From a virus, in the IMG/VR virus record IMGVR_UViG_3300047089_000152, positions 40,151-104,150 of that record: a DNA stretch of 64,000 bases; one strand, written 5' to 3'. The notes under the pieces are model-generated. The model did not search any database and was not told where the DNA came from. It worked only from the letters and a program-made list of their open reading frames with translations. Below, in pieces: positions 1-64,000 of this stretch; positions within the stretch are counted from its first letter, which is position 1, and each line of letters begins with the position of its first letter. A program made the position numbers and the translations under genes.

Positions 1-86
1 ACAATGATGGTACACTGTAGGTACGACAAGGGGTAAGTAGGTCGCCGCAGGGTGGCCGCATGCCCCCGGATCTGGAGGAAAAAAAG

Positions 87-506
87 ATGGTGCGTGTATG
101 GCAAGTTCGTCACACCTTCACATCCAGTAATGGTGAGACATACCGTAATGAAAAGGGAGGCGAGGTCGGTATAGAAACAAAGCCCGGAAGTCCGATCTGG
201 GTCAAACCAGATGACCTCGATGAATTGATCGAGTCGCTCCTGGAAGTAAAAAACCATCCTGTGGAGCCATACAAGGCACCGGGATTCAGAGAAAGAACCA
301 GCAGTGACGAGCAGATCGTGCGAGTGGATGGTGGTTACGCCTACACATGGCCAGGCGAGCCGCTCGCGATCGGTGACCGTGTACTGCTTCCCGAGAACTG
401 GCTCAGTGCCGTGAAACACGGTCACGGACCGTTCCAGGGAACGGTAACAGGCTTCGGCACCGACTACGACGGTGTAATGTCAGCCGTTATCAAAAAGATC
501 GACTGA
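87..506 (+). CDS. hypothetical phage protein
   Basis: ORF; ATG at 87 follows a GGAGG RBS; upstream TGGTACACT promoter motif at 8-16. Confidence 0.7.
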   Translation: MVRVWQVRHTFTSSNGETYRNEKGGEVGIETKPGSPIWVKPDDLDELIESLLEVKNHPVEPYKAPGFRERTSSDEQIVRVDGGYAYTWPGEPLAIGDRVLLPENWLSAVKHGHGPFQGTVTGFGTDYDGVMSAVIKKID

Positions 507-532
507 CGGGGGCGGCGGGGGGCCTTACTTGC

Positions 533-580
533 CTTGTGCGAAGCAACTACCTGACCTGGGACGCTAAGCGTACACCTGTG
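533..580 (+). repeat. 48-bp imperfect direct repeat, copy 1 (upstream of a promoter)
   Basis: CTTGTGCGAAGCA-N7-GACCTGGGACGCTAAGCGTACACCTGTG, repeated 1135 bp downstream. Confidence 0.9.
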
Positions 581-598
581 AAGGGGTATGCTGGTGAC

Positions 599-928
599 AT
601 GGCCAAAGGAAACCTCCCGTTCGAGTCCCTCACCGCGGCGACAGCCGCAGGTCCCGGAGCTGTGAACGACCTGCAAGACACCCTCGCGCTGCATTCGCTG
701 ACAGCCCAGATAACCGACTTTGCCGGTACAGGAAACTGGACGATCAGGCTGGAAGCCTCACTTGACAACGTAAACTTCGTGGCATTGCAGAGCCAGACCC
801 TCAACGAAGACGTCAACATTCACTTCGTCGGCGTGGTCACCTTCCCCGCCCGGTACGTCCGCGCTAACCTACTCCTAGACTCCGGGGTGACGAGCATCAC
901 GGTTACCGCCTGGGTGGCAAGCGCCTGA
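599..928 (+). CDS. hypothetical beta-rich, possibly virion-associated protein; leaderless
   Basis: TATGCT -10 box lies 6 nt before ATG 599; LEASLDNVNF-type beta-strand sequence. Confidence 0.7.
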   Translation: MAKGNLPFESLTAATAAGPGAVNDLQDTLALHSLTAQITDFAGTGNWTIRLEASLDNVNFVALQSQTLNEDVNIHFVGVVTFPARYVRANLLLDSGVTSITVTAWVASA

Positions 929-931
929 GCT

Positions 932-1645
932 GTGATGATCGCCCACTTCTACCACACGTGGGTCGACGGCGAATGGGAACGCCCCGCTGCCGCGCATGTG
1001 ATGGCTATGGGTGCGGCCGGTTTGCGCCCGGACGTGTTCGCGGTCGGGGTTGTGGGTTCGGCGGAACGACGTAAGGCCGCGCGGGGCTGGTGGCGTAAGG
1101 CTGCCGTGGCTGATTCGGTTGAGTTCACCGAAGCCGACGCCGGGTACGAGCAGGTGACGTTGCGGCGGTTGCGGGAATGGGTGGCTACAGCGGATCCGGC
1201 CACCCCAGTGCTGTACGCGCATTCTAAGGGTGCATACAACCTGTCACCGATCACGGCGGTACACCGGGACGCTATGACATCAGGTGTGGTACGGCGATGG
1301 CGTGGAGCCGTCGCCGCGCTGACGGACCACGACGTGGCAGGCTGTTTCTGGAGCCTGGGGACACAGCCGCATTTCACGGGGAATTTCTGGTGGGCGCGGG
1401 CGGGGTATCTGGCTGGCCTGCCGGTGGTCGCGGATACGGACCGGTTCGCGGCGGAGTTGTGGTTGGGTCAGGATGACCCGGCTTGGTGTGAGCTGGGGGA
1501 ATTCACTTATGCGGAGATGTGTGAAGCGGTGCTGGGGCGGCCAGAGTTGGACGCTCCGGGGTTGGTGATGCCTCCGGGCGTGTCCCTGCTGGGGTCTCCG
1601 GCACCTGCCGCAACGATTCCGTATGGCCGGGCCGAGCGTATGTGA
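932..1645 (+). CDS. putative glycosyltransferase-like protein
   Basis: LYAHSKG and PHFTGNFWWA...AELW motifs resemble viral GT-associated proteins. Confidence 0.55.
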   Translation: MMIAHFYHTWVDGEWERPAAAHVMAMGAAGLRPDVFAVGVVGSAERRKAARGWWRKAAVADSVEFTEADAGYEQVTLRRLREWVATADPATPVLYAHSKGAYNLSPITAVHRDAMTSGVVRRWRGAVAALTDHDVAGCFWSLGTQPHFTGNFWWARAGYLAGLPVVADTDRFAAELWLGQDDPAWCELGEFTYAEMCEAVLGRPELDAPGLVMPPGVSLLGSPAPAATIPYGRAERM

Positions 1646-1667
1646 GGTGCCAATAGTATTTGCTTTG

Positions 1668-1715
1668 CTTGTGCGAAGCAATTAACCGACCTGGGACGCT
1701 AAGCGTACACCTGTG
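1668..1715 (+). repeat. 48-bp imperfect direct repeat, copy 2
   Basis: matches 533-580 and runs into the extended -10 TGGTACAAT at 1714-1722. Confidence 0.9.
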
Positions 1716-1728
1716 GTACAATAGACCT

Positions 1729-2556
1729 ATGGCCACCTACAAGACGCTGCGCAGTGACGACCCGAAAGTCCAGCAAGCCCGGCAACGCGCCGGGAAAATC
1801 GTCGGGGCGATGAACGACCTCGCCGCCCTCGTCCAACAGTCGTGGGACGCGAAAGACTGGCGCGTCCTCGGCTATGACTCCTGGCAGAGTTACACGGTCG
1901 GGGAGTTCGGCCACGGCGACACCGCCATCAAAGCCCGGCAGGTCATCGTGTCCATGCTCCGAGGAACCGGACTGTCCCAACGCGCCATCGCCGCGGAGAC
2001 CGGCGCGTCCGTCGCGACCGTCAACAACGACATTGCCGACCTGTCAACCGCACCCCCGGAGGGTGACCCTACGACGATCGACCGGCGACCCCGGCCGACT
2101 GTTCAGGAACCTGAACAGTCACTCAGAGTAACCGGGCTGGACGGTAGGACACAACCCGCCAGCAGAGGAGGCATGACAGGAGACCAGCGCAGAGAACGGG
2201 ACCGGCTACTGCGGGCGCAAAGACGGCAAAGAGAAGCGGCCCTCCGCGAAACCCACGCCGCCGACGCCGCCCGGCCGGTACCTGACATGATCCACGGTCA
2301 CCCCGTGACCGTCACCTGCCCGATGTGCGTAGAACTGGCACGCCCAGCCCGCGAAGCACCCGTTGAACCACTAGCTGGACATTCCGTCGAAACCCGGCTT
2401 CGGCTGCTGTTCGCCGGGTTCCTCGACGGTCTCACCCCCGACCAGCTCACCGCCCTGCACGACCACTGGGACGAGATCATGAACGAAACCGTCACAGACC
2501 GGATCACTAGCTGGGCCGCCGTCGGCCGTACCGTCGCGCAGGAAAGGGCAAGCTGA
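1729..2556 (+). CDS. helix-turn-helix DNA-binding protein; leaderless
   Basis: GLSQRAIAAETGASVATVNNDI HTH; TACAAT 6 nt before ATG. Confidence 0.75.
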   Translation: MATYKTLRSDDPKVQQARQRAGKIVGAMNDLAALVQQSWDAKDWRVLGYDSWQSYTVGEFGHGDTAIKARQVIVSMLRGTGLSQRAIAAETGASVATVNNDIADLSTAPPEGDPTTIDRRPRPTVQEPEQSLRVTGLDGRTQPASRGGMTGDQRRERDRLLRAQRRQREAALRETHAADAARPVPDMIHGHPVTVTCPMCVELARPAREAPVEPLAGHSVETRLRLLFAGFLDGLTPDQLTALHDHWDEIMNETVTDRITSWAAVGRTVAQERAS

Positions 2557-2975
2557 TGAACGGTCAGACTGTCCCCCGGCCCCGGCCGTGCGCGTCGTGT
2601 CCGTACCGTAGAGACGTGCCGTCCGGTGTGTGGGCCGCGGAAGAATATGACAAGCTACCCCGCTACGACGGGGACACGGGTGAGCAGGCGATGGCCGGGG
2701 CGTTCGGCGTGTTCATGTGTCACCAGGCTGACGGGCACCTGTGTTCAGGTTGGGTAGCCGCCCACGACATGCAGCACAACCTGGCGATACGCATGGCCCG
2801 CGACGTGGACATGCCAGCGGTCCTGTCGTACACCACGGACGTGTCGGTGTTTGGTTCCGGTGCGGAAGCCGCGGCGCACGGCAAGGCCGACATCGAGACC
2901 CCGGGGCCGGAAGCTATGCGGACCGTGGAGAAGATCACCGTGGTACGCGGTAGGCGCGGGAAAGGGAAAGGATGA
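2556..2975 (+). CDS. DUF6283-like Cys/His-rich protein
   Basis: PCASCPYRRDVPSGVW...CHQ...CSGW motif. Confidence 0.7.
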   Translation: MNGQTVPRPRPCASCPYRRDVPSGVWAAEEYDKLPRYDGDTGEQAMAGAFGVFMCHQADGHLCSGWVAAHDMQHNLAIRMARDVDMPAVLSYTTDVSVFGSGAEAAAHGKADIETPGPEAMRTVEKITVVRGRRGKGKG

Positions 2976-3133
2976 GGCGGCCTAGGACGGAGCTGGAAGC
3001 GTACCGGTGTCCTGATTGCGGGTACACGGCGTTGATACAGCGGCTGGCTAGCCGGAGGAAGCTGACGGGGCATTTGAAGTGGTTGTGGTGTGTGCGGTGT
3101 GAGGTGCCCACGAATCATGTACTGGTCCCCTAG
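2972..3133 (+). CDS. 53-aa zinc-ribbon protein
   Basis: ATGA-coupled to the upstream gene; CPDCG...GHLKWLWCVRC...NH. Confidence 0.6.
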   Translation: MRRPRTELEAYRCPDCGYTALIQRLASRRKLTGHLKWLWCVRCEVPTNHVLVP

Positions 3134-3145
3134 CCTGGACGGTTG

Positions 3146-3154
3146 TGGTACGCT
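3146..3154 (+). promoter_or_regulatory. extended -10 promoter upstream of a pentamer mini-array
   Basis: TGGTACGCT, the same motif found before other mini-arrays and leaderless genes. Confidence 0.6.
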
Positions 3155-3169
3155 GTGGGTACAGCAAAC

Positions 3170-3303
3170 GGACCGGAAGGGAAAGGCTGGGCGCGGCAGG
3201 CATCGCAGCGGCCGGGATAGCAGCGGATCGGAGCGGCAGGACAGGATTGGCAGGGCACGGCTGGGCTAGGTGTGGCTGGGCTGGGAACGGAATGGATTGG
3301 ACA
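3170..3303 (+). ncRNA. GGH-NN pentamer mini-array (2 units), putative guide RNA
   Basis: 13 pentamers, GGCAG-GACA delimiter at 3235, then 12 more pentamers. Confidence 0.75.
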
Positions 3304-3370
3304 CTAGCCGCACCGCATGCTACAGTAGAGGTATAGTCAACGGACGAGGGCATGAAAGGAACAACGCACC

Positions 3371-4036
3371 ATGCCACCACGCAAGACCACCACAGGCGGA
3401 CCAGTCCAGCTCACCAGGCTGGCAGAAGAAGTCGCCCAAATCCACATCGCCGGGGCTACGCCACTTATTATTCATAAATGGTCGGAAAAGGCGCTCAACC
3501 AGATGCGGATCGCCCAGTCCGGGGCAATTAAGCCGCCCCGCGAACCCAAGAACGCCGAAGAAAACGCCCACGCGGCAACATACTGGGTCGACGTCGCCGA
3601 GACGATCCCCGGCATCCCCAGCGTCTCATTCAAGGCCGCCATGGTCGGAGCCTGCCGGTTCTTCGACGGCCTCCCCATGACGACAGCAAAATTGCTGTTC
3701 TTCGTCGACGGGGTCGTCAGCGAAGCCAAGGGCGACGCGCCAGCACGCGACCTGCTCGTCCCGATTATCTCCGGCCCTGGGGAAATGCGGGAAGACACCC
3801 CGCGCAACGACAACGGAAACCCGGACCTCCGGTACAGGAATCAGTTCTTCCCGTGGAAAGCCGTACTCAACGTGCGGTTCATGCCCGCGAAGATCGCCCC
3901 CGAATCCGTCATCGCGCTAGCTGACGCCGCCGGTCGTGGCGGTGTCGGAGAATGGCGTCCATCCGCACCGAAAAGCGCGACTGGCACATACGGCCAGTTT
4001 CGTGTCATCACCCGGAAGGAATGGGAGTCGGCCTAA
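3371..4036 (+). CDS. stand-alone Cas7/RAMP-like protein, putative guide-RNA-binding filament
   Basis: N-terminal strand IAGATPLIIH, GIPSVSFKAAM (cf. RAMP IPxSSxKG helix), C-terminal glycine-rich loop GRGGVGEWRP...GTYGQFRV; flanked by repeat arrays. Confidence 0.7.
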   Translation: MPPRKTTTGGPVQLTRLAEEVAQIHIAGATPLIIHKWSEKALNQMRIAQSGAIKPPREPKNAEENAHAATYWVDVAETIPGIPSVSFKAAMVGACRFFDGLPMTTAKLLFFVDGVVSEAKGDAPARDLLVPIISGPGEMREDTPRNDNGNPDLRYRNQFFPWKAVLNVRFMPAKIAPESVIALADAAGRGGVGEWRPSAPKSATGTYGQFRVITRKEWESA

Positions 4037-4037
4037 A

Positions 4038-4595
4038 ATGGCGACCATCACCGTCGAACAGCAGTGGGCGTTCAAATCGGGTGCGCGTGTCCCGGGTGGC
4101 GTCCACGCCGAGGATGTGGTGCGTGAGAAGGAACAGATGGAAGACCACCTGGGCCGCCTCGCCACCACGGAGGAAGCCGCGGAAATGGTCCTCCGCTGGC
4201 CTACCAAGTACAAGGCGCACCGGGCGTTCGCACCGGCAACCGAGAAAGAAGCACTCCACGAAGCAGTGGTACGCGGTGTTCGGAGCGCCTGGAGTTCCGT
4301 GATTCAGGTCGACGTCGAAATCACCGAGGTCACCAACCGGATTTCCGGTGATATCGAGATCGCAACCAGGCGTGTCGACGCACCCGAAGTGAGATGGTTT
4401 CACGCCGTGCCAGCACGCGTCGGCGACACGCAACGAGTTTATGACTCGTTGCCGAATATCGCAGCCGATGCTGACAAGGAAGCGGCGCTGTCCGAAGATC
4501 TCGCCACGCAAGCACGCAACTTCTCCGCAAAAGTAGCCAGCGTCACTGGCGAGCTGGCGCGGTTGCACAAGTTGCGCAGCACCGCCGGAAATTAG
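4038..4595 (+). CDS. partner protein of the Cas7-like gene, function unknown
   Basis: ATG 1 nt after the upstream stop; predicted helical; sits directly before the main array. Confidence 0.7.
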   Translation: MATITVEQQWAFKSGARVPGGVHAEDVVREKEQMEDHLGRLATTEEAAEMVLRWPTKYKAHRAFAPATEKEALHEAVVRGVRSAWSSVIQVDVEITEVTNRISGDIEIATRRVDAPEVRWFHAVPARVGDTQRVYDSLPNIAADADKEAALSEDLATQARNFSAKVASVTGELARLHKLRSTAGN

Positions 4596-4598
4596 ACC

Positions 4599-4636
4599 AC
4601 CAGGTTCCGGCCGGGGAAACTCGGCCGGAACCTGGT
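4599..4636 (+). other. 17-bp stem with GAAA tetraloop at the 5' end of the array (processing, stability or terminator hairpin)
   Basis: ACCAGGTTCCGGCCGGG-GAAA-CTCGGCCGGAACCTGGT. Confidence 0.8.
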
Positions 4637-4644
4637 CGGTAAGG

Positions 4645-5923
4645 GGAGTGGAGGGGCAGGGACTGTCGTGGCAAGGAACGGCAGGGCACGGAGTGGATTG
4701 GCAGGATAGGCTCGGCGCGGCCAGGCGGGGAGCGTTTCGGAGTGGCATGGATTGGCTGGGACTGGCAGTATCGGATCGCAGTGGTCAGGGTAGGCAAGGC
4801 CCGGCCAGGCGGGGCTCGGTATGGCCTGCACTGGCGGGGAACGCAATGGAGTGGCAGGACCGGTGTGGAATGGCTGGGACGGGAACGGCGCGGTAGGGAA
4901 TGGAGTGGCAGGAACGGTGGGGCCGGGCGCGGCGCGGCTAGGCTCGGCGCGGACGGGCATGGATTGGCTGGGCAGGACAGGATCGGAGAGCAGGGGGCTG
5001 GCGCGGCATGGCACGGAGAGGCAGGAGAGGAACGGTCGGGACAGGAGCGGCAAGGAGCGCACCGGCAGGCAGCGGCAGGGAATGGCATGGAACGGACTGG
5101 ATTGGCAGGACAGGACCGGCATGGCCAGGAGGGGCATGTCCTGGAATGGAATGGCAGGAATGGCTGGGTACGGCGGGGCCGGGCGAGCATTGGACAGGAC
5201 CGGCAGTCGCGGAAGGGCTCGGCAGGGACCGGATTGCAGCGGCGAGGATGGGCTAGGCAGGAGCGGAACGGCAGGGCATGGCCTGGATCGGAGCGGCTGG
5301 GCAGGATAGGCATGGATCGGCCTGGGTAGGCAAGGAGGGGCTGGGACGGGACCGGATTGGCAGGGCAGCAGTGGAGAGGCAAGCCGTGCAATGGCGGGGC
5401 GGGGCGTGGCATGGACTGGACCGGCAGGACTGGACTGGACTGGATTGGAGAGCAGGGCAGTGGCAGGGATCGTAGGGGTTCGGACGGGCAGGTTAGGCTT
5501 GGACGGGCTAGGCGTGGCATGGGCCGGCAAGGAACGGCTCGGAGCGGCAGGGATTGGCACGGCTCGGAGTGGCAGGACCGGACGGGTACGACGTGGCGTG
5601 GCTGGCATTGGCAAGGACTGGCAGGAGTGGATTGGCAGGGCCGGGCTTGGCATGGCGTGGCTGGGAATGGCGTGGCAGGACAGGTGGGGCTTGGCGGGCC
5701 GGGGATCGGCACGGATGGGCATGGCATGGCCCGGTAGGGCATGGCAGCATTGGACTGGACCGGACCGGCAAGGCTTGGCTTGGCTGGGATCGGATGGGAA
5801 CGGCAGGAGCGGAGCGGACTGTCGTGGCATGGCATGGCCTGGCGTGGCGCGGATCGGACGGGCAGGATAGGTCGGGCGTGGAATGGAACGGACGGGCTGG
5901 GCATGGAACGGCAGGATAGGAGT
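4645..5923 (+). repeat. main GGH-NN pentamer array, about 21 units, putative multi-guide precursor RNA
   Basis: strict 5-nt periodicity; GGCAG+4-nt delimiters at 4700, 4764, 4853, 4907, 4971, 5020, 5104, 5153, 5202, 5256, 5300, 5364, 5423, 5487, 5571, 5620, 5674, 5743, 5802, 5861, 5910; all spacings are 5n+4. Confidence 0.92.
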
Positions 5924-5937
5924 GACCCGCAGGGCTA

Positions 5938-5966
5938 CTGTCGGGGTGGGCCGCGTGCCCCGGCAG
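5938..5966 (+). terminator. hairpin at the 3' end of the array
   Basis: CTGTCGGGGT...GCCCCGGCAG inverted repeat. Confidence 0.5.
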
Positions 5967-5980
5967 AAGTTCGGCGGTGG

Positions 5981-6133
5981 ATGATCTTGTGCTCGTGCGG
6001 CCATCCTGCGGTCGAGCATGACCTGAACCGTTCGGAGACTAAGCGAACAGTTTGCCTGACCACCGAACGGACTACGAAATGTCCGTGCGTGCTATATTCA
6101 CCAGACCTTCGTGATACACTAGAGGTACAATGA
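5981..6133 (+). CDS. small Cys/His zinc-binding protein
   Basis: MILCSCGHPAVEH...C...CPC. Confidence 0.55.
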   Translation: MILCSCGHPAVEHDLNRSETKRTVCLTTERTTKCPCVLYSPDLRDTLEVQ

Positions 6134-6999
6134 ACGAGACCATAGAACGAGAAGACCGCAGGGCCGTCACCGCGCTCACCTCCGGGGAAAACGCCACGAA
6201 GGTCACCGTCAAAACAAGCGACGGCAACTACGAAGAACGACAGCTAACCGTCCACGGGCTCGCACGGCTGATTCCCGTGATCGCACTGGGCGACATGGAC
6301 CGGCTGATAGACGACGTGCGCGAACACGGCGTCCTCGAACCCCTGATCATGTTCCAGGGACAAGTCCTTGACGGACGCAACCGGCTCGCCGTAGCTTCGG
6401 TCGTCGGCGTACCCGTGCAGCTCACCGAATTCGACGGAGACGAAGCCGCAGCCAGAAACTTCGTCTGGTCCGCGAACGCTGCGAGGCGGCACCTGTCCGT
6501 CCCCCAGATCGCGCTGGCCGCTGAACGGTTCGGTTTCGTCGACGCCGCCAAAGCCGAAGCAGGCCCCGACGACCCCAACCTGGATATCCGCTCGACGGTC
6601 GCACCATGGGCGCGAATCGCCGCGCGAAAGGTCGGTGCGATCACCCCGGCTACACTGGAACGGTTCCAGCAAGCCAGGATCCCCGAGGCACCCGACACGA
6701 TGCGCCGGGTCGATTCCGGTGAGATCCGCCGGGTCGACGTCGCGGTCAAGGAAGCGGTCGCGGAGCGGACCGTGCTCACCGGCCGTCTCATCCAGGTTCC
6801 ACCCCCGGTTGCGCGTACCGCGTGGGACCGGCTGGGCTGCGCGCGGGGTGACGTTCTCGCCGCGGAACGCGCCATCCTGGCAGGGGACTGGGGTGGGATG
6901 GAAAGGGACCAGTTCGCTGTCCGCGCCCGTGAAATCCAGGGAGCCCTGATCAGGATTCAGAATTTGTATCGTTATGGATCGGGCGGCAGGACCGGTTAG
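6130..6999 (+). CDS. ParB/Srx-like N-terminal domain protein
   Basis: LIDDVREHGVLEPLI...VLDGRNRL...SANAARRHLS. Confidence 0.85.
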   Translation: MNETIEREDRRAVTALTSGENATKVTVKTSDGNYEERQLTVHGLARLIPVIALGDMDRLIDDVREHGVLEPLIMFQGQVLDGRNRLAVASVVGVPVQLTEFDGDEAAARNFVWSANAARRHLSVPQIALAAERFGFVDAAKAEAGPDDPNLDIRSTVAPWARIAARKVGAITPATLERFQQARIPEAPDTMRRVDSGEIRRVDVAVKEAVAERTVLTGRLIQVPPPVARTAWDRLGCARGDVLAAERAILAGDWGGMERDQFAVRAREIQGALIRIQNLYRYGSGGRTG

Positions 7000-7057
7000 G
7001 ACGGGCTAGGAATGGCTGGGCTGGGCATGGACTGGAATGGCAGGAATGGAATGGCTA
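6985..7057 (+). ncRNA. GGH-NN mini-array (1 full unit), putative guide RNA
   Basis: GGCAG-GACC + 9 pentamers + GGCAG-GAAT. Confidence 0.75.
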
Positions 7058-7323
7058 AGCCGGATTTCGCCCACGGCGTGCAAGGCTACAACTGGCACAA
7101 GTGCCGGTGCGAACAGTGCCGGGCGGCTAACTCCGCCCGGTCCCGTACCTCCCGCGCTGCCCGCAAAGCACGCACCGCGGCGGGTGACCCCGCCGTCCCG
7201 CACGGGACCAGGGGCGGGTACACCAACTGGGCGTGCCGGTGCCTGCCATGCTCCCAGGCCAACAGCGAGGCGTGCCTGGAATACCGGAACGCCCACAGTA
7301 ACCGTCAGGACATCGTGACCTGA
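7051..7323 (+). CDS. actinophage-type zinc-finger protein
   Basis: two HG..GY...CRC..C repeats. Confidence 0.75.
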   Translation: MAKPDFAHGVQGYNWHKCRCEQCRAANSARSRTSRAARKARTAAGDPAVPHGTRGGYTNWACRCLPCSQANSEACLEYRNAHSNRQDIVT

Positions 7324-7399
7324 CACCGTGGCCAGCCCCGTACCACTGGTGTAGTGTGACCGGGGTACGTTCAATGCTGGCGGAAACAGAAGGGCATAC

Positions 7400-8044
7400 A
7401 TGTTTACTTCTCTACGGCGCGGCCTCCTGGTCGCTGCTGCTACCGCTGTCGCGCTGGGTGGTTACGCCCTGAGTGCCAGCGCTGCTACACCTGGCTGTAC
7501 CGCAGTGGCGGGGAACGCCTGCGGGTCCTGGAACACTGAGGTGCCGGGACTGCCCGACCTCGACGTGCAAGGCGGCGCAGCGGTCAGCGGCAACAGCCTG
7601 ATCGTCTTCACCCGCAGCAACCATGACAAGGCCGAGGATTTCATGGTCCAGATCGTCGCACCGGGAGCGACCTCTAAGTACACGGTTGGCGGCTTCACGG
7701 CCGGGGTCACCACTCCTCCCGCTGGCAGCGTGGCTATCCGCTACGCGCCCAATGGCGTGGACTCCGGGCTTTGCGTCTCGACGGTCAACCCGAACGGGCA
7801 CGCTGCCGCGCAGCTTCGCGTGTGCAGCAATAACACCACCCAGTTCAACCCGTTCCAGACTTTCACCTCGCCTGTGGCGTCTGGTGACTTCACGGCGGTT
7901 CAGTTCACCGAGGTGATCCACGGCTACGTGATGACCGACCCCGCCAACAACGGCTCGATTGGCGTCAAGGGCGCTCGCGTCCAGGTGATCTTCGCCAACA
8001 ACCTTCATCACACCGGCCAGTTCTGGGGACAGAACGGCGCATGA
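7400..8044 (+). CDS. secreted protein, possibly ricin-B/beta-trefoil lectin-like
   Basis: signal peptide; GLCVST...AQLRVC and terminal QFW motifs. Confidence 0.55.
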   Translation: MFTSLRRGLLVAAATAVALGGYALSASAATPGCTAVAGNACGSWNTEVPGLPDLDVQGGAAVSGNSLIVFTRSNHDKAEDFMVQIVAPGATSKYTVGGFTAGVTTPPAGSVAIRYAPNGVDSGLCVSTVNPNGHAAAQLRVCSNNTTQFNPFQTFTSPVASGDFTAVQFTEVIHGYVMTDPANNGSIGVKGARVQVIFANNLHHTGQFWGQNGA

Positions 8045-8157
8045 CGAAACGGCAGGCGGCAGCCGGCGTGGCCTACGTGCTCTGCGCGTTCCTCGCCATC
8101 GCCGGCTTCTGCCTGCTCATCGCCGCGCTGATCATCGCCATGCCCGGCATCGACTAG
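8041..8157 (+). CDS. small membrane protein
   Basis: ATGA overlap; single hydrophobic helix, 38 aa. Confidence 0.5.
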   Translation: MTKRQAAAGVAYVLCAFLAIAGFCLLIAALIIAMPGID

Positions 8158-8170
8158 GAAAGGTTCACGC

Positions 8171-8785
8171 ATGAGATTCAGGAAACGTATTCTGGTAACC
8201 GCGGCGGCCCTGGTAGCGTTCGCCGGCCTGGCGCTGTCCAGCCCAGCTGCCCACGCCTCGACACCGTCGATCTGCGGGAACGGCGGCACCGGGTACTGCC
8301 TCAACGCCTGGGGTGGCGGCGGCACCGACCTGCCAGTCAAGATGTACAACGGCGGGGTAGCCAACGACGCCTACAACTTCCAGCAGATCGTGTTCATGTG
8401 CCACGACGGGCACGTCCACGCAGCCGCCCCGTACGGCCCGTGCCCGTTCAACAACAGCAGCCTGGACTCGCAGATGAACGGCGCGGTGATCTTCGAGATC
8501 GCCTCTGGCAGGGACGGCCTGTGCGTCGGTTCAACGTCCTCAACTGTCGGCTCGACGGAGGAAGCCTGCCCCGATAGTTTCGGTAACTTCGGCGGCTGGG
8601 GCACGATCTACGCGCAGGCGGGTAACTCCAGCTGTCAGAGCCCGAAGTTCTTCGCGGAAAGCCGGTACTGGTCAGACGCCTACGGCGGGCTGTCCAGCCT
8701 CGCGTCCGGAGGGAACGTAGGCAAGCAGGCGTTCACCTCCCCGAACACCTCGGGGGCGACCTGCTGGGGATGGGTCAACACCTAG
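8171..8785 (+). CDS. secreted cysteine-rich protein
   Basis: signal peptide ending AHA; 8 Cys; RBS GAAAGG. Confidence 0.7.
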   Translation: MRFRKRILVTAAALVAFAGLALSSPAAHASTPSICGNGGTGYCLNAWGGGGTDLPVKMYNGGVANDAYNFQQIVFMCHDGHVHAAAPYGPCPFNNSSLDSQMNGAVIFEIASGRDGLCVGSTSSTVGSTEEACPDSFGNFGGWGTIYAQAGNSSCQSPKFFAESRYWSDAYGGLSSLASGGNVGKQAFTSPNTSGATCWGWVNT

Positions 8786-8798
8786 CCCACGACACAAC

Positions 8799-8832
8799 GA
8801 AGCCCCGCCGGTGGGAACACCGGCGGGGCTTC
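8799..8832. terminator. hairpin terminator between convergent genes
   Basis: GAAGCCCCGCCGGTG-GGAA-CACCGGCGGGGCTTC. Confidence 0.8.
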
Positions 8833-8866
8833 ACTGTGTCAGAGGTCGCGCTGTACAGGGTTCACC

Positions 8867-9328
8867 CTACCAGACGCGGAAGAACATGGTGGGCCCTCCA
8901 CCCCACCAGCCTATCCACCCGATCTGCTGCCCGGTGGAGTGCGCACCGAAAGTCTGATGCCACCACGCGGTCACCAGCTCCACGTGACCCGACCCGTAGA
9001 ACGCCAAATCTCCACGCTGCGGGGCATACACGCGGTGCAGGTGCCCGGACGCCAGCATCGAATACGTCGAATGCGGCAGGGAGATCCCCGCGTGGGCGAA
9101 CGCGACCATCACCAGGCCGGAACAGTCGTAAGACGGCCCGGTGCCACCCCACGCATACCAGTGGCCGTAAGCGTTGGCCGTGGCCCAGTTCAACGCCACG
9201 TTCCCCGCATGCGAACCGCCCAGCACCATCGCATGCGACGTGGCCGCGTGGGCTGGCGGGGCCAGTGCCGGGGTGGCGAACAGCAGCCCACCCAGTATCG
9301 CCGCGACAGCCAGCAGCCGGCGCGTCAC
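8867..9328 (-). CDS. secreted NlpC/P60 (C40) cell-wall peptidase
   Basis: YAWGGTGPSYDCSGL...GDLAFY...GHV; signal peptide; GTG start overlaps the upstream stop. Confidence 0.9.
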   Translation of the reverse strand: MTRRLLAVAAILGGLLFATPALAPPAHAATSHAMVLGGSHAGNVALNWATANAYGHWYAWGGTGPSYDCSGLVMVAFAHAGISLPHSTYSMLASGHLHRVYAPQRGDLAFYGSGHVELVTAWWHQTFGAHSTGQQIGWIGWWGGGPTMFFRVW

Positions 9329-10146
9329 TTGCACACCCACTGGGCGAAGGTGTCACCGGACGCCTTGAACTTCGCGACGGCGTTGAGGGCGTTGACGTAC
9401 GGGTTGTAGAGGTTGCCCGGCACCACCTGGCCCAAAATTTGCCAAAGCGAGGTCGCCCCGGAGGGGTTGTATGCGTAGACGTTCCCGCCTGATTCGCATT
9501 CGGCGATCTCCGCGGCGTGCGCCGCCGCCCATGCGGGGCCGCCAGCGCTGATCCACAGGGCTTCCAGCCCCGCGTAGGAGTAGTGCAGCGAACCGGTCAC
9601 CGCGGACCGGCGGACACTGGACTGTCGGGCTACCGCGTGGGCAGCGGCGTGGCACGGCACGTCCCAGCCGTCCCTGTCGTTGTCACCGCACTCGTTGGGG
9701 TAGCCGTACGTGATACCCCACACCTTCCCGTTGCGGGTCACAGCGTGCCGTACAGCGGCATGCGGGGCATGGTAGGTGGACCCGAGGTGGAGCAGCTTCG
9801 GGGGGTCGGTGCACCGGGTCAGGTTCAGGACCTGGCCGGGGAAGATCAGGTTCGGGTTGCGCCCGATGGTCTTCTCGTTCTGGTGGTAGAACCCGGTCCA
9901 GTCGTTCGCGACCCCATGGCAGTACTGTACGGCCAGGCCAGCGAGGGTGTCCCCCGCCCGGACGGTGTGCTGTACGGGGAGTCCCGCGTGGACGGGCAGC
10001 GCAGCGACTGCCAGCCGCAAGCCGACAGTGTCCGGTGCAGGTCGCACAGCTACCGCCGCGGGCGACGCATACGCGGCCGGGATCAGGGTAAACGTGCTAA
10101 CAGTGGTGAAAGCGAGGGCGAGTGCACCCGCCAGCATACGTTTCAT
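9325..10146 (-). CDS. secreted LysM + lysozyme-like transglycosylase (Rpf/SLT-like)
   Basis: HTVRAGDTL...NPNLIFPGQVL LysM; IAECESGGN...SLWQI catalytic motif; signal peptide. Confidence 0.85.
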   Translation of the reverse strand: MKRMLAGALALAFTTVSTFTLIPAAYASPAAVAVRPAPDTVGLRLAVAALPVHAGLPVQHTVRAGDTLAGLAVQYCHGVANDWTGFYHQNEKTIGRNPNLIFPGQVLNLTRCTDPPKLLHLGSTYHAPHAAVRHAVTRNGKVWGITYGYPNECGDNDRDGWDVPCHAAAHAVARQSSVRRSAVTGSLHYSYAGLEALWISAGGPAWAAAHAAEIAECESGGNVYAYNPSGATSLWQILGQVVPGNLYNPYVNALNAVAKFKASGDTFAQWVCK

Positions 10147-10307
10147 CGGTGAGGTTTTCCTTTCGGGAAAGGTACCTCGCTGAAACGTAGACCAGCGCTC
10201 CCCTCGCTGTCACCGTTTCGTGATGAGTCTTCCTGATTCACCCGATAGTCCACGATTCACGCAGGTCAGCCGTCTGGGTGAATCGCCGCGGTTCGGTTAC
10301 AAGACGA

Positions 10308-10344
10308 GAAAATACCCCGCAGCGCAACGCTGCGGGGTATTTTC
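10308..10344. terminator. bidirectional intrinsic terminator
   Basis: GAAAATACCCCGCAGCG-CAA-CGCTGCGGGGTATTTTC. Confidence 0.85.
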
Positions 10345-10376
10345 AGGGAGCCCAGGGGCAGCCCTTTTTTCGAGTA

Positions 10377-10640
10377 CTAACGCAACCCGCTGAGTGGTCC
10401 GCCGGTCACCCCTGTCACGTCCGGGGTGTTGACACGAGGTCTCAGTCCCGGACGGGAAGTGTGCGGGGCCATGTATGCGGCCACGGTGTGACCGATCCAG
10501 GCGAGCGCGAACGGAAGCACGTCCAGGACCGGCTGCGGGACCCCGTTATGGAACGCCGGGATGTACGATACAAGCGCCCACACGACCAGCCCCGTCACGC
10601 CCCCTGCAACAGCCCCCGCCTTGACCTTGGTCTCTACCAT
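10377..10640 (-). CDS. holin
   Basis: VETKVKA start, two TM helices, YMAPHTSR tail typical of actinophage holins; TATGAT 6 nt before ATG. Confidence 0.75.
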   Translation of the reverse strand: MVETKVKAGAVAGGVTGLVVWALVSYIPAFHNGVPQPVLDVLPFALAWIGHTVAAYMAPHTSRPGLRPRVNTPDVTGVTGGPLSGLR

Positions 10641-10647
10641 GGGCGCA

Positions 10648-11433
10648 TCATAACCCGTGCACGAGGGTAATGATAGAGACAATCACCCCGGTAGCGACGA
10701 TAAGCGCTACGACGATCGACACGACCGCGTTCTGAGACAGCCGCTGGTCGGTGCGCGCCTCCGTGTGTCCCCTGTCTGAGCCCTCACCCCGGTCGATGCG
10801 TTCTTTCAGTTCACTGATCCGGTCGGTGAGACTCTTATCCAGCGCGGTGATCTGCGTCCCCACCAGGTCGATCTGCTTGGTGAAGTTCGTCTCCGTCTTC
10901 GTCGCGGCGGTGGTGTTCGCGTCGTTCTGCTGGGACACGGATTCTTTCTGGGCGAGGAGCGCAGCGTCCAGAGCCTCCTTGCTGGACTTCTTGTCTTGCT
11001 CGCCTCGCGTGTCCCGTTCGGTGAACTGCTGCTGGATCGCGTTGAACCGCTCCTCGTGGAGCTGACGCAGCCCTTCGACGGCGATCTTGATGTCTGTCTG
11101 GAGCCGTTCCCGCAGCGCGTCGGACTGCTCAGGGCCCTGGTTGATCACGCCATCCAGGATCTTCATGATCTTCTCAAGCCCGGCGATCCGCTGGGTCAGT
11201 AGCGCTTCCAGGGAGTTGACTGAGTTCGCGATGTCGATCTGCCGCTGGGTGGCACCTTCGCGGATGGTGACCTCGTTGCGGCCGATCCGGGCTTCCAGGA
11301 TTTCTTTGACGGAAACCAGTTCGCGGCGCAGGTCATCCTTGGCCTGGGAGACTGCGTTGTTGGTCAGCTCGGTGGGGTCCTGCGTCACCCACCAGCCTTG
11401 CCCCGGCGGTGGGCTTTGTCCCGGGTCGGTCAT
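10648..11433 (-). CDS. coiled-coil protein with C-terminal membrane anchor (lysis region)
   Basis: heptad-rich; C-terminal TM segment. Confidence 0.7.
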   Translation of the reverse strand: MTDPGQSPPPGQGWWVTQDPTELTNNAVSQAKDDLRRELVSVKEILEARIGRNEVTIREGATQRQIDIANSVNSLEALLTQRIAGLEKIMKILDGVINQGPEQSDALRERLQTDIKIAVEGLRQLHEERFNAIQQQFTERDTRGEQDKKSSKEALDAALLAQKESVSQQNDANTTAATKTETNFTKQIDLVGTQITALDKSLTDRISELKERIDRGEGSDRGHTEARTDQRLSQNAVVSIVVALIVATGVIVSIITLVHGL

Positions 11434-11478
11434 GCTTTTATTATCAGGGACCAGCAGTCACGGCGGTGTAACGAAATT

Positions 11479-11784
11479 TTAGGCGGGGCCGCGGACACCA
11501 GCCAGCGCGGAATCGAAGTTGAACGTCGCGGGCTGCGTACCCACCCCGTAGTACACCTGAGCGACCGCGAACAGGTTGTTCGACTTCGTCCAGAACGTCG
11601 CCGCGTCAGCGGAGGAGAACCCGAGCGTTACCAGCGCCGCGGTCTGCGCCGCCTGGTCCGCGCCGAGCGTAGCGATCCAGTTCCACAGCTTCACGACAGC
11701 CGACATGTCGGCCTGCATCCCCTTCGCGACGCTGGTGAGGATGTTGTTGGCCTGGTCGCTGCTCGTAGTGACACCTACGGTCAT
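11479..11784 (-). CDS. hypothetical tail-associated protein
   Basis: abuts the minor tail gene. Confidence 0.65.
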   Translation of the reverse strand: MTVGVTTSSDQANNILTSVAKGMQADMSAVVKLWNWIATLGADQAAQTAALVTLGFSSADAATFWTKSNNLFAVAQVYYGVGTQPATFNFDSALAGVRGPA

Positions 11785-14700
11785 TCAGTTCCTCCTCGTT
11801 TTCCTCGTACGGTACACGATCGCGGAGTGTCCGGTACCGACAGTGCTGGACCAGTTGCAGTACATCGCGATGGAGTGGCTGGCGGTCGTGTCGAACGCGC
11901 AGTTGACGGCCACGTTGTTGATGGTCGCGAACTGGTTGGCGATACCGCCGATGTTGACGCCTTTCCGTGTGACCCCGCCGTCTAGCGCGCAGTTTACGGT
12001 CCCACCGGCCCCGGTCGTCTGGACGGTGGCGCGGAGCCGCAGGCAGAACGCGTAGGTCAGTCCCGTCTGGTTGATGACCGTCCCGACCGTGACAGAAGAC
12101 GTACCGCTGAACGCCACACCGTCAAGGAAAAGGTCCAGTGTGAAGGTGGCCGACGTTCCAGCCGGGGTCGTATACGTCCCGTCGCATTCAAGCTCAAACT
12201 CGGACCCGGCGATGGCCTCATTCGCCACGTAGTTCAGGGTGCTCGACAGGATGTGCGGGATCGTCTGCGTGTTCATCGTGAAGTTCGTCAGGTCGACCAC
12301 GCACCGGTCGATGATCAGGTCGTTCCCGGCGCTGGACAGGTACCGGAGCCTACCCTGCGAGCTGGTATACAGCTGGCTGGCCCCGGACAGCGCCGCGGGT
12401 GCGCCGGACTGGCTGACCAGGGTGAGCTGCTGACCCATGATCCCGACCGGGTAATTGTTCCCGACCGTGTCCGTGCCCGCGACCGGGGCGATCGACGTAA
12501 TCAGGTTCCCCGCCCCGACCGAACCGGTGTAGGCCAGGTAGTCGGGGAGCGTGTCGGTGCTGACCGACAGGAATTCCGCCGCCTGGATGATCGTCGCGTC
12601 GACGAACCCGGCGTAGACCTGCCCGGCGGCGATCAGCGACGCGGTGAGCGTGCCAGTGGCGATGTTGGACGCGACGATGGTGCCCGCCGCGATCAGCGAA
12701 GATATGATCGTCCCCGCCTGGATCGTGTTCGTCGCGTTGAACGTGATCGGGTTCCACGCCGACCCGTTCCACTGGGAGATCAGGCCGGTGGCCGAGTTGA
12801 TCCAGATGTCGTTCAAGTTCGGGTTGGCGGGGGCGTTCACGGAGATCGTAACGGCGTTCCCGCCCAGGGTGTGGATGGTGATCCCCTGGTTCAGCATCGA
12901 CGGGGTGATCGACCCGTTCGCGATCAGCCCGGCCAGGCCCAGCGAGCCCTGCGCCTGGGAGGAGACGGGGCTCCCACCGGGGATCTGCGCGGTCTGGATG
13001 GTCCCCGGGTTGAAACCGGTCTCCCACGGGGTTTCGGGGACTGCGTTGAACGCGAACGTCCACTCCTTCGCGTTCAACGTCTCGTTGTAACCCCACACCA
13101 GCTGCTTGATGACCGTGCTGGTCAGGAACGACGGGGGGTTCGTGATCTGGAAGTAGTCACCCAGGTCAAGGTTCGGGAGGGTGGAGAACAGGGTCGCTGA
13201 CGTCGACCTGATCATCTTGACGGACACGACCGGGAACCGGACCTCGTCGACAGCCCCGACGTTCAGGAGGAAATTAGCTATGCCAGGGCATTGCGTGTCA
13301 ACCGCCGCGTTGACGCTGCGCGTGTACCCGTAACCGTTCCCGATACCGTTTGGCGGGTTCAATATCGACATCGCACCGGCCGTCAAAATAGCCTGCTGCG
13401 TGTACCCCGTCCAGTTCGTGATCGTGATATTGTTCCGGGTCATCTGGTCGTCATACGCCGGGGCGAGGGACGCGTCGATGACCGCCGCGGTGTAGTTGAA
13501 CGTGACCGACACGACCTGGTTCGCCATCGACGCGTTCGTCCGGTACCCCAGGCCGAACTGGTCTTTCGTCTCATACAGCAGCCCGCAGTCGGTGTCCTCA
13601 ATCGACTGGAGCACGTTGGAGATCGTGTCGTCCAGCTGGGGCCCCAGCGAAGCTGACGCGGAACTGGTCCCGATCGTCTCCGTTGCTATGCCCTGCTCGG
13701 CGCAGACGCGGGTGAACCTGTCCAGCGCCTTCTCACCCACATACCCGTTCAGGGCTGTAGCAGCCGCGACCATCGACGTGGGGGCACCGTAGTTGACGTG
13801 GAGATGCCCGAACGCCGTGTCCATCAGCGCGAACGCACGCGAAACCTGAATCCGGGTGACCGCGGCGATCGTCGCGGTGGTCAGCGTGCCCGTCACCGAC
13901 TCGGTGATACCGGAGGCTCCCTGCTGGATAATCCTGAGCGCGAAGTTGATGTTACCACCGGAAGGGACAAGTTCCATGGACACCAGGTACGATGCGCCTT
14001 TGACGTTCGTCGTGGTCGTCCCGGAGAACACCACCGCCCCACCGGAGTTCACCCCCTGCATTTGCAGGGTCCCGGCCGCGTTCAGGTACAGCTCGAACTT
14101 CCGCACCGTCCCCGACGGGGAGTCGATCTCGACCAGGTTCCAGTTCGTGGTCCCAGAACCTGAATCACCCGCAGGGGGCACGGTAAGCAGGAACCGGGTC
14201 ACGTTATTCGTCGGTGTCCCACCGGCAGGGACAGTCGCGATGATAGAAGCCCCGTTAAGGACCGGGATCGCGTCGCTGCCGTGGAACGACTCACTCGACG
14301 CCAGCGACAGTCCCGCCTGCCCCCCCACGAACTGCTGCAACGCGTTTGCTGTGCCAGCCGGTGACCCGAACGGTACCAGCTGCCCCGACCCTGTCCCGTC
14401 CTCGCACGGCCAGTACGCCTGCACCGCAGGGCCCGTCAGGTTGTCCACGTACCGGCGGAACGCAGAACCTATCGTGGTCAGCTGCTGGGAGATGCGCCGC
14501 CAGATCCCCGACGCGACCACGTCCACGGACACGTCCCGGCCGGACGGGTCCCACCGGGGTGGCCACTCTGACACTTCACCCCAGAACCGGAAACCGGCAT
14601 AGTTCTGACCCGCCGTCGACGTGGCCGACAGGAATACCCTGATCTGCGTGTTCCTAGTGATGTTCGGGAAATACGCCCCGGCGCTGTTTTTCGGGGTGAA

Positions 14701-15027
14701 CCGGCCGTCCCGGTCGTTCAGGGTCAAAGTCAGCTGCGCGGGCTGGATTGTCGACGTCCAGTCCGCCCGTCCCATCCCCGTGATCTGCACCGGGTTCCGC
14801 TGGTACACGTACTGGGTGACGTCCGTCCACACACCGCCCAGCAGCAGGTCAACCCGCAGCCCAAGCCGCTGCGCGGGGAACGTCGACGCTGTGACAGTAG
14901 TACCCGGGATCCCCGCCAGCCCCGACGCGGTAGCCAGCTGAGCCAGCACAGCCGTGGTCGACACCGTCGACTGGAGGGCGGTACCCGCACCGGAAGCGAG
15001 CTGCGCGGGGGCATTGGTGGCTGGCAT
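11785..15027 (-). CDS. large minor tail / tail-tip protein
   Basis: 1080 aa directly after tape measure; LTLNDRDGRFTP, YWPCEDG motifs; repetitive beta-rich C-terminus. Confidence 0.85.
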   Translation of the reverse strand: MPATNAPAQLASGAGTALQSTVSTTAVLAQLATASGLAGIPGTTVTASTFPAQRLGLRVDLLLGGVWTDVTQYVYQRNPVQITGMGRADWTSTIQPAQLTLTLNDRDGRFTPKNSAGAYFPNITRNTQIRVFLSATSTAGQNYAGFRFWGEVSEWPPRWDPSGRDVSVDVVASGIWRRISQQLTTIGSAFRRYVDNLTGPAVQAYWPCEDGTGSGQLVPFGSPAGTANALQQFVGGQAGLSLASSESFHGSDAIPVLNGASIIATVPAGGTPTNNVTRFLLTVPPAGDSGSGTTNWNLVEIDSPSGTVRKFELYLNAAGTLQMQGVNSGGAVVFSGTTTTNVKGASYLVSMELVPSGGNINFALRIIQQGASGITESVTGTLTTATIAAVTRIQVSRAFALMDTAFGHLHVNYGAPTSMVAAATALNGYVGEKALDRFTRVCAEQGIATETIGTSSASASLGPQLDDTISNVLQSIEDTDCGLLYETKDQFGLGYRTNASMANQVVSVTFNYTAAVIDASLAPAYDDQMTRNNITITNWTGYTQQAILTAGAMSILNPPNGIGNGYGYTRSVNAAVDTQCPGIANFLLNVGAVDEVRFPVVSVKMIRSTSATLFSTLPNLDLGDYFQITNPPSFLTSTVIKQLVWGYNETLNAKEWTFAFNAVPETPWETGFNPGTIQTAQIPGGSPVSSQAQGSLGLAGLIANGSITPSMLNQGITIHTLGGNAVTISVNAPANPNLNDIWINSATGLISQWNGSAWNPITFNATNTIQAGTIISSLIAAGTIVASNIATGTLTASLIAAGQVYAGFVDATIIQAAEFLSVSTDTLPDYLAYTGSVGAGNLITSIAPVAGTDTVGNNYPVGIMGQQLTLVSQSGAPAALSGASQLYTSSQGRLRYLSSAGNDLIIDRCVVDLTNFTMNTQTIPHILSSTLNYVANEAIAGSEFELECDGTYTTPAGTSATFTLDLFLDGVAFSGTSSVTVGTVINQTGLTYAFCLRLRATVQTTGAGGTVNCALDGGVTRKGVNIGGIANQFATINNVAVNCAFDTTASHSIAMYCNWSSTVGTGHSAIVYRTRKTRRN

Positions 15028-15035
15028 CTAACGGC

Positions 15036-18000
15036 TCACCTTTCCTGTAAGTGACTGCCCCAGGCGCGCTGGACCGATCCGCCGCCCTTGACCTTGACGT
15101 TTTTCTTCAGCCACGAGATCAGGAACGCGTCGAACGCGTTCCCCGACGGGGTGATCTCGAACGTGACGGTGGGGCCACCTGAAGCGCTGACCGCCTCATT
15201 CCGCCCGGTCCCGTTGTACGCCATCGTCAAACCGGGTTTCAGCCATCCGCCCCGGTCATAATTGACCATCCCGCCCAGCATGAACGGTGCCACCGAGGAG
15301 ATGAAAGCCCCCAGGTTCCCGGCGACGTCACCACCGTACGTGTGGGTCACCGGGGGTAGCACCGGGCCGGGGGGCGGGGGAGTCACCCCGGGGTGCGCCG
15401 CGATGAACGCGTTCGAGTAGCCGAGCATCTTGGAGATAGCGTTGACGGTTGCCTTGTCCCTGCCTAGTTGCGCTTTCCAGCCCTTCACCGGCCCGGCCAG
15501 GGATTTCAGGCTGCCAGCCGCGCGGATCTCCTTGTCCAGGCCGAGTTCGTTCACGCCCAGCTGGCCGCGCCACGCACGTTCAACGGTCAGCTCGCTGCCC
15601 AGCACACCCAGACGGCGGGTCTCATCCGCGGCTGTCGCGGCCCAGAACTTGTGCTGCCCGGAGGATAGTCCCTTAGCCCCGGCCAGCGCCTTGGCCCGGC
15701 TGACCGCTGCTTGCATCGCTGCTATCTGCTGGTTCACCACGACCGGACCCCACGCGGCGCCGAACCCGCCCCCACGCTTAGACTGCCATGCCCTCAGATA
15801 CGCGGACCCGCGTGACGCGACCGACCCGCCGGCAGCGTACCCGGGGACCATGCCACCCGAACCGTAATATCCGACACCGCCAGGGTGCGCGTAATACTGG
15901 TTCCACGCGTTCACCGGGTTGCCGTACCGCTGCGCGATGTACGCGTACATCCAGGACAGCTGCGGGCCTGCGTGCGACCCTCCAGCAGCCTGCGCGGCGA
16001 ACGGCATCTTCGTCGGGGGCAGCGCCTGCGGGATGCCGTACGCACCCGAGGAGGGGTTCCGCGCGAACCGGTTGTATCCGGCCTCGTGCATTTCCAGGGT
16101 GTTGAACGACGGCCACATCGACGAAGGCCACGGGAACATGCTCCTGGCTATGGCCAGGTTGGCTGCCGCATCCCCGCCGGTAGGCCCAGCACCGGACACA
16201 CCCCCTGAAGCAGCCGCGGCAGCCGCGGCCTTCACCGCGGCGGCCTCGGCGGCTTTCAGCGCGGCCCGCATCATCGACACCATCGACGCTTGCATCGTGG
16301 TGCTGAACTGGTGGTACTTATTCACCGCGTACTGGCCGGAAAGCACGGTCCGGTCACCGGCCTGGACCAGGCCACCACCTGAGAACCCGGGTAGCATCCC
16401 CCGCAGGTGATCAACCGCACCGGCGTTGACCATCTTCGTCGGGACGACCACCTCACCGGGCATCAGCATCGCCGCGACACTATCCTTACCGGGCGTACCC
16501 CCGGTGACATACCAGCCCGCCGCGGCCTGCTTCTGCTTCCCTGTCGCCGCGTTGATCTCCGACAGGGAAAACGAACCCTTACCCGTCATGAGCAGCTCGA
16601 ACGCCGCGGACTTAGGTATCCCCAGCACCTTCGCGATCATCCCGGCGATCTTTCCGGTGCTGTCATTCGCGGCGCGGCCAGCGGTGACAATCTTGTTCGC
16701 CGTGTCCACCAGCGCCTGCGACCCGCTATGCGCGGCTGCGGGCAGCTTAGAACCAAGCCTCTGATCCATAGCGTCCAGGACCGCTGTCGCCTGCGGCCCC
16801 TTGATACCCAGGTCTGCGAGGTCTTTCAGCAGGGTCTGGCGGGCCCCGTGCCCGGCCGCTGTTGCTTGCGTCCCGTGAATGACAGATTTCGCGTACGCGT
16901 TCATCGCGCCCTGCAACCCGACCGCGTTCTCCACCGCGACCGCCATGTCCTTCGACAGGTCCTGAGCCAGCGTCGCACCCAGCTTCTGCGCGTCCAGGGA
17001 CATGTTCGAGAACGAGATCGCCGCTGCCGCGGCGGCCTTCTGAGCCGCACCCAGCGGGTCCTTCGTTTTACCCGCCCATTTAGATAGCAGCTGAAGGTTC
17101 GTGGTGGCCGGACCCCCCGCTTCCTGCGCCAGAGCAGAGATCTCCGCCGCGGCCACCTTCGATGTCCCGGCCATCGGGATCATCACCTGCACGACTTCCT
17201 TGATCGCCGCGATCTGCTGAGACGAAGCAGTCCCGGTCAGCCGGAACGCGTCAGCCATCTGCGTCGCAGCGTTGAACGTGTCCTGGAAGTCGGTTTGCAG
17301 CTGCAACGACGCGTCCGTGACCCTGCGGGACACACCCGTCAGGCCGGTGCCCAGCCCGGAAATCGCCGCGCCCGCCACACCCGCGTCGTTGCTGAACCGT
17401 TTCAGCGTGTTCGCGAACGTCAAGAACCCGGATACGGGGCCCGCCACGATCTTGTCGAAGGTGTCAAACGCCGTGTTCAGCGACTGGACGTTCTTCAGCT
17501 GGTCGGACTGCGCGATAGTCAGCACGTTGATCGCGCTGCCCAGCTGGGTCGCGCCCACCCCCATGTTCGCGTAACCCTGAACGACACCGTTGATCTGAGT
17601 AAGTGCCTGCGTCCACTGCTTGCTGTTCCCCAGGAAATCGGAGACCTTCACCCCGGCCAGCGCCGCCAGGGCCATCGCCCCGGACAGCCCGTCAGTCCCG
17701 AACGCGTGCGTGATACCAGCTAGCCGGCCCGTCACCAGGGTCAGCTGGCCCGCCAGCTTGTTATGCTCCTCAGCTAGCCGCTGCACGTCCTGCGCCGCGT
17801 TGGATATGCCGCTAGCCTGCAACGCGATCTGCAACGCGGCCAGGTTACCCCCGGACGTTTTCAGCGCGCCGCTGAGCTTGCCCGTCTCATTCGACAGTTT
17901 CGCTGTCGTCTGCGACAGGGCGTTACTGAGCGTGTTGATGAGATTCAGGGGGGTCGCGTGGGCGACCAGCCGGTCCATTGACTCGTTGAACCTGTCAACC

Positions 18001-19778
18001 GCCGACTTGCCCCGGCCCAGCCACAGGTACAGAGCCGTCAGCGCCGCGACCGCGACCACCCCGATCGCGATCCACGGGTTAGCGGCGATCAGCCCCCCGA
18101 AAGACTTCGCCAAAGCAACCACCCGGCCCGGGAGAGCCTTAAGGTTGTTACCCAAGTCGCGGAACGTCGCCCCGAGGACAGCGAATTTCGTCCCCCCGCC
18201 CGCCGCTGCCAGGTCCTTCACAGCGGTCCCGGCCAGTCTCGTCCCCACCGCCGTCGCGGCGAGCTGTTCCAGCGGTCGCAGCAACCCGATCAGCGCGGTT
18301 GTTGCCAGCCCTGACCACAACCAGATCCCGTGGACAGCCACGACCACCGCGAGTATCGGCAACGGCAGTTTCGTGAAAATGTCGAAGAGTCTCGCGGCGG
18401 CACCGACGATGCTCAGCAGAGCCTCAGCGATACCGGTCTGCTGGGTGACCCGGATCAGTCTCCCGAACGCGTCACCCAGCGACACGGCGATACGGCCGAA
18501 CTCTTGCAGGTCACGCTTACCCGCGGCCAGGAAGTTCGACAGGCCGGAACCGCTAGTCGTAGCCAGGACGGTGATCTTAGCGGCCAGCCGGTCGATGAAA
18601 GCGCCCGTATCGACGGCGAGCTTGTTGAAAAGCCCGGTCTTGGTCCCTACGATCGCGATCGCGTCACCGTACAGCTGCCACACCTGCGGCCGGACCGTGT
18701 TGTGAAGCTTCTCCAGGTTCCCCGTCATCGGCGGGATCGTCGCGTTCAAAGCGTCGGAGACCGTGTGAATGTTCTGGAGCCTGTTGAACACTGCGCGGGC
18801 CGCGTCAGCCCCCGCGATACCGAACGCTGCCAGCCCCGCAGCTGCGGTGACCAGCGCCGGGATGATCACGGCGAGGGTTTCTATAACGGTATCCAGGGCG
18901 ATATGCCACCCCGACACGGCGGACAGCCCCCCGAACAGCGCCACCCGGGCGGTCAGCGCCCCGATACCGAACCGGCCGAACGCCCCAGCCCCCTGTATCA
19001 GCCTGTTGTTCGTCGCCGCGACCACAGGGTTGAGCCGTTTAAACGCCTCCTCCAGCCCGAGGAGCTGCCCCTCAGCCGCGGCTAGCCCCGCCAGGTCGAC
19101 CTTCCCGCCCAGCTTCAGGTCAGCGGCCTCACGTTTAAGCTGATCTATCGCCCCTTCAGACACCGCGATAGCCGTTATCAGCGCCTTGGCGTCGGCGCCC
19201 ACCACGATTTTCCTCGCGTAACCCTTCAGCAGCGCGATCTGCGCGAGGACAGCGTCGAGTTCCTTCTCAGCCTTGTTCCTGTCGACGTCCAGGGGCAGAC
19301 CTTCAGGGTCACCCAGCGAAGCGCGCAGGTGGAACGCTTTTTGTTCCAGCCTCGCGATCTGCAACAGGGCCTGCTTCGCGTCCGCGTCGATCTTCAGACC
19401 CGAAGCGTCCTCCCGCAGCTGCGCCAGGTTCGCGCGTTCCTTCGCGATCGCAGCGTCTATCTTCCTGGTGTCCGCGTCCATCGCGATTTTCGCGACCGTA
19501 TCCGCTAGCCCCTTAAGTTGCAGCTGCAACTTGCGGATAGTAGCCTCTGCGGGTTTCCCGTTCGCCCCGATCTTAACCTCGGCGAGCTGCCTGTTCAGGT
19601 CAGTCATCCGCGCTTTCAACGCGGCTATCTGCCCGCGGGCCTGCGTGGTGTCCGCGGTGACAGGGATTTTCCCCTCAAGCCCCGCCAGGGCCTTCGTCAC
19701 ACCGGCGATCGCCTGGCTGCGGAACATCTTCGTGTCCGCCTCAATCGAGACGAACACCTCACCGATACGGCTAGCCAC
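15036..19778 (-). CDS. tape measure protein with C-terminal lytic transglycosylase domain
   Basis: 1580 aa, Ala/Leu-rich helical; HEAGYNRFARNPSSGAYGIPQALP SLT motif; YDRGGWLKPG. Confidence 0.93.
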   Translation of the reverse strand: MASRIGEVFVSIEADTKMFRSQAIAGVTKALAGLEGKIPVTADTTQARGQIAALKARMTDLNRQLAEVKIGANGKPAEATIRKLQLQLKGLADTVAKIAMDADTRKIDAAIAKERANLAQLREDASGLKIDADAKQALLQIARLEQKAFHLRASLGDPEGLPLDVDRNKAEKELDAVLAQIALLKGYARKIVVGADAKALITAIAVSEGAIDQLKREAADLKLGGKVDLAGLAAAEGQLLGLEEAFKRLNPVVAATNNRLIQGAGAFGRFGIGALTARVALFGGLSAVSGWHIALDTVIETLAVIIPALVTAAAGLAAFGIAGADAARAVFNRLQNIHTVSDALNATIPPMTGNLEKLHNTVRPQVWQLYGDAIAIVGTKTGLFNKLAVDTGAFIDRLAAKITVLATTSGSGLSNFLAAGKRDLQEFGRIAVSLGDAFGRLIRVTQQTGIAEALLSIVGAAARLFDIFTKLPLPILAVVVAVHGIWLWSGLATTALIGLLRPLEQLAATAVGTRLAGTAVKDLAAAGGGTKFAVLGATFRDLGNNLKALPGRVVALAKSFGGLIAANPWIAIGVVAVAALTALYLWLGRGKSAVDRFNESMDRLVAHATPLNLINTLSNALSQTTAKLSNETGKLSGALKTSGGNLAALQIALQASGISNAAQDVQRLAEEHNKLAGQLTLVTGRLAGITHAFGTDGLSGAMALAALAGVKVSDFLGNSKQWTQALTQINGVVQGYANMGVGATQLGSAINVLTIAQSDQLKNVQSLNTAFDTFDKIVAGPVSGFLTFANTLKRFSNDAGVAGAAISGLGTGLTGVSRRVTDASLQLQTDFQDTFNAATQMADAFRLTGTASSQQIAAIKEVVQVMIPMAGTSKVAAAEISALAQEAGGPATTNLQLLSKWAGKTKDPLGAAQKAAAAAAISFSNMSLDAQKLGATLAQDLSKDMAVAVENAVGLQGAMNAYAKSVIHGTQATAAGHGARQTLLKDLADLGIKGPQATAVLDAMDQRLGSKLPAAAHSGSQALVDTANKIVTAGRAANDSTGKIAGMIAKVLGIPKSAAFELLMTGKGSFSLSEINAATGKQKQAAAGWYVTGGTPGKDSVAAMLMPGEVVVPTKMVNAGAVDHLRGMLPGFSGGGLVQAGDRTVLSGQYAVNKYHQFSTTMQASMVSMMRAALKAAEAAAVKAAAAAAASGGVSGAGPTGGDAAANLAIARSMFPWPSSMWPSFNTLEMHEAGYNRFARNPSSGAYGIPQALPPTKMPFAAQAAGGSHAGPQLSWMYAYIAQRYGNPVNAWNQYYAHPGGVGYYGSGGMVPGYAAGGSVASRGSAYLRAWQSKRGGGFGAAWGPVVVNQQIAAMQAAVSRAKALAGAKGLSSGQHKFWAATAADETRRLGVLGSELTVERAWRGQLGVNELGLDKEIRAAGSLKSLAGPVKGWKAQLGRDKATVNAISKMLGYSNAFIAAHPGVTPPPPGPVLPPVTHTYGGDVAGNLGAFISSVAPFMLGGMVNYDRGGWLKPGLTMAYNGTGRNEAVSASGGPTVTFEITPSGNAFDAFLISWLKKNVKVKGGGSVQRAWGSHLQER

Positions 19779-19781
19779 AGG

Positions 19782-20219
19782 TCACACCTGACCCTGGAGA
19801 GCCCACAAGGACTCCATCAAGAACGGGTACGGCCTCGCACCAGGATGATGCACGAGCGGCCCGAAATACCCCGTCGCGTAATTCGACAGCGACCAGGCCC
19901 CAGACGATTCGATGACGTGCGGTTTCGTGCCCCTCTCCAGGAACTGCGCCGCACCCGACGCGGACACCTCAGACCACGGCGTATCCGAACCGATCGCATG
20001 CAGATACGAATGGATCGAAGCGGCCGTCCCACCCGGTGGGGTCGACGTCCCCGGCCGCCCGCTCTTACCCGGCGACCCCACCACCCGCTTACGGACCTTC
20101 GCCCGGGCATACACCGCCGCCCGGCCACCCAGCTCCTGCATCAGATGCGCGACAGGGCCAAGAGGGTCATTCAGGAAAGCGCGGATCTCAGCCTCGCTGA
20201 ACTTCACGCGTACACCCAT
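19782..20219 (-). CDS. HK97 gp10-like tail completion protein
   Basis: FLERGTKPHVI...VHHPGARPYPFL. Confidence 0.8.
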   Translation of the reverse strand: MGVRVKFSEAEIRAFLNDPLGPVAHLMQELGGRAAVYARAKVRKRVVGSPGKSGRPGTSTPPGGTAASIHSYLHAIGSDTPWSEVSASGAAQFLERGTKPHVIESSGAWSLSNYATGYFGPLVHHPGARPYPFLMESLWALQGQV

Positions 20220-20497
20220 CAGACCTCCCCGTCCCATTCGACACCCAGCGAAGCCATATGCTCGCGGAGCTGATCCTTCGCCGTCGATTCCGCACCCTGA
20301 TCTGCGTACAGCTCGTCCATGAACTGCTTCTTCTGCTCCTCATCCAGCGGGTTAGTGATACACGCCAGGGCTAGGTTGCACGCTTGCCGCGGGGTGAGCG
20401 ACGTGATACCGCGGCCTGTCTTGTAGATCTGACCGCCGTCGATTTCCGCGAAGTGCTCTGCCGCCCAGCCGAGGAGCTGGAAGGCGACTCGGTAGGG
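20219..20497 (-). CDS. tail assembly chaperone -1 frameshift extension (GT-type)
   Basis: -1 frame opens at CCC TAC: PYRVAFQLLGWAAEHFAEIDG...MDELYAD...EV*. Confidence 0.65.
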   Translation of the reverse strand, partial: PYRVAFQLLGWAAEHFAEIDGGQIYKTGRGITSLTPRQACNLALACITNPLDEEQKKQFMDELYADQGAESTAKDQLREHMASLGVEWDGEV

Positions 20498-20964
20498 CGC
20501 GCCGCGATCAGCTTGATCGCCTGGGCCACCACATCCATCAGTTCCTCAGCATCAGCCTTGCACCGCACCGCATGATCCTGGAACCTGTCCCAGTCACCTT
20601 CACCTGCGAACGCGCAGTCCCGGGCAGCGGCACTTTTCCCCGCTTCCTTACAGCCAGGGCAGTTACCGCACGGATCCTCATCTTCCAGGATCACGTCCCG
20701 CAGGATCTCATACATCGCCGCGTACGCCCGGTCATCATCGGTCCGCAGGTTCGCCGCGTGGCTGAACTTCAGCAGCGGCATCAACCCGACCTTCTCCGAA
20801 ACGCGGAAAGACTCCCCGGCCAGCGTGATAACCCTGGCCGGGGAGATGACTTCCCCGGACAGCTCCGGGTCTGTTGCCTGCTGTAGCTCGATCGCGCCGC
20901 GTTCCGCAGCGTCGTCCATCTCTTCGTAGTCCACCGGGACAGAACCTCCTTGCCTGAGTAGCAT
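20371..20964 (-). CDS. tail assembly chaperone (G)
   Basis: follows the major tail gene; ends RPT plus Ser-rich tail; exact start uncertain. Confidence 0.75.
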   Translation of the reverse strand: MLLRQGGSVPVDYEEMDDAAERGAIELQQATDPELSGEVISPARVITLAGESFRVSEKVGLMPLLKFSHAANLRTDDDRAYAAMYEILRDVILEDEDPCGNCPGCKEAGKSAAARDCAFAGEGDWDRFQDHAVRCKADAEELMDVVAQAIKLIAARPTESPSSSSAGRQSTSRKSTAVRSTRQAAVSRRSPRGKRAT

Positions 20965-21025
20965 GAATGGTGCCGTTCCCCAGCGGCGTGGCAGCGCCCC
21001 TTACCGGGGCGCTGCCACTTACGGA

Positions 21026-21484
21026 TCAGGTACCAGCGATACCGGAAGACGGGTAGCGGATGATCGGCGTTGCAGCATTCCACGTCGACTTCAGGCTGAC
21101 CGCAGCGGAGACACCACCAGCAACCGAGTAGTCCGGCAGGACCGCGCCGAAGAAGTACTGGCCGGGGGCGGTGCCCTGCGCACCGATAGTCGACGGGTAC
21201 AGGTACATGTTCCGCGAAAGACCATCCGTCGCAGCCACATACGTCTGCGCCGTGGCCGTGTCATAGAACCCCGAGAAGTCACCCGACGCGTCGGGCAGGC
21301 CAGCGACCCAGATCAGGTTCGGGTCACCCATCGCGGTCACGTCAACCTTGTTCACCACGAAGTTGATAGACCAGTCAGTCAGAAACGCCATCGGCGACGC
21401 GATAGCCGTACCGGTAGCGAGACCACCACCGGGACCGGTGACCCCGACGTAAACGATCCCGTTACGACCGTGGATACGTGACAT
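21026..21484 (-). CDS. major tail (tube) protein
   Basis: SRIHGRNG...DWSI...DVTAMGD...GLPDASGDFSGFYD. Confidence 0.85.
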   Translation of the reverse strand: MSRIHGRNGIVYVGVTGPGGGLATGTAIASPMAFLTDWSINFVVNKVDVTAMGDPNLIWVAGLPDASGDFSGFYDTATAQTYVAATDGLSRNMYLYPSTIGAQGTAPGQYFFGAVLPDYSVAGGVSAAVSLKSTWNAATPIIRYPSSGIAGT

Positions 21485-21502
21485 TTGCTGTGCTCCTTCT
21501 AC

Positions 21503-22558
21503 TCAGTGTTCCAGGAGTTCCAGCAGGCGTTTCGCGTTGCTGGTGAACGTGCGGTCAGCGATAGCCTCACGCGCTTTGTATGCCGCCTGTTCCCGTTCAC
21601 TATCGTGGGCGAGCCACCAGCGGATCTGATCCCCTGCCTCTTCCGGGCTGGAGAACGTAGGGAGCATGTCCAGCACCGAATCCCCCTCCGCGCGGGGATC
21701 GCGGAGGTAGAAAAGCCCGCACGCCGCTTGTTCCACCTCACGGGGCCCCATCGCCCACGGGACGGCGGTGCTGTCAGCGTCCGCGTCGTCGTATTCGCGG
21801 CGGTAAAAGTTGATGCCGCACTTCGCGTTGCGGTACACCTCGGCCACTTCGCTGTTGTCGACACAGTCGTCAATGTCATGGCCCATGAACCTGCGCAGCG
21901 GAGACTTCGACGCCCCCGGCCAGCAGCCCCCCAGCAGCACGTCCAGGCCGTCCAGGTTCATCCGCTCGAAAAAGTCGATGCGGGACTGGAACCCCGTCCC
22001 GATGAACGCCAGGTCCGCCGCGAGGTCCACGTTGACAGGGCCCGTGCGAGGGTAATGCACGGAAGGCCGGTACGCGTGCGGCGCATACTCCGCGACGGCA
22101 CCTAGCTCCCGGTACTGCTCAATGTTCACCGGGTCGTTCAGCAAGACGATGTCGCTGCATTCCGCGCGTTCCAGCTGCATCTTTTCCTGGTACGGCGACT
22201 CGGTGGCGAGCAGGACAACTTTCATCCGCCGCTGCTGAAGCAGGGCCATCAGCCCCGGGGTGACGAAGAAACCGGAAACGAAAATAACCGCGTCTGGCCA
22301 GAACGTGAAAGCCGCATGAGAGATGCCCTGCATCGCCATGCGCAGCGCGTCCTCGTCGTTCATCGCCCGGCGTACCAGCGGGTGCCCCGACTCGTCCACG
22401 TCCCCCGTGGAAATCAAAGCATGACCGTAAAATTGTATACGATCATCAGAATTAAAACTGGCAACTTCACACCCAAGCTCCCGCAGCGCCTCACACCAAC
22501 CGTCATGCACATCAGCCACAGAAAAATTTGGGCCTGGATGTACCACTAGTATGCGCAC
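21503..22558 (-). CDS. glycosyltransferase (CgeB / Glyco_trans_1_2-like, GT-B)
   Basis: DLAFIGT...R, YRNAKCGINF, GPREVEQAACG; likely GTG start at VRILVVHPG. Confidence 0.8.
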   Translation of the reverse strand: MRILVVHPGPNFSVADVHDGWCEALRELGCEVASFNSDDRIQFYGHALISTGDVDESGHPLVRRAMNDEDALRMAMQGISHAAFTFWPDAVIFVSGFFVTPGLMALLQQRRMKVVLLATESPYQEKMQLERAECSDIVLLNDPVNIEQYRELGAVAEYAPHAYRPSVHYPRTGPVNVDLAADLAFIGTGFQSRIDFFERMNLDGLDVLLGGCWPGASKSPLRRFMGHDIDDCVDNSEVAEVYRNAKCGINFYRREYDDADADSTAVPWAMGPREVEQAACGLFYLRDPRAEGDSVLDMLPTFSSPEEAGDQIRWWLAHDSEREQAAYKAREAIADRTFTSNAKRLLELLEH

Positions 22559-22582
22559 GGAAGCATCATCCTGTCCTAAGTG

Positions 22583-22591
22583 TGGTAGGAT
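22583..22591 (+). promoter_or_regulatory. extended -10 promoter of a mini-array
   Basis: TGGTAGGAT, 7 nt before the first pentamer. Confidence 0.65.
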
Positions 22592-22598
22592 AGTAATT

Positions 22599-22667
22599 GC
22601 ATTGGAGGGGCATGGCATGGCACGGCCCGGAGTGCTGGGGTGGGGAACGGAATGGATGGGCAGGATA
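22599..22667 (+). ncRNA. GGH-NN mini-array (1 unit), antisense to the late operon
   Basis: 12 pentamers + GGCAG-GATA, intergenic. Confidence 0.8.
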
Positions 22668-22689
22668 GATCCAGGTTGGTGCGCATCTT

Positions 22690-23100
22690 TTACAGGTGCG
22701 CACCAACCTGGATCAGAAATGAGCATCCCATGTATTGCTGGCCGGCGTATTCGGTGAGTCCGTAGGTCATCACCTGCAATACGACCGTGAACTCCACCGC
22801 CCCGCCCAGGGTCGGGTCAGCCTGCACCGCCGCGTTGATGCTTTTAGTACCGGACGTGGACACGTAGTCGTCGATTACGTCCTGGCCGGAAGCGTCGTTC
22901 GCGGCGGATACCAGCACGACGGCGAGGAGATTGACCTGGGTTTCGCCGTCCATCGTGATGCCGTAATTGACCGCTGGCCGGTTCGGGATTATGACCGCGC
23001 ATGGCGGTATGACCTGCCCGGGTGCGATCGCGTGTACGTTCAGCCCGGTGGTGGATAGCCGGGTTGCGAGCGCGACCCTGATCGCTTTGACGTTAGCCAT
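22690..23100 (-). CDS. tail terminator / tail completion protein
   Basis: position; SINAAVQADPTLGG motif. Confidence 0.7.
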   Translation of the reverse strand: MANVKAIRVALATRLSTTGLNVHAIAPGQVIPPCAVIIPNRPAVNYGITMDGETQVNLLAVVLVSAANDASGQDVIDDYVSTSGTKSINAAVQADPTLGGAVEFTVVLQVMTYGLTEYAGQQYMGCSFLIQVGAHL

Positions 23101-23181
23101 CTACGGGCGGTCCTTGCATGTATGGCCCTTCTTGGTCCAGTAGACCTTCCCGCATATGCCGCACGCTTTCGTCATCCCCAT

Positions 23182-24117
23182 CTATACGCCGACTTTCCCG
23201 CGGCCTCTGATGTAGCAGCGGAGCTGCTCCGCGATCCACGGGTTAGGATTCAACCGGACAATGCCGAGGTCAGCCATACCCATGACACCCCAGGGGGCGT
23301 CTTTCAGCTTGAACCAGTCCGAGGCGATCAGCAGCGCCGCCTGGGTAACCACGGGCGGGACCTGCGGCCAGCCGAACACGCCGGTGATCTGGACCCGGTC
23401 GAGGTGGACGAACGGCCAGATGAACGGGAACCAGTTCGACTGCCCGATCACCTGAACCTGCGTGTACGGTTTCGGTTCACCGGAGGCGAGCTGGTTGAAC
23501 TGGCCGTCGCCGACGCGGAGCATGTAGTTGGTGTTCTGCGTCCATGTCGTCTCGTACACCCCGTCCCCGTCACTGTCGATTTTCAGGGACGTGACGGACA
23601 CCAGGTCATCGACGGGGAGCAGCCAGATGTCCTGCGGCTGGTATGTGCGCGTGTCGGTGAACCGGAAGAAATGCCTCCCGCAGTACGTGTCAATCCACCG
23701 TGACGTCGCCAGGCAAACCGAAGCGATCACCGAATCGGTGGCAGGGTCGGTTTGCCCGAGTCGGTCTTTCAGCTCCTCGGGTCCCACGTACCAGCGTGGC
23801 TGGTCCAGCGCCAGTACCCGCCACGTTCCGGGCTGCACATCTGATGCGGTACCAGTGCCGATGAAGGCGTAAGACCAGAGGCCGTCGATGTTTGCGACCG
23901 CGGGGGAGCACGGCACGATCAGCTGGTACACGCCCGTGCTGGTCTTGGTGATGTCAGCCGGGGCAGTGCCAGCGAAGGTGTGGATTGTCTGGGTTGCGGC
24001 CGGGTCGGTGATTACGCACGACACGGCGGTCGGGTCGGTGGGGGTGCCGGACACGGTGAATGTCGCGACGATCGTGGCAAGCTCGTTCACATTGTCGTAA
24101 AACACCGTCGCAGTCAA
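23182..24117 (-). CDS. head-tail adaptor (gp6/gp15-like) with N-terminal Ig-like domain
   Basis: YVGPEELK...SRWIDTYCGRHF...FGWPQVPPVVTQAALL. Confidence 0.8.
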   Translation of the reverse strand: MTATVFYDNVNELATIVATFTVSGTPTDPTAVSCVITDPAATQTIHTFAGTAPADITKTSTGVYQLIVPCSPAVANIDGLWSYAFIGTGTASDVQPGTWRVLALDQPRWYVGPEELKDRLGQTDPATDSVIASVCLATSRWIDTYCGRHFFRFTDTRTYQPQDIWLLPVDDLVSVTSLKIDSDGDGVYETTWTQNTNYMLRVGDGQFNQLASGEPKPYTQVQVIGQSNWFPFIWPFVHLDRVQITGVFGWPQVPPVVTQAALLIASDWFKLKDAPWGVMGMADLGIVRLNPNPWIAEQLRCYIRGRGKVGV

Positions 24118-24129
24118 ACGTGCCTCCTG

Positions 24130-25839
24130 TCAGGTCACTGATCCTGTTCCGGTATTCCCGGTCACCTTCGTCGTGCCATCTCTCGGGTCGCTGACCCCGC
24201 TGACGCCCGCCTTTCCGGTGACACTGCCCGCACCAGAATTACCGGTGACGGTGCCCGCACCGGTCTGACCGGTCACCGTTACTGTCACCTCGGCGCTTAC
24301 CAGCAGCGGAGGCGGTATGAAAACGTACGTCCCGGCTCGCCATTCCGCCCGCCCTGTGAGGACCGGTTTCTGCGGCTGCGCGCGGAGCGCGTGACCGAGT
24401 GGCCTGACGGGTGGCCCGGTCTGCGCGTACGGGCCACGCTGCGAACCGACACGACCCCGGGTGGGTGGCGGCGGCTGCCTGCGGTAGATCCCCACAGGAC
24501 CGGACTGCGGTTTGACCGGTGGCCCGGCTTGCGCATAGGTTCCTGCGGCGCGGATTACCCGTCCGCCTGCTGTCGGGAACCTGCGGGCTACGACCGGATG
24601 CCCAAGCGGGTATATCGGGGGCCCGGCTTGTGCTGAGATCGCGGTGAACGTCCCGGCCCGGCTGGATACCCGACCGTGCGGTAGTAGCGGCTGCCTGGCC
24701 TGGACCGGACCCGTAGCGGGCTTGACCGGTGGCCCGGCCTGCGCGAAGGTTCCGCGCCGTGTGGAGGTGACACCGCCACGGGTCGGGAACCGTCGTGCCT
24801 GAACCGGGTGACCCAGCGGGTAGACGGGTGGCCCGGCACCGATGATGACCAGGGTGAACGTGCCTGCACGGCTGGTGGTGCTGCCACCGCGTCGTGCTGC
24901 TGGCTGCGCCCGCACCGGACCCGTAGCCGGTTTGACGGGTGGGCCGAGCTGAGCGTATGTTCCGTGCTGGGATGCGACCCTGCCCCGGACGGGCAGCGGT
25001 GGCTGCCTGCGTCCCAGGCCGACAGGCCCAGATGCGGGTTTTACCGGTGCACCCAGCTGCGCGTAGACGCCAGCCCGGGTGCTGGTACTACCACCACGTA
25101 CCGGGAACCTGCGCGCCGCAACAGGATGACCCAGCGGATAGACCGGAGGGCCGAAACCGGTGACGACCGTGGTGAACGTGCCGGCCCGGTTAGCTACCCG
25201 GCCGACACGCTGTGCCGCTGGTTGCGCGCGGACTGGCCCGGTAGCGGGTTTAATCTGCGCACCTAGCTGCGCGTAAACACCAGCGCGGCTGCTGGTGCGG
25301 CCACGTGGCGGAAGCCCGCGTAGCTGTGTTGCGACCGGGGCAACCAGTCGCCGTACAGGTGCGCCGAGTTGGGCGTAGACCCCGGCGCGGTTCTTGACGC
25401 GGCCGGTCAGGAACGGGACAGCGGGTTGCGCCTTGACGGGGCCGCGTAGCTGCCTTACTGGGGCACCCAGCTGGGCGTAAACCCCGGCCCGGCTGGTGGT
25501 GCTGCCACCGCGGGCCGGGAGCCTGCGTGCCTGTACCGGCCTCCCGGTCGGATAGACCGGTGGGCCCGCCTGCGCTGCTGTAGCGGTGAACGTCCCGTCG
25601 CGGGACAGTACCCTGCCACCGGCCTGCGCGCCCGGCTGAGCCTTTACTGGTGCGCGCAGGACCCGTACTGGTGCGCCCAGCTGGGCGTAGACACCGGCAC
25701 GGTTCGCGACCCTGCCGCCACGGGCGGGTAGCTGTACTGGTGCGCGGACCGGCTTATGGAGAGCGCTTGCGGGTGCGCCGGGTGGCTGCGCCCGGATCAG
25801 TACCGGCTGGATTGGCTGGCCGCGCCCGAGGATAGCCAT
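24130..25839 (-). CDS. basic Arg/Pro/Gly-rich repeat protein
   Basis: many 30-40 aa repeats such as GGRVxSRAGxYAQxGPPVxPxxGPVxA. Confidence 0.75.
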   Translation of the reverse strand: MAILGRGQPIQPVLIRAQPPGAPASALHKPVRAPVQLPARGGRVANRAGVYAQLGAPVRVLRAPVKAQPGAQAGGRVLSRDGTFTATAAQAGPPVYPTGRPVQARRLPARGGSTTSRAGVYAQLGAPVRQLRGPVKAQPAVPFLTGRVKNRAGVYAQLGAPVRRLVAPVATQLRGLPPRGRTSSRAGVYAQLGAQIKPATGPVRAQPAAQRVGRVANRAGTFTTVVTGFGPPVYPLGHPVAARRFPVRGGSTSTRAGVYAQLGAPVKPASGPVGLGRRQPPLPVRGRVASQHGTYAQLGPPVKPATGPVRAQPAARRGGSTTSRAGTFTLVIIGAGPPVYPLGHPVQARRFPTRGGVTSTRRGTFAQAGPPVKPATGPVQARQPLLPHGRVSSRAGTFTAISAQAGPPIYPLGHPVVARRFPTAGGRVIRAAGTYAQAGPPVKPQSGPVGIYRRQPPPPTRGRVGSQRGPYAQTGPPVRPLGHALRAQPQKPVLTGRAEWRAGTYVFIPPPLLVSAEVTVTVTGQTGAGTVTGNSGAGSVTGKAGVSGVSDPRDGTTKVTGNTGTGSVT

Positions 25840-25842
25840 GGC

Positions 25843-26700
25843 TTACCAGACCGACCCGTCCATGCCAGCGGTCGTCGGCGTGGACAGAAGTTTGGGTATC
25901 GCGGTTGTGGCCGGAGGTATCGTAGCCGGCCAGGGTTCCTGCCTGCGGCTACGGCGGCTACGGCGGCTACGTCGGCTCACCACGAATGGCTGCGGCGAGT
26001 TCGGTGCGGACTCTGTGACGCGGACAATAAAGTCCATCGCGTCGATGGCGACGCTCGATGTTCCACCACCGGGCGCTGACTGATTCGTGCCCCAGCCCAT
26101 GCCGATTACGCCGCCATTACCGCTAAGCGTGTTACACGTAGCTGGGAAGTTAGATAGGGCGCTGGGCCCCGTACCCGTGATGTTCTCCGTGCCAGACAGG
26201 GCCGCGTTCTGCCCGCCGTAACCCCACACAGTCAGGTCGGTTGCGTTCCCGGCCAGCGAGGCGTCAGGGAGTGCCGTGGTGTAGGTCGCCTGGGTGTGGA
26301 CATTGCTGCTTACTACACCGGCCCCCACCGTGGACCGCAAGGCCATGATGTCGAATTCAGCCCACGTGGTCGCGCCGAACGTGACAGTGAACGTACTGTC
26401 CGAGGTGGCCGAGCCGACCGCACCCGCCGCTACCCGGTAGCCAAGCCAGAACGCGTCGTTGGTGCTGGCCCCGCCGACGATCTGGTTTTGCAACGCGGTG
26501 AACCCGGCCACTGTGCAGGTTGAGTGCCCGGAGCCGGTGGTGTTCGGGATGGCGATGACGATGAAGTCGCCGCCGTTGACGGCGCTGCCGGTCCAGGTGA
26601 CCACCGTGCTGCTGGTGATGATTCCTGCGGTGCCCGTTAGGCCGCCGTTGATAGTCCAGCCGGTGCCGGCGGTCTGCCTGCCGATAAAGGACCAGCTCAC
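25843..26700 (-). CDS. putative virion structural (beta-sandwich) protein
   Basis: Thr/Gly/Ala-rich; C-terminal RRSRRSRRSRR. Confidence 0.65.
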   Translation of the reverse strand: MSWSFIGRQTAGTGWTINGGLTGTAGIITSSTVVTWTGSAVNGGDFIVIAIPNTTGSGHSTCTVAGFTALQNQIVGGASTNDAFWLGYRVAAGAVGSATSDSTFTVTFGATTWAEFDIMALRSTVGAGVVSSNVHTQATYTTALPDASLAGNATDLTVWGYGGQNAALSGTENITGTGPSALSNFPATCNTLSGNGGVIGMGWGTNQSAPGGGTSSVAIDAMDFIVRVTESAPNSPQPFVVSRRSRRSRRSRRQEPWPATIPPATTAIPKLLSTPTTAGMDGSVW

Positions 26701-26766
26701 GTGGGCTCACCCCCTCCGATCAGGCGGGTGGCCCGCGACGGCTGGCTTTCTTCACCTAACTGCTAG

Positions 26767-27252
26767 TTACGGGGCGTCAGGAGGTAGCGCATAGGCGTCG
26801 AACGGGAACCCTACGGTACCCGGAAGGCTCCCAGGCTCCCAGGCTGCCAGCATCCCCCAGAACCCGAGAGGCAGAGAGTGGCTTAGCCCGGAAGTGGCCA
26901 GCCGGGCCCTGGCGAGGATACCGGAACCAGTATCTGCGATAGTCACTCCTGTGACGTCCGTCGATATGAAGGCCACGATGCCGCCTGCTGGTGACAGCTG
27001 AATACCTCCTGAGAAGGTATTCCCTGCTGTGGCCGGTGTCCAGGTGCTGCCGCTATCGTTGGAAAGGTCGATGCCCAAAACCACGTGCACCGAGGCGTCC
27101 TGGTAGTTAATCCCGTTGACTACGTTCTTGTCTATGAGTATTGCGATCAATCCGGTGGTAGCGGAGATTGTTAGTGCATCAGAATCAAAGGTAGGAGAAT
27201 GTGCGGTTACCTGATTGTACTGGATAGTAAGACGGTAGTCAGCGGTACCCAT
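26767..27252 (-). CDS. putative virion structural protein
   Basis: ORF within the operon; lower GC than its neighbours. Confidence 0.6.
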   Translation of the reverse strand: MGTADYRLTIQYNQVTAHSPTFDSDALTISATTGLIAILIDKNVVNGINYQDASVHVVLGIDLSNDSGSTWTPATAGNTFSGGIQLSPAGGIVAFISTDVTGVTIADTGSGILARARLATSGLSHSLPLGFWGMLAAWEPGSLPGTVGFPFDAYALPPDAP

Positions 27253-27255
27253 TTC

Positions 27256-27864
27256 TTAGCTCTCTCCGTAGAGTTTCGCATAGTTCGTAATGACCGTGTT
27301 ACCCGCTGTCGCTGCACCGAGAGACAGGGCGGGCCACAGCGTGTACGACTGGCTGGTGTCGTAGGTGGCAAATGTGGACGTGCCCGCAGGACCCGGCATC
27401 AGGACCGTGTTGGTTGCTACGACGTTGTACGCGGCGGTGACGAACGCATTGGAGATGTACCGGCCGAACGTCACCAGGGTACTGCCCGTACCGAGCGCCA
27501 GGGTTCGTATCCCGATGTTGATAATGGCATCCCACGCCACGGTGGTCGCGGCCTGCCCGGGGGTGAAAATTGCTGTGCTACCCAGCGTGCTCGTCGTGGC
27601 GAACGCAGGGTTAGCGACCAGCGGTGTGGTGTATAGGAAAAACTGCCACGTCGGAATTGTCGCTGTCGCTGTCGCTGTCCCGCCCATTTCGAGTTTCAGC
27701 GACGATGACCAGCTGCCCACCTTGTCGAAGTACCCGGCGGGGATGATGATCGGCGGGTATGTCAGGATCATGGATGAGCCCGGCGTGGTCGTCGGTGAGG
27801 ACACCGTGGCCGCTCCGAAGAAAGCGTACAGCAGCTCGACGCCGACAGGCTTGTAACCGGACAT
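27256..27864 (-). CDS. putative virion structural protein
   Basis: Thr/Ala-rich beta protein; RBS GAAGGGA. Confidence 0.65.
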   Translation of the reverse strand: MSGYKPVGVELLYAFFGAATVSSPTTTPGSSMILTYPPIIIPAGYFDKVGSWSSSLKLEMGGTATATATIPTWQFFLYTTPLVANPAFATTSTLGSTAIFTPGQAATTVAWDAIINIGIRTLALGTGSTLVTFGRYISNAFVTAAYNVVATNTVLMPGPAGTSTFATYDTSQSYTLWPALSLGAATAGNTVITNYAKLYGES

Positions 27865-27877
27865 TCAGTGTCCCTTC

Positions 27878-28348
27878 TTACTCGTGCCAGCTCAGGTTGA
27901 ACGCCAGGTTCGGGGACACCCCGGCCGTGGTCGAAGCCCGCACACCAGTCCACACGTTCGCCCCGGACACAAGGTAATCCTCACGGGACAGCGGCCACTG
28001 TATCAGCACCCCCCCGGTCGGGGGCAGATACCACGTCTTCGTGACGACCGGGCCAGTATTAGCCCCGGGCGTGATAGGCGGCACCCACGCGATCATGGTG
28101 GCCGCGACCGCCTGCGCAGCCGCGGACAACCTGTTCGGTGTGTACGTCGTGTTGGTCGGGGGACCAGCCGTGTACCGGACCAGGTCGATCTTCACGCCCT
28201 GCGCCGGGGTGGACGCGTCCATCGTGACATCCAGCCACGTGATAATCGCGTCGCTAGTAGAACCGGCGGACACCACGGCGCAGACAAGCTGGTTCGCGGT
28301 GTTCGCAGTCAGCGCCAGCGACCCCGTGATCCCGTAGATGGCACCCAT
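27878..28348 (-). CDS. putative virion structural protein
   Basis: coupled to the upstream gene; composition similar to 28654-29169. Confidence 0.65.
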   Translation of the reverse strand: MGAIYGITGSLALTANTANQLVCAVVSAGSTSDAIITWLDVTMDASTPAQGVKIDLVRYTAGPPTNTTYTPNRLSAAAQAVAATMIAWVPPITPGANTGPVVTKTWYLPPTGGVLIQWPLSREDYLVSGANVWTGVRASTTAGVSPNLAFNLSWHE

Positions 28349-28614
28349 CAGGCGCTCGCACCCCACACAAGGAGCCAGCCAGCATCAGCAGCCAGCCCCG
28401 CCGGGATCGTCAGGACCGTCCCGGTGATCGTGATGAACGCAGCCGTGCCGATCACCGTCGCACCCATGATGAACGCCTGCTTCGGGGAAGAAAAATCAGC
28501 CGACAAGTCGACAGTGTCAGCGCTAGTGACCTTCCGCAGCGCATACAGGCAGCACCGGTCCGCTTCCCCGCTGGAGAACGCCTTGACGACCTGCGAGCCA
28601 GTCAGAACAGCCAT
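28348..28614 (-). CDS. hypothetical protein
   Basis: ORF with RBS. Confidence 0.6.
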   Translation of the reverse strand: MAVLTGSQVVKAFSSGEADRCCLYALRKVTSADTVDLSADFSSPKQAFIMGATVIGTAAFITITGTVLTIPAGLAADAGWLLVWGASA

Positions 28615-28653
28615 CGCGTACCCCTCTCGTTTCTCGGAACCGCGCGGAAAGGG

Positions 28654-29169
28654 TTACTCGGTGAACTCGATTTCCCCGGTGAACGTCGTAGCCGTGCCCG
28701 CCGAGGACGCGGTGACGAAAATCCCGAACTGGGTCGAGATCGGGATGTTGATCTCAAAGCTGGGCGTCACCCATTCACCCCAGTTGGAGCCCGCGGTGAA
28801 CGGCACCGGCTGCGACCACCATTCCGTGGTCGCAGTCAGGCCAGTGATCGCCGCGGCTGACGTGCCACCAGCAGTGAAAAACGTCGTAGCCGCGGCACGT
28901 GCGACACCGGACAGCTGCTTAGCGACGGCTGCCTGACCACCCGCCTGCGCGCCGGTGTTCGTGTTGATGGAGAACACGACGGAGGCGTTCGCAGGGAACG
29001 AAGCAGCACCCATCACGCCACAGCGGATCGCGGAAATGTTACAGTCAACAGTCGCCGTGGTCACCCCGTACAAGATCGGGATCGGGGTCGCCACCGTGGA
29101 GGTAGCACCGGTAGGAAGCCACGTCGACGTGTCGAAAACGCCGATCTTGTAAGCGCGCGCAACAGCCAT
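28654..29169 (-). CDS. putative virion structural protein
   Basis: RBS AGGAG; Thr/Ala-rich. Confidence 0.65.
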   Translation of the reverse strand: MAVARAYKIGVFDTSTWLPTGATSTVATPIPILYGVTTATVDCNISAIRCGVMGAASFPANASVVFSINTNTGAQAGGQAAVAKQLSGVARAAATTFFTAGGTSAAAITGLTATTEWWSQPVPFTAGSNWGEWVTPSFEINIPISTQFGIFVTASSAGTATTFTGEIEFTE

Positions 29170-29228
29170 CTTGTTCTCCTACTAGGTGGTTCCGAGCAGA
29201 TGGCAACCGCCATGCCGCCGTTTTAGTG

Positions 29229-29747
29229 TCAGACCGTGACGTTGAACACGGCTGTGACAGCCCCGCCAGCTGGCGTAGGCCAAAGGATCGTGAAAGTCCC
29301 CGCGGTGACACCCTGAGCCCCGCCGAAGTAGTTGAAGCACAAACCCTGCTTCGCGACCGTGCCCGCGGTGATCGTGGAGTCGTACACGAAACACCCGAAC
29401 ACGTTCGCGAGGGTGACGTTACCGCCACCGGCGAGGTTCGCCCCGCTGAAACAGACCGACGAGGAGCCCGTGTCAATCGCGAACGTCTTCGTGCCCAGCG
29501 CCCGGCCGCCGGAAACCCAGTTGGTTACGTCGGTGACCTCGTTGGTGGTCGTCCAAGTCCCGGTGTTGAAACCGGTCGAGCCGACCGCGGCTGTCTTGTC
29601 CGGGGCTGTCGTGTTGTTGAACAGGGCCACGTTGATCGTGTCAGCGCTCAGGTTCGCGAATGTGGTCGGCGCGGCGGTCGTCCACAACCTGCCGAGCATC
29701 GGGTTGAGCATCGCCTGCTGGAAGATGCCGCTCACGGTCCAGGCCAC
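29229..29747 (-). CDS. putative virion structural protein
   Basis: ADTINVALF...GGRALG...GTFTILW; GTG start after GAGGAG. Confidence 0.7.
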   Translation of the reverse strand: MAWTVSGIFQQAMLNPMLGRLWTTAAPTTFANLSADTINVALFNNTTAPDKTAAVGSTGFNTGTWTTTNEVTDVTNWVSGGRALGTKTFAIDTGSSSVCFSGANLAGGGNVTLANVFGCFVYDSTITAGTVAKQGLCFNYFGGAQGVTAGTFTILWPTPAGGAVTAVFNVTV

Positions 29748-29885
29748 GTCACTCCTCGTCTTCCTGTTCGGGGGGTGGTGGCACGCCGCCGGTCGCTGTG
29801 GCGAGCTGAGCCTGAACCATGACACCCGGCGTGTGCGTTTCCCCGGTGTCCCCGCCGTATTCGTGGGTGACTTCGGGTAGTTCAC

Positions 29886-30218
29886 TCACCGGGCGTCTCC
29901 TAGCCGGGCCTGCGCGAGCCCTGCGTTGACCGCCACGTCCGTTCCGTCGCGTCTGGTGGTCCGGACCGCCATGTACGGTTTCCCGTCGTCTCCGCGCGAC
30001 TGGACCTCACAGGCGAGGTAGTCGGCGCGTTCAACCGCCTCAACCTTGCAGTCGGTGCCCACCCGGACCAGGGGGGCTGTCAGCGCGTGCAGACCCGGGC
30101 AGGTGTGGAACCGGGACCCGTTCGGTGGCAGCGCCGGGGTCCGCTCAGTCAGGTCACAGTTCGGGCAGAACCAGTCATCGAACGTGCGGAGCAGCGGGAC
30201 GGTCACAACCGCAGCCAC
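29886..30218 (-). CDS. hypothetical Cys-containing protein
   Basis: WFCPNC...FHTC. Confidence 0.6.
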   Translation of the reverse strand: MAAVVTVPLLRTFDDWFCPNCDLTERTPALPPNGSRFHTCPGLHALTAPLVRVGTDCKVEAVERADYLACEVQSRGDDGKPYMAVRTTRRDGTDVAVNAGLAQARLGDAR

Positions 30219-30733
30219 ACACCCCGCCGCGACTCCCAGTCATCCGTGACAACCAGGTACTTCTCCGCTGGCGGCTGGGTTTCCAGGTTCATGCAGATGA
30301 TCACCGCGCCACGGCGCACCTTGGAATACACCAGCCGTTCCAGGTCACGTTGCACCTCACGGTCCCGGAACGGCCGGTTGAAAAACACGATGTCGAACTT
30401 GCCGTAAGCCTGGAAATCAAACGCGTCACACTCCGCCACGTTCAAGCCCTGCCCCTTAGCGGCCTGCACGAACTCCGCGACCCGGTCGAACCCCGTCACA
30501 TCCAAGCCGAACAGGTCCCGGGCCAGCATCATCTTCGTACCCGGGCCGCACCCGACCTCAAGGAACCCCGCACCCGGAGCCTCCGCGATCGCCTCGATCA
30601 GCAGCACCAGGTACTGCGCCACATCCGAAGGCATCCACCCGGCGAACATTTTCTCGTCGCCGATATCAACCTTCTTCTGCCATTCCCGTTCGATCTGCCG
30701 GACGCTGGTCAGCAGGCCACGAACGTCGCTCAT
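30203..30733 (-). CDS. class I SAM-dependent methyltransferase
   Basis: FLEVGCGPG motif I; FDIVFFNRPF. Confidence 0.85.
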   Translation of the reverse strand: MSDVRGLLTSVRQIEREWQKKVDIGDEKMFAGWMPSDVAQYLVLLIEAIAEAPGAGFLEVGCGPGTKMMLARDLFGLDVTGFDRVAEFVQAAKGQGLNVAECDAFDFQAYGKFDIVFFNRPFRDREVQRDLERLVYSKVRRGAVIICMNLETQPPAEKYLVVTDDWESRRGVWLRL

Positions 30734-30863
30734 TCCGCGTTACCCTCCGGGGTGCCGTACCTGTCCTTGATGTACGCGATCATCACCGCGATCTGCGCTG
30801 ACCTAGCCGCCGCTTCACCCGACACGTGCCATTCCCCTGGCTGTTCCCCGCCACGGGTCTCGG

Positions 30864-31877
30864 TCACCGGAACAGGTTCTGGTACGTGGTCTCCCACAGC
30901 TTCCAGCCCTCCTCTATGGTGTACTGCCGGGCCTGTTCACGGGCCGCCGCGCCCATCTTCTCCCGCAGCGAATCATCGGAGGCCAGCTCCGACATGTAAC
31001 CCAGCCATTCGTGGTCCCGTTTCACCAGGAACCCCGTCTCGCCGTGCTTCACGAAATCACGGTACGGATGCCAGTCCGACGCGATCACCGGGATACCCAG
31101 CGCCCCGTACTCCAGCGCTTTCAGGTACGACTTGGACGCGTTAAACCGGGTAGGCGCGACCGGGGCCAGGCCGATGTCCCAGTCCGGGGACGTGTAAAAC
31201 CCCCGCGGGTTATCAGTGACATGCACCCACGGGGTGAACACCACCCGGCCCCCAGCCTTGAACGTCGGCCGGTAATCAGTGCCGCCCAACCGCAGGTCCC
31301 AACCGGGGAACCGTTTCAGGAAACGGCGGACCGCGGGTGACACCAGTCCCACATCCGCGCCGTGAGAAGCACCACCAGCCCACCCGACCGCAGGACGTTC
31401 CCGCCGTTTCCGCGGATAGTCACACACCCATGCGGGGATGTGGTTCGGCAAGACCACGACGTTACTGTTGTACTCCGACAGGACCTCCGCCAGCGGCTCC
31501 GTGGAACACGTCACCACATCAGAAACTTCCACCGCGTGGATGGCCGCGTCCAGAATGTCCGGGCGCTGCCACATGTGGTATGCGACGAAATTCTCCGGGG
31601 TGACATGGAACACGTCGTCGTCCAGCTCATACACCAGCCGGGTAGCGGGCGTGCGGGCGTCCCGGAAAATATGCACCCCACCCGGCTTGTTGAACCTCTG
31701 CCCCACGATCACGTCATGCCCGGCCATCGACGTGGCGTTGATTCCCACCCCGCCGTCGTCGACGCTCCCAGACGTTGTCGTCACGTCGTAGCCGTGCGCT
31801 GCGAACTGCTCCATCGGCAGGATCATCCGGTACCAGGCACACCCAGAACCACCGTCGTGACCCGCGAAGATCCTCAC
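30864..31877 (-). CDS. GT4-like glycosyltransferase
   Basis: DIGLAP...FNASKSYLKALEYGALGIPVIASD...HGETGFLV. Confidence 0.9.
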   Translation of the reverse strand: MRIFAGHDGGSGCAWYRMILPMEQFAAHGYDVTTTSGSVDDGGVGINATSMAGHDVIVGQRFNKPGGVHIFRDARTPATRLVYELDDDVFHVTPENFVAYHMWQRPDILDAAIHAVEVSDVVTCSTEPLAEVLSEYNSNVVVLPNHIPAWVCDYPRKRRERPAVGWAGGASHGADVGLVSPAVRRFLKRFPGWDLRLGGTDYRPTFKAGGRVVFTPWVHVTDNPRGFYTSPDWDIGLAPVAPTRFNASKSYLKALEYGALGIPVIASDWHPYRDFVKHGETGFLVKRDHEWLGYMSELASDDSLREKMGAAAREQARQYTIEEGWKLWETTYQNLFR

Positions 31878-32043
31878 TCCCCGTCAGTGTCCTTCCACCA
31901 GTGGTTATTCTCGCATTCATAGTAAGGCTGCTCGGTATTGTCGTCCTGGCTCGTCGCTGTCGGGGGAAGACCGCACGACGGGCACACAGACACGACGCTA
32001 GTCCTTCGGCTTCTTAGGCTTAGGCTTCTTCTTCAAGATCTGC

Positions 32044-32268
32044 TTACCCACGCTGCCCCTCCTGCGCCTCGGCTATGGTGTACCTCACGTAGGACTCGTC
32101 CAAGCCCACGTCAATACCAGCCTGGGCGACCTTCGCCACCTCAGCCGGTGGCAGCCCAGACTCAGCCGCGGTCGAAGCAGCCCAGAAAAACCCCTTATGC
32201 CGCTCCCCCACGGGCAGCCCCGCCACGAACGCGGCGAGACCATCCGCGTTACGCGCCGGCGTCGTCAT
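32044..32268 (-). CDS. hypothetical protein
   Basis: ORF overlapping the upstream stop. Confidence 0.55.
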   Translation of the reverse strand: MTTPARNADGLAAFVAGLPVGERHKGFFWAASTAAESGLPPAEVAKVAQAGIDVGLDESYVRYTIAEAQEGQRG

Positions 32269-32869
32269 CCGGTACCAGACCCCAGGCCAGGCAGCCGATC
32301 ACGTCGGTGACCCCGAACTCATCCGCGACACCCGTGATCTCAAACCCCGGGTGTCCCGTGCTACCCGACCGGCCATAGTCGTGGAACGCTATCCACCCGC
32401 CCGGCTTCACCAGCATCAAAGCCAGCCCCAGATCGCGGGTCACGGACTCCGCGGAATGGTGACCGTCCAGGAAAGCACCGTCGACCCGGACGCCGTTAGC
32501 GGCCAGCTTCGGGACCTCTTCCTCGAACCGGCCCCGGATCGCGACAACCCTGTCGTCAACCTTGTAACCGATCAGGTTCGCGATGAAACCGTCCCACGTT
32601 TCGTACGGCCCGGCATGGTCATCGCCCATGTGCCAGTCGACGGAGTAGACCTTCTCAGCGACGCTGGCCATAACGATCGTGGAGTAGCCGTAAAACGAAC
32701 CCAGCTCCAGGACCGTGCACCCCGCGGCGAGGCGGGCCAGCTCCGCAGCCTCCGTGATAGTGACCGCGGACTGGAGGCCCCCGGCGGGGAAGATCGGGGT
32801 CCGGTCAGATTCCCCACGTGCTGCGGCCCGCCACCGTCCAGTACGAGATACCCGGTTCGGCGTGCTCAT
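32249..32869 (-). CDS. Methyltransf_24-like O-methyltransferase
   Basis: VLELGSFYGYST, FLDGHHS, LVKPGGWIAFHDY; start uncertain. Confidence 0.8.
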   Translation of the reverse strand: MSTPNRVSRTGRWRAAARGESDRTPIFPAGGLQSAVTITEAAELARLAAGCTVLELGSFYGYSTIVMASVAEKVYSVDWHMGDDHAGPYETWDGFIANLIGYKVDDRVVAIRGRFEEEVPKLAANGVRVDGAFLDGHHSAESVTRDLGLALMLVKPGGWIAFHDYGRSGSTGHPGFEITGVADEFGVTDVIGCLAWGLVPDDDAGA

Positions 32870-33476
32870 GGTACCAGCGTAGCTCCTCATCCAAGTCGGA
32901 GTAATCCTCGTACCAGGCGACGTGATCCGCGACGTACGGGTGCCCCGTGCGGATCGCGGACAGCGTGATGTCGAATCCTTCTTGCAACGGCCGGTACATC
33001 GCCAGGGTCGTGTCGACCGGGGCCTTGTACACACCGTCATCCAGGGGGGTGTCCCAGAATTGCTGTTCCCACTTCAGCACGTGGTCCTTGCGCTGGTACG
33101 TATCAGGGATGCGGTCCAGTCGCAATCCCATCCCAGCTTTGCCGTACTCCGGGTAGGCGTCCAGCAGCCGGTACAGCCTGTCGGGCCAGTCCAGCGGGCA
33201 GTCATCAGACGGGATCACGTCACAGTCGGTGACCACGTACAGGTCGTCGCTGCACAACTGGCGGAACGGCTCCCAGCCCCACAGGCTCCTCGGGTGGCCG
33301 CCACCGTGGAGCAGTATCTCCACCCCCGCAGCGTTCATCGCTTTCAGCCAGTCCCCCGCGAGGGGCCAGCTGGATCCCATGTCGATGATGACAGGTTTCA
33401 GTCCGGCTTCGGTCATCGCGGTCAGGCACAGGTGGGCGTATGTCACACGGTCCCGGCAGATAATGAAGGCGCGCAT
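32805..33476 (-). CDS. GT-A fold glycosyltransferase
   Basis: IIDMGS, YVVTDCDV (DxD), APVDTTLAMY; TACAAT 6 nt before ATG. Confidence 0.75.
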   Translation of the reverse strand: MRAFIICRDRVTYAHLCLTAMTEAGLKPVIIDMGSSWPLAGDWLKAMNAAGVEILLHGGGHPRSLWGWEPFRQLCSDDLYVVTDCDVIPSDDCPLDWPDRLYRLLDAYPEYGKAGMGLRLDRIPDTYQRKDHVLKWEQQFWDTPLDDGVYKAPVDTTLAMYRPLQEGFDITLSAIRTGHPYVADHVAWYEDYSDLDEELRWYHEHAEPGISYWTVAGRSTWGI

Positions 33477-34101
33477 ACCGGCATTGTAAGCGGAACACGG
33501 ACGGATAGACATCGCTGGTTTCCGCGTCGACGTTCGCGTACTTCACTCCAGCGTCAAGCCACTTCTCCACCAGGTTCCAGTCTTCAATCCAGCTTGGCGG
33601 TCCCCACGTCCCGTATTCCAGCGTCGACCTGCGGTGCATGATCATCGGTGAACCAAGATTCCCGCAGGCCAGCGGGCCCCAGCCGAGCACGGTCTGATGG
33701 GCGTGGTGGGATACCATCCTGGATACCGCGAATCCCGCTTCCGGGTCCGCTTCCAACGCGGCGACCAGCAGCGAGCAGTGTTCCGGGCGCAAAGCGTCGT
33801 CATCGTCGCAGTAGGTGATGTACTCGCCTGCTGCGGCTTCGACCCCGTGGACCCGCGCCCAGTGGCCGTAGTTTTCTTGTTCGTTGGTGACGTGGTAGTC
33901 CATCTGGTAGTACGCAAGGTTCCGCCACCCGGCCAGCCACGGCTTGCGGAGCTGCCCGCCGAGTATCTCGTCGGGCCCGTCGGAGACCACGATGTGTTCC
34001 ACAGCCGGGTATGTCTGGGCTTGCACAGCGGGGACGCACCGGCCGAGGAGCAGTTCATGCCTGCGCCACGTCGGGGTGATCACTGAGACCAGAGGGATCA
34101 T
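33220..34101 (-). CDS. GT2 glycosyltransferase
   Basis: VSVITPTW, IVVSDG, YCDDDD, EDW; long C-terminal overlap with the next gene. Confidence 0.85.
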   Translation of the reverse strand: MIPLVSVITPTWRRHELLLGRCVPAVQAQTYPAVEHIVVSDGPDEILGGQLRKPWLAGWRNLAYYQMDYHVTNEQENYGHWARVHGVEAAAGEYITYCDDDDALRPEHCSLLVAALEADPEAGFAVSRMVSHHAHQTVLGWGPLACGNLGSPMIMHRRSTLEYGTWGPPSWIEDWNLVEKWLDAGVKYANVDAETSDVYPSVFRLQCRYARLHYLPGPCDIRPPVPDRDDRSRTETCHHRHGIQLAPRGGLAESDERCGGGDTAPRWRPPEEPVGLGAVPPVVQRRPVRGHRL

Positions 34102-34760
34102 GCCAGGGATGCTAGCAGCCGTGGCAGGTCTGCGGGCCACTGATTGTTCAGGAACTGGGAGTAGGCGATCTCATCCCGTGAGTACGCTTCGATGCAGTTG
34201 GCCTTCTCGTATCCCAGGTCCCATGCGCCTTTACCGGCGGAGGGGTGCATGTGTTCCATGATCACCCCGGGGCAGTATGCGAGGTGGGTTGCCTGCCCGA
34301 GGACCTTCCAGAAACAATCCTGGTACAGGTGCTCAACATTAGGCGGGACCATGTAACCCAGTCCGAGGATCAGGTTGGATGTCATGACGCACGCGGTCGG
34401 GACTTTCGCGGACTGGAACAGGTCATCCCCGTACGACACGCCCGGCCACCCGCCCAGCGCCGCGGTCAGGATCACATCCCACTTAGGTGTCCTGGGACGG
34501 TGGTCGTCGCCGAGGAAACCGATGAACTCGTACTTCGGGGCGTATTCCACGGCGAGCACGTTGATGATCCGGCCCAGGCCGCGGGGTTCGGAAAGAACCC
34601 GCACGTCACCTGCTTCAAGATAGCCGGGTAGTTCCGGGTCGTCGTCGTCGACAGCGACCAGCAGCTCAGCGTCGACGGTCACATCCCCCCACGTTTCGCG
34701 GAGCTGCTTGATGTTACCGGGCCGGCCCCGGGAAGGGCACAGCATCAAGGTGCTAGCCAC
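34098..34760 (-). CDS. GT2-like glycosyltransferase
   Basis: PSRGRP, VDDDDP, FLGDDH, EHMHP. Confidence 0.8.
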   Translation of the reverse strand: MASTLMLCPSRGRPGNIKQLRETWGDVTVDAELLVAVDDDDPELPGYLEAGDVRVLSEPRGLGRIINVLAVEYAPKYEFIGFLGDDHRPRTPKWDVILTAALGGWPGVSYGDDLFQSAKVPTACVMTSNLILGLGYMVPPNVEHLYQDCFWKVLGQATHLAYCPGVIMEHMHPSAGKGAWDLGYEKANCIEAYSRDEIAYSQFLNNQWPADLPRLLASLA

Positions 34761-36090
34761 GGATACCCTCGGGGACGCGGATTGTACCCAGCCCGTAGAA
34801 CGGCCGTCCTTCAGCGGGTGCGGGGCGTTCCGTCTGCCGTTCCCACGCAAGTCCCGTCTCGGCGCAGTAGTCGTCCAGCGCCGCGGCTACAGGGAAGTCG
34901 GGGCCGCCCGCTACCTGCGCGACCCACGGGGCACCCATCACGTAGTCGCCCTTGGACAGCTCCGGGTCGTGACACAGGATCGTGCCGCCCGGTTTGACGC
35001 GGGGCGCGTACCGTCGCAGCTCAGCCATCGTATGGTCGTAGGTGTGGGACGTGTCGATGAAAAGCACGTCCAGCACGCCGGGGATGAAATCGGCTGCTTC
35101 TTCGCTCATGTCGTCGCCCGGCAAGAACGACCATAGCTCAGTGTCAGCCCACCAGGGCGGCACCATCACCGGGCCGATGTCCATGCTGTACACGTGCCCG
35201 CCGGTGGCGCTAGCACCGGCTAGGAGAGCGGAGGTTGACTGTCCCGTCCGGGTTCCCAGCTCCGCTACGACCGGCTTGTCATACTGGCGGACCGCTTCGC
35301 GGATCAGGGGCATCTGCTCTACGATGTCGGACCATTCGACCATACGAGCCTGGTATTCCGCTTCGAGTTCTTTATGCCACTTCAGGGCCATGGTGTCCTC
35401 TCGACGCCACCCGGTGTACGGCTCCCGGTGAAAAGCCTGGTCGTTCAGGTTCATGCTGGCGCGCCACCCGCCGCCACCTTCAACGTAAGTCTGGTCGGGC
35501 GGGAACCCGTTGATGTCCGGGCGGTCCTGGTGCACGTAAATACCGGGGTAGACCAGGACTCGCGCTTCCCGCCCCGCATACTCGAACCAGGTATCCAACG
35601 CTGGCAGCGGTGTCAGCCTCCCGACCGCACCCAGCGCGTCGGCGTGGACGGCAGGGAAACACGTCAGCCCCGGGTAGTTCCCGTCCAGGTAGGCGATGCT
35701 CCCCGGGGGCTGGGCGCGGAGCAGGTCATCCCACCCTTGCGTCTGCATGGTCGCGTCGTCGGACCACGTCGGGAGAAACCATTCCCCGGTCGCGCGTTCA
35801 CACAGAGCCGCCCAGTAATGCGCCGACCTCGCATACCCGTACCGTTCGGGCGACTCCCAGACAAGGTCGGCTTTCAGCTGGAACGCAGCCGCCGCGGTCG
35901 GGAGGTCGTCGGGGTCGCGGGCAACCAGGATTTCCAGCAGGTCCGGTCGTTTCGCTGCTTCCCGCAGCGACAGTATCGAAGCGGTCAGCCTGTCCGGGCG
36001 GCCCCGGGACGGTACCGTCACCGAGATCACCCCCGGCCGCCGCCGCGCCGGGGGGCACAGCCGCAGCGGGATCATCGGCTCGTCAGTCAC
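34753..36090 (-). CDS. fused GT2-like glycosyltransferase + Methyltransf_24
   Basis: N-terminal PSRGRP/WSDD; C-terminal ELGTRTGQST, LFIDTSHTY, VKPGG. Confidence 0.85.
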   Translation of the reverse strand: MTDEPMIPLRLCPPARRRPGVISVTVPSRGRPDRLTASILSLREAAKRPDLLEILVARDPDDLPTAAAAFQLKADLVWESPERYGYARSAHYWAALCERATGEWFLPTWSDDATMQTQGWDDLLRAQPPGSIAYLDGNYPGLTCFPAVHADALGAVGRLTPLPALDTWFEYAGREARVLVYPGIYVHQDRPDINGFPPDQTYVEGGGGWRASMNLNDQAFHREPYTGWRREDTMALKWHKELEAEYQARMVEWSDIVEQMPLIREAVRQYDKPVVAELGTRTGQSTSALLAGASATGGHVYSMDIGPVMVPPWWADTELWSFLPGDDMSEEAADFIPGVLDVLFIDTSHTYDHTMAELRRYAPRVKPGGTILCHDPELSKGDYVMGAPWVAQVAGGPDFPVAAALDDYCAETGLAWERQTERPAPAEGRPFYGLGTIRVPEGIRG

Positions 36091-37237
36091 GGACAATCCT
36101 CGGTTCGGGTAGCGGCACGATGAACGTGCCCGTGTACCCGCGTTTACGCAGCACCGGTATCAGGCCGCCCGCGATGTCCCACGCCAGGATCAGCGCGTGG
36201 GGTGGCTGATCGGTGAACAGCCGTTCCTCATCCACGATCGGCACGTCCGTGCCGGGGATGACAGCCCCGATCTTCTCACTACCGGCAATCTCACACGCGC
36301 ACGTCAGGTACCTGGCTATGTTCGCGTAGTTGATTAGCGGGGTGGCGCGGGTCGGGGCGGTGACGGCGTAGACCGGGCCGTCTTCCGCGGCCCGCTCCAG
36401 TATTTTGTTCAACGCCAAAGCCAAATAGCCTGCGCGTTCTTCAAGGTCTGCTTTTTCCCACCGGGCAACCACGCGGAACGAACCACCGTGCATCCCGATC
36501 CGGTTCCAGGACACCACCAGCAGCCCATGCTGTGCCAGCAGCCACGACAGGGAAGCCGGCGAGAAATACCGCAGGTGCTCATGGTAGATCGTGTCGATCT
36601 GAAGGTCCTGGACGACGTTGTGCCAGTCCTGGTTGTCGATGATCAGCGTCCCGTCAGGGGCGAGTAGTTCTTCCACCCCGTCCAGGAAATCGTGCGGGTC
36701 ACCGACGTGCCCGAACACGTTCGACGCGGTGATCACCTTCGCGACCCCGTGCTCCTCGGCTATCTCCGCGGCCAGCCTGTCAGTGAAATATGCCTGGACC
36801 ACTTTGATTGACGTGTCGTCGCACCGTTTCGCCTGGTCCGTCGGTTCGATTAGCATCAGCCGCGGTTCGGGGTCGATCTTACGCAACGCCCGTAGCATCG
36901 TCCCGTCGTTACCGCCGATGTCGATGACAAGATCACCCGGCATCACCAGATCCGAAACCGCGCGGGCCTGTTCAGCGAAATGGTCCCGCAGCGCCCCCGT
37001 GTTCCCCGTGATGTACGGGTAGTCGGCGGGGAAACGTTCTTTCTCCAGCACGATGTAGTCCAGCTGGACCAGGGTGCACCGCCCGCAGCGGACCAGCCGC
37101 AGCGGGTACCGGCGGGACGTGTCCTTGCCGGGCATCGCCTGTGGTAGCGGCTGCTCCCCCATGTCCAGGACCGGGCCCAGGTAAGGGCTGCCACACGACC
37201 CGCACTCGGTGACCGGTCCCTCATGCACGGTCCGCAC
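36083..37237 (-). CDS. NDP-hexose C-methyltransferase (Methyltransf_13/14; TylC3/EryBIII-like)
   Basis: CGSCGS zinc site, LDMGEQPL, CxxCTLVQL, DIGGNDG, DTIYHEHLRYFS, terminal VPLP. Confidence 0.9.
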   Translation of the reverse strand: MRTVHEGPVTECGSCGSPYLGPVLDMGEQPLPQAMPGKDTSRRYPLRLVRCGRCTLVQLDYIVLEKERFPADYPYITGNTGALRDHFAEQARAVSDLVMPGDLVIDIGGNDGTMLRALRKIDPEPRLMLIEPTDQAKRCDDTSIKVVQAYFTDRLAAEIAEEHGVAKVITASNVFGHVGDPHDFLDGVEELLAPDGTLIIDNQDWHNVVQDLQIDTIYHEHLRYFSPASLSWLLAQHGLLVVSWNRIGMHGGSFRVVARWEKADLEERAGYLALALNKILERAAEDGPVYAVTAPTRATPLINYANIARYLTCACEIAGSEKIGAVIPGTDVPIVDEERLFTDQPPHALILAWDIAGGLIPVLRKRGYTGTFIVPLPEPRIVRD

Positions 37238-37356
37238 CCCGCAAATCTGCCAGCATCTCCGCGATCTCGCGCCGCTCCACGCCGGTATCTGTTGCGTAAC
37301 TCAGCTGCGACAGAGCCAGCCTGGCTATCGTAACCTGTCGACAATCCCAGATCAGG

Positions 37357-38319
37357 TTAACCATCGGGGTGCTCCCGGTACCAGTCAGACGTCAATGCCA
37401 GCCCAGCTTCAAAGCTGACCTGGGGTCCGTCGTAGCCCAGTGCCATGATCTTCCCGATGTCCGGTAGCCGCCGCGAAGGACTGCCCTGCGGGAGGATACC
37501 AGTCTCGATTTTGATCCGCCGGAAATACCGTTGCGCCACGGCGTAGGCCACATCCGCGACAGTCCGCTCATCCATCGTGCCCAGGTGGTAGATCTCCGCG
37601 CCACGCGGCGACTTGTCCAGCAGCGTCACGAACTGTTCCACGCAGTCACTGATGTAGCAGAACGACCGGGTTTCCTCACCGCTACCCTGGATCAGGAACG
37701 GGACCGGGTCCAGGGTGGAATTCGCCAGGCCGTTCATGCGCTGGCAGAACTCCGGTATCACATGCCGGGTGCCCATGTCCGGCCCGTAAATGTTGTGGGG
37801 CCGGACGATGATCAGCCGGTCCAGGATCCCGGTCCGCTGCCACGCCAGCGCGGCCAGCTCGGAAGCGATCTTCCCGCCCCCGTAGGAGTAGCGGGGGTTC
37901 AGCGGGTCAGGGACTACCAGCGGCACGGTCTCCGGGGTCGGCCACACCGGGGGTGTCTCGTACGCCTCGGAAGAGGAGACCAGCAGAAGTTCCCGGCAGC
38001 CCGTCACCCGGCACGCTTCCAGGACGTTCACGATGCCGCGCAACGCCACGTCCAGAACCTGCCGGGGTTCAGAATAGAAAGTCTGGGTGCCTTGCAGATA
38101 CGCCAGGTGCAGGACCCGTTCACAGCCGTGCATCGCCCGGGTCACCACGTCAGGGTCGCGGACATCACCGTTGACGATCTCGCAGGCTACCCCCGCCAGG
38201 CGGTCCGGCCGGCCGCGGCTCATGTCATCCAGCACCACAACGTCGTGGCCGTCACCGGCAAGCCGCCGGGTCAAAGCCGAGCCGATGAAACCGGCACCGC
38301 CGGTAATCAGGTATCTCAT
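37357..38319 (-). CDS. NAD-dependent nucleotide-sugar epimerase/dehydratase
   Basis: TGGAGFIG, SSSE, YGGGK, RPHNIYGP. Confidence 0.92.
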   Translation of the reverse strand: MRYLITGGAGFIGSALTRRLAGDGHDVVVLDDMSRGRPDRLAGVACEIVNGDVRDPDVVTRAMHGCERVLHLAYLQGTQTFYSEPRQVLDVALRGIVNVLEACRVTGCRELLLVSSSEAYETPPVWPTPETVPLVVPDPLNPRYSYGGGKIASELAALAWQRTGILDRLIIVRPHNIYGPDMGTRHVIPEFCQRMNGLANSTLDPVPFLIQGSGEETRSFCYISDCVEQFVTLLDKSPRGAEIYHLGTMDERTVADVAYAVAQRYFRRIKIETGILPQGSPSRRLPDIGKIMALGYDGPQVSFEAGLALTSDWYREHPDG

Positions 38320-39107
38320 CCGGTCATGCTATCCGCACGGGGACGGAACCAGCCAGCCGGGCAACGTCTTTCATGGACCCACCGGGGCCACGTATCGTCC
38401 ACGTCCACCGGGATCATGCCGCCCTGATACCCGAACCGGCCGAACGGGTTCGCACCGTCATGGTAGAACCGGTCATCTTCGTACCCAGCCGCCAAGTCGG
38501 GGTTGCATTCGACATGACAGTGCGCGTCCATCTTCGCGGCGATACTATCCCGGCCGCCCAGCCACGTCAGGTGGTGACCAGCATCGGGGATCACCGGGCC
38601 GCGGCTCCACGTGTCCCGACGCACCGACGACAAAGGCCCCGTAATACCGGCAGGGCACAGCGTGGACGTGCGCAGCGGCGCACCCCACAGCCAGTCGACC
38701 GCGAACATGCAGCAAGCCATTTCCAGGACACCCGTCCTGTGTTCTCCCACCGCGCGCATCGCCGCGTAGTTCGGTATCTCATCGACGTCAGCCAGGATCA
38801 GCCAGTCATCAGCAGACGCCCCGTCCAGCCCAGCCCGGATAGCGTCACGCTGCGCAGCCTCACGGTCCATCGGGGCGGCCCCTGCCATCCCCGGGAGGCT
38901 GTCAGCGACCACGTGGACGATGCGGTCTTTCCACGGCGCGAACCGCTCCTTATTCGCCGCGTAAACGAGAGGTTTCGGGTGTCCCTGATGGTCGACCCTG
39001 GCCTCAACCAGGACGTGCCGGTAGATAGGCCAGTCTTCCATCTGCACCAGCCGGCATTCCAGCACGTCCAGCTCGTCGCGGAACAGGAACGTGTCCCAGA
39101 TTTTCAC
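38316..39107 (-). CDS. GT17-like (beta-1,4-GlcNAc transferase) glycosyltransferase
   Basis: DTFLFRDELDVL, HPKPL, EAAQRD, ADVDEIP, GHHLTW. Confidence 0.8.
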   Translation of the reverse strand: MKIWDTFLFRDELDVLECRLVQMEDWPIYRHVLVEARVDHQGHPKPLVYAANKERFAPWKDRIVHVVADSLPGMAGAAPMDREAAQRDAIRAGLDGASADDWLILADVDEIPNYAAMRAVGEHRTGVLEMACCMFAVDWLWGAPLRTSTLCPAGITGPLSSVRRDTWSRGPVIPDAGHHLTWLGGRDSIAAKMDAHCHVECNPDLAAGYEDDRFYHDGANPFGRFGYQGGMIPVDVDDTWPRWVHERRCPAGWFRPRADSMTG

Positions 39108-39327
39108 GCCGCCCATGACCTCCGGTCGTGCCGGGCTACAGCGGGACCGCGCCCACCGGGACACGCACCGCGTGCACATGACGGTCGGGTCGTACGGGTC
39201 CAGTCGCGTCCATGCGCCACACCAGAAACAGTACCCCACGGCATAAGCCCTCCACGGACAGGCTGCCGGGGTCTAGGACAGCGGTTATGTATAACCCTGA
39301 CCGTCGTTAGCATCATAGCGTCCCATG

Positions 39328-39336
39328 TGGTACGCT
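39328..39336 (+). promoter_or_regulatory. extended -10 promoter of a mini-array
   Basis: TGGTACGCT. Confidence 0.65.
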
Positions 39337-39351
39337 TAGAGTCCGAGCCGA

Positions 39352-39429
39352 GGCAGGATGGGATTGGCATGGCGCGGCAAGGTAGGGCTCGGATCGGCAA
39401 GGAATGGATAGGAACGGCAGGAGTGGCAG
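39352..39429 (+). ncRNA. GGH-NN mini-array (1 unit)
   Basis: GGCAG-GATG + 11 pentamers + GGCAG-GAGT, followed by a hairpin. Confidence 0.82.
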
Positions 39430-39431
39430 GG

Positions 39432-39460
39432 TGCGGTCCTCTCGTATCGGGAGGACCGCA
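39432..39460. terminator. hairpin between the mini-array and the convergent radical SAM gene
   Basis: TGCGGTCCTC...GAGGACCGCA. Confidence 0.7.
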
Positions 39461-39477
39461 TCTCCATTTTCCAACCG

Positions 39478-40761
39478 TCATCCTGCCGCCATATGTGAGT
39501 CGAAGAAATTATCCTTCGGGCCGATATGGGAACGGAACTTGTACTTACGGATCAATTCCTCGCGGATTCCCACGAGGTCTTCTGAACTGAGTTCCGCCGT
39601 GCGGACCACGGAATCGGTACCCATGTTCTTTTGCCCGTAGGCGCCAAGTCCTTCTCCAGTAAATATCAGGTCGGTAGCTATTCCCTCGTCCATTTCCCGC
39701 CTGAATTCTGTGCCGCGATAAGGATAATAGATAGCAATCTGCGCATCATCTATCCCTGACGTGCAGATGAACCGTTCAGTCTCCGCGATCGTAGCGCGTG
39801 TCTCGCCGGGTAGCCCGATCATCACGAATGCTTTCACGGTGATGCCCGCATCCTTGCAGTACCGGACACAATCGTAATTCTGCGTGGCGGTTGTCTTCTT
39901 ATCCATCCGGTCTAGCATCTGCTGCGACCCGGATTCCGCACCAAACGCCACCTCGACACACCCCGCATCGGCTAGCGCCGCGGCGAACTCCGCGGTCATG
40001 AATTTCGCGTGCACATTGCAGCGAAATCTTAGCCCGGAGCGCTTGAGTAGGTCCAGGTACGGCTGGCACTTCCCCAAATTAATTGCAAAAAGATCATCAT
40101 ACAAATACACGCCCTCATACCCGAGCGTCACGATGTCGTCCAGTTCGGCCTCGGCGTTGCCCAGCGAAGTCCACCTGGTCAGCGTCCGCGCGTCTTCACA
40201 GAACTTGCACGCCATCGGACAGCCCCGGCCGAGCATCATCGTGGTCGAGTTCAGCCCGGCCAGGGTGTACGAGTAGTTTTTCAGGAACCCAGGCTCACCC
40301 AGCCGGTCCGGGCGGGGCATCGCCGCTAGTTCCTGCCGGGGGATCTGGTCGTTGCTCATGACAGGAACCGTTTTGTTCTGCACGATGCCTGGCAGTGCCC
40401 GCTCCCCGTCGCCTGCCACCAGGTAGTCCCACAGCCCGGCCTGGTCGTCTGCGTTCATCTCCCGGCCGTAATGCCGGACGTGCGGGCCGCCTGCCACCAG
40501 AACTTTGGACGGCCAGCGGCTCCTGATCGCGCGGGCTATCCGGTTAGCCTCGGCGCGCTGCGGTGTCATCACCGAGACGCCTACTATGTCAGCGTCCGCG
40601 AACTGGTCCAGATCCTCGACGTCGTATTCGTCTACGACGCTGATCTTAGTACCGGGGGCCTGCGCGGCCACCGCGGATTTCAGGTACAGCAGGCCGAGGG
40701 GCGGGTAGATACGGTCGTCGTCCAGGAACGGGGACCGGCAGGAAACCAGGGACAGTTTCAT
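39478..40761 (-). CDS. cobalamin-binding radical SAM enzyme (class B methyltransferase-like)
   Basis: PPLGLLYL, GGPH, GDGE B12 domain; GRGCPMACKFC; GAESGSQ; IGLPGET. Confidence 0.92.
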   Translation of the reverse strand: MKLSLVSCRSPFLDDDRIYPPLGLLYLKSAVAAQAPGTKISVVDEYDVEDLDQFADADIVGVSVMTPQRAEANRIARAIRSRWPSKVLVAGGPHVRHYGREMNADDQAGLWDYLVAGDGERALPGIVQNKTVPVMSNDQIPRQELAAMPRPDRLGEPGFLKNYSYTLAGLNSTTMMLGRGCPMACKFCEDARTLTRWTSLGNAEAELDDIVTLGYEGVYLYDDLFAINLGKCQPYLDLLKRSGLRFRCNVHAKFMTAEFAAALADAGCVEVAFGAESGSQQMLDRMDKKTTATQNYDCVRYCKDAGITVKAFVMIGLPGETRATIAETERFICTSGIDDAQIAIYYPYRGTEFRREMDEGIATDLIFTGEGLGAYGQKNMGTDSVVRTAELSSEDLVGIREELIRKYKFRSHIGPKDNFFDSHMAAG

Positions 40762-40773
40762 GCACGCAGACTA

Positions 40774-40953
40774 CTATGTCTGCTTCCACACGCCAGGGCC
40801 GGACTCGAAATCGGACGTGGCGTGACCTGACATGTCACACGGGCCACCCTCGATCGCGTCGTCCCATCCTGCCACGGAACCCTCCGCGGTAGCGTCGTAA
40901 GGCTGGCCGGGCACGTTAGGCGGTGACGTGATCGGGTCCGGTGCTTTAGCCAT
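40774..40953 (-). CDS. small acidic protein
   Basis: MAKAPDP...; RBS GGGAG. Confidence 0.55.
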   Translation of the reverse strand: MAKAPDPITSPPNVPGQPYDATAEGSVAGWDDAIEGGPCDMSGHATSDFESGPGVWKQT

Positions 40954-40957
40954 AGTT

Positions 40958-41230
40958 TCAGACTCCCTTCCATCGGGAAGCGTCAGAGGTTCCGTCTGGC
41001 GCCCACCCGGCGCCTGTCGGCTGGCCGCTGTCCATGTTAGCGGCCCCGCCGTCGATTGTTTTACGCCACCGGTCCCACGTGTAATTACTTCCCGGTGTCG
41101 CGTCGTAGGCATGTTCAGGTTCGGACTGCTCGGCGGGGTCCTGCTGACCTTCCGCCGTAGGGTCGTAGCCTTCCTCATCCTGGTACGGCTGAATGTTCGT
41201 GTCAACAACCGGGAACTGGACGTACGGCAT
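40958..41230 (-). CDS. small acidic protein
   Basis: two YDxT motifs, also present in the next gene. Confidence 0.6.
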   Translation of the reverse strand: MPYVQFPVVDTNIQPYQDEEGYDPTAEGQQDPAEQSEPEHAYDATPGSNYTWDRWRKTIDGGAANMDSGQPTGAGWAPDGTSDASRWKGV

Positions 41231-41236
41231 GGCGTA

Positions 41237-41563
41237 TCACTTCTCCCGTACAACTTCAGGTACGGTCGTGGGTTTCCACGAAGGGGCACCCGGGGGTGTC
41301 CAGTTCTCACCCTTGGCTTGCGGTTTGCCGTCCTCACCGGGCTGGACTGACTGCTGCGTCTCCACTACCGGGGCTTTCGACACGACCGGGGCACCCACGT
41401 TCCAGCCCAGGTCACCCGACGCGCCACCCGGGGCGGTCATCGCGTTGTTCTCGAAGATCTGATCCCCGGCATGCTGAGACGTGGGCACCAGCACCGACAC
41501 CGGGTCTGGTTTCAGCGCCCCTGACAGGTCAGCGTAGCTGCCCTTGTTCACCCAGTCAGCCAT
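41237..41563 (-). CDS. hypothetical protein
   Basis: RBS AGGAGG. Confidence 0.6.
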   Translation of the reverse strand: MADWVNKGSYADLSGALKPDPVSVLVPTSQHAGDQIFENNAMTAPGGASGDLGWNVGAPVVSKAPVVETQQSVQPGEDGKPQAKGENWTPPGAPSWKPTTVPEVVREK

Positions 41564-41585
41564 ACGGCCCTCCTGTGGTCCCTTT

Positions 41586-41864
41586 TCACCCGCGGCCCGG
41601 CTTGTCCCCGGTATACAAGTGGTAGTGCTCGCGTATGCTGTCGCGTTCCGGGGGGTCCGGGTGGTGCCGGTGACAAGCCACCCACGCGGTGCCCTCCACC
41701 GGGAACCGTCCTATCCGCAGGCACCGGGGTTCGTGGCAGTTGTTCTTCCGCACATGCACGTACACGTTCGTCACGATACCCACCGTGAACACTGTCACCG
41801 CGAAAAAACCCGACCAGAACAAATACCACGGGCTGTTCGCGCTGTCCAGGCCCATCCAGTGCAT
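41586..41864 (-). CDS. small membrane protein with Cys/His motif
   Basis: WYLFWSG TM segment; NCHEPRCLRIG...CHRHHP. Confidence 0.6.
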   Translation of the reverse strand: MHWMGLDSANSPWYLFWSGFFAVTVFTVGIVTNVYVHVRKNNCHEPRCLRIGRFPVEGTAWVACHRHHPDPPERDSIREHYHLYTGDKPGRG

Positions 41865-42033
41865 GACTACTTGGTCCGGTCATCCTTGTAATCATGACAC
41901 TTGTCGCCGTTAGCGACAGTGGCCAGTTCCTTACCTGCCTGCGCCACCAGCCCCGCCCCGGCCGTGTTCGACGCTGCCGTCCCGGAAATCAGGCCCGGCG
42001 CGCTAGCCGGGGGGTAGACACGCGCCAGGTCAC

Positions 42034-42582
42034 TCACCCGTGATACCTGCCACCGCGCAGCACCCGGCCCGAACCCGGCTGGAACTTCCCGCCAGGAACC
42101 GGTTCGTTACCCGCGATGCCGGGCAGCTGCGGGCCACCCGTCCCGTACCCCTGGTCGTTGGCCTGGGTGGAATCGTGCGGGCCTTCCAGGTCATCGGAGA
42201 CCATGTCGGACTTGTACGTCCCCGAAAACGGGGAACCCGGCCTGGTGTAACTCACCGAAGATGCACCACCCGCATTATTCGGGGTCGTGCCGGTACCCGG
42301 AGCACCCGTCTGCGTGATCTCCGCGTCGGTGATACCAGTCAGCCCGTCAACCAGCTGACCCGGTTCGACCGTCGGGTCGGTGTCACCGGCCCCGCCAGTC
42401 GTCCCCGGCGCGCCCGTCCCAGTAGGCAGCGGCCCACCGAAAATCGCTGCGCCCCAGTCACCAACCGGGTACTGTCCCGGCTCGTTCGTCGGGTCATTCG
42501 ACGCCGACGTCCCCGACTGCCTGTTTCCCTTACCGGAAACCTGGCCGCCACCGTCAGGAGTCTGACTCGGCTCAATAGGCAT
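42034..42582 (-). CDS. Gly/Pro/Thr/Asp-rich low-complexity protein
   Basis: DPTxEPGQ and TGAPGT repeated; RBS AGGAGG. Confidence 0.65.
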   Translation of the reverse strand: MPIEPSQTPDGGGQVSGKGNRQSGTSASNDPTNEPGQYPVGDWGAAIFGGPLPTGTGAPGTTGGAGDTDPTVEPGQLVDGLTGITDAEITQTGAPGTGTTPNNAGGASSVSYTRPGSPFSGTYKSDMVSDDLEGPHDSTQANDQGYGTGGPQLPGIAGNEPVPGGKFQPGSGRVLRGGRYHG

Positions 42583-42630
42583 AACTGCCTCCTTCTGCCC
42601 CCCGAAGGGAGCGACCCTTTTGATCTGCTT

Positions 42631-42927
42631 TCACCCCTGGCGGGGCAGCCCGAACTTCGCGTTACCGAACTGCACCGCAACCGGCGAGCACGCCACGCAC
42701 TGCTTCGTACTGTGATCGTCGCTGTCCGTGCTGACCAGCTGCCCGGGCAGCGCGTAATGCCCGCACGCCAGCCGCGGTATCTCACCGAACTGGCGGCACT
42801 TCGGGCAGATCACCTGACCGGTCCGCAACCTCAAAGCGTCAGCCGTAGCGCCGATGCGCCGCCCGCAGGAAGTACAGCGTTCCGCGGGCGTCGTATCTGC
42901 GCCCTTCAGCTTCCGCTTGTTACTCAC
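42631..42927 (-). CDS. zinc-finger protein
   Basis: three CxxC motifs plus CGH. Confidence 0.6.
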   Translation of the reverse strand: MSNKRKLKGADTTPAERCTSCGRRIGATADALRLRTGQVICPKCRQFGEIPRLACGHYALPGQLVSTDSDDHSTKQCVACSPVAVQFGNAKFGLPRQG

Positions 42928-43307
42928 GGACGCTGACCGTATGTCTCCATCAGCTGCTGCTTCGTCGACCCGGCCGCCTCATCCGGGTCCGCTCCCTGAG
43001 TAACCGCATGGTCGACCCAGTCCTGCTTCGGTGCCGCAGGGCGTGGCGGTCCGTCCGCCGGTGCAGGCTCAGGTTCCTCTTCTTCAGTATCCACGGGGCC
43101 CGCACCAGTATTCGCCGGTTCCGAAACGGGCACCTGCGGGGGAACGTATGCAGGCGGGTCATCTGAATCCGACACCCACACTGCCAGGCCACCCCGGATC
43201 AGGTCCGCGCCCTCAGCCGCCGAAACTTCCAGCTGCCCGTACGGGGGCTGCGGCCACGCCGCGTCGTTACGGCTCCCCGAAATCCCGACAATCATCCGCA
43301 CAATCAC
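42924..43307 (-). CDS. capsid-adjacent protein with small helical C-terminal domain
   Basis: KQDWVDHAV...TKQQL motif, directly after the capsid gene. Confidence 0.65.
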   Translation of the reverse strand: MIVRMIVGISGSRNDAAWPQPPYGQLEVSAAEGADLIRGGLAVWVSDSDDPPAYVPPQVPVSEPANTGAGPVDTEEEEPEPAPADGPPRPAAPKQDWVDHAVTQGADPDEAAGSTKQQLMETYGQRP

Positions 43308-43379
43308 GATAAGACTCCCTCAGCGACGGCCCCGTTGAAGCCAGGGGAGCGGGCTGCTGCCCGCCCCCCTGGACGTATA

Positions 43380-44621
43380 CTACGTGGCCGCGCCAGCGAA
43401 GTACTTCAGAGCACCGGTCTGGTCCACGAGGACCCCGTCACCACGCAGGATGGCGCGGAAGGTCACCAGGTCGGTGGAGAACGCGAAGTCGTCGGACCGC
43501 TCGAACCGGACCCCGCCGACCAGACGCACGAAGTACTGCGAGAAGTCACCGAAAACAATGGACTTCGCGGACAGCGCCTGCGCGGGCATGAACGGGTCAG
43601 CGACCAGCGGCTTACCCAGCAGAAGGTCCGGGGACCCGAGCACCGCGGAAGGCTCCCAGATGGGGCGGCCGACAGTGTCGGTGATCTTCCTGAACCCGCC
43701 GATCGTCTTGTCAGCCGCCAGCCAGTAGCAGCTGCGGGACTGACGGTACGGGGCGATCACGGAGTATTCCAGGTCGACCAGGTTCGCATAGCTGGGCGCA
43801 CCGGAAACACCGGTCGTGGTGCCGGTAACGCCGAGGGTCGCACCGGTGATGACACCACCGGATACACCGTTGATGCCGTTGACCAGAGACGTGCCGAACA
43901 CGTTACCGATCGCCCGCCCGGCCTGCATCGCGAGATAACCCAGCAGGTCAACCGCGGTGTCGTCGATCAGTTCACGCGCCGCCTGGATCATGATGCCGAA
44001 CTTCACCGCACCGAGGGTCTGCATCGAGAACGCAGGGTCGGACAGGGGAAGCGCGGAAGCCTGCGAAGCGGTCAGCGCCGTCGAATGCGCAGTCGTCTTC
44101 GGAACCTGGAGCGTTTCACCACCACCAGTGTTCAAAACGGTCGGCCCGCACTGCATGACACCCGAAACCTCAATGAGGTGGGAAATCAGCTGGTCGTAGA
44201 AGTCCGTCGGGATAATACCCGAAACGGCTCCCTGCGTGGACTGCAAAACACGGTAGTTGATCGGACCCGGCGCCTGCCGGCGGATCTCCAGCGCCCGCGG
44301 GGCACCTTCCTCACCACGCGCCCACTTGCGGATCTCATCGTTCATGTTCCGCTGCGCCGGGCTACCAGCACCACCCTCACGCGGGCGGCCCTCAAGGTCG
44401 TTGAACGCGTCGTCGGCGGCCTTCGCGCGCTTCTCCGTCTCCAGAACCGCGCCGATGCGCGTGTCCAGCGTGCGCATCTCCTCCTGCATCGCGTCCCACT
44501 TACCCTGCTCCTCCGGGGTAAACGAGCGGTTCTCCGCAGCGGCGTCCTCGGCGATCTTCTTCGCCTCGTTCCACACGCCGAGCCTGCGGTCACGCAGCCT
44601 CTTCGCGACTTCACTAGCCAT
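43380..44621 (-). CDS. major capsid protein, HK97 fold
   Basis: N-terminal delta coiled coil; IPTDF, ARELIDD, GRPIWEP...LLGKP, FGDFSQY, FRAILRGDG. Confidence 0.95.
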   Translation of the reverse strand: MASEVAKRLRDRRLGVWNEAKKIAEDAAAENRSFTPEEQGKWDAMQEEMRTLDTRIGAVLETEKRAKAADDAFNDLEGRPREGGAGSPAQRNMNDEIRKWARGEEGAPRALEIRRQAPGPINYRVLQSTQGAVSGIIPTDFYDQLISHLIEVSGVMQCGPTVLNTGGGETLQVPKTTAHSTALTASQASALPLSDPAFSMQTLGAVKFGIMIQAARELIDDTAVDLLGYLAMQAGRAIGNVFGTSLVNGINGVSGGVITGATLGVTGTTTGVSGAPSYANLVDLEYSVIAPYRQSRSCYWLAADKTIGGFRKITDTVGRPIWEPSAVLGSPDLLLGKPLVADPFMPAQALSAKSIVFGDFSQYFVRLVGGVRFERSDDFAFSTDLVTFRAILRGDGVLVDQTGALKYFAGAAT

Positions 44622-44803
44622 GACTGGCCCTTTCCCTTGGTACGGACAGATCTGTAAGAACCTGCTCCGTCCGCACCCGGGGAGGGTGGCTACGGCCGAG
44701 GTAACAATATTCAGTTGTACGTCATCTACCGCACATGGGGCATTTGCCCACGGGCGGGTAACACTGGAGGTGCCCGCATTTACTGCATCTCCAGTGCCTC
44801 ATG

Positions 44804-45016
44804 TCACACCGGGTTGGGTCGGCCCACGTCGGTGTGCGGGTCGCTGCCCGCGAACCCGGCGTCGGTGTGGTCGACGTGCTCCGCCCCGATCCCGGACGTT
44901 TCCGTTCCGAGGACGACACCCAGGTTCCCGGGCTCACCGATTTCCCCTTTCGGGTCGGTGCCGGTGAACACGTTCGTGTCCGACGTCGCCGGATGCGGTA
45001 CCCCCACGTCAGGCAT
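44804..45016 (-). CDS. small acidic protein
   Basis: ORF between protease and capsid genes. Confidence 0.5.
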   Translation of the reverse strand: MPDVGVPHPATSDTNVFTGTDPKGEIGEPGNLGVVLGTETSGIGAEHVDHTDAGFAGSDPHTDVGRPNPV

Positions 45017-45022
45017 GGCCGG

Positions 45023-46018
45023 TCACTCGTCGTTGGCGTAGGGGTCTTCGGCGTTGTCCAGCAGGTCCAGCATGGCCAGCGCACCCGTCAGGGTCTTCTT
45101 CCGCTCCTGCTTGGCCTTCGCCTGCCGCGGGCCAGTATTGTCGGTCCGCTTGAAGAACTCCATCGCCCTGTTCTCGACCAGACGCTCCCGGACCTCTTCC
45201 GGTTCGGCCTGCGCCCACTGAGCCAGCGAGTACACGGCACCGTTGATAGCCCGCGCCGCCGCTGTCGCGTCCGGATAGGCAGGGTCCAGTACCGGGGCCA
45301 CGTCGATCAGCTGCACCGCGTGCAACGTCCGCATCGGATACCCGAACTGGTCCGAAACCCCCCACTCATCCCCACCCGGGAACACCCGGAAAGCGAAAGA
45401 CGAGTGGCAGATGTCGCCGCGCTGCACATATTCCAGCACGTCCCTGCGGGCCTGCGGGGGTTCCACGTCATACATCAGCCCGGTCGAGTCGATACCCAGC
45501 TTCAGCGTGTTCGCCCGGGTAGTACCCAGCAGCGCGTCGTCGCTGTGGTTGTACCGGCACACCACATCCGGCCACCCGTCCTGCTTGGATTCATCGAACG
45601 CGTTCCGGTTCACCTGCTCCACGAAACCGCCCAGCTTCCTGGACAGCTTATCGAAACACGCCGCGTAACCCCAGATGTGCTGCGCCTTGTCCTGTTCCGT
45701 CCGCACTTCCAGCGGGAACCGGACGAACCGCCGCTCAGGGAACGAACCAGAATCCGGTTCCATCCCCCCGAACGCACGCGCCGCGCCCGTCACGTTCACG
45801 CCATGCTTACGCGCAGCACCGATGATCGCCGGCATCGCGTCCTTACCGAACGGCGAATTAGGAGCCTGCGACAGCGATAGCCGCACCGCGGCGGCATCGT
45901 GTATCGGGAAGTGACGCTTGTCCCGCGGCGTTGTGCGCCCGCTCATGTCACGCATCCCGCCAGGCTCAATCAAAGCGAACTGACTGTCAAGCAGGTTGTG
46001 GGTGTCCAGCTCAGCCAT
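45023..46018 (-). CDS. HK97-family prohead protease with N-terminal extension
   Basis: GYAACF...LGGFVE, YNH, LGTT, SSFAF, DVAPVLDPAYPD; extension RHFPIHD...VRLSL. Confidence 0.92.
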   Translation of the reverse strand: MAELDTHNLLDSQFALIEPGGMRDMSGRTTPRDKRHFPIHDAAAVRLSLSQAPNSPFGKDAMPAIIGAARKHGVNVTGAARAFGGMEPDSGSFPERRFVRFPLEVRTEQDKAQHIWGYAACFDKLSRKLGGFVEQVNRNAFDESKQDGWPDVVCRYNHSDDALLGTTRANTLKLGIDSTGLMYDVEPPQARRDVLEYVQRGDICHSSFAFRVFPGGDEWGVSDQFGYPMRTLHAVQLIDVAPVLDPAYPDATAAARAINGAVYSLAQWAQAEPEEVRERLVENRAMEFFKRTDNTGPRQAKAKQERKKTLTGALAMLDLLDNAEDPYANDE

Positions 46019-46049
46019 GTCTCCTGTCCTTCTCTTTGTACTACGCCGG

Positions 46050-46406
46050 TCAGGATTTCCTGGCGGGCCGGGCCTTATTCATAGATTTCGCGGGCTTTTT
46101 AGCCGCGGGCTTAGCCGCAGCAGGCTTCGCTTCGGCAGCAGGCTTCGCGGTCTTCGCGGCAGCTGAATCGCCCTTACCCTGCGAGGATGGCAACTCCGGG
46201 TATTTCCGACGGACCGCTGCCTGAACTTTTGCCTTCTCCGCAGGCGTCCCATTCGCCGCAACTCGTGACAGGGCGTTAGCGCCCCGTGCCTTAGAGTTAA
46301 TAGGGTATGCGTCAGCACCACCAGGACCACCACCAGGCAGCGCATACGACCCAGCCGGCGCGGCAGTATTAGGCGCAGGCTTACCGGTCTTCTTCCTCGG
46401 TGGCAT
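46050..46406 (-). CDS. basic head-region protein with Lys/Pro/Ala-rich tail
   Basis: YALP...YPI...NALSR...VRRKYP, similar to the protease N-terminal extension. Confidence 0.7.
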   Translation of the reverse strand: MPPRKKTGKPAPNTAAPAGSYALPGGGPGGADAYPINSKARGANALSRVAANGTPAEKAKVQAAVRRKYPELPSSQGKGDSAAAKTAKPAAEAKPAAAKPAAKKPAKSMNKARPARKS

Positions 46407-46425
46407 ATAATCTCCCTTAGTGCCA

Positions 46426-46499
46426 GGTATGGAGGGGTGCGGCTTGGCGTGGCTTGGCGGGGCGCGGCGGGGATTGCATTGGATTGGATTGGCAGGAAC
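46426..46499 (+). ncRNA. GGH-NN mini-array (1 unit)
   Basis: TATAAT at 46406-46411; 13 pentamers + GGCAG-GAAC; then a hairpin. Confidence 0.8.
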
Positions 46500-46500
46500 G

Positions 46501-46535
46501 TCACTGACCTGCACCTACGCGGTGCAGGTCAGTGA
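46501..46535. terminator. 15-bp hairpin between the mini-array and the portal stop
   Basis: TCACTGACCTGCACC-TACGC-GGTGCAGGTCAGTGA. Confidence 0.8.
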
Positions 46536-48164
46536 TTCCCGTTGTGTCCGTTTGAGCTGGCCTTCGGCGGAATCCACGGCCCGACGAACTCGGGGCCAAG
46601 CGCATCATCACGTTCCGCCTGGCGGACCGCTGCGACAATCTTCGCGAACACTTCCGGGTGGACACTGGAACCATCGCCGCGCACGGACGTGATCTCCTTG
46701 ACGATCTCCTGGAGAACATTCGGCGGGACGAACCCGCCCGCACCCGCAGCACCAGCCGCACCCGCCACGGCAGGCCCGTTCGCGCCCAGAGCACCAGGCA
46801 CGTTTATCCCAGGCGGGGCGTTCCCCGCACCAGGCCCCGACGGCTGACCCGTACCCGGCGGCAACCCCACCGGCTCCTGACCAGCCTGGAGTTCTTGCAG
46901 ATACTCGACCAGCAGCCGCTGTTCCAGGGTGACCTGCGGGAGGAACGAATTCGGGATCGCCCGCGTCGACCGGGCCATCGCGACAATCGCGTCCAGCGGG
47001 ATCGTGTCCTTACCCATCTGCTGCGGCAACGGCTCCAGGTCCTCCGTGTCACGCATCTCATCAATCGACTTGAACCCGATGTCCCGCCACGTCTTGTAAA
47101 TGTTCGCCCGTTCAGCCAGGTCAGCTTTCAGCAGCGCGTCAGTAGCGAACCGGGCGTAACGGTTCGCCGGTAGCAGCTTGAAGAACGCGGTCTCCAGCCG
47201 GACCAGCCACGGGCGCAGCGCCTCGATGATCTGCAACGCACCCTGCTGCACCGTGGAATACGTCAGCGAGTCGCCACGCTTACCACCCACCCGGTCAGGA
47301 GGCAATCCATAAACAGCGGCGAGCTGCGTCGCGTTCATCTGCATCGCCTCAATAAACTGCGCCTCCGACGGCGGAACAGTCACCGGGTGATAATCCCAGT
47401 CACGACCGTATACCAAGGGGGTCCTGTTGCGAATCGACTGGTTCAGTGCGCTGCGGATCTCCGCAGCCTGCGACGGGTCGATCTCGATCTCGTTGTTCTT
47501 GAACGTACCCGGAGGGAACCCGCCGGCCTTGAACCAGTCCGTCCCGAACCGGGTAGCCTCCAGGCCATTCAGGATCGTCAACGCGAACGCGCGCAGCGGA
47601 GAGATACCCTCCGTGCGGCCAGCAAGACTGAATGCCTTGATGTGGAAATATTCGTCGCGCTGCATCAACCGCCCGTAAAAATACACGCGGGACCGAAGCG
47701 GATTGTACGGCTGCGACTCGTCGTCAATGACCGTGATCATCTCCGGGGGCATCCACTGGATCTGCGTCGGATACCCGTACCCGTCACGCCCCAGAATGTA
47801 TCCCCACGCGTTACCGTGCAGCAAAAGCGCGGTCAAGCATTCATAAAGCCAATCCATAAGATTTGTTGACGGGGACGGGTCGTCGAATATCGACGGGCCA
47901 TCCCACTTCTTCTGCCCCGCACCCGGCGTTTTAATGTAAACTTTCAGCGGCAACGACGCGATGTACTCAGCGATCATCCGCACGCACGCGTACAGCGGTG
48001 TCAGTCTTAGCGCCTCGTCGGCCCCGTAAAACGAACGGGACGGATGCGCAGGGCCACCAGCACTGAAGGGAAAGTAAATACGGCGAGTCCCACGGCCTCC
48101 AGGGCACGCCAGAAATAACACGACTCTCAGTTTTACTCGCCAGTACCCGCTCGACCAGACCCAC
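46529..48164 (-). CDS. HK97-family portal protein (apparent frameshift near codon 30)
   Basis: YACVRMIA...SLPL, LLLHGNAW, GISPL, AQFIE, YSTVQQ; natural N-terminus MGLVERV lies in another frame. Confidence 0.9.
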
Positions 48165-48221
48165 CAGATCACCCCCCTTCTTTATCTTGCGTTCCCTGCT
48201 AGATACCCTTATTATTGATTC

Positions 48222-48917
48222 ATGTCACGAACAGCGATAGACCTCACTGGGCAACGCTTCGGGCGTCTGACCGTACTGATACGCGACCGCACACGCCGAG
48301 GAGCTACATACTGGCGCTGCCTCTGTGATTGCGGCAACGAAAAGACCGTCGCTAGTGCTTCGCTACGCCGTAGCGCCACGACAAGCTGCGGCTGCGCCCA
48401 CCGCGAGATGCTGATAGCGCGCAACACCGGGCGCTGGCCCGAGCCGTTCTCAGTCCCTGGATCGCCATCCGCGCCGAAACCAGGATCAGGGCCGAAACCA
48501 AGCGTGCTGCATAAACCGACGTACCACTCCTGGTACGGCGCGGTCCGTCGATGCACCAGACATGACGACCCTGGATGGCCACGATACGGAGGTCGCGGTA
48601 TCACGGTCTGCGAACGCTGGCTCGATTACAAAAACTTCCTGGCCGATATGGGCGAGAGGCCCCCCGACAGGACACTCGACCGGATCAACAACGACGGGGA
48701 CTACGAGCCAGGCAACTGCCGCTGGGCCACGATCCAGCAGCAGTCCCGCAACACAAGCACCTTCAAGCTGACCCCTGCCAAGATCAGAGAGATACTGGAC
48801 CTTAGCAAGGCAGGTCTGGGTCCGGGGCAGATCGCCATACAGACGGACATCAGCTACAGGAATACGCGACTCGTCATCTCGATCGCGGAGGTTGTACGGG
48901 CGGCCTTGGTCGCGTAG
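48222..48917 (+). CDS. HNH homing endonuclease
   Basis: DLTGQRFGRL...CLCDCG; YGGRGITVCERW...TLDRINNDGDYEPGNCRWAT; antisense insertion beside the portal; leaderless (TATTAT + 6 nt). Confidence 0.9.
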   Translation: MSRTAIDLTGQRFGRLTVLIRDRTRRGATYWRCLCDCGNEKTVASASLRRSATTSCGCAHREMLIARNTGRWPEPFSVPGSPSAPKPGSGPKPSVLHKPTYHSWYGAVRRCTRHDDPGWPRYGGRGITVCERWLDYKNFLADMGERPPDRTLDRINNDGDYEPGNCRWATIQQQSRNTSTFKLTPAKIREILDLSKAGLGPGQIAIQTDISYRNTRLVISIAEVVRAALVA

Positions 48918-49120
48918 TATGTCCGTGCCGGGTTACCTCACGGAAGTCACGGTAGCCCGGCTCAGGCCCCCGCCTGTATGGGTACACGCGTATCCCGAAG
49001 CTTTTAAACGGAGGGAACGGGCGTGGTCCGCCGTCACACGCGGAGGGGGCACAAAGCTTTAACGCGGGTCCCAGTGCTCGTAGTATCCGCGTGACTGGTC
49101 GGCTAGCGTGCAGGTCATGG

Positions 49121-49360
49121 TCAGCCCCGTTCTGGTTGCGGTGCGGGTGTGACGGTCACGTGCGCGCCGACACGGTAGCCGTACCGGACGGCGAGGCAGC
49201 AGAACACTACGCTGCGCCACAGCGAACCCGTCAGCCAGCCGATCGCGAAGAAAAACGCCGTGACCAGCGTGATGATCATCACGCCCGCGCGGACCTGGCT
49301 GGCGTGTTCAGCTATCTGCTCGACGGGTACGGCTGATAGTGGCCGGGTCGCGGTTGCCAT
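49121..49360 (-). CDS. small membrane protein
   Basis: hydrophobic core; RBS GGAGG. Confidence 0.6.
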   Translation of the reverse strand: MATATRPLSAVPVEQIAEHASQVRAGVMIITLVTAFFFAIGWLTGSLWRSVVFCCLAVRYGYRVGAHVTVTPAPQPERG

Positions 49361-49367
49361 GTTCCTC

Positions 49368-50267
49368 CTACAATCCCTTGTCGGTCATCCACGTCTGCGC
49401 GGCCTTGGCTACCTTCGCGTTTCCGCCGATGTGGTGGAGCTGCACCCACGGGTGGAGCAGCGTGGCGAACGCGACGTCGTCGGTGTTGTGACCCGGGACA
49501 GGCACCGGGGGTACCGGGACAGGGACGGGTGCGGGGGCGGTCAACGGCAGGGACACGGTCGCGTCACCCTGTTCGGCTAGCAGCCGTTCCAGTGTCGCGT
49601 AGGAGTAGCAGAATGAGCCGTCGACACCGAACCCTGTGCCCCACGAATTGTCCAGGAACAGGATCTTCTTGTCGACGTCCTTGCCGCGGCACAGATATTC
49701 GTGGCCACCCCGGATCTGCGCGCCAGGGCTGACGGCTACGAGGCCGCTGCTATCGGGTCGGTCCATCGAGTCATACCAATTCGACCCGATGCCTACCGGG
49801 CCTGCTTCCAGCGCGTCGAGGACGTCTGCGAGGGAGAAGCAGTGCAGGTACCCCGAAATCCAGCCCATGTTCTTCGCGACCTGCGCCGCCGACGGCCCCG
49901 ACGAACCATTGTCGTTGGGAGGGTAGGGACCATCCCCGTCGATGGTCTCAGCCCCACTGTAGATCCGCAGCGCCAGCGGCTCATCCAGAGGGATGTGACC
50001 GGCTGGTAGCGCGTCGAACAGGGGTCCCGTGCCGAGCGCACCAACCTGCTCGTTTCCGGTGCAGGACCCGACGTTGCCCTGATCCAGGATGGGGATCTGC
50101 CGGGGCCACAGCTGGGTCGTTAGCCCCGCCGCGGTCCGCTGCCACGGATATGCGCGGTTCCGCTCGTCATGATACAGATTCCGCCCCAAGGGCAGGGGGT
50201 TCTCGGCTGATGCAGCCTGCCAAGGGATGCGGGCACGCTGGGTGGACCATGCGGTCACTACAACCAT
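49368..50267 (-). CDS. papain-like cysteine peptidase (possible endolysin-type)
   Basis: LDQGNVGSCTG, GGHEY, NSWG catalytic motifs. Confidence 0.8.
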   Translation of the reverse strand: MVVVTAWSTQRARIPWQAASAENPLPLGRNLYHDERNRAYPWQRTAAGLTTQLWPRQIPILDQGNVGSCTGNEQVGALGTGPLFDALPAGHIPLDEPLALRIYSGAETIDGDGPYPPNDNGSSGPSAAQVAKNMGWISGYLHCFSLADVLDALEAGPVGIGSNWYDSMDRPDSSGLVAVSPGAQIRGGHEYLCRGKDVDKKILFLDNSWGTGFGVDGSFCYSYATLERLLAEQGDATVSLPLTAPAPVPVPVPPVPVPGHNTDDVAFATLLHPWVQLHHIGGNAKVAKAAQTWMTDKGL

Positions 50268-50279
50268 GAGTCTCCTACG

Positions 50280-50288
50280 TGGTACACT
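50280..50288 (+). promoter_or_regulatory. extended -10 promoter of a mini-array
   Basis: TGGTACACT(GTAGGTAC), identical to positions 8-24. Confidence 0.7.
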
Positions 50289-50303
50289 GTAGGTACAGAA
50301 AGG

Positions 50304-50362
50304 GGATAGGAGCGGCAGGGCTTGGCCTGGAGAGGATCGGCTGGGATTGGATTGGCAGGCTT
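50304..50362 (+). ncRNA. GGH-NN mini-array (1 unit)
   Basis: 10 pentamers + GGCAG-GCTT. Confidence 0.78.
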
Positions 50363-51934
50363 TTAGCCGATAGATCGCAACGGGTTATAGCCTCGCCTCA
50401 GTCTGTTATATGCCCAGTGGGCGATGGTCGCGGAGGTCAGCGCGGTGATGTTTGACGCGCTGTTCTTCCGCGACCATCCTCGCATCCCGTCGCCGATGTC
50501 CCTGGTCTCCGCGCGGGCCACAGCGGACCGCAGATAGGGTGCCTCGTCGGGTCCCAGCTGCCCGAGCTGTTTATCGCGGATCGCGGTGACCATCAGGGTG
50601 AACGCCTGCGCCTCCTCAGCGGAGGTCACCTTCATCAGCTCGATCCCGCGGTTTTCCGCGTCGTCCATCAACGCGGAGGCGGGTGCTGTCTTCGGGATCG
50701 CGATACCCAGAGGCCGCCACTTCTTCCGCAGCTCCATTAGTTTCGGGACGACCCACGCGGTACCGGGCCGGAAGCAGTCCTGGGGTTGTTCCACGATGAC
50801 GATCCCGTCGGAGGGACGCATCCACGCCACGGAGATACACGCGGCGGTCAGGTCTGGTGTCACGTCGACAGCGAAACATACCGGGGTCGCGGTCCCGCCG
50901 AGGATAGACGTTTCGCATGCGTTCCACTGGTCCTCGGAGACGGCCAGCCATCCTTCTTCGTCGGTGGGCCAGTGTCCCGCGCCGAGACGTTCCACGTTGA
51001 ACGCGTCCTCGGGCATGCTATTCAGTTCCCACGCCACATGCTCAGCGGTGATCCGGTAGCCCAGAGCGGGGTTCGCTTTCGCCCAGGACAGCGGGTCGTC
51101 CCGGTCGTCATGCTCGGGGCAGACGATGAACTCGTTGGACCGGCGTCCGGTCCGCTCGTCGCGGGGGCATAGCTCGTTGTGCGGCCGGATCGACCACTCG
51201 AAGTAGGCGAGCCGTTCATCGTCGCCGCGGATACCGCGCCTGCGCACGGATGCTAGCTGGGTGGAGTCAGGGTAGCCAGCCGAGGCAAGGTACCACAGTT
51301 GCGGGTTCGGGACCGCGGACATGGTAGGCATAGAAGCGCCGACCTGGTCGACTGTCAAAATCATCGCCTCGTCCCAGACCAGGCAGTTACACGTAAACGA
51401 ACGGCCTGAACCACGGGACCGGGCGAGGAACCGGAGCCGGGGCGCGACTGTCTTGCGGATCAGTTTCGCGCGGGACCCGAAGATCAGCGCGGGGGAGGGT
51501 CGTAGCAGGACCGCTTCCTCACCGTGTGAGGTGATCACCGATTTGATCCGGCGGGACAGTTCCTCGGAGTTACTGATCCGGTCTTTCAACCGGAGGAAAT
51601 GCTCGTTGGACGCCTTGAATTCGTGGGCCGTGTGAATGATCAACGGCTCCGATAGCTCGAACAGGCCGAATAGTTCCCGGCCCTCCACGATGGCGTTTTT
51701 CCCGTTCTGCCGGGATAGTACCTCGGCGACTTCTTTCGCCGCCCATGTCCCGTTCGGTCGGGTGCCGAGCGCGTTTTCCAGTGACCAAGCCTGCCACGGG
51801 TCCCACTCGAAACCGACCGATTCGCAGAACTCGACGCACTCCAGCCCCGTCTGGTTCGAGGCGCTGACGGGCAGTGAGGAGATCCTTGGTTCCTGCACCC
51901 CGTACAGTTCGTCGGGTAGCGCGGGCATTGCCAC
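50363..51934 (-). CDS. terminase large subunit
   Basis: SRQNGKN Walker A, HTAH, WDEA Walker B, ANPALG, FAVDV nuclease motif. Confidence 0.95.
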   Translation of the reverse strand: MAMPALPDELYGVQEPRISSLPVSASNQTGLECVEFCESVGFEWDPWQAWSLENALGTRPNGTWAAKEVAEVLSRQNGKNAIVEGRELFGLFELSEPLIIHTAHEFKASNEHFLRLKDRISNSEELSRRIKSVITSHGEEAVLLRPSPALIFGSRAKLIRKTVAPRLRFLARSRGSGRSFTCNCLVWDEAMILTVDQVGASMPTMSAVPNPQLWYLASAGYPDSTQLASVRRRGIRGDDERLAYFEWSIRPHNELCPRDERTGRRSNEFIVCPEHDDRDDPLSWAKANPALGYRITAEHVAWELNSMPEDAFNVERLGAGHWPTDEEGWLAVSEDQWNACETSILGGTATPVCFAVDVTPDLTAACISVAWMRPSDGIVIVEQPQDCFRPGTAWVVPKLMELRKKWRPLGIAIPKTAPASALMDDAENRGIELMKVTSAEEAQAFTLMVTAIRDKQLGQLGPDEAPYLRSAVARAETRDIGDGMRGWSRKNSASNITALTSATIAHWAYNRLRRGYNPLRSIG

Positions 51935-51936
51935 GG

Positions 51937-52230
51937 TCAGCCCTGACCGCCGTGTTCGCGGAGTAGCCGTTCCTCGCGCTTCTTGCGCAGCTCGTCGATT
52001 TTGTCTCCCTCAGCGCCGGGTGGTGCCATCTCGCGGAGCTGTACGGAGCAGAGCCGTAGTTCGCGGAGGATGACGGACAGGTCGCGGGGTTCGAGGTGCC
52101 GGGTGTCTGCTTCGGCGGCGAGGGTGAGCATGGCCTGTGCCACGGTGCCGCTGGCTACGGTTTCGGGGAAGGTGCGGAGGTCTCTGCGTACGGCTCGTTC
52201 GATCGCTCCGATTTTGCGTCTGGCTGGCAT
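51937..52230 (-). CDS. terminase small subunit
   Basis: directly upstream of TerL; DKIDELRKKREER tail. Confidence 0.75.
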   Translation of the reverse strand: MPARRKIGAIERAVRRDLRTFPETVASGTVAQAMLTLAAEADTRHLEPRDLSVILRELRLCSVQLREMAPPGAEGDKIDELRKKREERLLREHGGQG

Positions 52231-52381
52231 GCCCCTCCCCCGGTCTCCGGTGATACACTGTAGGTAACGGCGAGTGGTGCACGCCCCTACCAGGTGCACG
52301 AATGTGAGACTCATAGAAGGGCGCTGGCAACCCTGGACCTCGCCAGAAACCAGCACTTATTCGCTGGTAAAGGAGTGTGCG

Positions 52382-52738
52382 GTGGCTAAGGAACACGAAC
52401 AGTACCTGCGTGAGCTGCGACGACAAGGCTACATCACGGTCCGTAAGACACGCAGCAACCACCTGCGTATCTTCTGCCCGTGCGGGTGCCTCGTCTCGAC
52501 CCACTCCGTGAACGGCGGCACCGACCACCGTGGCCTGCTGAACTTGAAATCAGAGGTCAAACGGCACGAGCTACGGCATCGCGACAGCGACAGCCAGGCA
52601 CAGCAAACCGGTCGGGGGAACCCAGTCGGGGATAGTGAAACCGGACGCCACGACCGAGATGAACCACAACGCGCCGAACACCAGCGCCGCGACGATCAGC
52701 ACCCAGCGAAGCAGATTACGGTCGAAAGCCACTGGTAA
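52382..52738 (+). CDS. HicA-like protein (tentative)
   Basis: LRRQGY..RKTRSNHLRIF.P.G pattern. Confidence 0.45.
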   Translation: MAKEHEQYLRELRRQGYITVRKTRSNHLRIFCPCGCLVSTHSVNGGTDHRGLLNLKSEVKRHELRHRDSDSQAQQTGRGNPVGDSETGRHDRDEPQRAEHQRRDDQHPAKQITVESHW

Positions 52739-52762
52739 CCACCACCTATAGGAGAGAGCTAC

Positions 52763-53110
52763 ATGAGCGTCAACCTGAGCGGAGCACTCCCGTCCGGCGA
52801 CGGGAACGGGCTGTCAGAGATCGTCTATGACCTGAACGACGCCGGGAAGATTCACGTGTGTATCTGCCTGGTCTCCGGTAAGAAAGCCACCACGGACATC
52901 GAGTCGGGTGACACGGTGACGACGGCGCGTATCCGCCGGATTGAGGTGATACGCGACGAGGAAGACATGCGGCTAGCGGAGAACCTGATGCGGCGGGCGC
53001 TGGACCGTCGGACCGGTCGTGAGGCCCTGCCGTATGACCTGGAAGAGGAAATCCGGGGGGCGTTCCCTGAGAATGTCGAGGATCTGTCGTCTGAAGACCC
53101 GGGTCAGTGA
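52763..53110 (+). CDS. hypothetical protein
   Basis: RBS AGGAG. Confidence 0.7.
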   Translation: MSVNLSGALPSGDGNGLSEIVYDLNDAGKIHVCICLVSGKKATTDIESGDTVTTARIRRIEVIRDEEDMRLAENLMRRALDRRTGREALPYDLEEEIRGAFPENVEDLSSEDPGQ

Positions 53111-53158
53111 CCCTAAGACAGACTCCTCCAATGCCACAATAATCCACGGAAAAAAGAA

Positions 53159-53473
53159 ATGCAAGAGGTGAGGCGCGTGAGTTCAGAAGATCCTGGGCAG
53201 ATCTCTCTGCTTGACGCGATGTTCGGGTCGAATACCGTCCTGATCCACAAGTCCGGAGAGTCCGCGCCGGGTGATTACGCCCGGGCGCTGCTCGGCCAGC
53301 AGGTCCGGGTAGTGCTGGGCTACGAAGACAGCGAGGGTGACGTGGACCGCGGTATCCCCGTGATCACCGAGGGGCAGCTGCTCGGGTTCGGGCAGGGCGG
53401 CGATTTCGAGATCCTCGAAGATGACGGTTTTGTGCATTACTGCTGGCCGATGCTGAAGGTCGAGCGGCGCTAG
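53159..53473 (+). CDS. hypothetical protein
   Basis: ORF; SSEDPGQ also ends the previous gene. Confidence 0.55.
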   Translation: MQEVRRVSSEDPGQISLLDAMFGSNTVLIHKSGESAPGDYARALLGQQVRVVLGYEDSEGDVDRGIPVITEGQLLGFGQGGDFEILEDDGFVHYCWPMLKVERR

Positions 53474-53500
53474 ACTGTCGGTAGCCATTGGGGAGGCACC

Positions 53501-54088
53501 GTGAGACAGCCGAAGCATAAGCGGACAGTGGCGCAGGCAGCCGCGGCGCATAAGTTCGCAGCGGCGGGCCGCGCGTCGCAGGCTAGGACACGGGCGGCTG
53601 CGATCGCGAAGACGGGTAAGCCGCCGCCCGTGTCGAAGAAACGGCATCAGGCCGCGTTGAAGTGGGCTGCTGCGGGACGCGCGTCGCAGGCCCGGGCGCG
53701 TGCACATCTCAAACCGCTGCCGAAGAAGCAGCCGACGCTGGGTGAGTTGCCGTGCGCACCGGCCGCTATCGCGGAGCACCTGTTCGCCGCTACCGGTGTG
53801 GCCGTGCCGGACGCGGATATACTGGCGTTGGGTGAGAACATGCCCGGTGGCTGTCTCTGGGAGTACCTGGAGGCAGCCGCCACAGCCGGGCTGGGCGGTG
53901 TGCGGCTGGCCGGTTTCTGGCAGTGTGACGAGGATCTTTTTATCCCTGGCCTGGTCTACGGGGTGGGGATGCTGGGCGGGTATCACGCTGTTCTGTCTCA
54001 CCCGCGCGGGCTGGTTTCGTGGGGGCTGCTACTGCCCCGGCTGGGTGTCCCGCGTGAGGCGTGGCACCTGGAGTGGGCCACCGCATAG
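53501..54088 (+). CDS. hypothetical protein with basic repeated N-terminus
   Basis: AAAGRASQAR occurs twice. Confidence 0.6.
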   Translation: MRQPKHKRTVAQAAAAHKFAAAGRASQARTRAAAIAKTGKPPPVSKKRHQAALKWAAAGRASQARARAHLKPLPKKQPTLGELPCAPAAIAEHLFAATGVAVPDADILALGENMPGGCLWEYLEAAATAGLGGVRLAGFWQCDEDLFIPGLVYGVGMLGGYHAVLSHPRGLVSWGLLLPRLGVPREAWHLEWATA

Positions 54089-54115
54089 CTGCTACACTCG
54101 TGGTACGCTAAGCGT

Positions 54116-54361
54116 ATGACGAATCCTTCGTTGTTCACTGCGCGGCCAGCGAACCGGCCACCCCCACCCGGCCCCCGGCACGACCCCCTCCACATGGCCG
54201 AAGGGCTGAGATACTGCTGGTGCATATGCCCCCGCTGCTTCATCCGGTACGGAGAAGGTCACGGGGGCATCTGCTGCTGCCGGGAATGCCCCTGCGCCGC
54301 ATCCTACGAGGCCACCAAACCCATGTACGTCCCGCGTAAGACCGGAGAATCCGATGGCTAA
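54116..54361 (+). CDS. small Cys-rich protein; leaderless
   Basis: TGGTACGCT + 6 nt + ATG. Confidence 0.6.
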   Translation: MTNPSLFTARPANRPPPPGPRHDPLHMAEGLRYCWCICPRCFIRYGEGHGGICCCRECPCAASYEATKPMYVPRKTGESDG

Positions 54362-54611
54362 CCCGAACTCAGTGCTGACCCGGGCCCGGTTCATTATCGC
54401 CCAGTGGCTTGACCCGTACCCGGACCGGGGTGAAGCATGGTGCATGGACTGTGAGCTGAACGGCGGCCGGACCCTGATCCTGAACGCCGCCGGGCACGTG
54501 AACCACGTCGAGAAGCACCGCGAAACCAGCGTCGACGGGACCGCCAGCAGCATCGGCATGCGCGTCAACTGGGGTAACGTAACCCCCACCGAAGATGAGG
54601 ACCTTTTGTGA
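54354..54611 (+). CDS. hypothetical zinc-finger-like protein
   Basis: CMDC...HVEKH. Confidence 0.55.
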   Translation: MANPNSVLTRARFIIAQWLDPYPDRGEAWCMDCELNGGRTLILNAAGHVNHVEKHRETSVDGTASSIGMRVNWGNVTPTEDEDLL

Positions 54612-55999
54612 GAGTCGCTGCTGTCGTCATCCGCGGTGACGCCCGGAACCTGCCCCTGCCCGATGGCAGCGTCGACCTGATCGTCACGTCCCCGCCGTAC
54701 TTCTCGCTGCGTTCCTATATCGACGCCGACGGGATGCACTATGACGGGCAGATTGGGTCGGAGACGACACCCCGCCAGTTCATCGACGCGCTCCTTGCGT
54801 GCACGGTGGAGTGGCGGCGGGTGCTGAAACCGTCCGGGTCGATGTTCATCAACCTGGGCGACACGTACTCGTCGTGGCAGGGGGAACGCAAACACCACCC
54901 GCGTGACCTGACAGGGGAACGTGCCTCACGCGGGGAAGGTGGCGGGAACCTGCGCAGCGCCCCCGGGGTGTGGGGTGTCCCGGCGAAGTCGCTGATCGGG
55001 GTTCCGTGGCGGTACGCGCTGGGCTGCGTCGACGAACTCGGGTTGATCCTGCGGCGGGACATCATCTGGTCCAAGTCCAACGGCATCCCCGAATCAGTCA
55101 AAGACCGGGCCCGGACCGCGCACGAATACATCTTCCACCTGACCAAGCAGCAGCGCTACTTTTCGGCGGTAGATGAGATACGGGAGGACCACGCCCCGGA
55201 GTCGTTCGCGCGGTTCGCGCCCGGGCAGAAGCAAGCGGGGCTGTCCCGTCGCAGCAACTACGGGGGGCAGCCAGCTCACACGCTGAGCCTGGAAAATAGC
55301 CTGCACCCCCTAGGCCGGCTACCAGGGTCGGTGTGGGAGTTCCCGGTGCAGCCTCTTGTCGGCCCGGCCTGCCGGATAGTGTGGGACGGCCGGACGATCC
55401 GCTGGTTCGGGACGTGGGCTGAGGGTGAGAAGCACATGCGGATGCTCGCCCGGGAATGGTGGTCGTGGCCGCCCGGGTCGGGTCGTCCCAGCCTGCGCAG
55501 CGAGGCTGAGCATTTCGCTGCGTTCCCGATGGAGCTGCCCCGGCGTATCATCCAGGGCTGGTCCCCGGACGGTATCTGCGTCGCGTGCGGGCAGGGCCGC
55601 CGCCCGGTCAGTGTTGTCACGGATAAGAAAGCCACCGGCTACGACACGCGCATCGTTCCCATGTCACGCGACACGGTCCACGGCCACGACGGCAGGGGCG
55701 GGAAGAAAATCCTCACCACCCGGGGTATTACCGGGTATGCGTGTGACTGCCCGGACACGTCCGCGCCGACCCGTCCCGCTGTGGTACTCGACCCGTTCGG
55801 TGGTACGGGGTGCACCGCGATGGTCGCCGCGGCGAACGGCCGCATCGGTATCACCGTCGACTACTCCCACACCTACTCCCGGTTCGCACGGTGGCGGACC
55901 AGCGACGCGTCCGAACGGGCCAAGGCCATGCAGGTCCGTAAACCCCCGCCACCGCCGGACCCTCGGCAGCAGCCGCTGTTCGACATGGAGGAACTGTGA
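54608..55999 (+). CDS. site-specific DNA methyltransferase (N6_N4_Mtase, beta class; SPPY suggests m4C)
   Basis: VTSPPY, LKPSGS, HEYIF, HFAAFP, VLDPFGGTG. Confidence 0.92.
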   Translation: MRVAAVVIRGDARNLPLPDGSVDLIVTSPPYFSLRSYIDADGMHYDGQIGSETTPRQFIDALLACTVEWRRVLKPSGSMFINLGDTYSSWQGERKHHPRDLTGERASRGEGGGNLRSAPGVWGVPAKSLIGVPWRYALGCVDELGLILRRDIIWSKSNGIPESVKDRARTAHEYIFHLTKQQRYFSAVDEIREDHAPESFARFAPGQKQAGLSRRSNYGGQPAHTLSLENSLHPLGRLPGSVWEFPVQPLVGPACRIVWDGRTIRWFGTWAEGEKHMRMLAREWWSWPPGSGRPSLRSEAEHFAAFPMELPRRIIQGWSPDGICVACGQGRRPVSVVTDKKATGYDTRIVPMSRDTVHGHDGRGGKKILTTRGITGYACDCPDTSAPTRPAVVLDPFGGTGCTAMVAAANGRIGITVDYSHTYSRFARWRTSDASERAKAMQVRKPPPPPDPRQQPLFDMEEL

Positions 56000-56283
56000 C
56001 ACTATGCGAGCAGTGCGGCCTGTCACCGCCAGCGTTCCCCGGTGCCAGGGGAGCGGGCGGCAGTTTCTGCGCGTCCTGCATTGACGAGAAAGCGCACCTG
56101 ATCCTGGACGTGCTAGAAGTCATCCGCAACTACAGCCCTGACGTGGAGGAAATGTAATGTCAGTATCCACGATACTCATCGCCGGGTTCCTGATCATGCT
56201 GGCCGTGCTGGGGCATACCGTGTGGCATGGTGGGGAGATCGCAGTGGCGAATTTTGTCGTGCAGCTGTTCACCGGCGGGCACG

Positions 56284-56667
56284 TCACCGGCTGAGACGGT
56301 CGCGACGGGCTCGCTGGTAATCACGGCGCTTCGCCTTACATAGTCCACAGCGGCAGTTACGTTTGCCTGTCTTTCCGCCGCCGTGTGCTACCGCCCTGTT
56401 TTCCCCGGTCTCGGCAGATTTCTCCTGGTGACAGGGCCTGCATAGAAGCTGACACTTGTCTACTTCCGTCAGGAACCTGACCAGGGACCAGTTAGTCGAC
56501 TCGGAGATTTTCCTTATCTTGCTACCAGGAATCACATGATCAAAGTCCAGATCCTCGCTGCTACCGCAGCGAGCGCACTGGCCACCCAGACGCTCCCGTG
56601 CCAGAGCTAGTCTTTCTGTACATCGCCGGCGCTGATACTCACGGTGCCACTCCACACTCATGGCCAT
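56284..56667 (-). CDS. HNH endonuclease directly downstream of the tRNA
   Basis: CARCG...LDFDHVIP...KCQLLCRPCH. Confidence 0.88.
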   Translation of the reverse strand: MAMSVEWHREYQRRRCTERLALARERLGGQCARCGSSEDLDFDHVIPGSKIRKISESTNWSLVRFLTEVDKCQLLCRPCHQEKSAETGENRAVAHGGGKTGKRNCRCGLCKAKRRDYQRARRDRLSR

Positions 56668-56669
56668 AG

Positions 56670-56743
56670 TAGCGGAGACGGGATTTGAACCCGTGTCCCA
56701 GGATTATGAGCCCTGGATGGTGACCGAACTCCAACACTCCGCA
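56670..56743 (-). tRNA. tRNA-Met(CAT), initiator-like; no encoded CCA
   Basis: cloverleaf: acceptor GCGGAG/CTCCGC with U1:U72 mismatch, anticodon arm CAGGG-CTCATAA-TCCTG, T arm ACGGG-TTCAAAT-CCCGT; TACAGT -10 box upstream. Confidence 0.9.
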
Positions 56744-56854
56744 CGGCCACTGTAGCGCAGGACGTCATAAACCACAAGGGGGGTTGGAGCGTGCCCGGCA
56801 CCCGACGCACGGCGCGAACCGGGCACATCTCCGCGGTCAGCGTATCATGGCCGG

Positions 56855-57091
56855 GTGGCAGGGAAGAGGGTAGTGATCAGTGTCCGTGTTTCTGAGGCTG
56901 AGGCTGAGGCTATCGACGGTGTCCGTGGCGGTCTGGGTCGTGCGGCGTGGGTTGAGACTGTTGTGGAGGCGGCGTTGCGGCAGGGTGAGACGGCGAAGAA
57001 GAAGGTGAAGCGGGACGCTGATGCGTGTCCGCACCCGCGGGGCCGGGTGATCAAGGGGTTCTGTTACCGTTGTGGCGGGCCAGCTACCTGA
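56855..57091 (+). CDS. ribbon-helix-helix DNA-binding protein; leaderless
   Basis: VISVRVSEAEAEAID...RAAWV; TATCAT + 6 nt + GTG. Confidence 0.7.
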   Translation: MAGKRVVISVRVSEAEAEAIDGVRGGLGRAAWVETVVEAALRQGETAKKKVKRDADACPHPRGRVIKGFCYRCGGPAT

Positions 57092-57407
57092 CCGGGTGCC
57101 GGTCACCTACCAGTGCTGCAAGTGCGGGGCTGCGTTCATTGTGTGGCAGGGTGACGGCGAACCGGACGAAGACATCTGTCTATGCTGGGGTTGCATCGAC
57201 AGGTTGCTTCCGCCACGTTAGGGCTTTGCGAATCCGGGTGTTCTCCTTTCCGCCCGGGCGGAACCCCGGGGATACCACCGTGCAGGAGCCGGGTATACAG
57301 AGGCCCGGTAGGACGCTTGATGTTGGCGCACCACGTCCCGTGCACCACGCGGCAGGTCTCCGGGTTATCCGCTTGCCCCCCTCGGACGCTAGTGGTACAG
57401 TAAGCGT

Positions 57408-57638
57408 ATGAGCTACTTGTGTGACAGTTACTGCTCGCACGGTGGCCGGTGCGAGGGCATGCCCGGCCACGACGGTGCCCACGACAGCGGGTACTGCACC
57501 TGGGCTGACGCTGAGGCGCTGACCAGGGAAGCCGCTGACAAGGTGCTGCGGCGCAGCCCGGCAGGCGCTGAATACCTGGACATATTGCAGCCCCTCGCGG
57601 ACGAGATCGAAGCCAGCCTGGAACAAGGATCGGAGTAG
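57408..57638 (+). CDS. small Cys/His protein; leaderless
   Basis: TGGTACAGT + 6 nt + ATG. Confidence 0.65.
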   Translation: MSYLCDSYCSHGGRCEGMPGHDGAHDSGYCTWADAEALTREAADKVLRRSPAGAEYLDILQPLADEIEASLEQGSE

Positions 57639-57642
57639 AGGC

Positions 57643-58056
57643 ATGTGTAACCCGGTTTCGACCCTGCACCCTGACATGCTGCTCGACAAGGGCACCCATC
57701 TGGGCTACGAGTTTGAAGTCACGTCGAACCGGCTGGGGTACCGGTGCGGTTATGTCCGCGTCCCGGCCGGGCATCCGTGGCACGGTAAGGGCTACGACGA
57801 TGTCGAGCCGTACCCGGAGGTGCACGGCGGGCTGACGTTCGCCGATGCGGACATGGACTGCGGGAAGGGCGGTGAAGATTCCGCGTGGTGGTTCGGTTTC
57901 GACTGCGCACACCACATGGACGCCCCGGACCCGAACCTGCCCGGCTACAGCAAGCATTACATGTCCGAGCTGCACGCGTTCGGCACGGTCAAGACCACAG
58001 AGTACGTCGCCGCTGAATGCCGTCGTCTGGCTGAGCAGGCAGCGTCGGCCGCGTGA
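57643..58056 (+). CDS. conserved phage protein
   Basis: CGYV..P..HPW...VHGGLTF...WWFGFDCAH. Confidence 0.8.
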   Translation: MCNPVSTLHPDMLLDKGTHLGYEFEVTSNRLGYRCGYVRVPAGHPWHGKGYDDVEPYPEVHGGLTFADADMDCGKGGEDSAWWFGFDCAHHMDAPDPNLPGYSKHYMSELHAFGTVKTTEYVAAECRRLAEQAASAA

Positions 58057-58674
58057 ACGAACGTTCCAGGCTGCTGGTACAGCTGACGGTCGCGTCGGTC
58101 GTTATCATGGGTCTCGTTCTGGTTTTCCTGCTGCTGCTGGGCGGGGTTATCTGAACGGTTTCGGGTTTGATCACCCGGGTGTCCGGCGATTGCCTGTAGG
58201 AGCCGTCCTGCCATAACGGATCGGGGCAACAGGAAACAGACCGTCACAATTGAAGGGAGTACCGCTATGAGGAAGCAGGTCCTGCCGGGCAGGTAACGCC
58301 TAGCAGGAAGGGAGGTGAACCCTCCCGATGCCACCGCACAAGGGCGGTAAGAAGAACCGCAAGTGGGGCCGCAACCGCGTCAAATGCGCACGGTACGCCG
58401 CTGAGCACCGCCGGACCCGTAACAACCCGGCGCGTACCCGCCGCGAGAAAGAGCGCACCCCGCACTAACGAGGTGAGCACGATGGATACCGCACATGAGG
58501 GGACGGGAGCCCTGGTCCGCCGGGGCTACCCGCCGTGCCCGCTTGGCTGGGCGTGCAAATATTTCAGCACCGTGCACAGCGACGCGCTCATCCGAGACAT
58601 ACTGGAGTCGCTGTGCGTACGTGATGGTCTGTCCCTCCAAAGCACGGCTGAACCGGGTGATCCCGCTAGGAACT

Positions 58675-59100
58675 ATGAACTCGCTCAACGCCTCGGCATC
58701 GGTCACGTATTCGGCTTGCCCCGTGCCGGGTTACAGCATCAGCGACGGGTGGCTATTGTATGTCGGGCGGCTGGGCGGTAAGGATGTCACTGTCGTCGGG
58801 GATGTGAGCCACGTAGAGATCACTATCGCATCGGGTGGTTTCCCCTATACCCAGAACAACATGTACGTCAACGCCACCATGATCCCGGCCGGGCAAGGTG
58901 CACTGTTGTGGGACACCACCGATAGCGATGACAGCGCTGGGCGGGCTTTGTGGGAGAGGGTCAGGGACTGGACTGACCGCCGGAAGGAACGCAAGGTGCC
59001 TGTCGAACTCCAGGCGCTGCTGGACCTCGCCCGGCGGCACCAGGCCGAGTACGATGATCTGCGTGAGAAGCTGGCTATCCTGCGCGCCTTGGGGGGATAA
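58675..59100 (+). CDS. hypothetical protein
   Basis: ORF; start uncertain. Confidence 0.5.
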   Translation: MNSLNASASVTYSACPVPGYSISDGWLLYVGRLGGKDVTVVGDVSHVEITIASGGFPYTQNNMYVNATMIPAGQGALLWDTTDSDDSAGRALWERVRDWTDRRKERKVPVELQALLDLARRHQAEYDDLREKLAILRALGG

Positions 59101-59203
59101 CAGGCCCCGGTGCTCACATTGTCACGGTTTGCTTGTCAACGGGAGATGCCCGATGGGGCATCCTCAGTACTACACACCGCCGTCCGGGCGTTAAACGGCT
59201 GAT

Positions 59204-59404
59204 ATGCCACGACATGACTGGAACACGAACTCAGCCCATTCTCAGAAGCCGCACCACAAGCGGATGCATTCCCCCGCCCGGGGTAAGGGCGGGGACAGGA
59301 AACTGAAAGCGGTCAAGCGGGGGCTGCCTGAACTGGCCAGGAAGTTCGACGGGCCGCACCGCCGTGACAGGACGGAAACTGACAGCCAGGGGCAGCGCGG
59401 GTGA
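59204..59404 (+). CDS. small basic protein
   Basis: ORF only. Confidence 0.4.
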   Translation: MPRHDWNTNSAHSQKPHHKRMHSPARGKGGDRKLKAVKRGLPELARKFDGPHRRDRTETDSQGQRG

Positions 59405-59428
59405 GTACGCGCGGGTTACGATGCTGTC

Positions 59429-60544
59429 ATGGGACTGATACCTGCCGCTGCTTTCCCCCTGTCAACGTCGGGGGCTCATATCGTCGGTGCTGACTCGGTG
59501 AACTACCGGCTCGCCGGGGTGAACTGGGAGGGTGCGCACCAGGACAACCGTGTCGCGGGTGGGCTGGACAAGCTACCCCGGTCTGAGATAATCTCCCGGA
59601 TCGTGTCGTGGGGGATGAACCATGTCCGGTTCCCGTTCTCCACCGGGATGATCAACAACAGCAACGGCACCCCTTACACCACGCCGGTACCGTTGTCCCG
59701 GGTCGCGGCCAACCCGGACCTGGTCGGGCTGACCCCGTGGGAGGCGTATCAGCAGATTGTCGCGGACATGACCGCGGCCGGGTTGTATGTCATCCCCAAC
59801 AAGCACCTCAACTACCCGGGGTGGTGCTGCTCGGACGTCGACGTGAACGGGTTCTGGTACAACGACAACTGGCCCAGTTCGGTGTTCCTGAACACGTGGT
59901 CGCAGGTCGCGTCGGCGTTTGCTGGTAACCCGATGGTCGGCTACGACATTCACAACGAGCCCCGCAGCGCGGTTATCAGCGGGGTCACCCGGCAGCCGTC
60001 GTGGGGTGACGGCAACGGCCTGACCGATTTCCGGCAGATGTACCAGACCACCATGGGCAGGATCCGGGCGGCTGACCCGGACTGCCTGGTTTTCTGCGAG
60101 GGCCTGTCTTACGCGGGGGACCTGACCGGCTGGGCGTCGCACCCGGTCACCGGGGCGAATATTGTCGCGTCGATGCACGACTATGCGTGGTTCCACCCGT
60201 CGGGGCAGTCGCGGACGGCTTATTACAACCAGATGGACACTAGCGGCGGGTACCTCGTGCAGAACGGCACGGTCCCGTTGTGGATCGGGGAGTTCGGCCA
60301 GAACATGGACACCCGCGCCGCGATGACGACCGGGTGGATCGCGAACTTCATGTCCTACGCCGGGGCGCGGAACCTGAACTGGTGCTGGTGGTCGCTGTCC
60401 GCGCAGGCTGTGAAGGGCACCGAGCCGGGTACGAACGTGGTGAAGGTGCTGGACGGGAGCCGTGAGGGTTTCGGGCTGATGTGCGGGCAGGACTGGGAGG
60501 GGTCTAACAGCGAGATGATCGGCCTGCTCCAGACCATCATGTAA
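59429..60544 (+). CDS. GH5 glycoside hydrolase (cellulase/endoglycoceramidase-like); leaderless
   Basis: GVNW, NHVRFP, HNEP (acid/base Glu), HDY, WIGEFG (nucleophile), WWS; TACGAT + 6 nt + ATG. Confidence 0.9.
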   Translation: MGLIPAAAFPLSTSGAHIVGADSVNYRLAGVNWEGAHQDNRVAGGLDKLPRSEIISRIVSWGMNHVRFPFSTGMINNSNGTPYTTPVPLSRVAANPDLVGLTPWEAYQQIVADMTAAGLYVIPNKHLNYPGWCCSDVDVNGFWYNDNWPSSVFLNTWSQVASAFAGNPMVGYDIHNEPRSAVISGVTRQPSWGDGNGLTDFRQMYQTTMGRIRAADPDCLVFCEGLSYAGDLTGWASHPVTGANIVASMHDYAWFHPSGQSRTAYYNQMDTSGGYLVQNGTVPLWIGEFGQNMDTRAAMTTGWIANFMSYAGARNLNWCWWSLSAQAVKGTEPGTNVVKVLDGSREGFGLMCGQDWEGSNSEMIGLLQTIM

Positions 60545-60567
60545 GACACCCGTGGTACACTAAGGGT

Positions 60568-60708
60568 ATGACATGCCTTAAATGTTCGTGTGGTAAGACG
60601 ATCACCCGCCGCGAGAACAAGCTGAACGCCGGGCTGTGTAACAAATGCTTCGAGCAGGCGCTAAGAGTCACGGCCCGGGAAGTCGCGAAGCGGCTGGGTA
60701 AGAAGTGA
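60568..60708 (+). CDS. 46-aa zinc-finger protein; leaderless
   Basis: TGGTACACT + 6 nt + ATG; CSCG...CNKC. Confidence 0.6.
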   Translation: MTCLKCSCGKTITRRENKLNAGLCNKCFEQALRVTAREVAKRLGKK

Positions 60709-60820
60709 ACTGTCCCGAGTGCGGCAGCAGCAAAACCGGGTGCTACAAGACCATCCGGCATAAGCACGGCTACGCGCACTACTGGCGGTGCGACACGTGC
60801 GGGGCCGGATGGCAGACAGG

Positions 60821-61318
60821 ATGACGAACGTGACCAAAGCTGTCCTGTGGGACCTGGATTCCACGATCTGCAACACCAGGCACCGGCAGCCGATGATCCC
60901 CGCGATCCGCGCCAAGGCAGGGCCCACGTGGGAGGATTACTCCAGGGCCTGCACGGATGACACGCCCGTCGAAGGGACCATCGCGCTGGTCCGGCTGCTG
61001 GACAGCATGGACCCCTTGGCCGCTGTCCGGCAGTACGCCGTGTCCGGCCGCAGCGAATGCGCCCGGGACGCGACCCTGGAATGGTTCAAACGCCACCAGG
61101 TCCCCATCGACGACGTGTTCCTCCGCCCGGACGGGGACCACACCCCCAACGGCCGGTACAAGGTCGGTGTCATCCGGCGGCTCCGCGAATCCGGCATCGA
61201 CGTCGTGCTGCTTGTCGAAGACTGGAAGCAGACCGCGGATTACATCCGCGAGAAGACCGGGGTGCCCGTCCTGCTCGTCCAGGGCGACTACGACCCCGAA
61301 GCGGGGGATAACCCGTGA
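60821..61318 (+). CDS. HAD-family phosphatase (polynucleotide kinase/phosphatase-like)
   Basis: WDLDST, SGR, K, VED motifs. Confidence 0.85.
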   Translation: MTNVTKAVLWDLDSTICNTRHRQPMIPAIRAKAGPTWEDYSRACTDDTPVEGTIALVRLLDSMDPLAAVRQYAVSGRSECARDATLEWFKRHQVPIDDVFLRPDGDHTPNGRYKVGVIRRLRESGIDVVLLVEDWKQTADYIREKTGVPVLLVQGDYDPEAGDNP

Positions 61319-61522
61319 AGCGCACCTGGAAGCCTAAACGCAGCCGCCGCCTGTGGTTCCCGTTCCGCGTCAAACTTGACCCGCCCGGGGCGTGGTCCAG
61401 GCGTTCACGCCGGCAGAAGCGGAACAAGCCGGAGGCCCCGGGATGAGGAACCTGCTGACCACGATCAACTGTGCCGCGCTCGTCCCGGTCACGAACCTGC
61501 GCGGCGGGAAAGGAAAAGGACG

Positions 61523-61867
61523 ATGAGCGCCCTACTCGAATACGCTGGTGTCCCCGCAACGCGATGCGACGCCAGCGGCACCCACAACCCGCGCCCGCTC
61601 CGGTTCGTGTGGCATCACGTGCAACCCCACGAAGCCGGCGGCCCCACCGTCCCCGCTAATCTGGTACAGGTCTGCGACTCGTGTCACTACACCATCCACC
61701 GGATCCTGTGGGTCATGGCGCAGATCGCGTTGCAGAAACCCGTCACCGATGTGCAGCGCGCATACATCACCAACCCGCCCCGGCAGGCGCAGCTCGCCCT
61801 GGCATCCAAAGGTTACGACGCGTGCGTCGCCGCGGGTACCATCGCGCAGATACCCAACGAAGGATGA
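61523..61867 (+). CDS. HNH-motif protein
   Basis: HHVQPHEAGG...NLVQVCDSCHYTIH. Confidence 0.75.
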   Translation: MSALLEYAGVPATRCDASGTHNPRPLRFVWHHVQPHEAGGPTVPANLVQVCDSCHYTIHRILWVMAQIALQKPVTDVQRAYITNPPRQAQLALASKGYDACVAAGTIAQIPNEG

Positions 61868-62298
61868 GGATCCTGGTGACCGGGTCCAGGGACTGGCCTG
61901 CCGGGTTCCTGTCCTGGTCCAAGATCGCCATAAAGATCACCGAAGCGGCCGGTGACACGCCCCGCAGCACGGTCACCGTCGTGCACGGCGCGGCCCGCGG
62001 GGTCGACACGTACGCCCATCAGGCCGCGACCGTCCTAGGGTTCACCACCGAACCCCACCACGCCGACTGGGACGCACCGTGCCAACCGGAATGTGACCAC
62101 GGCGGACGCAGGCAACGCAAAGACGGACGCACCTACTGTCCCGCCGCGGGTAACTACCGGAACCAGGAAATGGTCGACGCAGGGGCAGACGTGTGCCTCG
62201 CGTTTTACATCCCCGGCCTGCCCTGCGTCGGGACCAGCGACTGCGACCGGCGGGCCACCGAAGCGGGTATCCCCGTCGTCAGGATCGGGAAGACGTGA
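61864..62298 (+). CDS. YspA/SLOG-family (DUF2493-like) protein
   Basis: RILVTGSRDW, VHGAARGVD, AGNYRNQEMVD, GT. Confidence 0.85.
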   Translation: MRILVTGSRDWPAGFLSWSKIAIKITEAAGDTPRSTVTVVHGAARGVDTYAHQAATVLGFTTEPHHADWDAPCQPECDHGGRRQRKDGRTYCPAAGNYRNQEMVDAGADVCLAFYIPGLPCVGTSDCDRRATEAGIPVVRIGKT

Positions 62299-62419
62299 GC
62301 TGCTTCAAGGAGTACTGCCGGTGTCTGTGCGAGAAGTGCCTCCGCGCCCGGCAACGTAAACCCCGGTCCCGGCACTGCAAAATCCACTCCAACAACTGCC
62401 ACCTGAACTGCGGGAAATA

Positions 62420-62611
62420 ATGAACCTCAACGACGAAGACCGACGCTGGCTGGACAAGGCCGGACGGAAACACCGCGCGCAGCAGGCAGACGCCCGCCGC
62501 GGCCTGTACACCATGCGGAGGGGACTGTCCGCGTACTGCGCCTGCTGCTCATGCGTCAAACGGTACTGCAACTGCACCAGGTGCAGCTGCGGATGCGAAC
62601 GGCGACGGTGA
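62420..62611 (+). CDS. small Cys-rich protein
   Basis: metallothionein-like CxC tail. Confidence 0.5.
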   Translation: MNLNDEDRRWLDKAGRKHRAQQADARRGLYTMRRGLSAYCACCSCVKRYCNCTRCSCGCERRR

Positions 62612-62615
62612 CAGC

Positions 62616-62798
62616 GTGGACGCCCACGAGAAACGCCTCACCGACAAGTACAACAAGGCCGTCGACCGGCTCAACCAGGTCAGGAAAGGCGATCCGGCGC
62701 ACATCCCCGCCGCCGCCGCGGTCAGCGCCACGCTCCGCGCCCTGCGGAAATACCAGGCCGACAAGAAAAAATTCGATGCCACCAGGAAGTCCCGCTAA
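62616..62798 (+). CDS. small basic protein
   Basis: ORF only. Confidence 0.5.
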   Translation: MDAHEKRLTDKYNKAVDRLNQVRKGDPAHIPAAAAVSATLRALRKYQADKKKFDATRKSR

Positions 62799-62962
62799 CC
62801 GGAGGGTCGCGGTTCATCACTTTCTTACCGGCCCGTGGGCGAACCTAACTCACCCCAGGTCACAGCGACACACCTAAACGGAGGCTCACCCGTGAGAGGC
62901 TGCGGGAAACACTGCGACCGGTCCATCCCCTACCACTGCCCCCACACCTGCTGCCACGGAAA

Positions 62963-63220
62963 ATGACACTAGGCACCGTCGTCATCGCAGGCCGCACTTA
63001 CCAGGTCACCGGCCTGCGGCTCCACGGCGGGAAAATCCGTATCACCGCCCACGGACTCGGCCCAGCACCAGCAGTCACCGGCCAGCCCGCCACCATATTC
63101 GGCGACGACGGCATTGGCGTCTGCCAATCCTGGGACTGCAACCTCCCCGGACTAGCCGAAGACGAATGCGTCCACATCGACCTCCCCATCCAAATCGCCC
63201 ACCTGGAAGTAGTACCGTGA
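62963..63220 (+). CDS. hypothetical protein
   Basis: ORF, coupled to the next gene. Confidence 0.55.
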   Translation: MTLGTVVIAGRTYQVTGLRLHGGKIRITAHGLGPAPAVTGQPATIFGDDGIGVCQSWDCNLPGLAEDECVHIDLPIQIAHLEVVP

Positions 63221-63543
63221 CCTGCGACTGCCCCGACCCTGTCGTATTCGGCTGCCACTGCGCACCACTCACCTTCAACACCGGGGAAACCTTCACCATC
63301 AGTGGCGGCTGCGGATACATCAACGACGCCGGCTACCACGTCACCTACGACAGCCGCGCCAGCCGCTACACCGCCACCCCGATTCCGATCCCGATCCCAA
63401 TCCAGTTCAGCTACGGCAACGCCACCCTCTACATCAACAACCAGGAAATCGGCGTCACCACCGGCCCCATCCAAATCCAGTACACCCGATGCGAATCCGG
63501 CACCGACGTGTACGGCAACGTAATCGAAGCACACGGCCTCTGA
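63217..63543 (+). CDS. hypothetical protein
   Basis: GTGA overlap start; TCDCPDP..FGCH resembles the start of the following ORF. Confidence 0.5.
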   Translation: MTCDCPDPVVFGCHCAPLTFNTGETFTISGGCGYINDAGYHVTYDSRASRYTATPIPIPIPIQFSYGNATLYINNQEIGVTTGPIQIQYTRCESGTDVYGNVIEAHGL

Positions 63544-64000
63544 CCATGACCTGCTACTGCCACGACCCCCTCGTCTTCGGCCACCTGTTCTGCGCACACT
63601 GGGAAACCCAACCCAAAACCGCCAACCCCCTCACAACATACTGGCGTCCCCCAGACTTCCACCAAGCCGCCACAGCCGCCCGGGCCTTCCACAACCTAGC
63701 CCAAGCCCTCCGAACCCCCCCAAAGCCGCCACAACCCCCTGCAACCCCCCCAGAACGGAGACAACCACCCCCATGTGCGTCAGAACCCGCTGCAACCTAA
63801 CCTACTGCGGCTGCGGCTGCCCAGACTGCCTCACAGCACGCCGCAACCGCCGCACCATGTCACACAAACACTGCCGACGCCACACCAAAGACTGCCACTG
63901 GAACCGAGGCGCAACATGACCCCCGAACAAAAAGCACTCGACGCGAAACTCTGGTGGACCACCGTCAGACCCTGGCTCGCCCAAATCACCGGCTCCTGGC

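What the first reader, a model, noticed from the sequence alone, without database searches (positions are those of the whole stretch)
3146..5966. Candidate phage RNA-guided system: lone Cas7/RAMP-like gene, partner gene and pentamer-coded guide array
Seen: a 221-aa protein with RAMP-like features (IPSxSxK helix, C-terminal glycine-rich loop GGVGEWRP...GTYGQF) and a coupled partner gene. These are followed by a GAAA-tetraloop hairpin, 1.28 kb of strictly phased GGH-NN pentamers and a closing hairpin. The window has no cas1/2/3/5/6 and no conventional repeat-spacer array. Known: Cas7 subunits polymerise along guide RNA with fixed periodicity. Inference: each pentamer is one subunit footprint, with the constant GGH bound by protein and the variable NN pairing with the target, giving a gapped targeting code. 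From memory and unverified here, a similar phage system with GGY/NN guides has been reported as VIPR and should be compared; in this locus GGA is about as common as GGC.
Basis: partly seen in the sequence, partly recalled or inferred. Interest (0 to 1): 0.98.

Follow-up and report, generated by a model that had tools for sequence, protein, structure and literature searches.

The report
VIPR guide-RNA system in a soil phage
This stretch of a 104-kb soil phage carries a VIPR system, a CRISPR-like RNA-guided DNA-silencing machine first described in 2026 preprints, so it is a new member of a known kind. It has an unusually large guide set, an A-or-C third repeat base, and extra guide genes scattered beside the phage's own look-alike targets.

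Summary

- **Vap:** the coupled ORF 4038-4595 is a remote homolog (hhalign 92.5%) of the partner gene beside Vipr homologs in Mycobacterium, Gordonia and cyanophage genomes.
- **Array:** 4645-5914 holds 258 pentamers. Base 1 is G in 258/258, base 2 is G in 234/258, base 3 is A 114 / C 122, and bases 4-5 are near-random.
- **Correction:** the array is not strictly phased. It is 21 guides of 9-18 units, each ending GGCAG, whose last G starts the next guide. This is the "staggered array" of the VIPR discovery preprint.
- **Co-occurrence:** 43 of 49 related viral loci carry same-strand pentamer tracts beside the gene.

Features particular to this phage:
- GGA is about as common as GGC, whereas relatives use GGC.
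- There is an upstream mini-array and five dispersed solo guide genes.
- Solo guides S1 and S3 match neighbouring phage genes under the published 1-nt-skip code. S3 matches six VIPR-less kin phages better than its own genome.

No target was found for any array guide, and no expression data exist. Novelty: new member of a known kind.

The parts
3146..3154 (+). TGGTACGCT extended -10-like box ahead of the upstream array
   Evidence: The pattern TGGTAnnnT followed by a pentamer tract occurs 4 times in the window (3146, 22583, 39328, 50280), against 0.01 expected by chance.
3170..3303 (+). Upstream mini-array of about 3 vrRNA-like segments (U1-U3); the last is 13 units long
   Evidence: Pentamer tracts at 3170-3199 and 3239-3303; unit listing. 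A TGGACA-17-TACAGT promoter-like site at 3298-3326 overlaps the array's end, ahead of vipr.
3371..4036 (+). vipr: 221-aa stand-alone RAMP (Cas7-like) protein
4038..4595 (+). vap: 185-aa accessory protein, translationally coupled to vipr
   Evidence: It starts 1 nt after the vipr stop. hhalign of its family (A4) against the phrog_15946 partners of Saal, UmaThurman, ODay and Cy-LDV1 gives probability 92.5%, E 4.9e-7. AF2 pLDDT 94.7. No informative PDB fold match.
4596..4640 (+). 20-bp hairpin with GAAA tetraloop between vap and the array
   Evidence: dG -41.5 kcal/mol, z -8.1. A hairpin sits at the same place in the relative L054.
4645..5914 (+). Staggered array of 21 vrRNAs (GG-M-NN pentamers, 9-18 units each, each ending GGCAG with a 1-nt overlap into the next)
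   Evidence: Viterbi segmentation, register statistics, guide grammar. No Rfam family matches. Single guides are unstructured (z 0.4).
5929..5975 (+). Weak hairpin after the array
   Evidence: z -1.5; 18 of 200 shuffles fold as well. It is not a reliable feature.
6989..7043 (+). Solo vrRNA S1 (11 units, ends GGCAG)
   Evidence: Tract found. By the 1-nt-skip code it matches 20/22 at 6945-6977 (- strand). Other skip rules give 14-15, the permutation null has a maximum of 16, and the next best genomic site scores 16.
6945..6977 (-). Near-cognate self site of S1, in the 3' end of the ParB-like ORF 6130-6999 and over the TATCGT box ahead of S1
   Evidence: Alignment. The skipped base falls on codon position 3, read directly from the coordinates.
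22604..22663 (+). Solo vrRNA S2 (12 units) with a TGGTAGGAT box at 22583 and a 21-bp hairpin just downstream
   Evidence: Hairpin z -12.1. Its tied-best genomic match, 17/24, lies 320 bp away at 22985-23019; this is marginal.
39356..39420 (+). Solo vrRNA S3 (13 units) with a TGGTACGCT box at 39328 and a hairpin plus T-run at 39433-39472
   Evidence: Hairpin z -6.7.
40076..40114 (+). Near-cognate self site of S3, inside the B12-binding radical SAM gene 39478-40761 (- strand)
   Evidence: The match is 20/26, against a null maximum of 19 and a next best site of 17. The homologous site in six kin phage contigs scores 22/26. Gene family.
46426..46495 (+). Solo vrRNA S4 (14 units) between the portal and protease genes, followed by a 19-bp hairpin
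   Evidence: Hairpin z -6.8. Its tied-best match, 19/28, lies 30 bp upstream; this is marginal.
50304..50358 (+). Solo vrRNA S5 (11 units) between the terminase and peptidase genes, with a TGGTACACT box at 50280
   Evidence: No self match above the null.

Best explanation
The locus is a VIPR (Viral Interference Programmable Repeat) system of a tailed soil phage.

**Inferred by homology to the SUSP1 system:**
- The arrays are transcribed from the + strand.
- Vipr protomers bind one per pentamer, holding G1, G2 and base 3 and presenting the two variable bases.
- The filament reads double-stranded DNA as NN-x-NN-x, skipping one base per unit, and silences transcription of the bound gene.
- Vap assists.

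**My own inference:** each guide ends where the register slips by one base (GGCA-G-GA). This would stop the filament and so set guide length.

**Shown here:** fold, homology, array grammar, co-occurrence across relatives, and code-consistent matches for two solo guides.

**Inferred function:**
- The 21 array guides attack competing mobile elements that are not yet sampled.
- The dispersed solo guides act on the allele of the gene next to them, in kin phages during co-infection or in the phage itself.
For: - **Homology:** the only PDB sequence hit of the family profile is SUSP1 Vipr, E 3.5e-6. H35, R156, W195 and R196 align to the RNA-contact residues H17, R138, W178 and R179 named in 10.64898/2026.04.26.720927.
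- **Partner gene:** a vap is conserved across this Vipr clade.
- **Array grammar:** 258 GG-M-NN units with near-maximal NN entropy, and 21 distinct guides.
- **Co-occurrence:** 43 of 49 IMG/VR loci and 4 of 4 isolated phages with a homolog have co-oriented tracts, with almost none on the opposite strand.
- **Guide turnover:** the close relative L054 has the same architecture with different guide content.
- **S1:** it matches 20/22 only under the 1-nt-skip rule; other rules give 14-15.
- **S3:** it matches 22/26 in six kin phages, none of which yielded a Vipr match.
- **Wobble register:** the skipped bases fall on wobble positions, as reported for SUSP1.
- **Cassette structure:** the upstream array and three of the five solo guides have a shared TGGTAnnnT box. 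Three solo guides have strong downstream hairpins.
Against: - No RNA data exist for this phage, so transcription, processing and Vipr binding are untested.
- The G1-contact Asp (D177 in SUSP1) is Glu here.
- Base 3 is a purine in 44% of units, although the SUSP1 pocket is said to exclude purines. The RNA-protein contacts cannot be identical.
- No target was found for any of the 21 array guides in the genomes I could scan.
- S1 matches its own genome better than the two kin alleles available. This does not fit simple kin-targeting.
- A 20-bp hairpin lies between vap and the array, and no promoter box follows it. How the array is transcribed is open.
Confidence: 0.9

Rival explanations
1. The solo guides are self-regulators. 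S1 and S3, loaded on Vipr, bind their near-cognate sites in the phage's own genome. They would tune or time expression of the ParB-like gene and S1's own promoter, and of the radical SAM gene. On this reading the dispersed guides form a phage gene-regulation circuit, not a weapon.
For: S1's best site anywhere is in its own genome (20/22). It lies 12 nt upstream of S1 and covers the TATCGT box. The two kin alleles score lower, at 17/22 and 14/22. The top or tied-top hits of S1-S4 all lie within 700 bp of the guide.
Against: No self site is a perfect match. S3 matches six kin phages better than self (22 against 20 of 26), and the extra self mismatch is a derived F-to-Y codon change. The published systems showed no self-targeting at 80% NN match or above.
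Confidence: 0.3
2. This VIPR clade reads RNA rather than DNA. The guides pair with mRNA through the same gapped code and block translation or recruit decay.
For: In S1, S2 and S3 the guide is complementary to the mRNA of the matched gene, that is 3 of 3 where the gene call is firm. The nearest structural relatives of Vipr are RNA-targeting type III Cas7 subunits.
Against: Three cases give odds of only 1 in 8 by chance. The geometry (guides on +, neighbouring genes on -) could force this orientation. SUSP1 VIPR binds dsDNA, and its targets lie on both strands.
Confidence: 0.08
3. The pentamer tract is not a guide array. It could be a repetitive protein-coding region (long open frames on both strands) or a DNA element such as a G-quadruplex-prone or iteron region.
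For: ORFs of 453 and 475 aa on the - strand and several on the + strand run through it. An array in Gordonia phage UmaThurman is annotated as a CDS. GG every 5 nt could form two-tetrad quadruplexes.
Against: A 5-nt period with 20 register slips cannot encode a repeat protein. Several overlapping frames are open at once, which points to composition rather than coding. The tracts keep the strand of vipr in 43 of 49 loci. Homologous arrays are shown to be RNA bound by Vipr.
Confidence: 0.02

Closest known systems
VIPR systems (Vipr + Vap + vrRNA), Escherichia phage SUSP1 type II as the studied example (bioRxiv 10.64898/2026.04.26.720920; 10.64898/2026.04.26.720927; 10.64898/2026.10.15.759431)
   Same: - A minimal two-gene phage locus with a small single-RRM RAMP that has a thumb and a G-loop.
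- One guide region upstream and an array downstream.
- GG-x-NN pentamers with hypervariable NN.
- Matches that follow the 1-nt-skip rule with the skipped base on wobble positions.
- Solo guides outside the locus.
   Different: - Only weak sequence similarity: the single-sequence search gives E 0.56 and the profile 3.5e-6, both confined to the thumb-to-G-loop region.
- Base 3 is A or C, not a pyrimidine.
- Glu replaces the G1-contact Asp.
- There is no invariant 3' tail or pseudoknot. Guides abut with a 1-nt overlap and end in GGCAG.
- There are 21 + 3 + 5 guides in the window (and one more tract on the - strand outside it), against four in SUSP1.
- The host is probably a soil actinobacterium.
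'Staggered vrRNA arrays' (fig. S18 of 10.64898/2026.04.26.720920)
   Same: Adjacent guides share one nucleotide, so the end of one marks the start of the next. This is exactly what and one search show.
   Different: The preprint's text reports small-RNA sequencing for the ribozyme-interspersed arrays and the single-guide systems, but not for staggered arrays. I could not see which type or taxa the figure shows.
Vipr homologs of cluster-level Mycobacterium phages (Saal gp51, Florinda, Quico and others) and Gordonia phages (UmaThurman gp39, ODay gp19)
   Same: They share 36-48% identity, the same phrog_4652 family, a phrog_15946-type partner gene and adjacent + strand pentamer arrays.
   Different: Their arrays are short (3-5 guides) and use GGC almost only. 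The genes are annotated as hypothetical proteins, and one array is annotated as a CDS.
Class 1 CRISPR Cas7 backbone (Csm3/Cmr4)
   Different: - There are no cas1, cas2 or other cas genes and no repeat-spacer array.
- The step is 5 nt with 3 bases sequestered, against 6 nt with 1 base flipped.
- No adaptation module is known.

Membership tests
VIPR system | Sequence homology to an established Vipr protein | tested here: met
   The profile of 38 homologs against the PDB gives SUSP1 Vipr (36pp) as the only hit, E 3.5e-6, aligned over the thumb-to-G-loop region. The single-sequence search is weak, E 0.56.
VIPR system | RNA-contact residues (SUSP1 H17, R138, D177, W178, R179) | tested here: inconclusive
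   The alignment places H35, R156, W195 and R196 at four of the five positions. D177 is E194 here and D in 34 of 36 relatives. The H17/H35 pairing rests on a low-scoring alignment segment.
VIPR system | Tandem YNNGG (GGY/NN) or related-consensus repeats, at least 4 units, flanking vipr on the same strand | tested here: met
   There are 258 units downstream and about 27 upstream. The consensus is GG-M-NN, which falls under the preprint's alternative 'NNNGG' class rather than strict GGY.
VIPR system | Minimal locus: vipr plus one vap, no cas genes, no CRISPR array | tested here: met
   The pair is coupled. The genome has no Cas1 and a single RAMP gene, and no long-period repeat array. Other cas families were not searched one by one.
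VIPR system | vrRNAs are expressed and co-purify with Vipr | not testable with these tools
   No RNA run is listed as holding this sequence.
VIPR system | Targets obey the 1-nt-skip (NN-x) rule | tested here: inconclusive
   Two of about 30 guides give matches that are specific to the rule: S1 with 20/22 against 14-15 under other rules, and S3 with 22/26 in kin against 16-17. The other guides have no match above the null.
VIPR type I-VII assignment | Position in the Vipr phylogeny together with the vap family (vap1-6) | not tested
   The preprint's tree, tables and vap sequences are not held as text, so I assign no type.
CRISPR-Cas (class 1) | Adaptation genes cas1 and cas2 and a repeat-spacer array | tested here: not met
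   Cas1 (PF01867) is absent from the 104-kb genome, and the control genomes did ring. No repeat-spacer array was found.

The most novel reading that the evidence does not exclude
The dispersed solo guides form linked 'guide plus resistant allele' pairs. Each cassette (own promoter, one guide, a hairpin) sits beside the phage's own mismatched copy of the gene it recognises. In a mixed infection it silences the kin phage's allele while sparing its own. Recombinants that take the guide without the neighbouring allele would silence themselves. That would be an RNA-guided allele-exclusion or drive-like device inside a virus. It is distinct from the satellite-targeting and vipr-targeting roles described so far.
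Probability: 0.3. Interest if true: 0.8.

Novelty: new member of a known kind. Interest (0 to 1): 0.55.

Why it matters
VIPR has so far been studied in Enterobacteriaceae and Pseudomonas phages. This locus extends the family in three ways.

- **A new host group.** It shows a rich, intact system in a high-GC soil phage whose relatives include well-studied Mycobacterium and Gordonia phages. In those phages the genes are still labelled hypothetical, and at least one array is mis-annotated as a protein. Those relatives are culturable systems in which staggered arrays could be tested.
- **A natural variant of the repeat.** The switch from GGC to GG(A/C) comes with lineage-specific changes in RNA-contact elements of Vipr. 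This gives a natural experiment on how the repeat pocket sets the constant part of the code, which matters for re-engineering guides.
- **A possible new role.** Guide cassettes placed beside near-cognate self genes suggest a use of the system, either kin exclusion or self-regulation, that the published work does not describe.

Tried and rejected
- **Targets of the array guides.** No match above the permutation null was found in the phage's own genome, in 61 fetched loci or in four kin phage records of 61-140 kb. Guides of the close relative L054 do not hit this genome either; the best is 23/32 against a null maximum of 22.
- **Exact-pattern scans.** Guides or seeds A04, S3, S1, A15 and A19 against IMG/VR, and A17 against GTDB genomes, all gave 0 hits. 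Exact matching is strict, so this says little.
- **Expression.** No RNA holder is listed. Only three soil or rhizosphere DNA metagenomes hold part of the stretch.
- **First Vap comparison.** The shallow first profile comparison with phrog_15946 partners failed, at probability 0.8%. It succeeded only after the alignment was deepened.
- **Phage identity.** Megablast of the locus and of 24 kb of the window against 50,697 phage records found no match.
- **RNA families.** Rfam gave no hit, so there is no hammerhead between guides.
- **Tool limits.** 'Relatives' cannot be drawn for a virus record. The preprint's supplementary tables are not held.
- **Solo guides S5 and M1.** Neither S5 nor the - strand solo tract outside the window (genome 33354-33408) has a self match.
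- **Complex prediction.** Not run, because the report does not rest on a Vipr-Vap contact.
Full report
**What is there**

The window is the right 64 kb of a 104,150-bp virus record (63.6% GC, about 81% complete by CheckV). It is a tailed phage. Large terminase, portal, protease, major head protein, adaptor and tape measure genes all lie on the - strand of the window. No phage in a 50,697-record collection is close at the DNA level.

The finding's genes are real. ORF 3371-4036 (221 aa) is followed after one base by ORF 4038-4595 (185 aa). Next comes a 20-bp GAAA-tetraloop hairpin (dG -41.5 kcal/mol, z -8.1), and then the pentamer tract.

A Viterbi segmentation shows the 5-nt phase falling by one at each of about 20 internal boundaries, always at GGCA|GGA. 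If the last G of GGCAG is counted as the first G of the next unit, the tract 4645-5914 resolves into 21 guides of 9-18 units, that is 45-90 nt.

Across the 258 units:

| Position | Content |
|---|---|
| 1 | G in 258/258 |
| 2 | G in 234/258 |
| 3 | A 114, C 122, T 14, G 8 |
| 4-5 | all 16 dinucleotides, 3.89 of 4 bits |

All 21 guides end in GGCAG, 17 begin GGA, and no two guides share more than half of their NN string. The tract is therefore periodic and punctuated, not 'strictly phased'. The closing hairpin is not better than shuffles (z -1.5). There is no Rfam match, so no ribozymes lie between guides. Single guides are unstructured.

**The protein is a Vipr**

- The AlphaFold model is confident (pLDDT 87, pTM 0.82).
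- Foldseek returns only Cas7-type subunits (Csm3, Cmr4, type VII Cas7), with E down to 4.9e-6.
- A profile of 38 homologs finds one sequence in the PDB, 'SUSP1 Vipr protein', at E 3.5e-6. The alignment runs from the thumb to the G-loop: LRYRNQF...GVGEWRP here against MSYRPIF...GVGDWRP.
- The cryo-EM preprint names H17, R138, D177, W178 and R179 as the contacts to G1 and G2 and part of the base-3 pocket. Here the aligned residues are H35, R156, E194, W195 and R196.
- Pfam, NCBIfam and PADLOC have no model for it. PHROGs files it in phrog_4652, function unknown.

**The partner is the clade's Vap**

Next to Vipr homologs in Mycobacterium phage Saal, Gordonia phages UmaThurman and ODay and cyanophage Cy-LDV1 lies a phrog_15946 protein. 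The window's partner did not match it at first. With a 24-sequence alignment built from a full-library search, the profile comparison gives probability 92.5%, E 4.9e-7.

Its model is confident (pLDDT 94.7): an N-terminal helical part, a small sheet and a long C-terminal helix. No solved structure explains it, so what it does is unknown.

**Co-occurrence**

- All four isolated phages carry + strand pentamer tracts directly beside the gene, and none on the other strand.
- Of 49 IMG/VR loci with a homolog, 43 do so. Opposite-strand tracts are at background level.
- UmaThurman gp40 is an annotated 'protein' that lies on such an array.
- Prophage or MAG copies occur in Mycobacterium szulgai, a Micromonosporaceae MAG, Varibaculum and several non-actinobacterial MAGs.
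- The closest relative is a soil metagenome contig (L054) whose Vipr is 93% identical. It has the same layout, with about 80% identical genes and arrays of the same grammar but different content. This is the pattern expected of a fast-turning-over guide set.

**Comparison with what is published**

Three 2026 preprints describe VIPR:
- a phage-borne stand-alone RAMP (Vipr), an accessory gene (vap) and vrRNAs of GGY/NN pentamers;
- one protomer per repeat;
- target dsDNA read as NN-x with one base skipped;
- transcriptional silencing of satellites and rival prophages;
- seven types;
- alternative repeat consensus in some types;
- 'staggered arrays' with 1-nt overlaps;
- solo vrRNAs on satellites and on phages that have lost vipr.

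It is therefore a new member of a known kind.

**What is particular to this phage**

1. *Base 3.* Among the 43 related loci with tracts, C is the majority in 42. A reaches 20% only in two distant ones. Here and in L054, A and C are about equal, while G and T are rare. A and C are the two amino bases. My inference is that the pocket reads an exocyclic amino group in a cavity widened for a purine, whereas the SUSP1 pocket is said to exclude purines. The window's Vipr and its 93% relative share seven substitutions at otherwise conserved positions. Three lie in or next to RNA-contact elements: P34I beside the beta-1 His, A84S at the start of RRM helix 1, and D194E in the G-loop. This is a correlation in a single lineage.

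2. *Size.* There are 21 guides downstream and about three upstream.

3. *Dispersed solo guides.* Five more tracts of 11-14 units lie on the + strand, at 6989, 22604, 39356, 46426 and 50304. They sit in gaps between - strand structural genes, and each ends in GGCAG. A sixth lies on the - strand outside the window. The upstream array and three of the solo guides are preceded by a TGGTAnnnT box, 4 cases against 0.01 expected. S2, S3 and S4 are each followed at once by a strong hairpin (z -12.1, -6.7, -6.8).

**Do the guides read anything?**

I applied the published rule to every guide, using unit-order permutations as the null. No array guide has a match in its own genome. Two solo guides do.

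*S1*
- It matches 20 of 22 NN positions at 6945-6977 on the - strand.
- Other skip rules give 14-15, the null maximum is 16, and the next best site in the genome scores 16.
- The site is the 3' end of the ParB-like gene, 12 nt upstream of S1. It covers the TATCGT box, and the skipped bases fall on codon position 3.

*S3*
- It matches 20 of 26 positions (20 of 22 over its inner eleven units) at 40076-40114, inside a B12-binding radical SAM gene 650 bp away. The skipped bases again fall on wobble positions.
- Six IMG/VR contigs carry a 75-78% identical radical SAM protein. In all six, S3 scores 22 of 26 at the homologous site.
- A search of five of these six records found no Vipr, and one of them is 97% complete.
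- The extra mismatch in the phage's own copy is a Phe-to-Tyr codon change that the kin lack. This is the pattern the third preprint calls avoidance of autoimmunity.

*Limits on this reading*
- S1's two known kin alleles score below self, at 17/22 and 14/22. Kin exclusion and self-regulation therefore both remain open.
- S2 and S4 have tied-best hits within 400 bp of themselves, but these are marginal one by one. S5 and the - strand solo have none.
- The top or tied-top hit lies within 700 bp of the guide for four of six solo guides. By my rough binomial estimate the chance of that is about 1e-4.
- I found the S1 and S3 matches before I looked at the scan's earlier notes. The local test of S2, S4 and S5 was prompted by those notes.

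**What remains unknown**

- The targets of the main array are unknown. Four kin genomes, 61 loci and seven exact-pattern scans gave nothing.
- The host is unknown.
- Whether and how the array is transcribed past the leader hairpin is unknown.
- The role of Vap is unknown.
- No RNA data set holds the sequence.

**Verdict**

It is already a known kind of system, with three features worth a specialist's follow-up:
- acceptance of A at the third repeat base;
- a very large staggered array;
- guide cassettes placed beside near-cognate self genes.

Noticed in passing
window 22604-22663, 39356-39420, 46426-46495, 50304-50358; also genome 33354-33408 (- strand, outside the window): Stand-alone pentamer guide cassettes sit in intergenic gaps of the structural gene block, antisense to the flanking genes. 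Most have a TGGTAnnnT box upstream, and three have a strong hairpin just downstream.
   Followed up: yes
L002:4625-4948 (Gordonia phage UmaThurman gp40): An annotated 107-aa 'hypothetical protein' lies entirely on a pentamer array next to the Vipr homolog gp39. It is most likely a false gene call. The window's own long ORFs through 4543-6019 are the same kind of artefact.
   Followed up: partly
window 40060-40115: The S3 self site lies in a locally AT-rich stretch of a 64% GC genome. Nearly every wobble base of the motif VYLYDDLFAIN is A or T here, but G or C in six kin phages. This has no effect on the NN-x code, and the reason is unknown.
   Followed up: no
window 30864-40761 (- strand): A block with a glycosyltransferase, a nucleotide-sugar epimerase, a methyltransferase-like protein and a B12-binding radical SAM enzyme sits inside the late region. 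It may be a virion or DNA modification module.
   Followed up: no
L054:8440-8500, compared with window 6985-7045: At the position of S1, the 93%-Vipr relative has only a 3-4-unit remnant (GGCAG GACC GGCTA GGAAC GGCAG). Solo guides are therefore gained or lost between close relatives.
   Followed up: partly
window 2556-2975 and 2972-3133: A DUF6283 protein (E 2.3e-31) and a small zinc-ribbon protein lie just upstream of the VIPR locus. No link to VIPR was tested.
   Followed up: no

Follow-up and report, generated by a model that had tools for sequence, protein, structure and literature searches.

A probable two-guide vrRNA mini-array upstream of the vipr gene in a high-GC soil phage

We analyzed a 64,000-nucleotide stretch of a 104-kb phage genome, hereafter the window, with attention to the mini-array at positions 3170–3303, which lies upstream of a gene for a Cas7-like protein. 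This gene, vipr (3371–4036, plus strand), encodes a 221-residue RAMP protein that matches phrog_4652. The AlphaFold2 model of the protein had a mean pLDDT of 88.6, and the PDB matches listed by Foldseek were Csm, Cmr, type VII and type IV CRISPR effector complexes or RAMP subunits, with a best E-value of 1e-5. A profile of 50 Vipr homologs returned a single PDB match, 36pp, the “SUSP1 Vipr protein” (36pp_D, E-value 1.5e-6), and the alignment covers the G-loop, GVG(D/E)WRP, and the RYR segment of the thumb that precedes it. About 600 homologs were found in metagenomes. Homologs of 38–47% identity are present in Mycobacterium phages (Saal and others) and in Gordonia phages, and a close homolog, P0006, is 93% identical and is encoded on an 8.7-kb JGI contig.

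Just past the vipr stop codon begins a 185-residue ORF (4038–4595, plus strand), which we denote as a putative vipr accessory gene (vap) from locus architecture only; no Pfam or PHROG family was found for its product. A 15-bp hairpin (4599–4636, plus strand) separates vap from the main array (4645–5913, plus strand), which consists of 21 guides of 8–17 pentamers, each closed by GGCA, and lies 1.3 kb downstream of the mini-array. Two long ORFs run through the main array on the minus strand, at 4543–5904 (453 residues) and 4592–6019 (475 residues); we do not consider these to be genes, because the C-rich strand is poor in stop codons. Lone guide cassettes with the same pentamer grammar occur elsewhere in the genome, at 6985, 22599, 39352, 46426 and 50304, and in four of these a hairpin follows the GGCAGG motif. 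On the other side, just upstream of the locus, lies a gene for a DUF6283 protein (2556–2975; Pfam E-value 2e-31; phrog_18249), followed by a 53-residue ORF resembling a zinc ribbon (2972–3133).

VIPR is a CRISPR-related, RNA-guided DNA silencer that was described in 2026 and characterized in E. coli and Pseudomonas phages (bioRxiv 10.64898/2026.04.26.720920 and companion papers). A RAMP protein of the Vipr type has one RRM core, a loop rich in glycine and a thumb. A VIPR locus contains the gene for the RAMP protein Vipr, an accessory vap gene and guide RNAs, termed vrRNAs, of 9–16 pentamers (10.64898/2026.04.26.720920). Within each pentamer the GGY scaffold is protein-bound and the NN dinucleotide pairs with double-stranded DNA, with one target base skipped per unit, and the skipped base is usually the wobble position of a codon (10.64898/2026.04.26.720920). 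In Escherichia phage SUSP1, one vrRNA lies upstream of vipr and three lie downstream, and some VIPR types carry “staggered” arrays in which neighboring guides overlap by one base (10.64898/2026.04.26.720920, fig. S18 legend).

A dynamic-programming parse in a 5-nt register resolved 3170–3303 into two in-phase runs of 13 pentamers each, of the form GG-H-NN, with a 4-nt GGCA step between them. Unit 1 (3170–3234, plus strand) reads GGACC GGAAG GGAAA GGCTG GGCGC GGCAG GCATC GCAGC GGCCG GGATA GCAGC GGATC GGAGC, that is, seven GGA, three GGC and three GCA scaffolds, and specifies the target GCNGANGCNTANCGNGCNGANCTNGCNCANTTNCTNGG. Its 3′ end is the canonical GGCA/GG step, in which GGCA (3235–3238, plus strand) serves as punctuation and shifts the register by one base, as between the guides of staggered VIPR arrays. 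Unit 2 (3239–3303, plus strand) has a GG scaffold in all 13 pentamers and specifies TGNAANATNGTNCANCANACNTANCANGTNCTNAANTG. The 3′ end of unit 2 is atypical: the sequence over 3294–3310 has GGATT GGACA C in place of GGATT GGCA/GG, whereas GGCAGG ends every other guide that we inspected, in the main array and in all five lone cassettes. This parse reproduced the coordinates, the unit boundaries and the decoded strings given for 3170–3303 in a preliminary description of the DNA, which had been made from the letters alone.

Across the mini-array, G starts all 26 units and GG starts 23 of them. At the third scaffold position, A occurs in 13 units, C in nine and T in one; the remaining three units are those with GCA scaffolds, all in unit 1 (3/13, compared with 14/238, or 6%, in the main array). 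The NN bases vary between units. The periodicity stands out at the scale of the window: 100-nt windows starting at 3161–3231 rank within the top 40 of about 6,400 tested for period-5 G-power, and nearly all of the rest of the top 40 fall in the main array, at about 4740–5760.

Three other readings of the segment were rejected. ORFs overlap the mini-array at 3090–3269, at 3145–3336 and, on the minus strand, at 3048–3380, but the 5-nt period is independent of reading frame; they are side effects of a composition rich in G and poor in stop codons. A CRISPR array, in which direct repeats measure about 24–40 nt and are spaced by unique sequences, was dismissed, since the only periodic units are of 5 nt, no repeat-spacer units and no Rfam CRISPR-DR match are present, and the sole Cas-like gene is the lone RAMP gene. 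Nor does the segment appear to be a structured RNA: no stable fold was found (z of −0.23) and no Rfam family matched. An RNA that is neither folded nor assignable to an Rfam family is as expected for a guide coated by protein.

A promoter-like box precedes the mini-array (3146–3170, plus strand) and comprises an extended −10 element, TGgTACGCT, followed by GGTACAGCAAACG; its promoter function is putative. A second such box, with TGCTACAGT ... GGTATAGTCAACG, precedes vipr (3318–3342, plus strand). The shared motif TACNNTNNNGGTANANNNAACG, an extended −10 of the form TGnTACnnT with a conserved downstream box, occurs at seven sites in the window (716, 3149, 3321, 6115, 50283, 54093 and 57385), compared with 0.53 expected by chance. 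Copies with zero mismatches are located before unit 1 (3149), before vipr (3321) and before a ParB-like gene (6115), and a copy with two mismatches at 50283 lies directly 5′ of the lone guide at 50304. We consider TACNNTNNNGGTANANNNAACG to be a phage-specific, promoter-like motif, and we infer that the two mini-array guides have an independent promoter. No terminator was found between unit 2 and the second box, and transcription may therefore continue into vipr. Fragments of the phage, but no more than fragments, were found in two public DNA sequencing runs, one from rhizosphere and one from soil, and no RNA run was listed as matching it; the contigs found leave 2996–3491 uncovered.

The GGCA step is shared by the mini-array, the 21-guide main array and the arrays of Saal, Gordonia phage UmaThurman and the IMG/VR locus L001. 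Arrays of GGC/GGT-NN units with GGCA steps stand beside the Vipr homolog in Saal, UmaThurman and two IMG/VR contigs, and in Saal they lie upstream of the gene. In Mycobacterium phage Saal, the guide array (L003:4598–4820) is unannotated and is situated between gp50 and gp51, the latter being the Vipr homolog. In UmaThurman, the array (L004:5617–5927) is annotated as a hypothetical protein gene, gp40, and the Vipr homolog is gp39. The neighboring Vipr homolog, together with the GGCA-stepped arrays shared with the loci of its relatives, is the basis on which we assign 3170–3303 to a VIPR of the staggered type. We conclude, with a probability of roughly 0.85, that 3170–3303 belongs to a phage VIPR system as its upstream vrRNA mini-array and encodes two guide RNAs, each made up of 13 pentamers.

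The locus resembles staggered VIPR systems (10.64898/2026.04.26.720920) in having a Vipr RAMP gene with a putative accessory gene, flanking GG-x-NN arrays and guides that abut through GGCA/GG with no separate repeat or tail. It differs from them in its scaffold, a mixture of GGA and GGC with some GCA in place of GGY, and in its split layout: two guides form an upstream cassette that has a promoter-like box to itself, 21 guides form the downstream array, and further lone guides are scattered in the genome. The comparison to the type II VIPR of SUSP1 (vipr, vap1 and vrRNA1–4; PDB 36pp) shows a homologous Vipr protein, the same placement of vrRNA upstream of vipr and array downstream, a repeat number within the range of 9–16 (13 in each mini-array unit) and a skipped base that falls on the codon wobble position. 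However, SUSP1 vrRNAs carry a conserved 3′ tail of about 40 nt with a pseudoknot and a strict GGY scaffold, whereas the guides described here have no tail and no predicted structure; the G-loop Asp is replaced by Glu, and the probable host is actinobacterial and not enterobacterial. Class 1 CRISPR systems (types I, III, IV and VII) share the more general principle of a Cas7-fold protein that polymerizes on a guide RNA at fixed periodicity, with thumbs interrupting the pairing. Their period is 6 nt with five pairing bases, in contrast to 5 nt with two pairing bases here, and this locus contains no repeat-spacer units, no cas1, cas2, cas5 or cas6 and no nuclease genes.

The substituted residue lies in the G-loop sequence GVGEWRP (Glu194; window 3950–3955), at the position equivalent to Asp177 of SUSP1 Vipr, which reads scaffold base G1 according to the VIPR companion literature. 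Asp occupies this position in 47 of 50 aligned homologs, and Glu is found only in this Vipr and in its 93% identical twin, P0006. From this comparison of sequences, the replacement of Asp by Glu may be connected with scaffold specificity, given that this phage uses GGA, GGC and GCA scaffolds, as opposed to GGC and GGT in Saal, UmaThurman and L001.

We propose that the extended −10 box (about 3146–3154) probably drives transcription of the mini-array and that the GGCA/GG step probably marks where the transcript is cut or delimited. One Vipr protomer would occupy each GG-H scaffold, so that both variable bases of the unit stay free, as has been shown for SUSP1 and would hold here by homology. 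The 13 dinucleotides would then pair with a 38-bp site in double-stranded DNA, skipping each third base, and binding at this site would silence transcription of a competing element. Several points weigh against this model: transcription, processing and Vipr loading are steps that we infer, A is as frequent as C at the third scaffold position whereas the SUSP1 pocket excludes purines, no convincing target match was obtained, and the putative vap is of no recognizable family.

To decode the guides, the last two bases of each pentamer were reverse complemented to give target dinucleotides. Unit 1 yields the pattern GC.GA.GC.TA.CG.GC.GA.CT.GC.CA.TT.CT.GG, which can be read as A-(E/D)-A-Y-R-A-(D/E)-L-A-(Q/H)-(F/L)-L-G, and unit 2 yields TG.AA.AT.GT.CA.CA.AC.TA.CA.GT.CT.AA.TG, for which the string proposed earlier, W-K-I-V-Q-Q-T-Y-Q-V-L-N-W, is one of the allowed readings. 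We compared six strand and phase hypotheses by likelihood, using the codon dinucleotide frequencies of the phage itself. A guide antisense to codon positions 1 and 2 came out first for each of the two units and for the guides of the main array taken together (−9.5 bits, compared with −20.6 for sense and between −35 and −93 for the remaining phases), although the power per single guide is low. The decoding already used in the preliminary description, two bases per codon with the wobble base skipped, is the published one-nucleotide-skip rule of VIPR and is also the best-supported phase here. The DNA target scans described below were agnostic to strand and frame.

Unit 1 has no target in the genome that encodes it. 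The best match in the 104-kb genome was 17 of 26 bases, which is at chance level and below the mean of shuffled guides, and self-targeting by vrRNAs has likewise not been observed in published systems (10.64898/2026.04.26.720920). Scanning of four other loci that carry vipr, those of Saal, UmaThurman, L001 and L002, as possible targets in rival VIPR systems gave a best score of 17/26. When unit 1 was written out with best-guess codons and compared with the phage collection by blastn, noise alone was returned, and megablast and tblastn searches of the window against the same collection found no close relative.

The decoded string of unit 1 had been likened to a helix in the N-terminal SAM-like domain of XerC/XerD and phage integrases, with a rival prophage integrase or a host Xer protein as the suggested target. 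Such a guide would be aimed at the core-binding motif of a tyrosine recombinase, in a rival prophage, in a satellite or in the host as XerC/D, and silencing would block the excision or integration of the rival. The full 26-base pattern, searched for as an exact match, gave 0 matches in IMG/VR, in GTDB representative genome contigs and in JGI metagenomes. This pattern search had been offered both as the check on the integrase idea, with an absence of hits counting against it, and as a possible way to identify the host; no host could be named from the matches obtained by any of our searches.

We therefore considered partial matches, for which the core was defined as nine units, AYRA(D/E)LA(Q/H)F, or 18 preselected bases. 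At least 120 GTDB matches to the core were obtained, and the first 120 listed were classed by BLAST to Pfam-verified exemplars. Tyrosine recombinases with the motif in frame inside Phage_int_SAM_1 accounted for 34 of these 120 and matched 18–23 of 26 bases; GFO/IDH/MocA oxidoreductases accounted for 65 (21–25 of 26), and the remaining 21 belonged to other proteins (18–24 of 26). In IMG/VR, units 3–11 of unit 1 matched two sequences, both of them XerC/D-type recombinases with the core in frame inside Phage_int_SAM_1 (L240, 20/26; L241, 21/26). Units 1–9 gave 15 matches in the same collection, comprising a family of 145-residue phage proteins at 21/26 and assorted others, with no integrase, and units 5–13 gave two chance matches.

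The likeness of unit 1 to the N-terminal helix of XerC/D is thus genuine, but it is confined to the core. Among the 120 listed matches, the recombinases are at chance over the eight non-core bases and average about 20/26; nine of the 34 reach the 80% level of the VIPR papers, with a best of 23/26 and an Actinomycetes MAG recombinase at 22/26. A recombinase target has a precedent in SUSP1, whose vrRNAs target and silence a satellite recombinase gene (10.64898/2026.10.15.759431). The phage would also not strike an integrase of its own, as the lack of an integrase reported for the window extends to the whole 104-kb genome, which contains no tyrosine recombinase. Even so, these observations support the integrase proposal only in part. 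The oxidoreductases match better, the full pattern has no match in the three collections, and the one match above chance in related phages lies in an orphan gene; therefore the decoded motif does not identify an integrase. No integrase is present among the three sites found with up to three mismatches in 401 sampled Actinomycetota genomes (one site was found with a control), and no match with up to three mismatches was found in 15 related phage records, made up of five sister contigs and ten larger relatives. We consider a recombinase to be a decidedly unlikely target of unit 1.

The oxidoreductases provide the best matches found anywhere. Among the 120 listed matches, theirs run along the whole guide, and the six top ones score 25/26, for example that in L125, ADAYRAELAQFLR. 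In this gene (L125:3994–4998) and at 64 other loci listed, the region that matches unit 1, at up to 25/26, encodes a C-terminal helix, RF(A/G)DAYRAELA(H/Q)FLR, of GFO/IDH/MocA proteins resembling inositol dehydrogenase. Two of the three Actinomycetota sites are also oxidoreductases, one of them at 24/26, and the third is an unrelated ORF of no family. A guide against such a gene, of the myo-inositol dehydrogenase type, could act on the host or on a rival element. The L125 gene, however, is in a chromosomal inositol-catabolism cluster (with a PfkB kinase and a Cgl0159-like protein) and not in a mobile element, most of the matches come from Chloroflexota, Verrucomicrobiota and Proteobacteria, outside the probable actinobacterial host range, and no such gene with the motif was found in IMG/VR. 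By a rough estimate, about one coincidence of 12 of 13 codons is expected in 596 Gb of genomes for a helix rich in Ala, Glu, Arg and Leu. Chance is therefore an adequate explanation, and the match is probably a coincidence; an oxidoreductase gene as the intended target of unit 1 appears highly improbable.

The terminase gene was used to find sister phages, and five contigs (240 kb) were scanned whole. The best match to unit 1 scored 21/26 and is in frame (ADAYRAEIRRVLG) in a 131-residue orphan ORF on the IMG/VR contig G004 (L100:265–657, minus strand). This ORF lies 1.5 kb downstream of an ortholog (phrog_29861) of the HTH gene in the window, in the same variable early region in which this phage has its VIPR locus. 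Unit 1 could accordingly be aimed at a small early gene of sister phages and discriminate against co-infecting relatives. The seven units at the 3′ side of the vrRNA match perfectly, which is the end from which the R-loop grows in SUSP1, as reported in the VIPR companion literature. A score of 21 was reached by 2 of 300 guide shuffles in the 240 kb of sister-phage DNA (shuffle p of about 0.007), and z was 6.3 within a 3.1-kb neighborhood that was chosen after seeing the match. However, the agreement of 81% is barely at the published threshold. The three homologs of the ORF found among 5.8 billion proteins match no better and do not conserve the site, no other guide of this phage matches that region, and the context is incomplete in that the G004 contig ends 264 bases past the ORF. 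On balance, we regard this orphan gene as an unlikely target.

For unit 2, the best matches in the phage's own genome and in the sister genomes were at most 17/26. The similarity that had been noted between its decoded string and LVQQSWDAKDW of the nearby HTH gene comes to 14/26, below the chance maximum of 17 in the genome itself, and is not supported. Units 2–10 of the guide had no match in IMG/VR and 50 matches in metagenomes, which are low-GC, retroelement-like and attributable to chance; units 6–13 had eight chance matches in IMG/VR. No match with up to three mismatches was found in the ten larger relatives. There is thus no target for unit 2 above chance in any collection searched. For both guides, the natural target lies outside the phage itself and could not be identified in the public collections searched.

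The three GCA scaffolds of unit 1 and the missing GGCA/GG closure of unit 2 mean that either unit could be impaired or decaying. One or both units might accordingly be non-functional remnants, or act as decoys or regulators instead of targeting guides, as solo and decoy vrRNAs are known in the VIPR literature. The proportion of GCA scaffolds in unit 1, which exceeds that of the main array, the aberrant end of unit 2 and the lack of a clear target for either unit are consistent with this possibility. Conversely, the 5-nt phase is perfect over the 13 pentamers of both units, a promoter-like box of their own precedes them, the main array tolerates GCA units along its whole length, and a missing database target is common among vrRNAs, being absent for 19 of 63 type III guides (10.64898/2026.04.26.720920). 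We consider loss or change of guide function to be quite improbable.

Comparison of these matches indicates how far a decoded guide can be interpreted. Integrases, sugar oxidoreductases and an orphan phage gene can all be fitted to unit 1, and target calls therefore need full-length matches and proper null models; a 13-codon decoded helix of common residues is too little to name a target family. The suggestion that unit 1 is a wobble-proof guide against the XerC/D core-binding motif of a rival element or of the host, or else polices an allelic orphan gene at the locus of the VIPR cassette, is doubtful. Earlier publications already cover the reading rule, the architecture and the proposal that recombinases are targeted. 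If recombinase targeting were true here, silencing of recombinases could be a general VIPR strategy that reaches actinobacterial-type soil phages. The locus extends the split VIPR layout, in which vipr is preceded by guides and followed by an array, to a soil phage of high GC content and 104 kb that has relatives infecting Mycobacterium and Gordonia; the scaffold of this VIPR system, GGA/GGC, is tolerant of purines.

What the first reader, a model, noticed from the sequence alone, without database searches (positions are those of the whole stretch)
4645..5923. The array has a grammar: about 21 distinct units separated by GGCAG+4-nt phase-shifting delimiters
Seen: delimiters at 4700, 4764, 4853, 4907, 4971, 5020, 5104, 5153, 5202, 5256, 5300, 5364, 5423, 5487, 5571, 5620, 5674, 5743, 5802, 5861 and 5910. 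Spacings run 44-89 nt and are always 5n+4. The NN strings differ between units, so this is not a slipped microsatellite. Inference: a library of about 21 guides of 8-17 dinucleotides, each specifying roughly 24-51 bp. Read antisense as codon positions 1-2 (residues partly ambiguous), units give peptide-like strings such as TEVKLAEVFGITYRKY (5492), ILGIIHVEPPNPW (5679) and LKGRHPFYSEIY (5305).
Basis: partly seen in the sequence, partly recalled or inferred. Interest (0 to 1): 0.9.

Follow-up and report, generated by a model that had tools for sequence, protein, structure and literature searches.

The report
Phage VIPR guide-RNA array, staggered form
The 1.28-kb five-base repeat tract is real.

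Summary
Observation confirmed. Window 4645-5914 (+) holds 258 pentamers of the form GG(C/A)NN in 21 blocks of 9-18 units. Every block ends in GGCAG, whose last G is also the first G of the next block. That gives a -1 phase shift and spacings of 5n+4, exactly at the 21 coordinates listed.

The gene just upstream (3371-4036) encodes a Cas7/RAMP-fold protein. Its family profile matches the solved SUSP1 Vipr protein, and all five published RNA-contact residues are conserved. Homologues in Mycobacterium phage Quico and Gordonia phage Ecliptus each sit beside an array with the same grammar.

This is therefore a VIPR system (bioRxiv 10.64898/2026.04.26.720920), in the published 'staggered array' form. 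Each NN pair reads two target bases and skips a third.

A 93%-identical relative has an array in the same place but shares no guide. Eight stand-alone guides lie elsewhere in the genome. One of them (S3) matches its neighbouring gene at 20/22 positions, in wobble phase.

I found no target for any of the 21 main guides, but the searches open to me were narrow. No RNA data exist.

This scan has already met VIPR arrays in at least 13 other genomes. Verdict: a new, large member of a known kind.

The parts
3170..3303 (+). Upstream mini-array of two guides. S1a is 3170-3239 and ends in GGCAG. S1b is 3239-3303.
   Evidence: Phase track; parse. The same position upstream of vipr holds a longer array in the relative L136.
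3298..3326 (+). Promoter-like site (TGGACA, 17 nt, TACAGT, with a TG extension) in front of vipr.
   Evidence: Consensus scan. This is a consensus match only.
3371..4036 (+). vipr gene: 221-aa Cas7/RAMP-like protein (P0001, phrog_4652, no Pfam family).
   Evidence: The family profile A1 hits PDB 36pp_D 'SUSP1 Vipr protein' at E 2.3e-6 across the G-loop GvGDWRP. The AF2 model has pLDDT 88. The top Foldseek hits are Csm3, type VII Cas7, Cmr4 and gRAMP. It is 47.5% identical to Quico gp57 and 38.6% identical to Ecliptus gp19.
4038..4595 (+). Candidate vipr-accessory (vap) gene, 185 aa (P0121), function unknown.
   Evidence: It starts 2 nt after the vipr stop. It is conserved in L136. Only 3 homologues were found. 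It has no Pfam, PHROG or NCBIfam family. The AF2 model is unusable, pLDDT 48.8.
4599..4636 (.). 15-bp GC-rich hairpin between the vap candidate and the array.
4645..5914 (+). Main staggered vrRNA array: 21 guides, M01-M21, of 9-18 GG(C/A)NN units. Each ends in GGCAG and overlaps the next guide by 1 nt. A partial unit pair follows at 5914-5923.
6130..6999 (+). ParB-like gene. Its 3' end (6946-6977) is the near-match site of solo guide S3.
   Evidence: Weak ParB-type PHROG and NCBIfam hits. S3 match.
6989..7043 (+). Solo guide S3: 11 units ending in GGCAG.
   Evidence: Under the 1-nt skip rule it matches window 6946-6977 (sense as on the minus strand) at 20 of 22 informative bases. The skipped base falls on the codon wobble position. 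None of 400 shuffles exceeded 17.
22604..22663 (+). Solo guide S4: 12 units, with an extended -10-like motif upstream and a hairpin downstream.
39356..39420 (+). Solo guide S5: 13 units.
   Evidence: Its best self match is window 40076-40113 at 20/26. That site lies inside gene 39478-40761 (minus strand) and is wobble-phased. One of 400 shuffles reached this score.
46426..46495 (+). Solo guide S6: 14 units, lying between the portal and protease genes. TGGCATATAAT sits upstream and a hairpin at 46476-46510 downstream.
50304..50358 (+). Solo guide S7: 11 units, next to the large terminase gene.

Best explanation
The tract is the main guide-RNA (vrRNA) array of a phage-encoded VIPR system.

How it most likely works:
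1. The + strand is transcribed. This is inferred; it is the strand of the vipr gene.
2. The transcript yields about 21 vrRNAs of 9-18 pentamers (inferred).
3. On each vrRNA, one Vipr protomer (gene 3371-4036) binds each GG(C/A) motif and builds a helical filament. The two variable bases of every unit are left exposed. This is known for SUSP1 Vipr and inferred here from homology.
4. The exposed NN pairs base-pair with double-stranded DNA, reading two bases and skipping one. A guide of n units therefore specifies 3n-1 bp. Binding silences transcription of the target, most likely a rival phage, prophage or satellite.
5. Each guide ends in an invariant GGCAG that overlaps the next guide by one base. 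This shifts the 5-nt register by -1. I infer that the shift stops a filament from running across the junction and so marks the guide boundary. This is the 'staggered array' form in fig. S18 of the VIPR paper.
For: - Array grammar: G1 is invariant, G2 is 91% G, position 3 is C or A, NN is near-uniform, and there are 9-18 units per guide. The published range is 9-16 YNNGG repeats.
- Partner protein: the profile hits the solved SUSP1 Vipr at E 2.3e-6. H35, R156, D194, W195 and R196 align to the published RNA contacts H17, R138, D177, W178 and R179.
- Fold: the AF2 model (pLDDT 88) has a Cas7-type fold, and its top PDB hits are Csm3, type VII Cas7 and Cmr4.
- Conserved linkage: Quico gp57 and Ecliptus gp19 are homologues, and each sits next to an array with the same GGCA punctuation. 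Of 127 loci, nearly all fetched only for 12 phased GGNNN units, 48 carry a Vipr-family gene.
- The -1 shift made by GGCA dominates across 83 arrays, 220 of 324 shifts.
- Guide turnover: L136 has a 93%-identical Vipr and flanks about 80% identical, with an array in the same place but no shared guide.
- The code works in this clade: a Mycobacterium szulgai prophage guide matches the Quico vipr gene at 23/26, with 10 consecutive units exact, in frame, and the skipped base on the wobble position. It matches its own vipr at only 17/26. Skips of 0, 2 or 3 gave no complex hit.
- None of the 21 main guides matches the phage's own genome above shuffled controls. The paper likewise reports no self-targeting.
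Against: - No target was found for any main-array guide.
- No RNA data exist, so transcription, processing at the junctions and binding to Vipr are all inferred.
- Position 3 is A in 44% of units. The SUSP1 pocket sterically excludes purines. However, the paper also lists related consensus forms, including NNNGG repeats.
- The main array has no structured 3' tail like that of the SUSP1 clade.
- The neighbouring 185-aa gene has no recognisable DNA-binding or nuclease domain.
- The VIPR type (I-VII) could not be assigned.
Confidence: 0.92

Rival explanations
1. At least some guides act on the phage's own genome rather than on rivals. Vipr loaded with a solo guide would bind a nearby own gene, for example S3 on the 3' end of the ParB-like gene or S5 on gene 39478-40761, and tune its transcription during infection.
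For: S3 matches its own genome at 20/22, 12 nt upstream of itself, in wobble phase. The maximum over 400 shuffles was 17. S5 matches at 20/26, also in wobble phase. Both lie at or near the 0.8 identity threshold used in the VIPR papers.
Against: The matches are imperfect. The published pattern is that self scores sit below scores to relatives, which avoids autoimmunity. The homologous site in L136 scores lower still (17/22), so no better non-self target is known either. The 21 main guides show no self match.
Confidence: 0.1
2. The array is a decoy or sponge RNA, or a G-quadruplex or R-loop-forming element. It would soak up a rival's or the host's RNA-binding protein, with no sequence-specific guiding by the NN bases.
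For: Phased GG every 5 nt could form two-tetrad quadruplexes. Solo vrRNAs that redirect another element's Vipr are published. No target was found here.
Against: A sponge does not need 21 different NN strings with near-uniform base use, nor complete NN turnover between relatives while the GG scaffold is kept. The phage encodes its own Vipr right next to the array. The gapped code is seen working in the same protein clade.
Confidence: 0.04
3. The tract is a slipped pentanucleotide microsatellite, or a protein-coding region. Two minus-strand frames are open for 453 and 475 codons.
For: ORFs 4543-5904 and 4592-6019 on the minus strand. Tandem Repeats Finder reports only short period-5, -10 and -15 arrays.
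Against: The units are not copies of one another. Period-3 power is 1.2, against 7-12 in flanking genes. The open frames follow from a C-rich strand that lacks stop codons. The invariant G1, the GGCAG punctuation and the linkage to a Cas7-like gene across distant phages are not expected from slippage.
Confidence: 0.01

Closest known systems
VIPR systems, staggered vrRNA arrays (bioRxiv 10.64898/2026.04.26.720920, fig. S18)
   Same: - Tandem pentamers with a conserved GG plus one more base, and two hypervariable bases.
- 9-16 (here 9-18) units per guide.
- Adjacent guides overlap by 1 nt, so the end of one marks the start of the next.
- The array lies beside a small RAMP gene and one accessory gene, in a phage.
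   Different: - The third base is C or A in nearly equal shares, rather than a pyrimidine.
- There are 21 guides in one array plus 8 solo guides.
- The accessory gene has no recognisable domain.
- The paper's type for this actinophage clade could not be read from the text held.
Type II VIPR of Escherichia phage SUSP1 (PDB 36pp; structures in 10.64898/2026.04.26.720927)
   Same: - The proteins are homologous over the G-loop and thumb, and H, R and DWR RNA contacts are conserved.
- Layout: one guide upstream of vipr and an array downstream.
- Solo guides also occur in that family (10.64898/2026.10.15.759431).
   Different: - SUSP1 has four guides of about 100 nt, each with a conserved pseudoknotted 3' tail. 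Here the only shared 3' element is GGCAG.
- SUSP1 excludes purines at position 3. In the HMM alignment the G-loop of this family is one residue shorter at the position of SUSP1 C173. That might open the pocket, but this is my inference.
- Overall sequence identity is very low.
Class 1 CRISPR backbone proteins (Cas7: Csm3, Cmr4, type VII Cas7) with crRNA
   Same: An RRM-core RAMP fold (Foldseek E about 1e-5). Both polymerise along a guide RNA at a fixed step, with bases flipped out at regular intervals.
   Different: The step is 5 nt, not 6. Three bases per unit are sequestered rather than one. There are no CRISPR repeats or spacers and no cas1, cas2 or other cas genes. The system is phage-borne, and its published outcome is silencing of double-stranded DNA.

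Membership tests
VIPR system | Vipr protein: a small (about 20 kDa) single-RRM RAMP with a G-loop and a thumb | tested here: met
   221 aa. AF2 pLDDT 88. Top Foldseek PDB hits are Csm3, type VII Cas7 and Cmr4 at E 1e-5 to 1e-4.
VIPR system | Sequence relationship to an experimentally characterised Vipr, with its RNA-contact residues | tested here: met
   Profile A1 against PDB 36pp_D (SUSP1 Vipr) gives E 2.3e-6. H35, R156, D194, W195 and R196 align to H17, R138, D177, W178 and R179, and are invariant or nearly invariant in 43 family members.
VIPR system | vrRNA made of tandem GGY/NN pentamers (or a related consensus), about 9-16 per guide, with a conserved scaffold and hypervariable NN | tested here: met
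   258 units: G1 100%, G2 91%, position 3 C 49% / A 44%, NN near-uniform. 9-18 units per guide. No guide is shared with a 93%-identical relative. The one deviation is A at position 3.
VIPR system | Arrays lie in the intergenic DNA flanking vipr, and this linkage is conserved in relatives | tested here: met
   Arrays lie on both sides of vipr here. The same holds in Quico, Ecliptus, L136 and L132. 48 of 127 loci, nearly all fetched only for the repeat pattern, hold a Vipr-family gene.
VIPR system | Staggered array: neighbouring vrRNAs overlap by 1 nt | tested here: met
   All 21 junctions read GGCAG with its last G shared with the next unit. GGCA is the commonest 4-nt unit across 83 arrays. Whether RNA ends fall there was not testable.
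VIPR system | Guides match natural DNA targets under the 1-nt skip rule, above shuffled controls | tested here: inconclusive
   Main guides: nothing above shuffles in the phage's own genome or in 1.05 Mb of other fetched loci. Five guides gave 0 exact hits in IMG/VR. M15 gave 0 hits in 401 genomes of the order of the M. szulgai genome G001 at up to 3 mismatches. Positive side results: S3 at 20/22, and a prophage guide of the same clade against Quico vipr at 23/26.
VIPR system | vrRNAs are expressed as discrete small RNAs and co-purify with Vipr | not testable with these tools
   No RNA run is listed for this stretch. The phage is uncultured.
VIPR system | An accessory vap gene lies next to vipr | tested here: inconclusive
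   A conserved 185-aa gene follows vipr directly. It has no family or usable fold. It is not similar to the genes after vipr in Quico or Ecliptus.
CRISPR-Cas | Direct repeats of 23-50 nt separated by unique spacers, with cas1/cas2 or an effector module | tested here: not met
   The only repeat is the 5-nt unit. No cas family was found in the nine flanking proteins.

The most novel reading that the evidence does not exclude
The solo guides scattered through the genome are aimed at the neighbouring gene itself. Each spells, in wobble phase, a near-copy of a segment of the gene beside it: S3 at 20/22, 12 nt away, and S5 at 20/26.

That would mean guides are born locally from adjacent sequence. 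They would serve either to exclude sibling phages carrying the ancestral allele, with the phage's own copy protected by a few mismatches, or to regulate the phage's own genes. A local guide-birth mechanism of this kind would be the VIPR counterpart of spacer acquisition, which is unknown so far.
Probability: 0.3. Interest if true: 0.6.

Novelty: new member of a known kind. Interest (0 to 1): 0.3.

Why it matters
VIPR is a newly described way of reading DNA with RNA, through a gapped two-in-three code, and is proposed as an ancestor of CRISPR. This locus adds four things:
- One of the larger natural guide sets: 21 guides in one staggered array plus 8 solo guides.
- A clade spanning soil phages and cultured phages: the same system is present but unannotated in cluster F mycobacteriophages (Quico, Florinda, Saal and others) and in Gordonia phages, where it can be tested in M. 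smegmatis.
- A scaffold that tolerates adenine at the third position, unlike SUSP1.
- Complete guide turnover between close relatives.

It does not change what is known about the mechanism.

Tried and rejected
- Rfam scan of 3000-7300 at E up to 1: no family.
- megablast of window 1-12000 against cultured phages: no match.
- Literature searches for 'pentanucleotide repeat' with mycobacteriophage, and for 'GGNNN': nothing relevant. The VIPR papers were reached through the PDB hit.
- Exact gapped-pattern scans of IMG/VR for M18, M15, M20, M13 and M07 (10-11 units each), and for S3 with its two mismatched units masked: 0 hits each. These scans allow no mismatch, so they are weak tests.
- M15 with up to 3 mismatches in 401 genomes drawn from the order of the M. 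szulgai genome G001: 0 hits. The host is unknown, so this may be the wrong group.
- All 29 guides against 1.05 Mb of other VIPR-like loci, and against the 120 Vipr-family proteins at amino-acid level: nothing above shuffles.
- The look-up of sequencing runs: no RNA holder listed; three soil or rhizosphere DNA runs hold only small shares. I did not lay reads.
The close relative was fetched with the search for related loci instead.
- The search for related loci on genome contigs gave only 3 loci, so no host could be called.
- The structure prediction for the vap candidate failed (pLDDT 48.8), and the protein atlas gave nothing.
- The paper supplements that are held contain no taxon table, so no VIPR type could be assigned.
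- Early ideas dropped: a TRAP-like or CsrA-like protein sponge, Chi-like polar DNA sites, and Rho-utilisation sites. One array outside the window lies on the other strand, and the Vipr link explains the pattern.

Full report
**What is in the sequence**

Window 4645-5923 on the + strand is built of five-base units that begin with GG. A Viterbi track of the GG phase splits it into 21 blocks. At each boundary the register moves back by one base, because a four-base GGCA stands where a five-base unit would be.

Every block is then an exact multiple of five once the shared G is counted. Blocks hold 9-18 units (mean 12.3), and every one ends in GGCAG.

Over the 258 units:
- Position 1 is always G.
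- Position 2 is G in 234.
- Position 3 is C in 126, A in 114, T in 14 and G in 4.
- Positions 4-5 use all four bases almost evenly (A .21, C .25, G .25, T .29). The genome as a whole is 36% A+T.

No two guides resemble each other; the highest pairwise NN identity is 0.57. Shuffled sequence gives essentially no window with 8 of 10 phased GG.

Within blocks the period-5 power is 5.9 and the period-3 power 0.55. Over the whole array the period-5 signal cancels because the phase cycles. Flanking genes show period-3 power of 7-12. The two long open frames on the minus strand are therefore a by-product of a stop-poor C-rich strand.

**Other arrays in the genome**

The window is bases 40151-104150 of a 104-kb IMG/VR phage record. 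It carries large terminase, portal and protease genes.

Seven further short arrays lie on the + strand, at 3170-3303 (two guides), 6989-7043, 22604-22663, 39356-39420, 46426-46495 and 50304-50358. One more lies on the minus strand outside the window. All but one end in GGCAG.

Several are preceded by an extended -10-like motif (TGGTACnnT or TGGCATATAAT) and followed by a hairpin. They look like single small-RNA genes set in gaps of the structural operon, on the opposite strand. The promoters and terminators are read from sequence only.

**The linked protein**

The 221-aa product of 3371-4036 has no Pfam family and falls in PHROG 4652, function unknown. It is 47.5% identical to gp57 of Mycobacterium phage Quico and 38.6% identical to gp19 of Gordonia phage Ecliptus. 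Each of those genes lies next to an unannotated gap holding the same kind of array, GGCA punctuation included.

The family has more than 600 members, all unnamed.

A profile of 43 members hits one solved structure, PDB 36pp chain D, 'SUSP1 Vipr protein', at E 2.3e-6 over the motif GvGDWRP. The AlphaFold model (pLDDT 88) finds Csm3, type VII Cas7, Cmr4 and gRAMP as its best structural matches.

**What is known**

The PDB name led to three 2026 preprints.

VIPR systems consist of a small RAMP protein (Vipr), usually one accessory gene (vap), and vrRNAs made of 9-16 pentamers. In each pentamer GGY is held by the protein and the NN pair reads the target. One protomer binds one repeat. The NN pairs base-pair with double-stranded DNA while every third target base is skipped. 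That skipped base is usually the codon wobble position. The outcome is transcriptional silencing of rival phages, prophages or satellites.

Seven types are described. One form is 'staggered arrays with overlapping vrRNAs', in which individual vrRNAs derive from positions overlapping by 1 nt. Related repeat consensus forms such as NNNGG are listed. Solo vrRNAs away from vipr are also described.

The SUSP1 residues that hold the two guanines and the pyrimidine (H17, R138, D177, W178, R179) align with H35, R156, D194, W195 and R196 here. All are invariant or nearly so in the family.

**Identification**

On this basis the locus is a VIPR system and the tract is its main staggered vrRNA array. I rate it supported.

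The differences from the studied SUSP1 type are:
- Adenine at position 3 in 44% of units, where the SUSP1 pocket excludes purines.
- No structured 3' tail beyond the shared GGCAG.
- An accessory gene (4038-4595) with only three homologues and no recognisable domain.

In the HMM alignment the G-loop of this family is one residue shorter at SUSP1 C173, one of the pocket residues. That may explain the tolerance for A, but this is my inference.

**Independent checks made here**

1. *Linkage.* Of 127 loci, nearly all fetched only because they hold 12 phased GGNNN units, 48 carry a Vipr-family gene detectable by plain tblastn. Across 83 arrays of at least 150 nt, 220 of 324 phase shifts are -1, and GGCA is the commonest four-base unit.
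2. *Turnover.* Contig L136 has a 93%-identical Vipr and flanking genes about 80% identical. It carries an array at the same place, but none of its guides matches any of ours above shuffles. The scaffold is kept and the NN content is replaced.
3. *The code in this clade.* I ran an all-against-all search for exact nine-unit gapped matches over 1.24 Mb. It gave one non-repetitive hit, and only under the 1-nt skip. A guide of a Mycobacterium szulgai prophage matches the vipr gene of phage Quico at 23 of 26 informative bases. Ten consecutive units are exact, in frame, with the skipped base at the wobble position, over the conserved GEGDEQLVPI motif. The same guide matches its own vipr at only 17/26.
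4. *Self-avoidance.* No main-array guide matches the phage's own genome above shuffled guides.

**What could not be shown**

No target was found for any of the 21 main guides.
- Collection scans accept only exact patterns. Five guides and one masked solo guide gave nothing in IMG/VR.
- One guide with up to 3 mismatches gave nothing in 401 genomes drawn from the order of the M. szulgai genome G001.
- The host is unknown.
- No RNA run holds the stretch. Transcription, processing at the junctions and loading onto Vipr are inferred from the family.

**A side observation**

Solo guide S3 matches its own genome at 20 of 22 informative bases. No shuffle among 400 exceeded 17. The site lies 12 nt upstream of S3, inside the 3' end of the ParB-like gene, and the skipped bases fall on wobble positions.

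S5 matches gene 39478-40761 at 20/26, also wobble-phased. One of 400 shuffles reached this score.

Notes from this scan on other genomes report the same pattern. It could mean exclusion of sibling phages whose allele matches perfectly, self-regulation, or local birth of guides. I could not distinguish these. The only relative available scores lower (17/22, counted by hand from the sequences).

**Verdict**

This is a real, well-formed and unusually large VIPR guide array. The kind is already described in 2026 preprints, and this scan has already met it in at least 13 other genomes.

Noticed in passing
window 6989-7043 (S3) and 6946-6977: Solo guide S3 matches the 3' end of the adjacent ParB-like gene at 20/22 informative bases under the 1-nt skip. 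The match is in wobble phase and lies 12 nt from the guide. No shuffle among 400 exceeded 17.
   Followed up: partly
window 39356-39420 (S5) and 40076-40113: Solo guide S5 matches an unusually AT-rich coding segment of gene 39478-40761 (minus strand) at 20/26, wobble-phased. One of 400 shuffles reached this score.
   Followed up: partly
L132:5823-5891 against L129:3692-3730: A guide of a Mycobacterium szulgai prophage VIPR matches the vipr gene (gp57) of Mycobacterium phage Quico at 23/26, in frame. It matches its own vipr at 17/26. This looks like one VIPR aimed at another.
   Followed up: yes
L129:2990-3240 (Quico), L130:2940-3160 (Ecliptus): 33 phage records, about 22 distinct phages, carry a Vipr homologue annotated only as 'hypothetical protein': cluster F mycobacteriophages (Quico, Florinda, Saal, Gorge, BobaPhett and others), Gordonia phages (Ecliptus, ODay, UmaThurman, Pipp) and one cyanophage. 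In Florinda and Philus a hypothetical ORF is annotated over the array itself.
   Followed up: partly
L136:6587-7341 and L136:5000-5230: The close relative (Vipr 93% identical) has a shorter, more degenerate main array with no shared guide. Its array upstream of vipr is longer. Its S3 equivalent is cut down to four units.
   Followed up: yes
genome 33344-33418 (outside the window, minus strand): One more 11-unit solo guide ending in GGCAG, the only one on the minus strand.
   Followed up: no
window 7012-7323: An ORF that starts inside the S3 array gives PHROG hits to HTH and HNH families (E 3e-14). I did not settle whether it is a real gene overlapping the guide or a composition artefact.
   Followed up: no
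window 4645-5923: Because the register steps back by one base at each of 21 junctions, period-5 power over the whole array is near zero (0.27), while it is 5.9 inside each guide. Whole-region spectral scans would miss such arrays.
   Followed up: yes

Follow-up and report, generated by a model that had tools for sequence, protein, structure and literature searches.

The VIPR locus of the carrier phage

The DNA analysed here, a 64-kb stretch of a soil phage genome that we call the window, holds a VIPR system with vipr, a partner gene and a staggered array. VIPR, an RNA-guided DNA binder related to CRISPR and described in 2026, consists of the RAMP protein Vipr, the vrRNA and vap (10.64898/2026.04.26.720920), and its structures are reported in 10.64898/2026.04.26.720927. 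On the plus strand, leader cassette A (3145..3300) lies upstream of vipr, with an extended -10 motif GTGGTACGCT at 3145-3154 and a run of GG-M-NN units, punctuated twice by GGCA, at 3170-3300; its longest guide had no self match above shuffles. The vipr gene (3371..4036, + strand) encodes a 221-aa protein with a glycine-rich loop at the C-terminus and 607 homologs; it falls in PHROG 4652, of unknown function, and was assigned to no Pfam family. A Foldseek search of the PDB with its AF2 model (pLDDT 85.4) placed Csm3/Cas7 of type III and type VII CRISPR complexes at the top (E 4e-5, probability 1.00); thus, by its predicted structure, the protein has a RAMP/Cas7 fold.

The partner gene, a vap candidate of 185 aa (4038..4595, + strand), starts 1 nt past the vipr stop codon. 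It has no family in Pfam, PHROG or PADLOC, and its confident AF2 model (pLDDT 94) gave no informative fold match in the PDB; family and fold searches of the VIPR locus recognised no nuclease. A perfect stem-loop (4596..4640, + strand; -41.5 kcal/mol, z -8.0) separates the partner gene from the main staggered vrRNA array (4645..5925, + strand), which packs about 21 guides into 1.28 kb. Each guide has 8-17 GG-M-NN pentamers and is closed by one 4-nt GGCA unit, with a spacing of 5n+4, an architecture that agrees with the "staggered arrays with 1-nt overlap" in fig. S18 of 10.64898/2026.04.26.720920. Given the Cas7 fold, the GG-M-NN units, the GGCA punctuation and the 1-nt skip described below, we identify the arrays as vrRNAs, the guide-RNA genes of the VIPR system.

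Solo cassettes and their near-targets

Five single-guide cassettes, B to F, are scattered over the window, each 11 to ~660 nt from the gene that it spells. An extended -10 promoter motif of their own is present in four of them (C, D, E, F), and a strong 3' hairpin in three (C, D, E).

Mini-array B (6976..7054, + strand; units 6989-7038, flanked on both sides by GGCAGG) shares its strand with a ParB-like gene (6130-6999) and lacks its own promoter motif. Its near-target, at 6949..6977 (+ strand), covers the last codons of that gene; the guide decodes IRIQQIYRYG, self reads IRIQNLYRYG, and 8/10 dinucleotides (18/20 nt) agree. The ParB-like label was unconfirmed by Pfam or by a sequence search of PDB chains. 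Solo cassette C (22583..22714, + strand) has an extended -10 motif TGGTAGGAT at 22583-22591, 12 units plus GGCA at 22599-22664, and a 21-bp hairpin at 22668-22714 (+ strand; -41.7 kcal/mol, z -10.7). The guide (units 22599-22658) matches 8/12 dinucleotides and 19/24 nt at 22982..23016 (- strand; self QVIPPCAVIIPN) in a gene identified as tail terminator by PHROG 17840 (22690-23100, - strand). Solo cassette D (39327..39463, + strand) combines GTGGTACGCT at 39327-39336, an array at 39352-39436 with guide units at 39356-39415, and a hairpin at 39429-39463 (+ strand; -29.4 kcal/mol, z -6.0). Its near-target (40076..40110, - strand) lies in a B12-binding radical SAM gene (39478-40761, - strand; Pfam PF04055 and PF02310), where the guide decodes VYIFDDLFAINQ and self reads VYLYDDLFAINL, with 9/12 dinucleotides and 20/24 nt in agreement, or 9/11 dinucleotides if the mismatched first unit is left out.

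In solo cassette E (46406..46535, + strand), TATAAT at 46406-46411 overlaps the start codon of the target gene, followed by an array at 46426-46495 and a hairpin at 46501-46535 (+ strand; -29.4 kcal/mol, z -5.6). The guide (units 46426-46490) matches 9/13 dinucleotides and 19/26 nt at 46354..46391 (- strand; self KTGKPAPNTAAPA), which are codons 6-18 of the post-portal gene (46050-46406, - strand). Alignment with five relatives shows the portal stop followed directly by the ribosome-binding site and start of the next gene, and an insertion of ~108 nt that only the carrier phage has. Solo cassette F (50279..50359, + strand; GTGGTACACT at 50279-50288, array 50304-50359) lies as an insertion between the stop of the terminase gene and the start of a papain-like peptidase gene (49368-50267, - strand); the same junction is empty in one relative (L139) and holds a cassette with a different guide in another (L141). 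The near-target of guide F (units 50304-50353), at 50149..50177 (- strand; self LYHDERNRAY), is weak, with 5/10 dinucleotides and 13/20 nt, and is not significant alone. These five alignments bear out the first-pass annotation, which had set each mini-array against its neighbour in an NN-x register, with guide D in its trimmed form. The conservative nature of the changes to which mismatches decode, which it had also pointed out, is seen for guides D and B.

Reading rule and statistics

Position entropy in the main array assigned NN to positions 4-5 of the unit: both vary freely, at 1.99 and 1.96 bits, whereas position 3 is restricted, at 1.61 bits, with A or C in 85% of units. The parse used was GG-M-NN, where M is A or C, and a single base of the target was passed over from one NN pair to the next; a parse with NN at positions 3-4 was rejected, as it gave no signal over shuffles. 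Over the 64-kb window, the neighbouring site is the sole best match for guides B, C, D and E and tied best for F. With 1000 shuffles of NN order over the window, P was <0.001 for B, 0.004 for C, <0.001 for D, 0.077 for E and 0.999 for F; within +/-1 kb, the values were <0.001, 0.001, <0.001, 0.023 and 0.127. A skip of 1 nt gave z scores of 6.3, 4.4, 5.8 and 2.4 for B, C, D and E, whereas skips of 0, 2 or 3 nt gave z ~0 for all guides. The ~21 guides of the main array serve as internal controls for adjacency: they have no neighbour-type match, and none matched above background in self or in the 119-kb relative G001.

For all five guides the skip falls on the third codon position in the neighbouring ORF, as first proposed, and the insensitivity of the guides to synonymous change, also proposed, is correct and follows from the published wobble-skip rule of VIPR. 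Indeed, the VIPR code with its 1-nt skip is already in print (10.64898/2026.04.26.720920), and the rule as obtained here is thus a re-derivation, not a discovery. The suggestion that guides are antisense to their genes holds here for all five, each being complementary to the sense strand of its neighbour; however, it fails as a rule, because two solo guides of relatives are identical to the sense strand. Such mixed orientation agrees with the either-strand DNA targeting of published VIPR.

Relatives fit the guides better than self

Four of the five guides fit relatives better than the carrier's own gene. Guide D matches 22/24 nt in 6/6 relatives, which all read VYLFDDLFAINL, against 20/24 in self, and guide C matches 22/24 nt in the closest relative (L177) against 19/24. 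For guide E the best relatives reach 22/26 nt and 11/13 dinucleotides (self 19/26 and 9/13); for guide F, whose site is an orthologous conserved motif with HDSRN in all relatives, they reach 15/20 nt and 6/10 dinucleotides (self 13/20 and 5/10). These better-fitting relatives have no arrays at the corresponding loci, and G001 has neither an array nor a VIPR locus. Guide B, in contrast, fits self best, with 18/20 nt and 8/10 dinucleotides against 4/10, counted by eye, in the single known relative. The earlier proposal that the guides are aimed at orthologs while self is mismatched is therefore upheld for C, D, E and F and not supported for B. A natural relative with a perfect match, also sought, was found for none of the five guides: searching IMG/VR for the exact patterns of guides B and D returned none, and the best relatives match 83-92% of the informative bases.

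Three further solo guides, found independently in sister phages, behave in the same way. In L141, guide a matches 12/14 dinucleotides in 15 relatives, the carrier phage among them, against 7/14 at its own site ~360 nt off, and guide b matches 12/15 in relatives against 9/15 at its own site ~50 nt off; the solo guide of L166 matches 9/12 in relatives against 7/12 at its own site ~55 nt off. Together with B to F this makes eight tests, in seven of which self fits worse than relatives. Own-target substitutions are also in excess: in the guide a window L141 differs at 5/13 otherwise invariant columns against 4/111 elsewhere (P=6e-4), in the L141 guide b window 4/14 columns differ against 4/66 elsewhere (P=0.03), and at the guide F site the carrier differs at 1/4 otherwise invariant columns against 1/113 elsewhere. 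The target of guide E, a variable N-terminal stretch, has no excess self-divergence. A wider survey took in 119 unrelated IMG/VR loci with 276 guides; 16 of these guides had a significant own-locus match, of which 9 lay within 250 nt of the array, where 0.9 were expected (P=5e-8).

Proposed role: a guide kept beside a resistant allele

We think it probable, if not strongly so, that the solo guides aim at the alleles of related phages, that the carrier's own copy is altered and spared, and that each guide is kept beside the resistant allele. This reading draws on the arrays with their code match and adjacency, on relatives that fit better than self, on the excess of own-target substitutions and on the Cas7 fold of Vipr; it presupposes that the solo guides would be transcribed and loaded, that two to four mismatched units would suffice to spare self, and that binding would harm the rival. 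In the published mechanism, every GG-M trinucleotide is covered by one Vipr protomer, and dsDNA is read by the NN pairs, which stay exposed, with one base skipped per unit (10.64898/2026.04.26.720920). If this holds for the carrier phage, each solo guide would target the gene allele of related phages in a common host, and non-synonymous changes at the guide-read bases of the carrier's copy would spare the carrier. As the guide adjoins the resistant allele, recombination among sister phages could not part weapon from antidote. In a mixed infection, or with a resident relative, Vipr filaments would then bind the rival genome at the target genes and block their transcription.

We count in favour of a guide kept beside a resistant allele the sites of cassettes E and F, empty in relatives and filled here, and the promoter motifs and hairpins of the cassettes; a better match of orphan vrRNAs to non-self than to self has already been reported (10.64898/2026.10.15.759431, section 8). 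Against it counts guide B, which at 18/20 nt on self exceeds the published VIPR target-calling threshold of at least 80% match. The sparing of self is likewise not assured for guide D, which matches self at 20/24 nt (83%); the number of mismatches that VIPR tolerates is not stated in the VIPR papers cited. In addition, when a structural gene of a rival is silenced in a mixed infection, the product of the carrier's gene may complement it in trans; a benefit would then need a cis-acting effect. Overall, the observation of the first-pass annotation is confirmed, and its interpretation is partly supported.

By analogy, the cassettes might instead act as a homing-like drive, which we consider unlikely: the bound rival allele would suffer a break or a stalled fork, and repair would copy the resistant allele and the guide cassette into the rival, so that cassettes would spread in the manner of the free-standing homing endonuclease genes found in T-even phages. 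Those genes, known for intronless homing and marker exclusion, are selfish intergenic cassettes beside the gene that they recognise; the rival allele is recognised and the carrier allele is protected by sequence differences. The layout here is that of intronless homing, an intergenic cassette adjoining the recognised gene with a self-protecting polymorphism in the target, and the terminase/peptidase site, empty, filled with guide F or filled with another guide depending on the phage, fits such spread, as do the predicted nucleases of published VIPR types III-V. However, the locus has no recognised nuclease, the partner gene matches no family or fold, the ParB-like label of the gene beside guide B lacks confirmation, and characterised VIPR systems silence and do not cut.

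It is quite improbable that the solo guides serve self-regulation, binding their own neighbouring genes by partial complementarity to time or damp expression, with the fit of relatives incidental. The cassettes do lie within or beside the operons to be controlled, all five guides have the same orientation relative to their gene, and B and D match self at or above the published 80% target level. Nevertheless, self fits worse than relatives in 7/8 tests, and no self-targeting match of at least 80% occurs in the sets of 10.64898/2026.04.26.720920. Moreover, the own site of L141, with 7/14 dinucleotides, has 5 substitutions within a block that is unchanged in every other phage, and these look like avoidance, not tuning.

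That the guides are relics, copies of a local or ancestral sequence that drifted apart from the gene and now target nothing, is highly improbable. The lack of a known perfect target and of a good match for guide F would fit it, but the cassettes still have their promoter motifs, GGCA ends and strong hairpins, with the GG register unbroken, and the differences peculiar to self affect columns that do not vary among relatives and that match the guide. Chance, a best pick among many alignments, is already refuted: guide F alone is no better than shuffles and the parse with NN at positions 3-4 gave nothing, but the window-wide shuffles for B, C and D, a neighbour as top match for 4/5 guides against ~3% expected each, the skipped codon position 3 in 5/5 and a signal from the 1-nt skip only speak against it.

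Comparison with known systems

The type II exemplars of VIPR are Escherichia phage SUSP1 and a Pseudomonas fulva prophage (10.64898/2026.04.26.720920). With published VIPR, the system described here has in common a small Cas7-fold protein beside pentamer-repeat arrays with two hypervariable bases, a 1-nt skip falling on the wobble base, a phage-borne staggered array with 1-nt overlap, and targets in competing phages; guides have 8-17 units here and 9-16 there. The scaffold is GG-A/C here and GG-pyrimidine there. Unlike in published VIPR, the partner gene is without a recognisable family, and five single-guide cassettes sit among structural and replication genes, each by its own mismatched target copy. 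No self match of at least 80% NN is found in 10.64898/2026.04.26.720920, whereas guide B here reaches 80% of dinucleotides and 90% of bases.

The RAMP fold, protomers that oligomerise along the guide and periodic base displacement are shared with the Cas7 backbones of type I and III CRISPR-Cas. Unlike CRISPR-Cas, VIPR has no CRISPR repeats, spacers or cas1/cas2, and it reads two in five RNA bases where CRISPR reads five in six. The difference from the homing endonucleases of T-even phages is that recognition here would run through a guide RNA and a trans-acting Vipr, and that cutting and co-conversion are hypothetical.

Solo (orphan) vrRNAs are known from F5 satellites and VIPR-null SUSP1-like phages, where they are found either in satellites or where the VIPR locus used to be, and target vipr genes, other vrRNAs, satellites and host REP decoys (10.64898/2026.10.15.759431). 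The solo guides here resemble them as stand-alone genes away from vipr with wobble-aligned targets, and in matching rivals better than self, which the authors of that study read as avoidance of autoimmunity. Unlike those phages, the carrier retains its own vipr and each guide stands beside its own resistant allele; the targets here are ordinary phage genes, namely the tail terminator, the radical SAM enzyme, the peptidase, the post-portal gene and the ParB-like gene. A word search of 10.64898/2026.10.15.759431 found no passage linking a guide to its own resistant allele. Thus, within the VIPR papers cited, the reading rule is already known, but a layout of a weapon next to its antidote is not described.

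Locus architecture and guide arrays

The window is the final 64 kb of a 104,150-bp IMG/VR virus record with an estimated completeness of 81%. It carries vipr (3371-4036), whose 221-aa product has 607 homologs and no Pfam family. The top Foldseek matches of its AF2 model (pLDDT 85) are Csm3/Cas7 chains of type III and VII CRISPR complexes (E 4e-5, probability 1.00), and a conserved G-rich block is found at the C-terminus. VIPR, a CRISPR-related RNA-guided DNA binder, consists of a small RAMP protein, Vipr, with an RRM core, a glycine-rich loop and a thumb, and guide RNAs (vrRNAs) of GGY/NN pentamers (10.64898/2026.04.26.720920). By its predicted fold and the layout of the locus, with the published Vipr known by description, the 221-aa protein is assigned as a Vipr-type small RAMP beside repeats. 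A partner gene of 185 aa starts 1 nt past the vipr stop codon and is, by position alone, a candidate vap (accessory gene); it has no family in Pfam, PHROG or PADLOC and no solved fold, the protein atlas returned unnamed viral clusters only, and Foldseek and VIA-align matched only its long C-terminal helix, to coiled coils. The gene order is vipr, partner gene, perfect stem-loop and main array, and the locus fits the published VIPR description. A 93%-identical Vipr is encoded on an 8.7-kb contig.

The main array, with GG every 5 nt, occupies 1.28 kb of the + strand (4645-5925), and shorter + strand GG tracts lie at 3170-3300, 6976-7054, 22599-22664, 39352-39436, 46426-46495 and 50304-50359. Nearly all GG tracts are on this strand. 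A single-guide array on the - strand, array H (10 units plus GGCA; genome 33353-33408), lies outside the window, 7 kb ahead of its start, and opens and closes with units similar to those of cassette F. Comparable tracts were found in more than 119 other viral contigs by pattern scan.

The vrRNA hallmark is a run of tandem pentamers, 9-16 units per guide, in which three bases are fixed (GGY or a related consensus) and the other two are hypervariable (10.64898/2026.04.26.720920). Among the 213 exact units of the long tract, where GG is fixed by the search pattern itself, base 3 is A or C in 85% (1.61 bits) and bases 4 and 5 carry 1.99 and 1.96 bits. The published scaffold is GG-pyrimidine and the one here is GG-A/C, a variant consensus of the kind allowed by the VIPR papers. 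Because of this entropy analysis, NN was placed at bases 4-5 and the parse at positions 3-4 was dropped; under the latter, the best matches were 6-7/10, equal to shuffles, with none in the neighbouring genes. Runs of 8-17 units, each closed by a 4-nt GGCA unit, divide the main array into ~21 guides, and successive GGCAGG marks are spaced 5n+4 apart in most cases. This punctuation agrees with the legend of fig. [quoted passage not shown] A protein-coding reading of the 1.28-kb array was rejected, since the 4-nt units break any frame; the long minus-strand open frames in it are due to the GG register.

Besides cassette A, the leader upstream of vipr, the window holds five guides, B-F. C, D, E and F are 18.5-46 kb from vipr, and B is 3 kb away. 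A solo or orphan vrRNA has been defined as lying >20 kb from vipr, or on a contig with no vipr (10.64898/2026.10.15.759431), which admits only D, E and F; C is just short of this distance, and B is well inside it. Sister contigs also bear GGC-NN arrays with different ends (L141:2389-2445 and L163:37-201), namely a GGTTACG tail with a hairpin and GGCAGTC punctuation, and vrRNAs of more than one type may be in circulation among these phages.

Vipr homologs (47.5% identity) in cultured Mycobacterium and Gordonia phages point to an actinobacterial host. The M. smegmatis phages Saal, Gorge and Quico have a homolog of this Vipr clade, so bench tests are feasible in a tractable system. In Saal (cluster F; contig L191) the homolog is gp51, annotated as hypothetical, and a 250-nt staggered GGC-NN array with GGCAGGC punctuation (L191 19594-19841) lies just upstream of it, beside the immunity region.

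Guides match the neighbouring genes

VIPR reads double-stranded DNA through its NN pairs and skips one base in every unit; natural targets mostly have the codon wobble base at the skipped position and may lie on either strand (10.64898/2026.04.26.720920). The first-pass annotation had read the same rule from the window, with guides antisense to codon positions 1 and 2 of the adjoining genes. Scoring the whole window with NN at bases 4-5 and a 1-nt skip, against 1000 shuffles of NN order, we recovered its dinucleotide counts for all five guides. Guide B matches the + strand ParB-like gene at 6949-6977 (8/10 dinucleotides, 18/20 nt), C the tail terminator gene at 22982-23016 (8/12, 19/24 nt), D the radical SAM gene at 40076-40110 (9/12, or 9/11 minus the first unit, 20/24 nt), E the gene after the portal at 46354-46391 (9/13, 19/26 nt) and F the papain-like peptidase gene at 50149-50177 (5/10, 13/20 nt). 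In all five the skip falls on codon position 3, as had been claimed, and each guide is complementary to the sense strand. A skip of 1 gives z values of 6.3, 4.4, 5.8 and 2.4 for B, C, D and E, and skips of 0, 2 and 3 give z ~0; the decoding rule thus holds, but it is already in print as the VIPR code.

The neighbour site is the sole best match in the window for B, C, D and E and is tied best for F. Window-wide shuffle P values for B to F are <0.001, 0.004, <0.001, 0.077 and 0.999. The ~21 main-array guides, taken as internal controls, gave no self match clearly above background, and in self, G001 or the relatives nothing rose clearly above it for main-array guides, cassette A or array H. The relative G001 (119 kb, 97% complete, 80% identity in the portal) lacks both arrays and a VIPR locus. 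The best of the main-array guides (5747-5801) reaches 8/11 dinucleotides at genome 2861-2892, far from the array, and the others reach 5-7.

The ParB-like label of the gene at 6130-6999 comes from the first-pass annotation; our searches gave an unnamed PHROG and nothing else: no PDB sequence matched, and neither did any Pfam family at E<=1. On the same strand, guide B and its near-target (6949-7038) are separated by 11 nt and inverted with respect to each other, thus a read-through ParB-like transcript would carry the guide and its complementary sequence. The region at 38316-40761 encodes a B12-binding radical SAM enzyme and a family 17 glycosyltransferase amid virion genes; in G001, ~5.7 kb of other DNA lies between the counterparts of these two genes.

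Relatives fit most guides better than self

The guides had also been proposed to be aimed at orthologs in related phages, with self carrying escape mismatches. In line with this, relatives match better than self at C, D, E and F. At the D site, all six relatives have VYLFDDLFAINL (22/24 nt) and self has VYLYDDLFAINL (20/24), where the guide spells VYIFDDLFAINQ. At the C site, the closest relative, L177, matches at 22/24 nt vs 19/24 for self; at the E site, five relatives match at 11/13 dinucleotides vs 9/13; and at the F site, relatives match at 15/20 nt vs 13/20, with self having E in the invariant motif HDSRN where all relatives and the guide have S. The E target shows no excess self-divergence, the region being variable in all phages. 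Guide B is the exception to the proposal: self matches at 18/20 nt and the sole relative at 4/10 dinucleotides. In exact-pattern scans of IMG/VR, neither B nor D (units 2-12) had a perfect natural target. A metagenome scan with the portal gave 18 loci, mostly phages already in IMG/VR, and a search for near-identical phage records found none.

Three sister-phage contigs have solo cassettes of their own near the portal, and three guides (two in L141, one in L166) repeat the pattern. For the first L141 guide, a, 15 relatives including this phage score 12/14 dinucleotides, and the L141 site ~360 nt off scores 7/14; the peptide is TIDGDGPYPPNDNG in this phage (49906-49946) and MIDGGAGYPPEDEG in L141. 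For the second, b, the score is 12/15 in relatives, this phage among them (51968-52011), and 9/15 at the L141 site ~50 nt off; the L166 guide scores 9/12 in relatives vs 7/12 at its own site ~55 nt off. Within the guide a window, L141 alone differs at 5/13 otherwise invariant columns vs 4/111 elsewhere (P=6e-4); within that of guide b, it differs at 4/14 vs 4/66 (P=0.03). Two of the three sister guides are identical to the sense strand, thus the antisense orientation, true of all five guides in the window, is not general. The L141 guides match this phage at 25/28 nt in the peptidase gene and 26/30 nt in the ORF upstream of the large terminase (51937-52356). On these matches, this phage itself is predicted to be a target of L141.

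We also surveyed 276 guides from 119 unrelated IMG/VR loci. Sixteen had an own-locus best match at z>=2.5, and nine of these lay within 250 nt of their own array vs 0.9 expected (P=5e-8); codon position 3 of the longest open frame is skipped in six of the nine.

Layout and insertion sites of the solo cassettes

GTGGTAC(G/A)CT occurs ~15 nt upstream of A, D and F; the motif ahead of C is TGGTAGGAT and that ahead of E is TATAAT. These motifs look like extended -10 promoters. GTGGTAC(G/A)CT is also found on the + strand at 54100-54109 and 60552-60561 without arrays, so it is probably the ordinary extended -10 promoter of the phage. Strong hairpins, putative terminators, follow C, D and E on the 3' side (z -10.7, -6.0 and -5.6). 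C-F are therefore self-contained + strand units, antisense within - strand operons.

At the E site, five aligned relatives have the portal stop directly followed by the RBS and start of the next gene, where this phage has an insertion of ~108 nt made up of the hairpin and array E. The terminase/peptidase junction is empty in L139, and holds cassette F here (50279-50359) and another cassette in L141 (L141:4280-4355). The two junction cassettes share the promoter motif and the GGCAGG end and differ in guide content; their guides read different parts of one gene.

Discussion

The best reading of this layout is allele-specific interference with sister phages, in which the guide is kept beside the resistant allele. 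A solo guide would hit the allele of the sister phages, and the carrier's adjoining altered copy would be spared. However, self agrees with guide B at 90% of bases and with guide D at 83%, the IMG/VR scans found no perfect target for either, and a rival's silenced structural gene could be complemented in trans. A further reading, which we consider unlikely, is that the solo vrRNA cassettes are RNA-guided selfish elements: the guide, linked to the resistant allele of an essential phage gene, would disable the rival allele in mixed infections and be copied into the rival with the resistant allele by recombination. Homing-like spread of the cassettes is similarly doubtful; the layout fits, but a break or recombination step is needed, and we recognised no nuclease.

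The literature already covers the code, the wobble argument and orphan vrRNAs. Some orphan guides match non-self better than self (10.64898/2026.10.15.759431), and the first paper gives no self matches at >=80% NN in its sets (10.64898/2026.04.26.720920). A keyword search of two VIPR preprints (10.64898/2026.04.26.720920, 10.64898/2026.10.15.759431) found no description of guides that adjoin the carrier's resistant allele of an ordinary phage gene. What these genomes together show, at the level of sequence, is such a recurring layout, a guide RNA gene next to the carrier's altered version of the sequence that it spells. One genome offers five guide/near-target pairs, with array-less sisters as natural targets and cassette-bearing sisters as independent replicates. 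If interference is the right reading, VIPR would serve against close relatives in addition to satellites and prophages, and would act on one allele at a time, in ordinary genes for structural proteins and enzymes; resistant alleles would then account for odd substitutions in otherwise invariant protein motifs. The layout also poses a testable question, namely how new guides arise and spread.

The hallmark of a homing element is that the rival allele is cleaved and the cassette is co-converted with flanking markers. Compared with free-standing homing endonuclease genes, only the layout matches here. Should the solo cassettes prove to be selfish elements, they may provide a route for new guides and sites to arise and spread in phage populations, and would parallel homing-endonuclease marker exclusion in an RNA-guided form.
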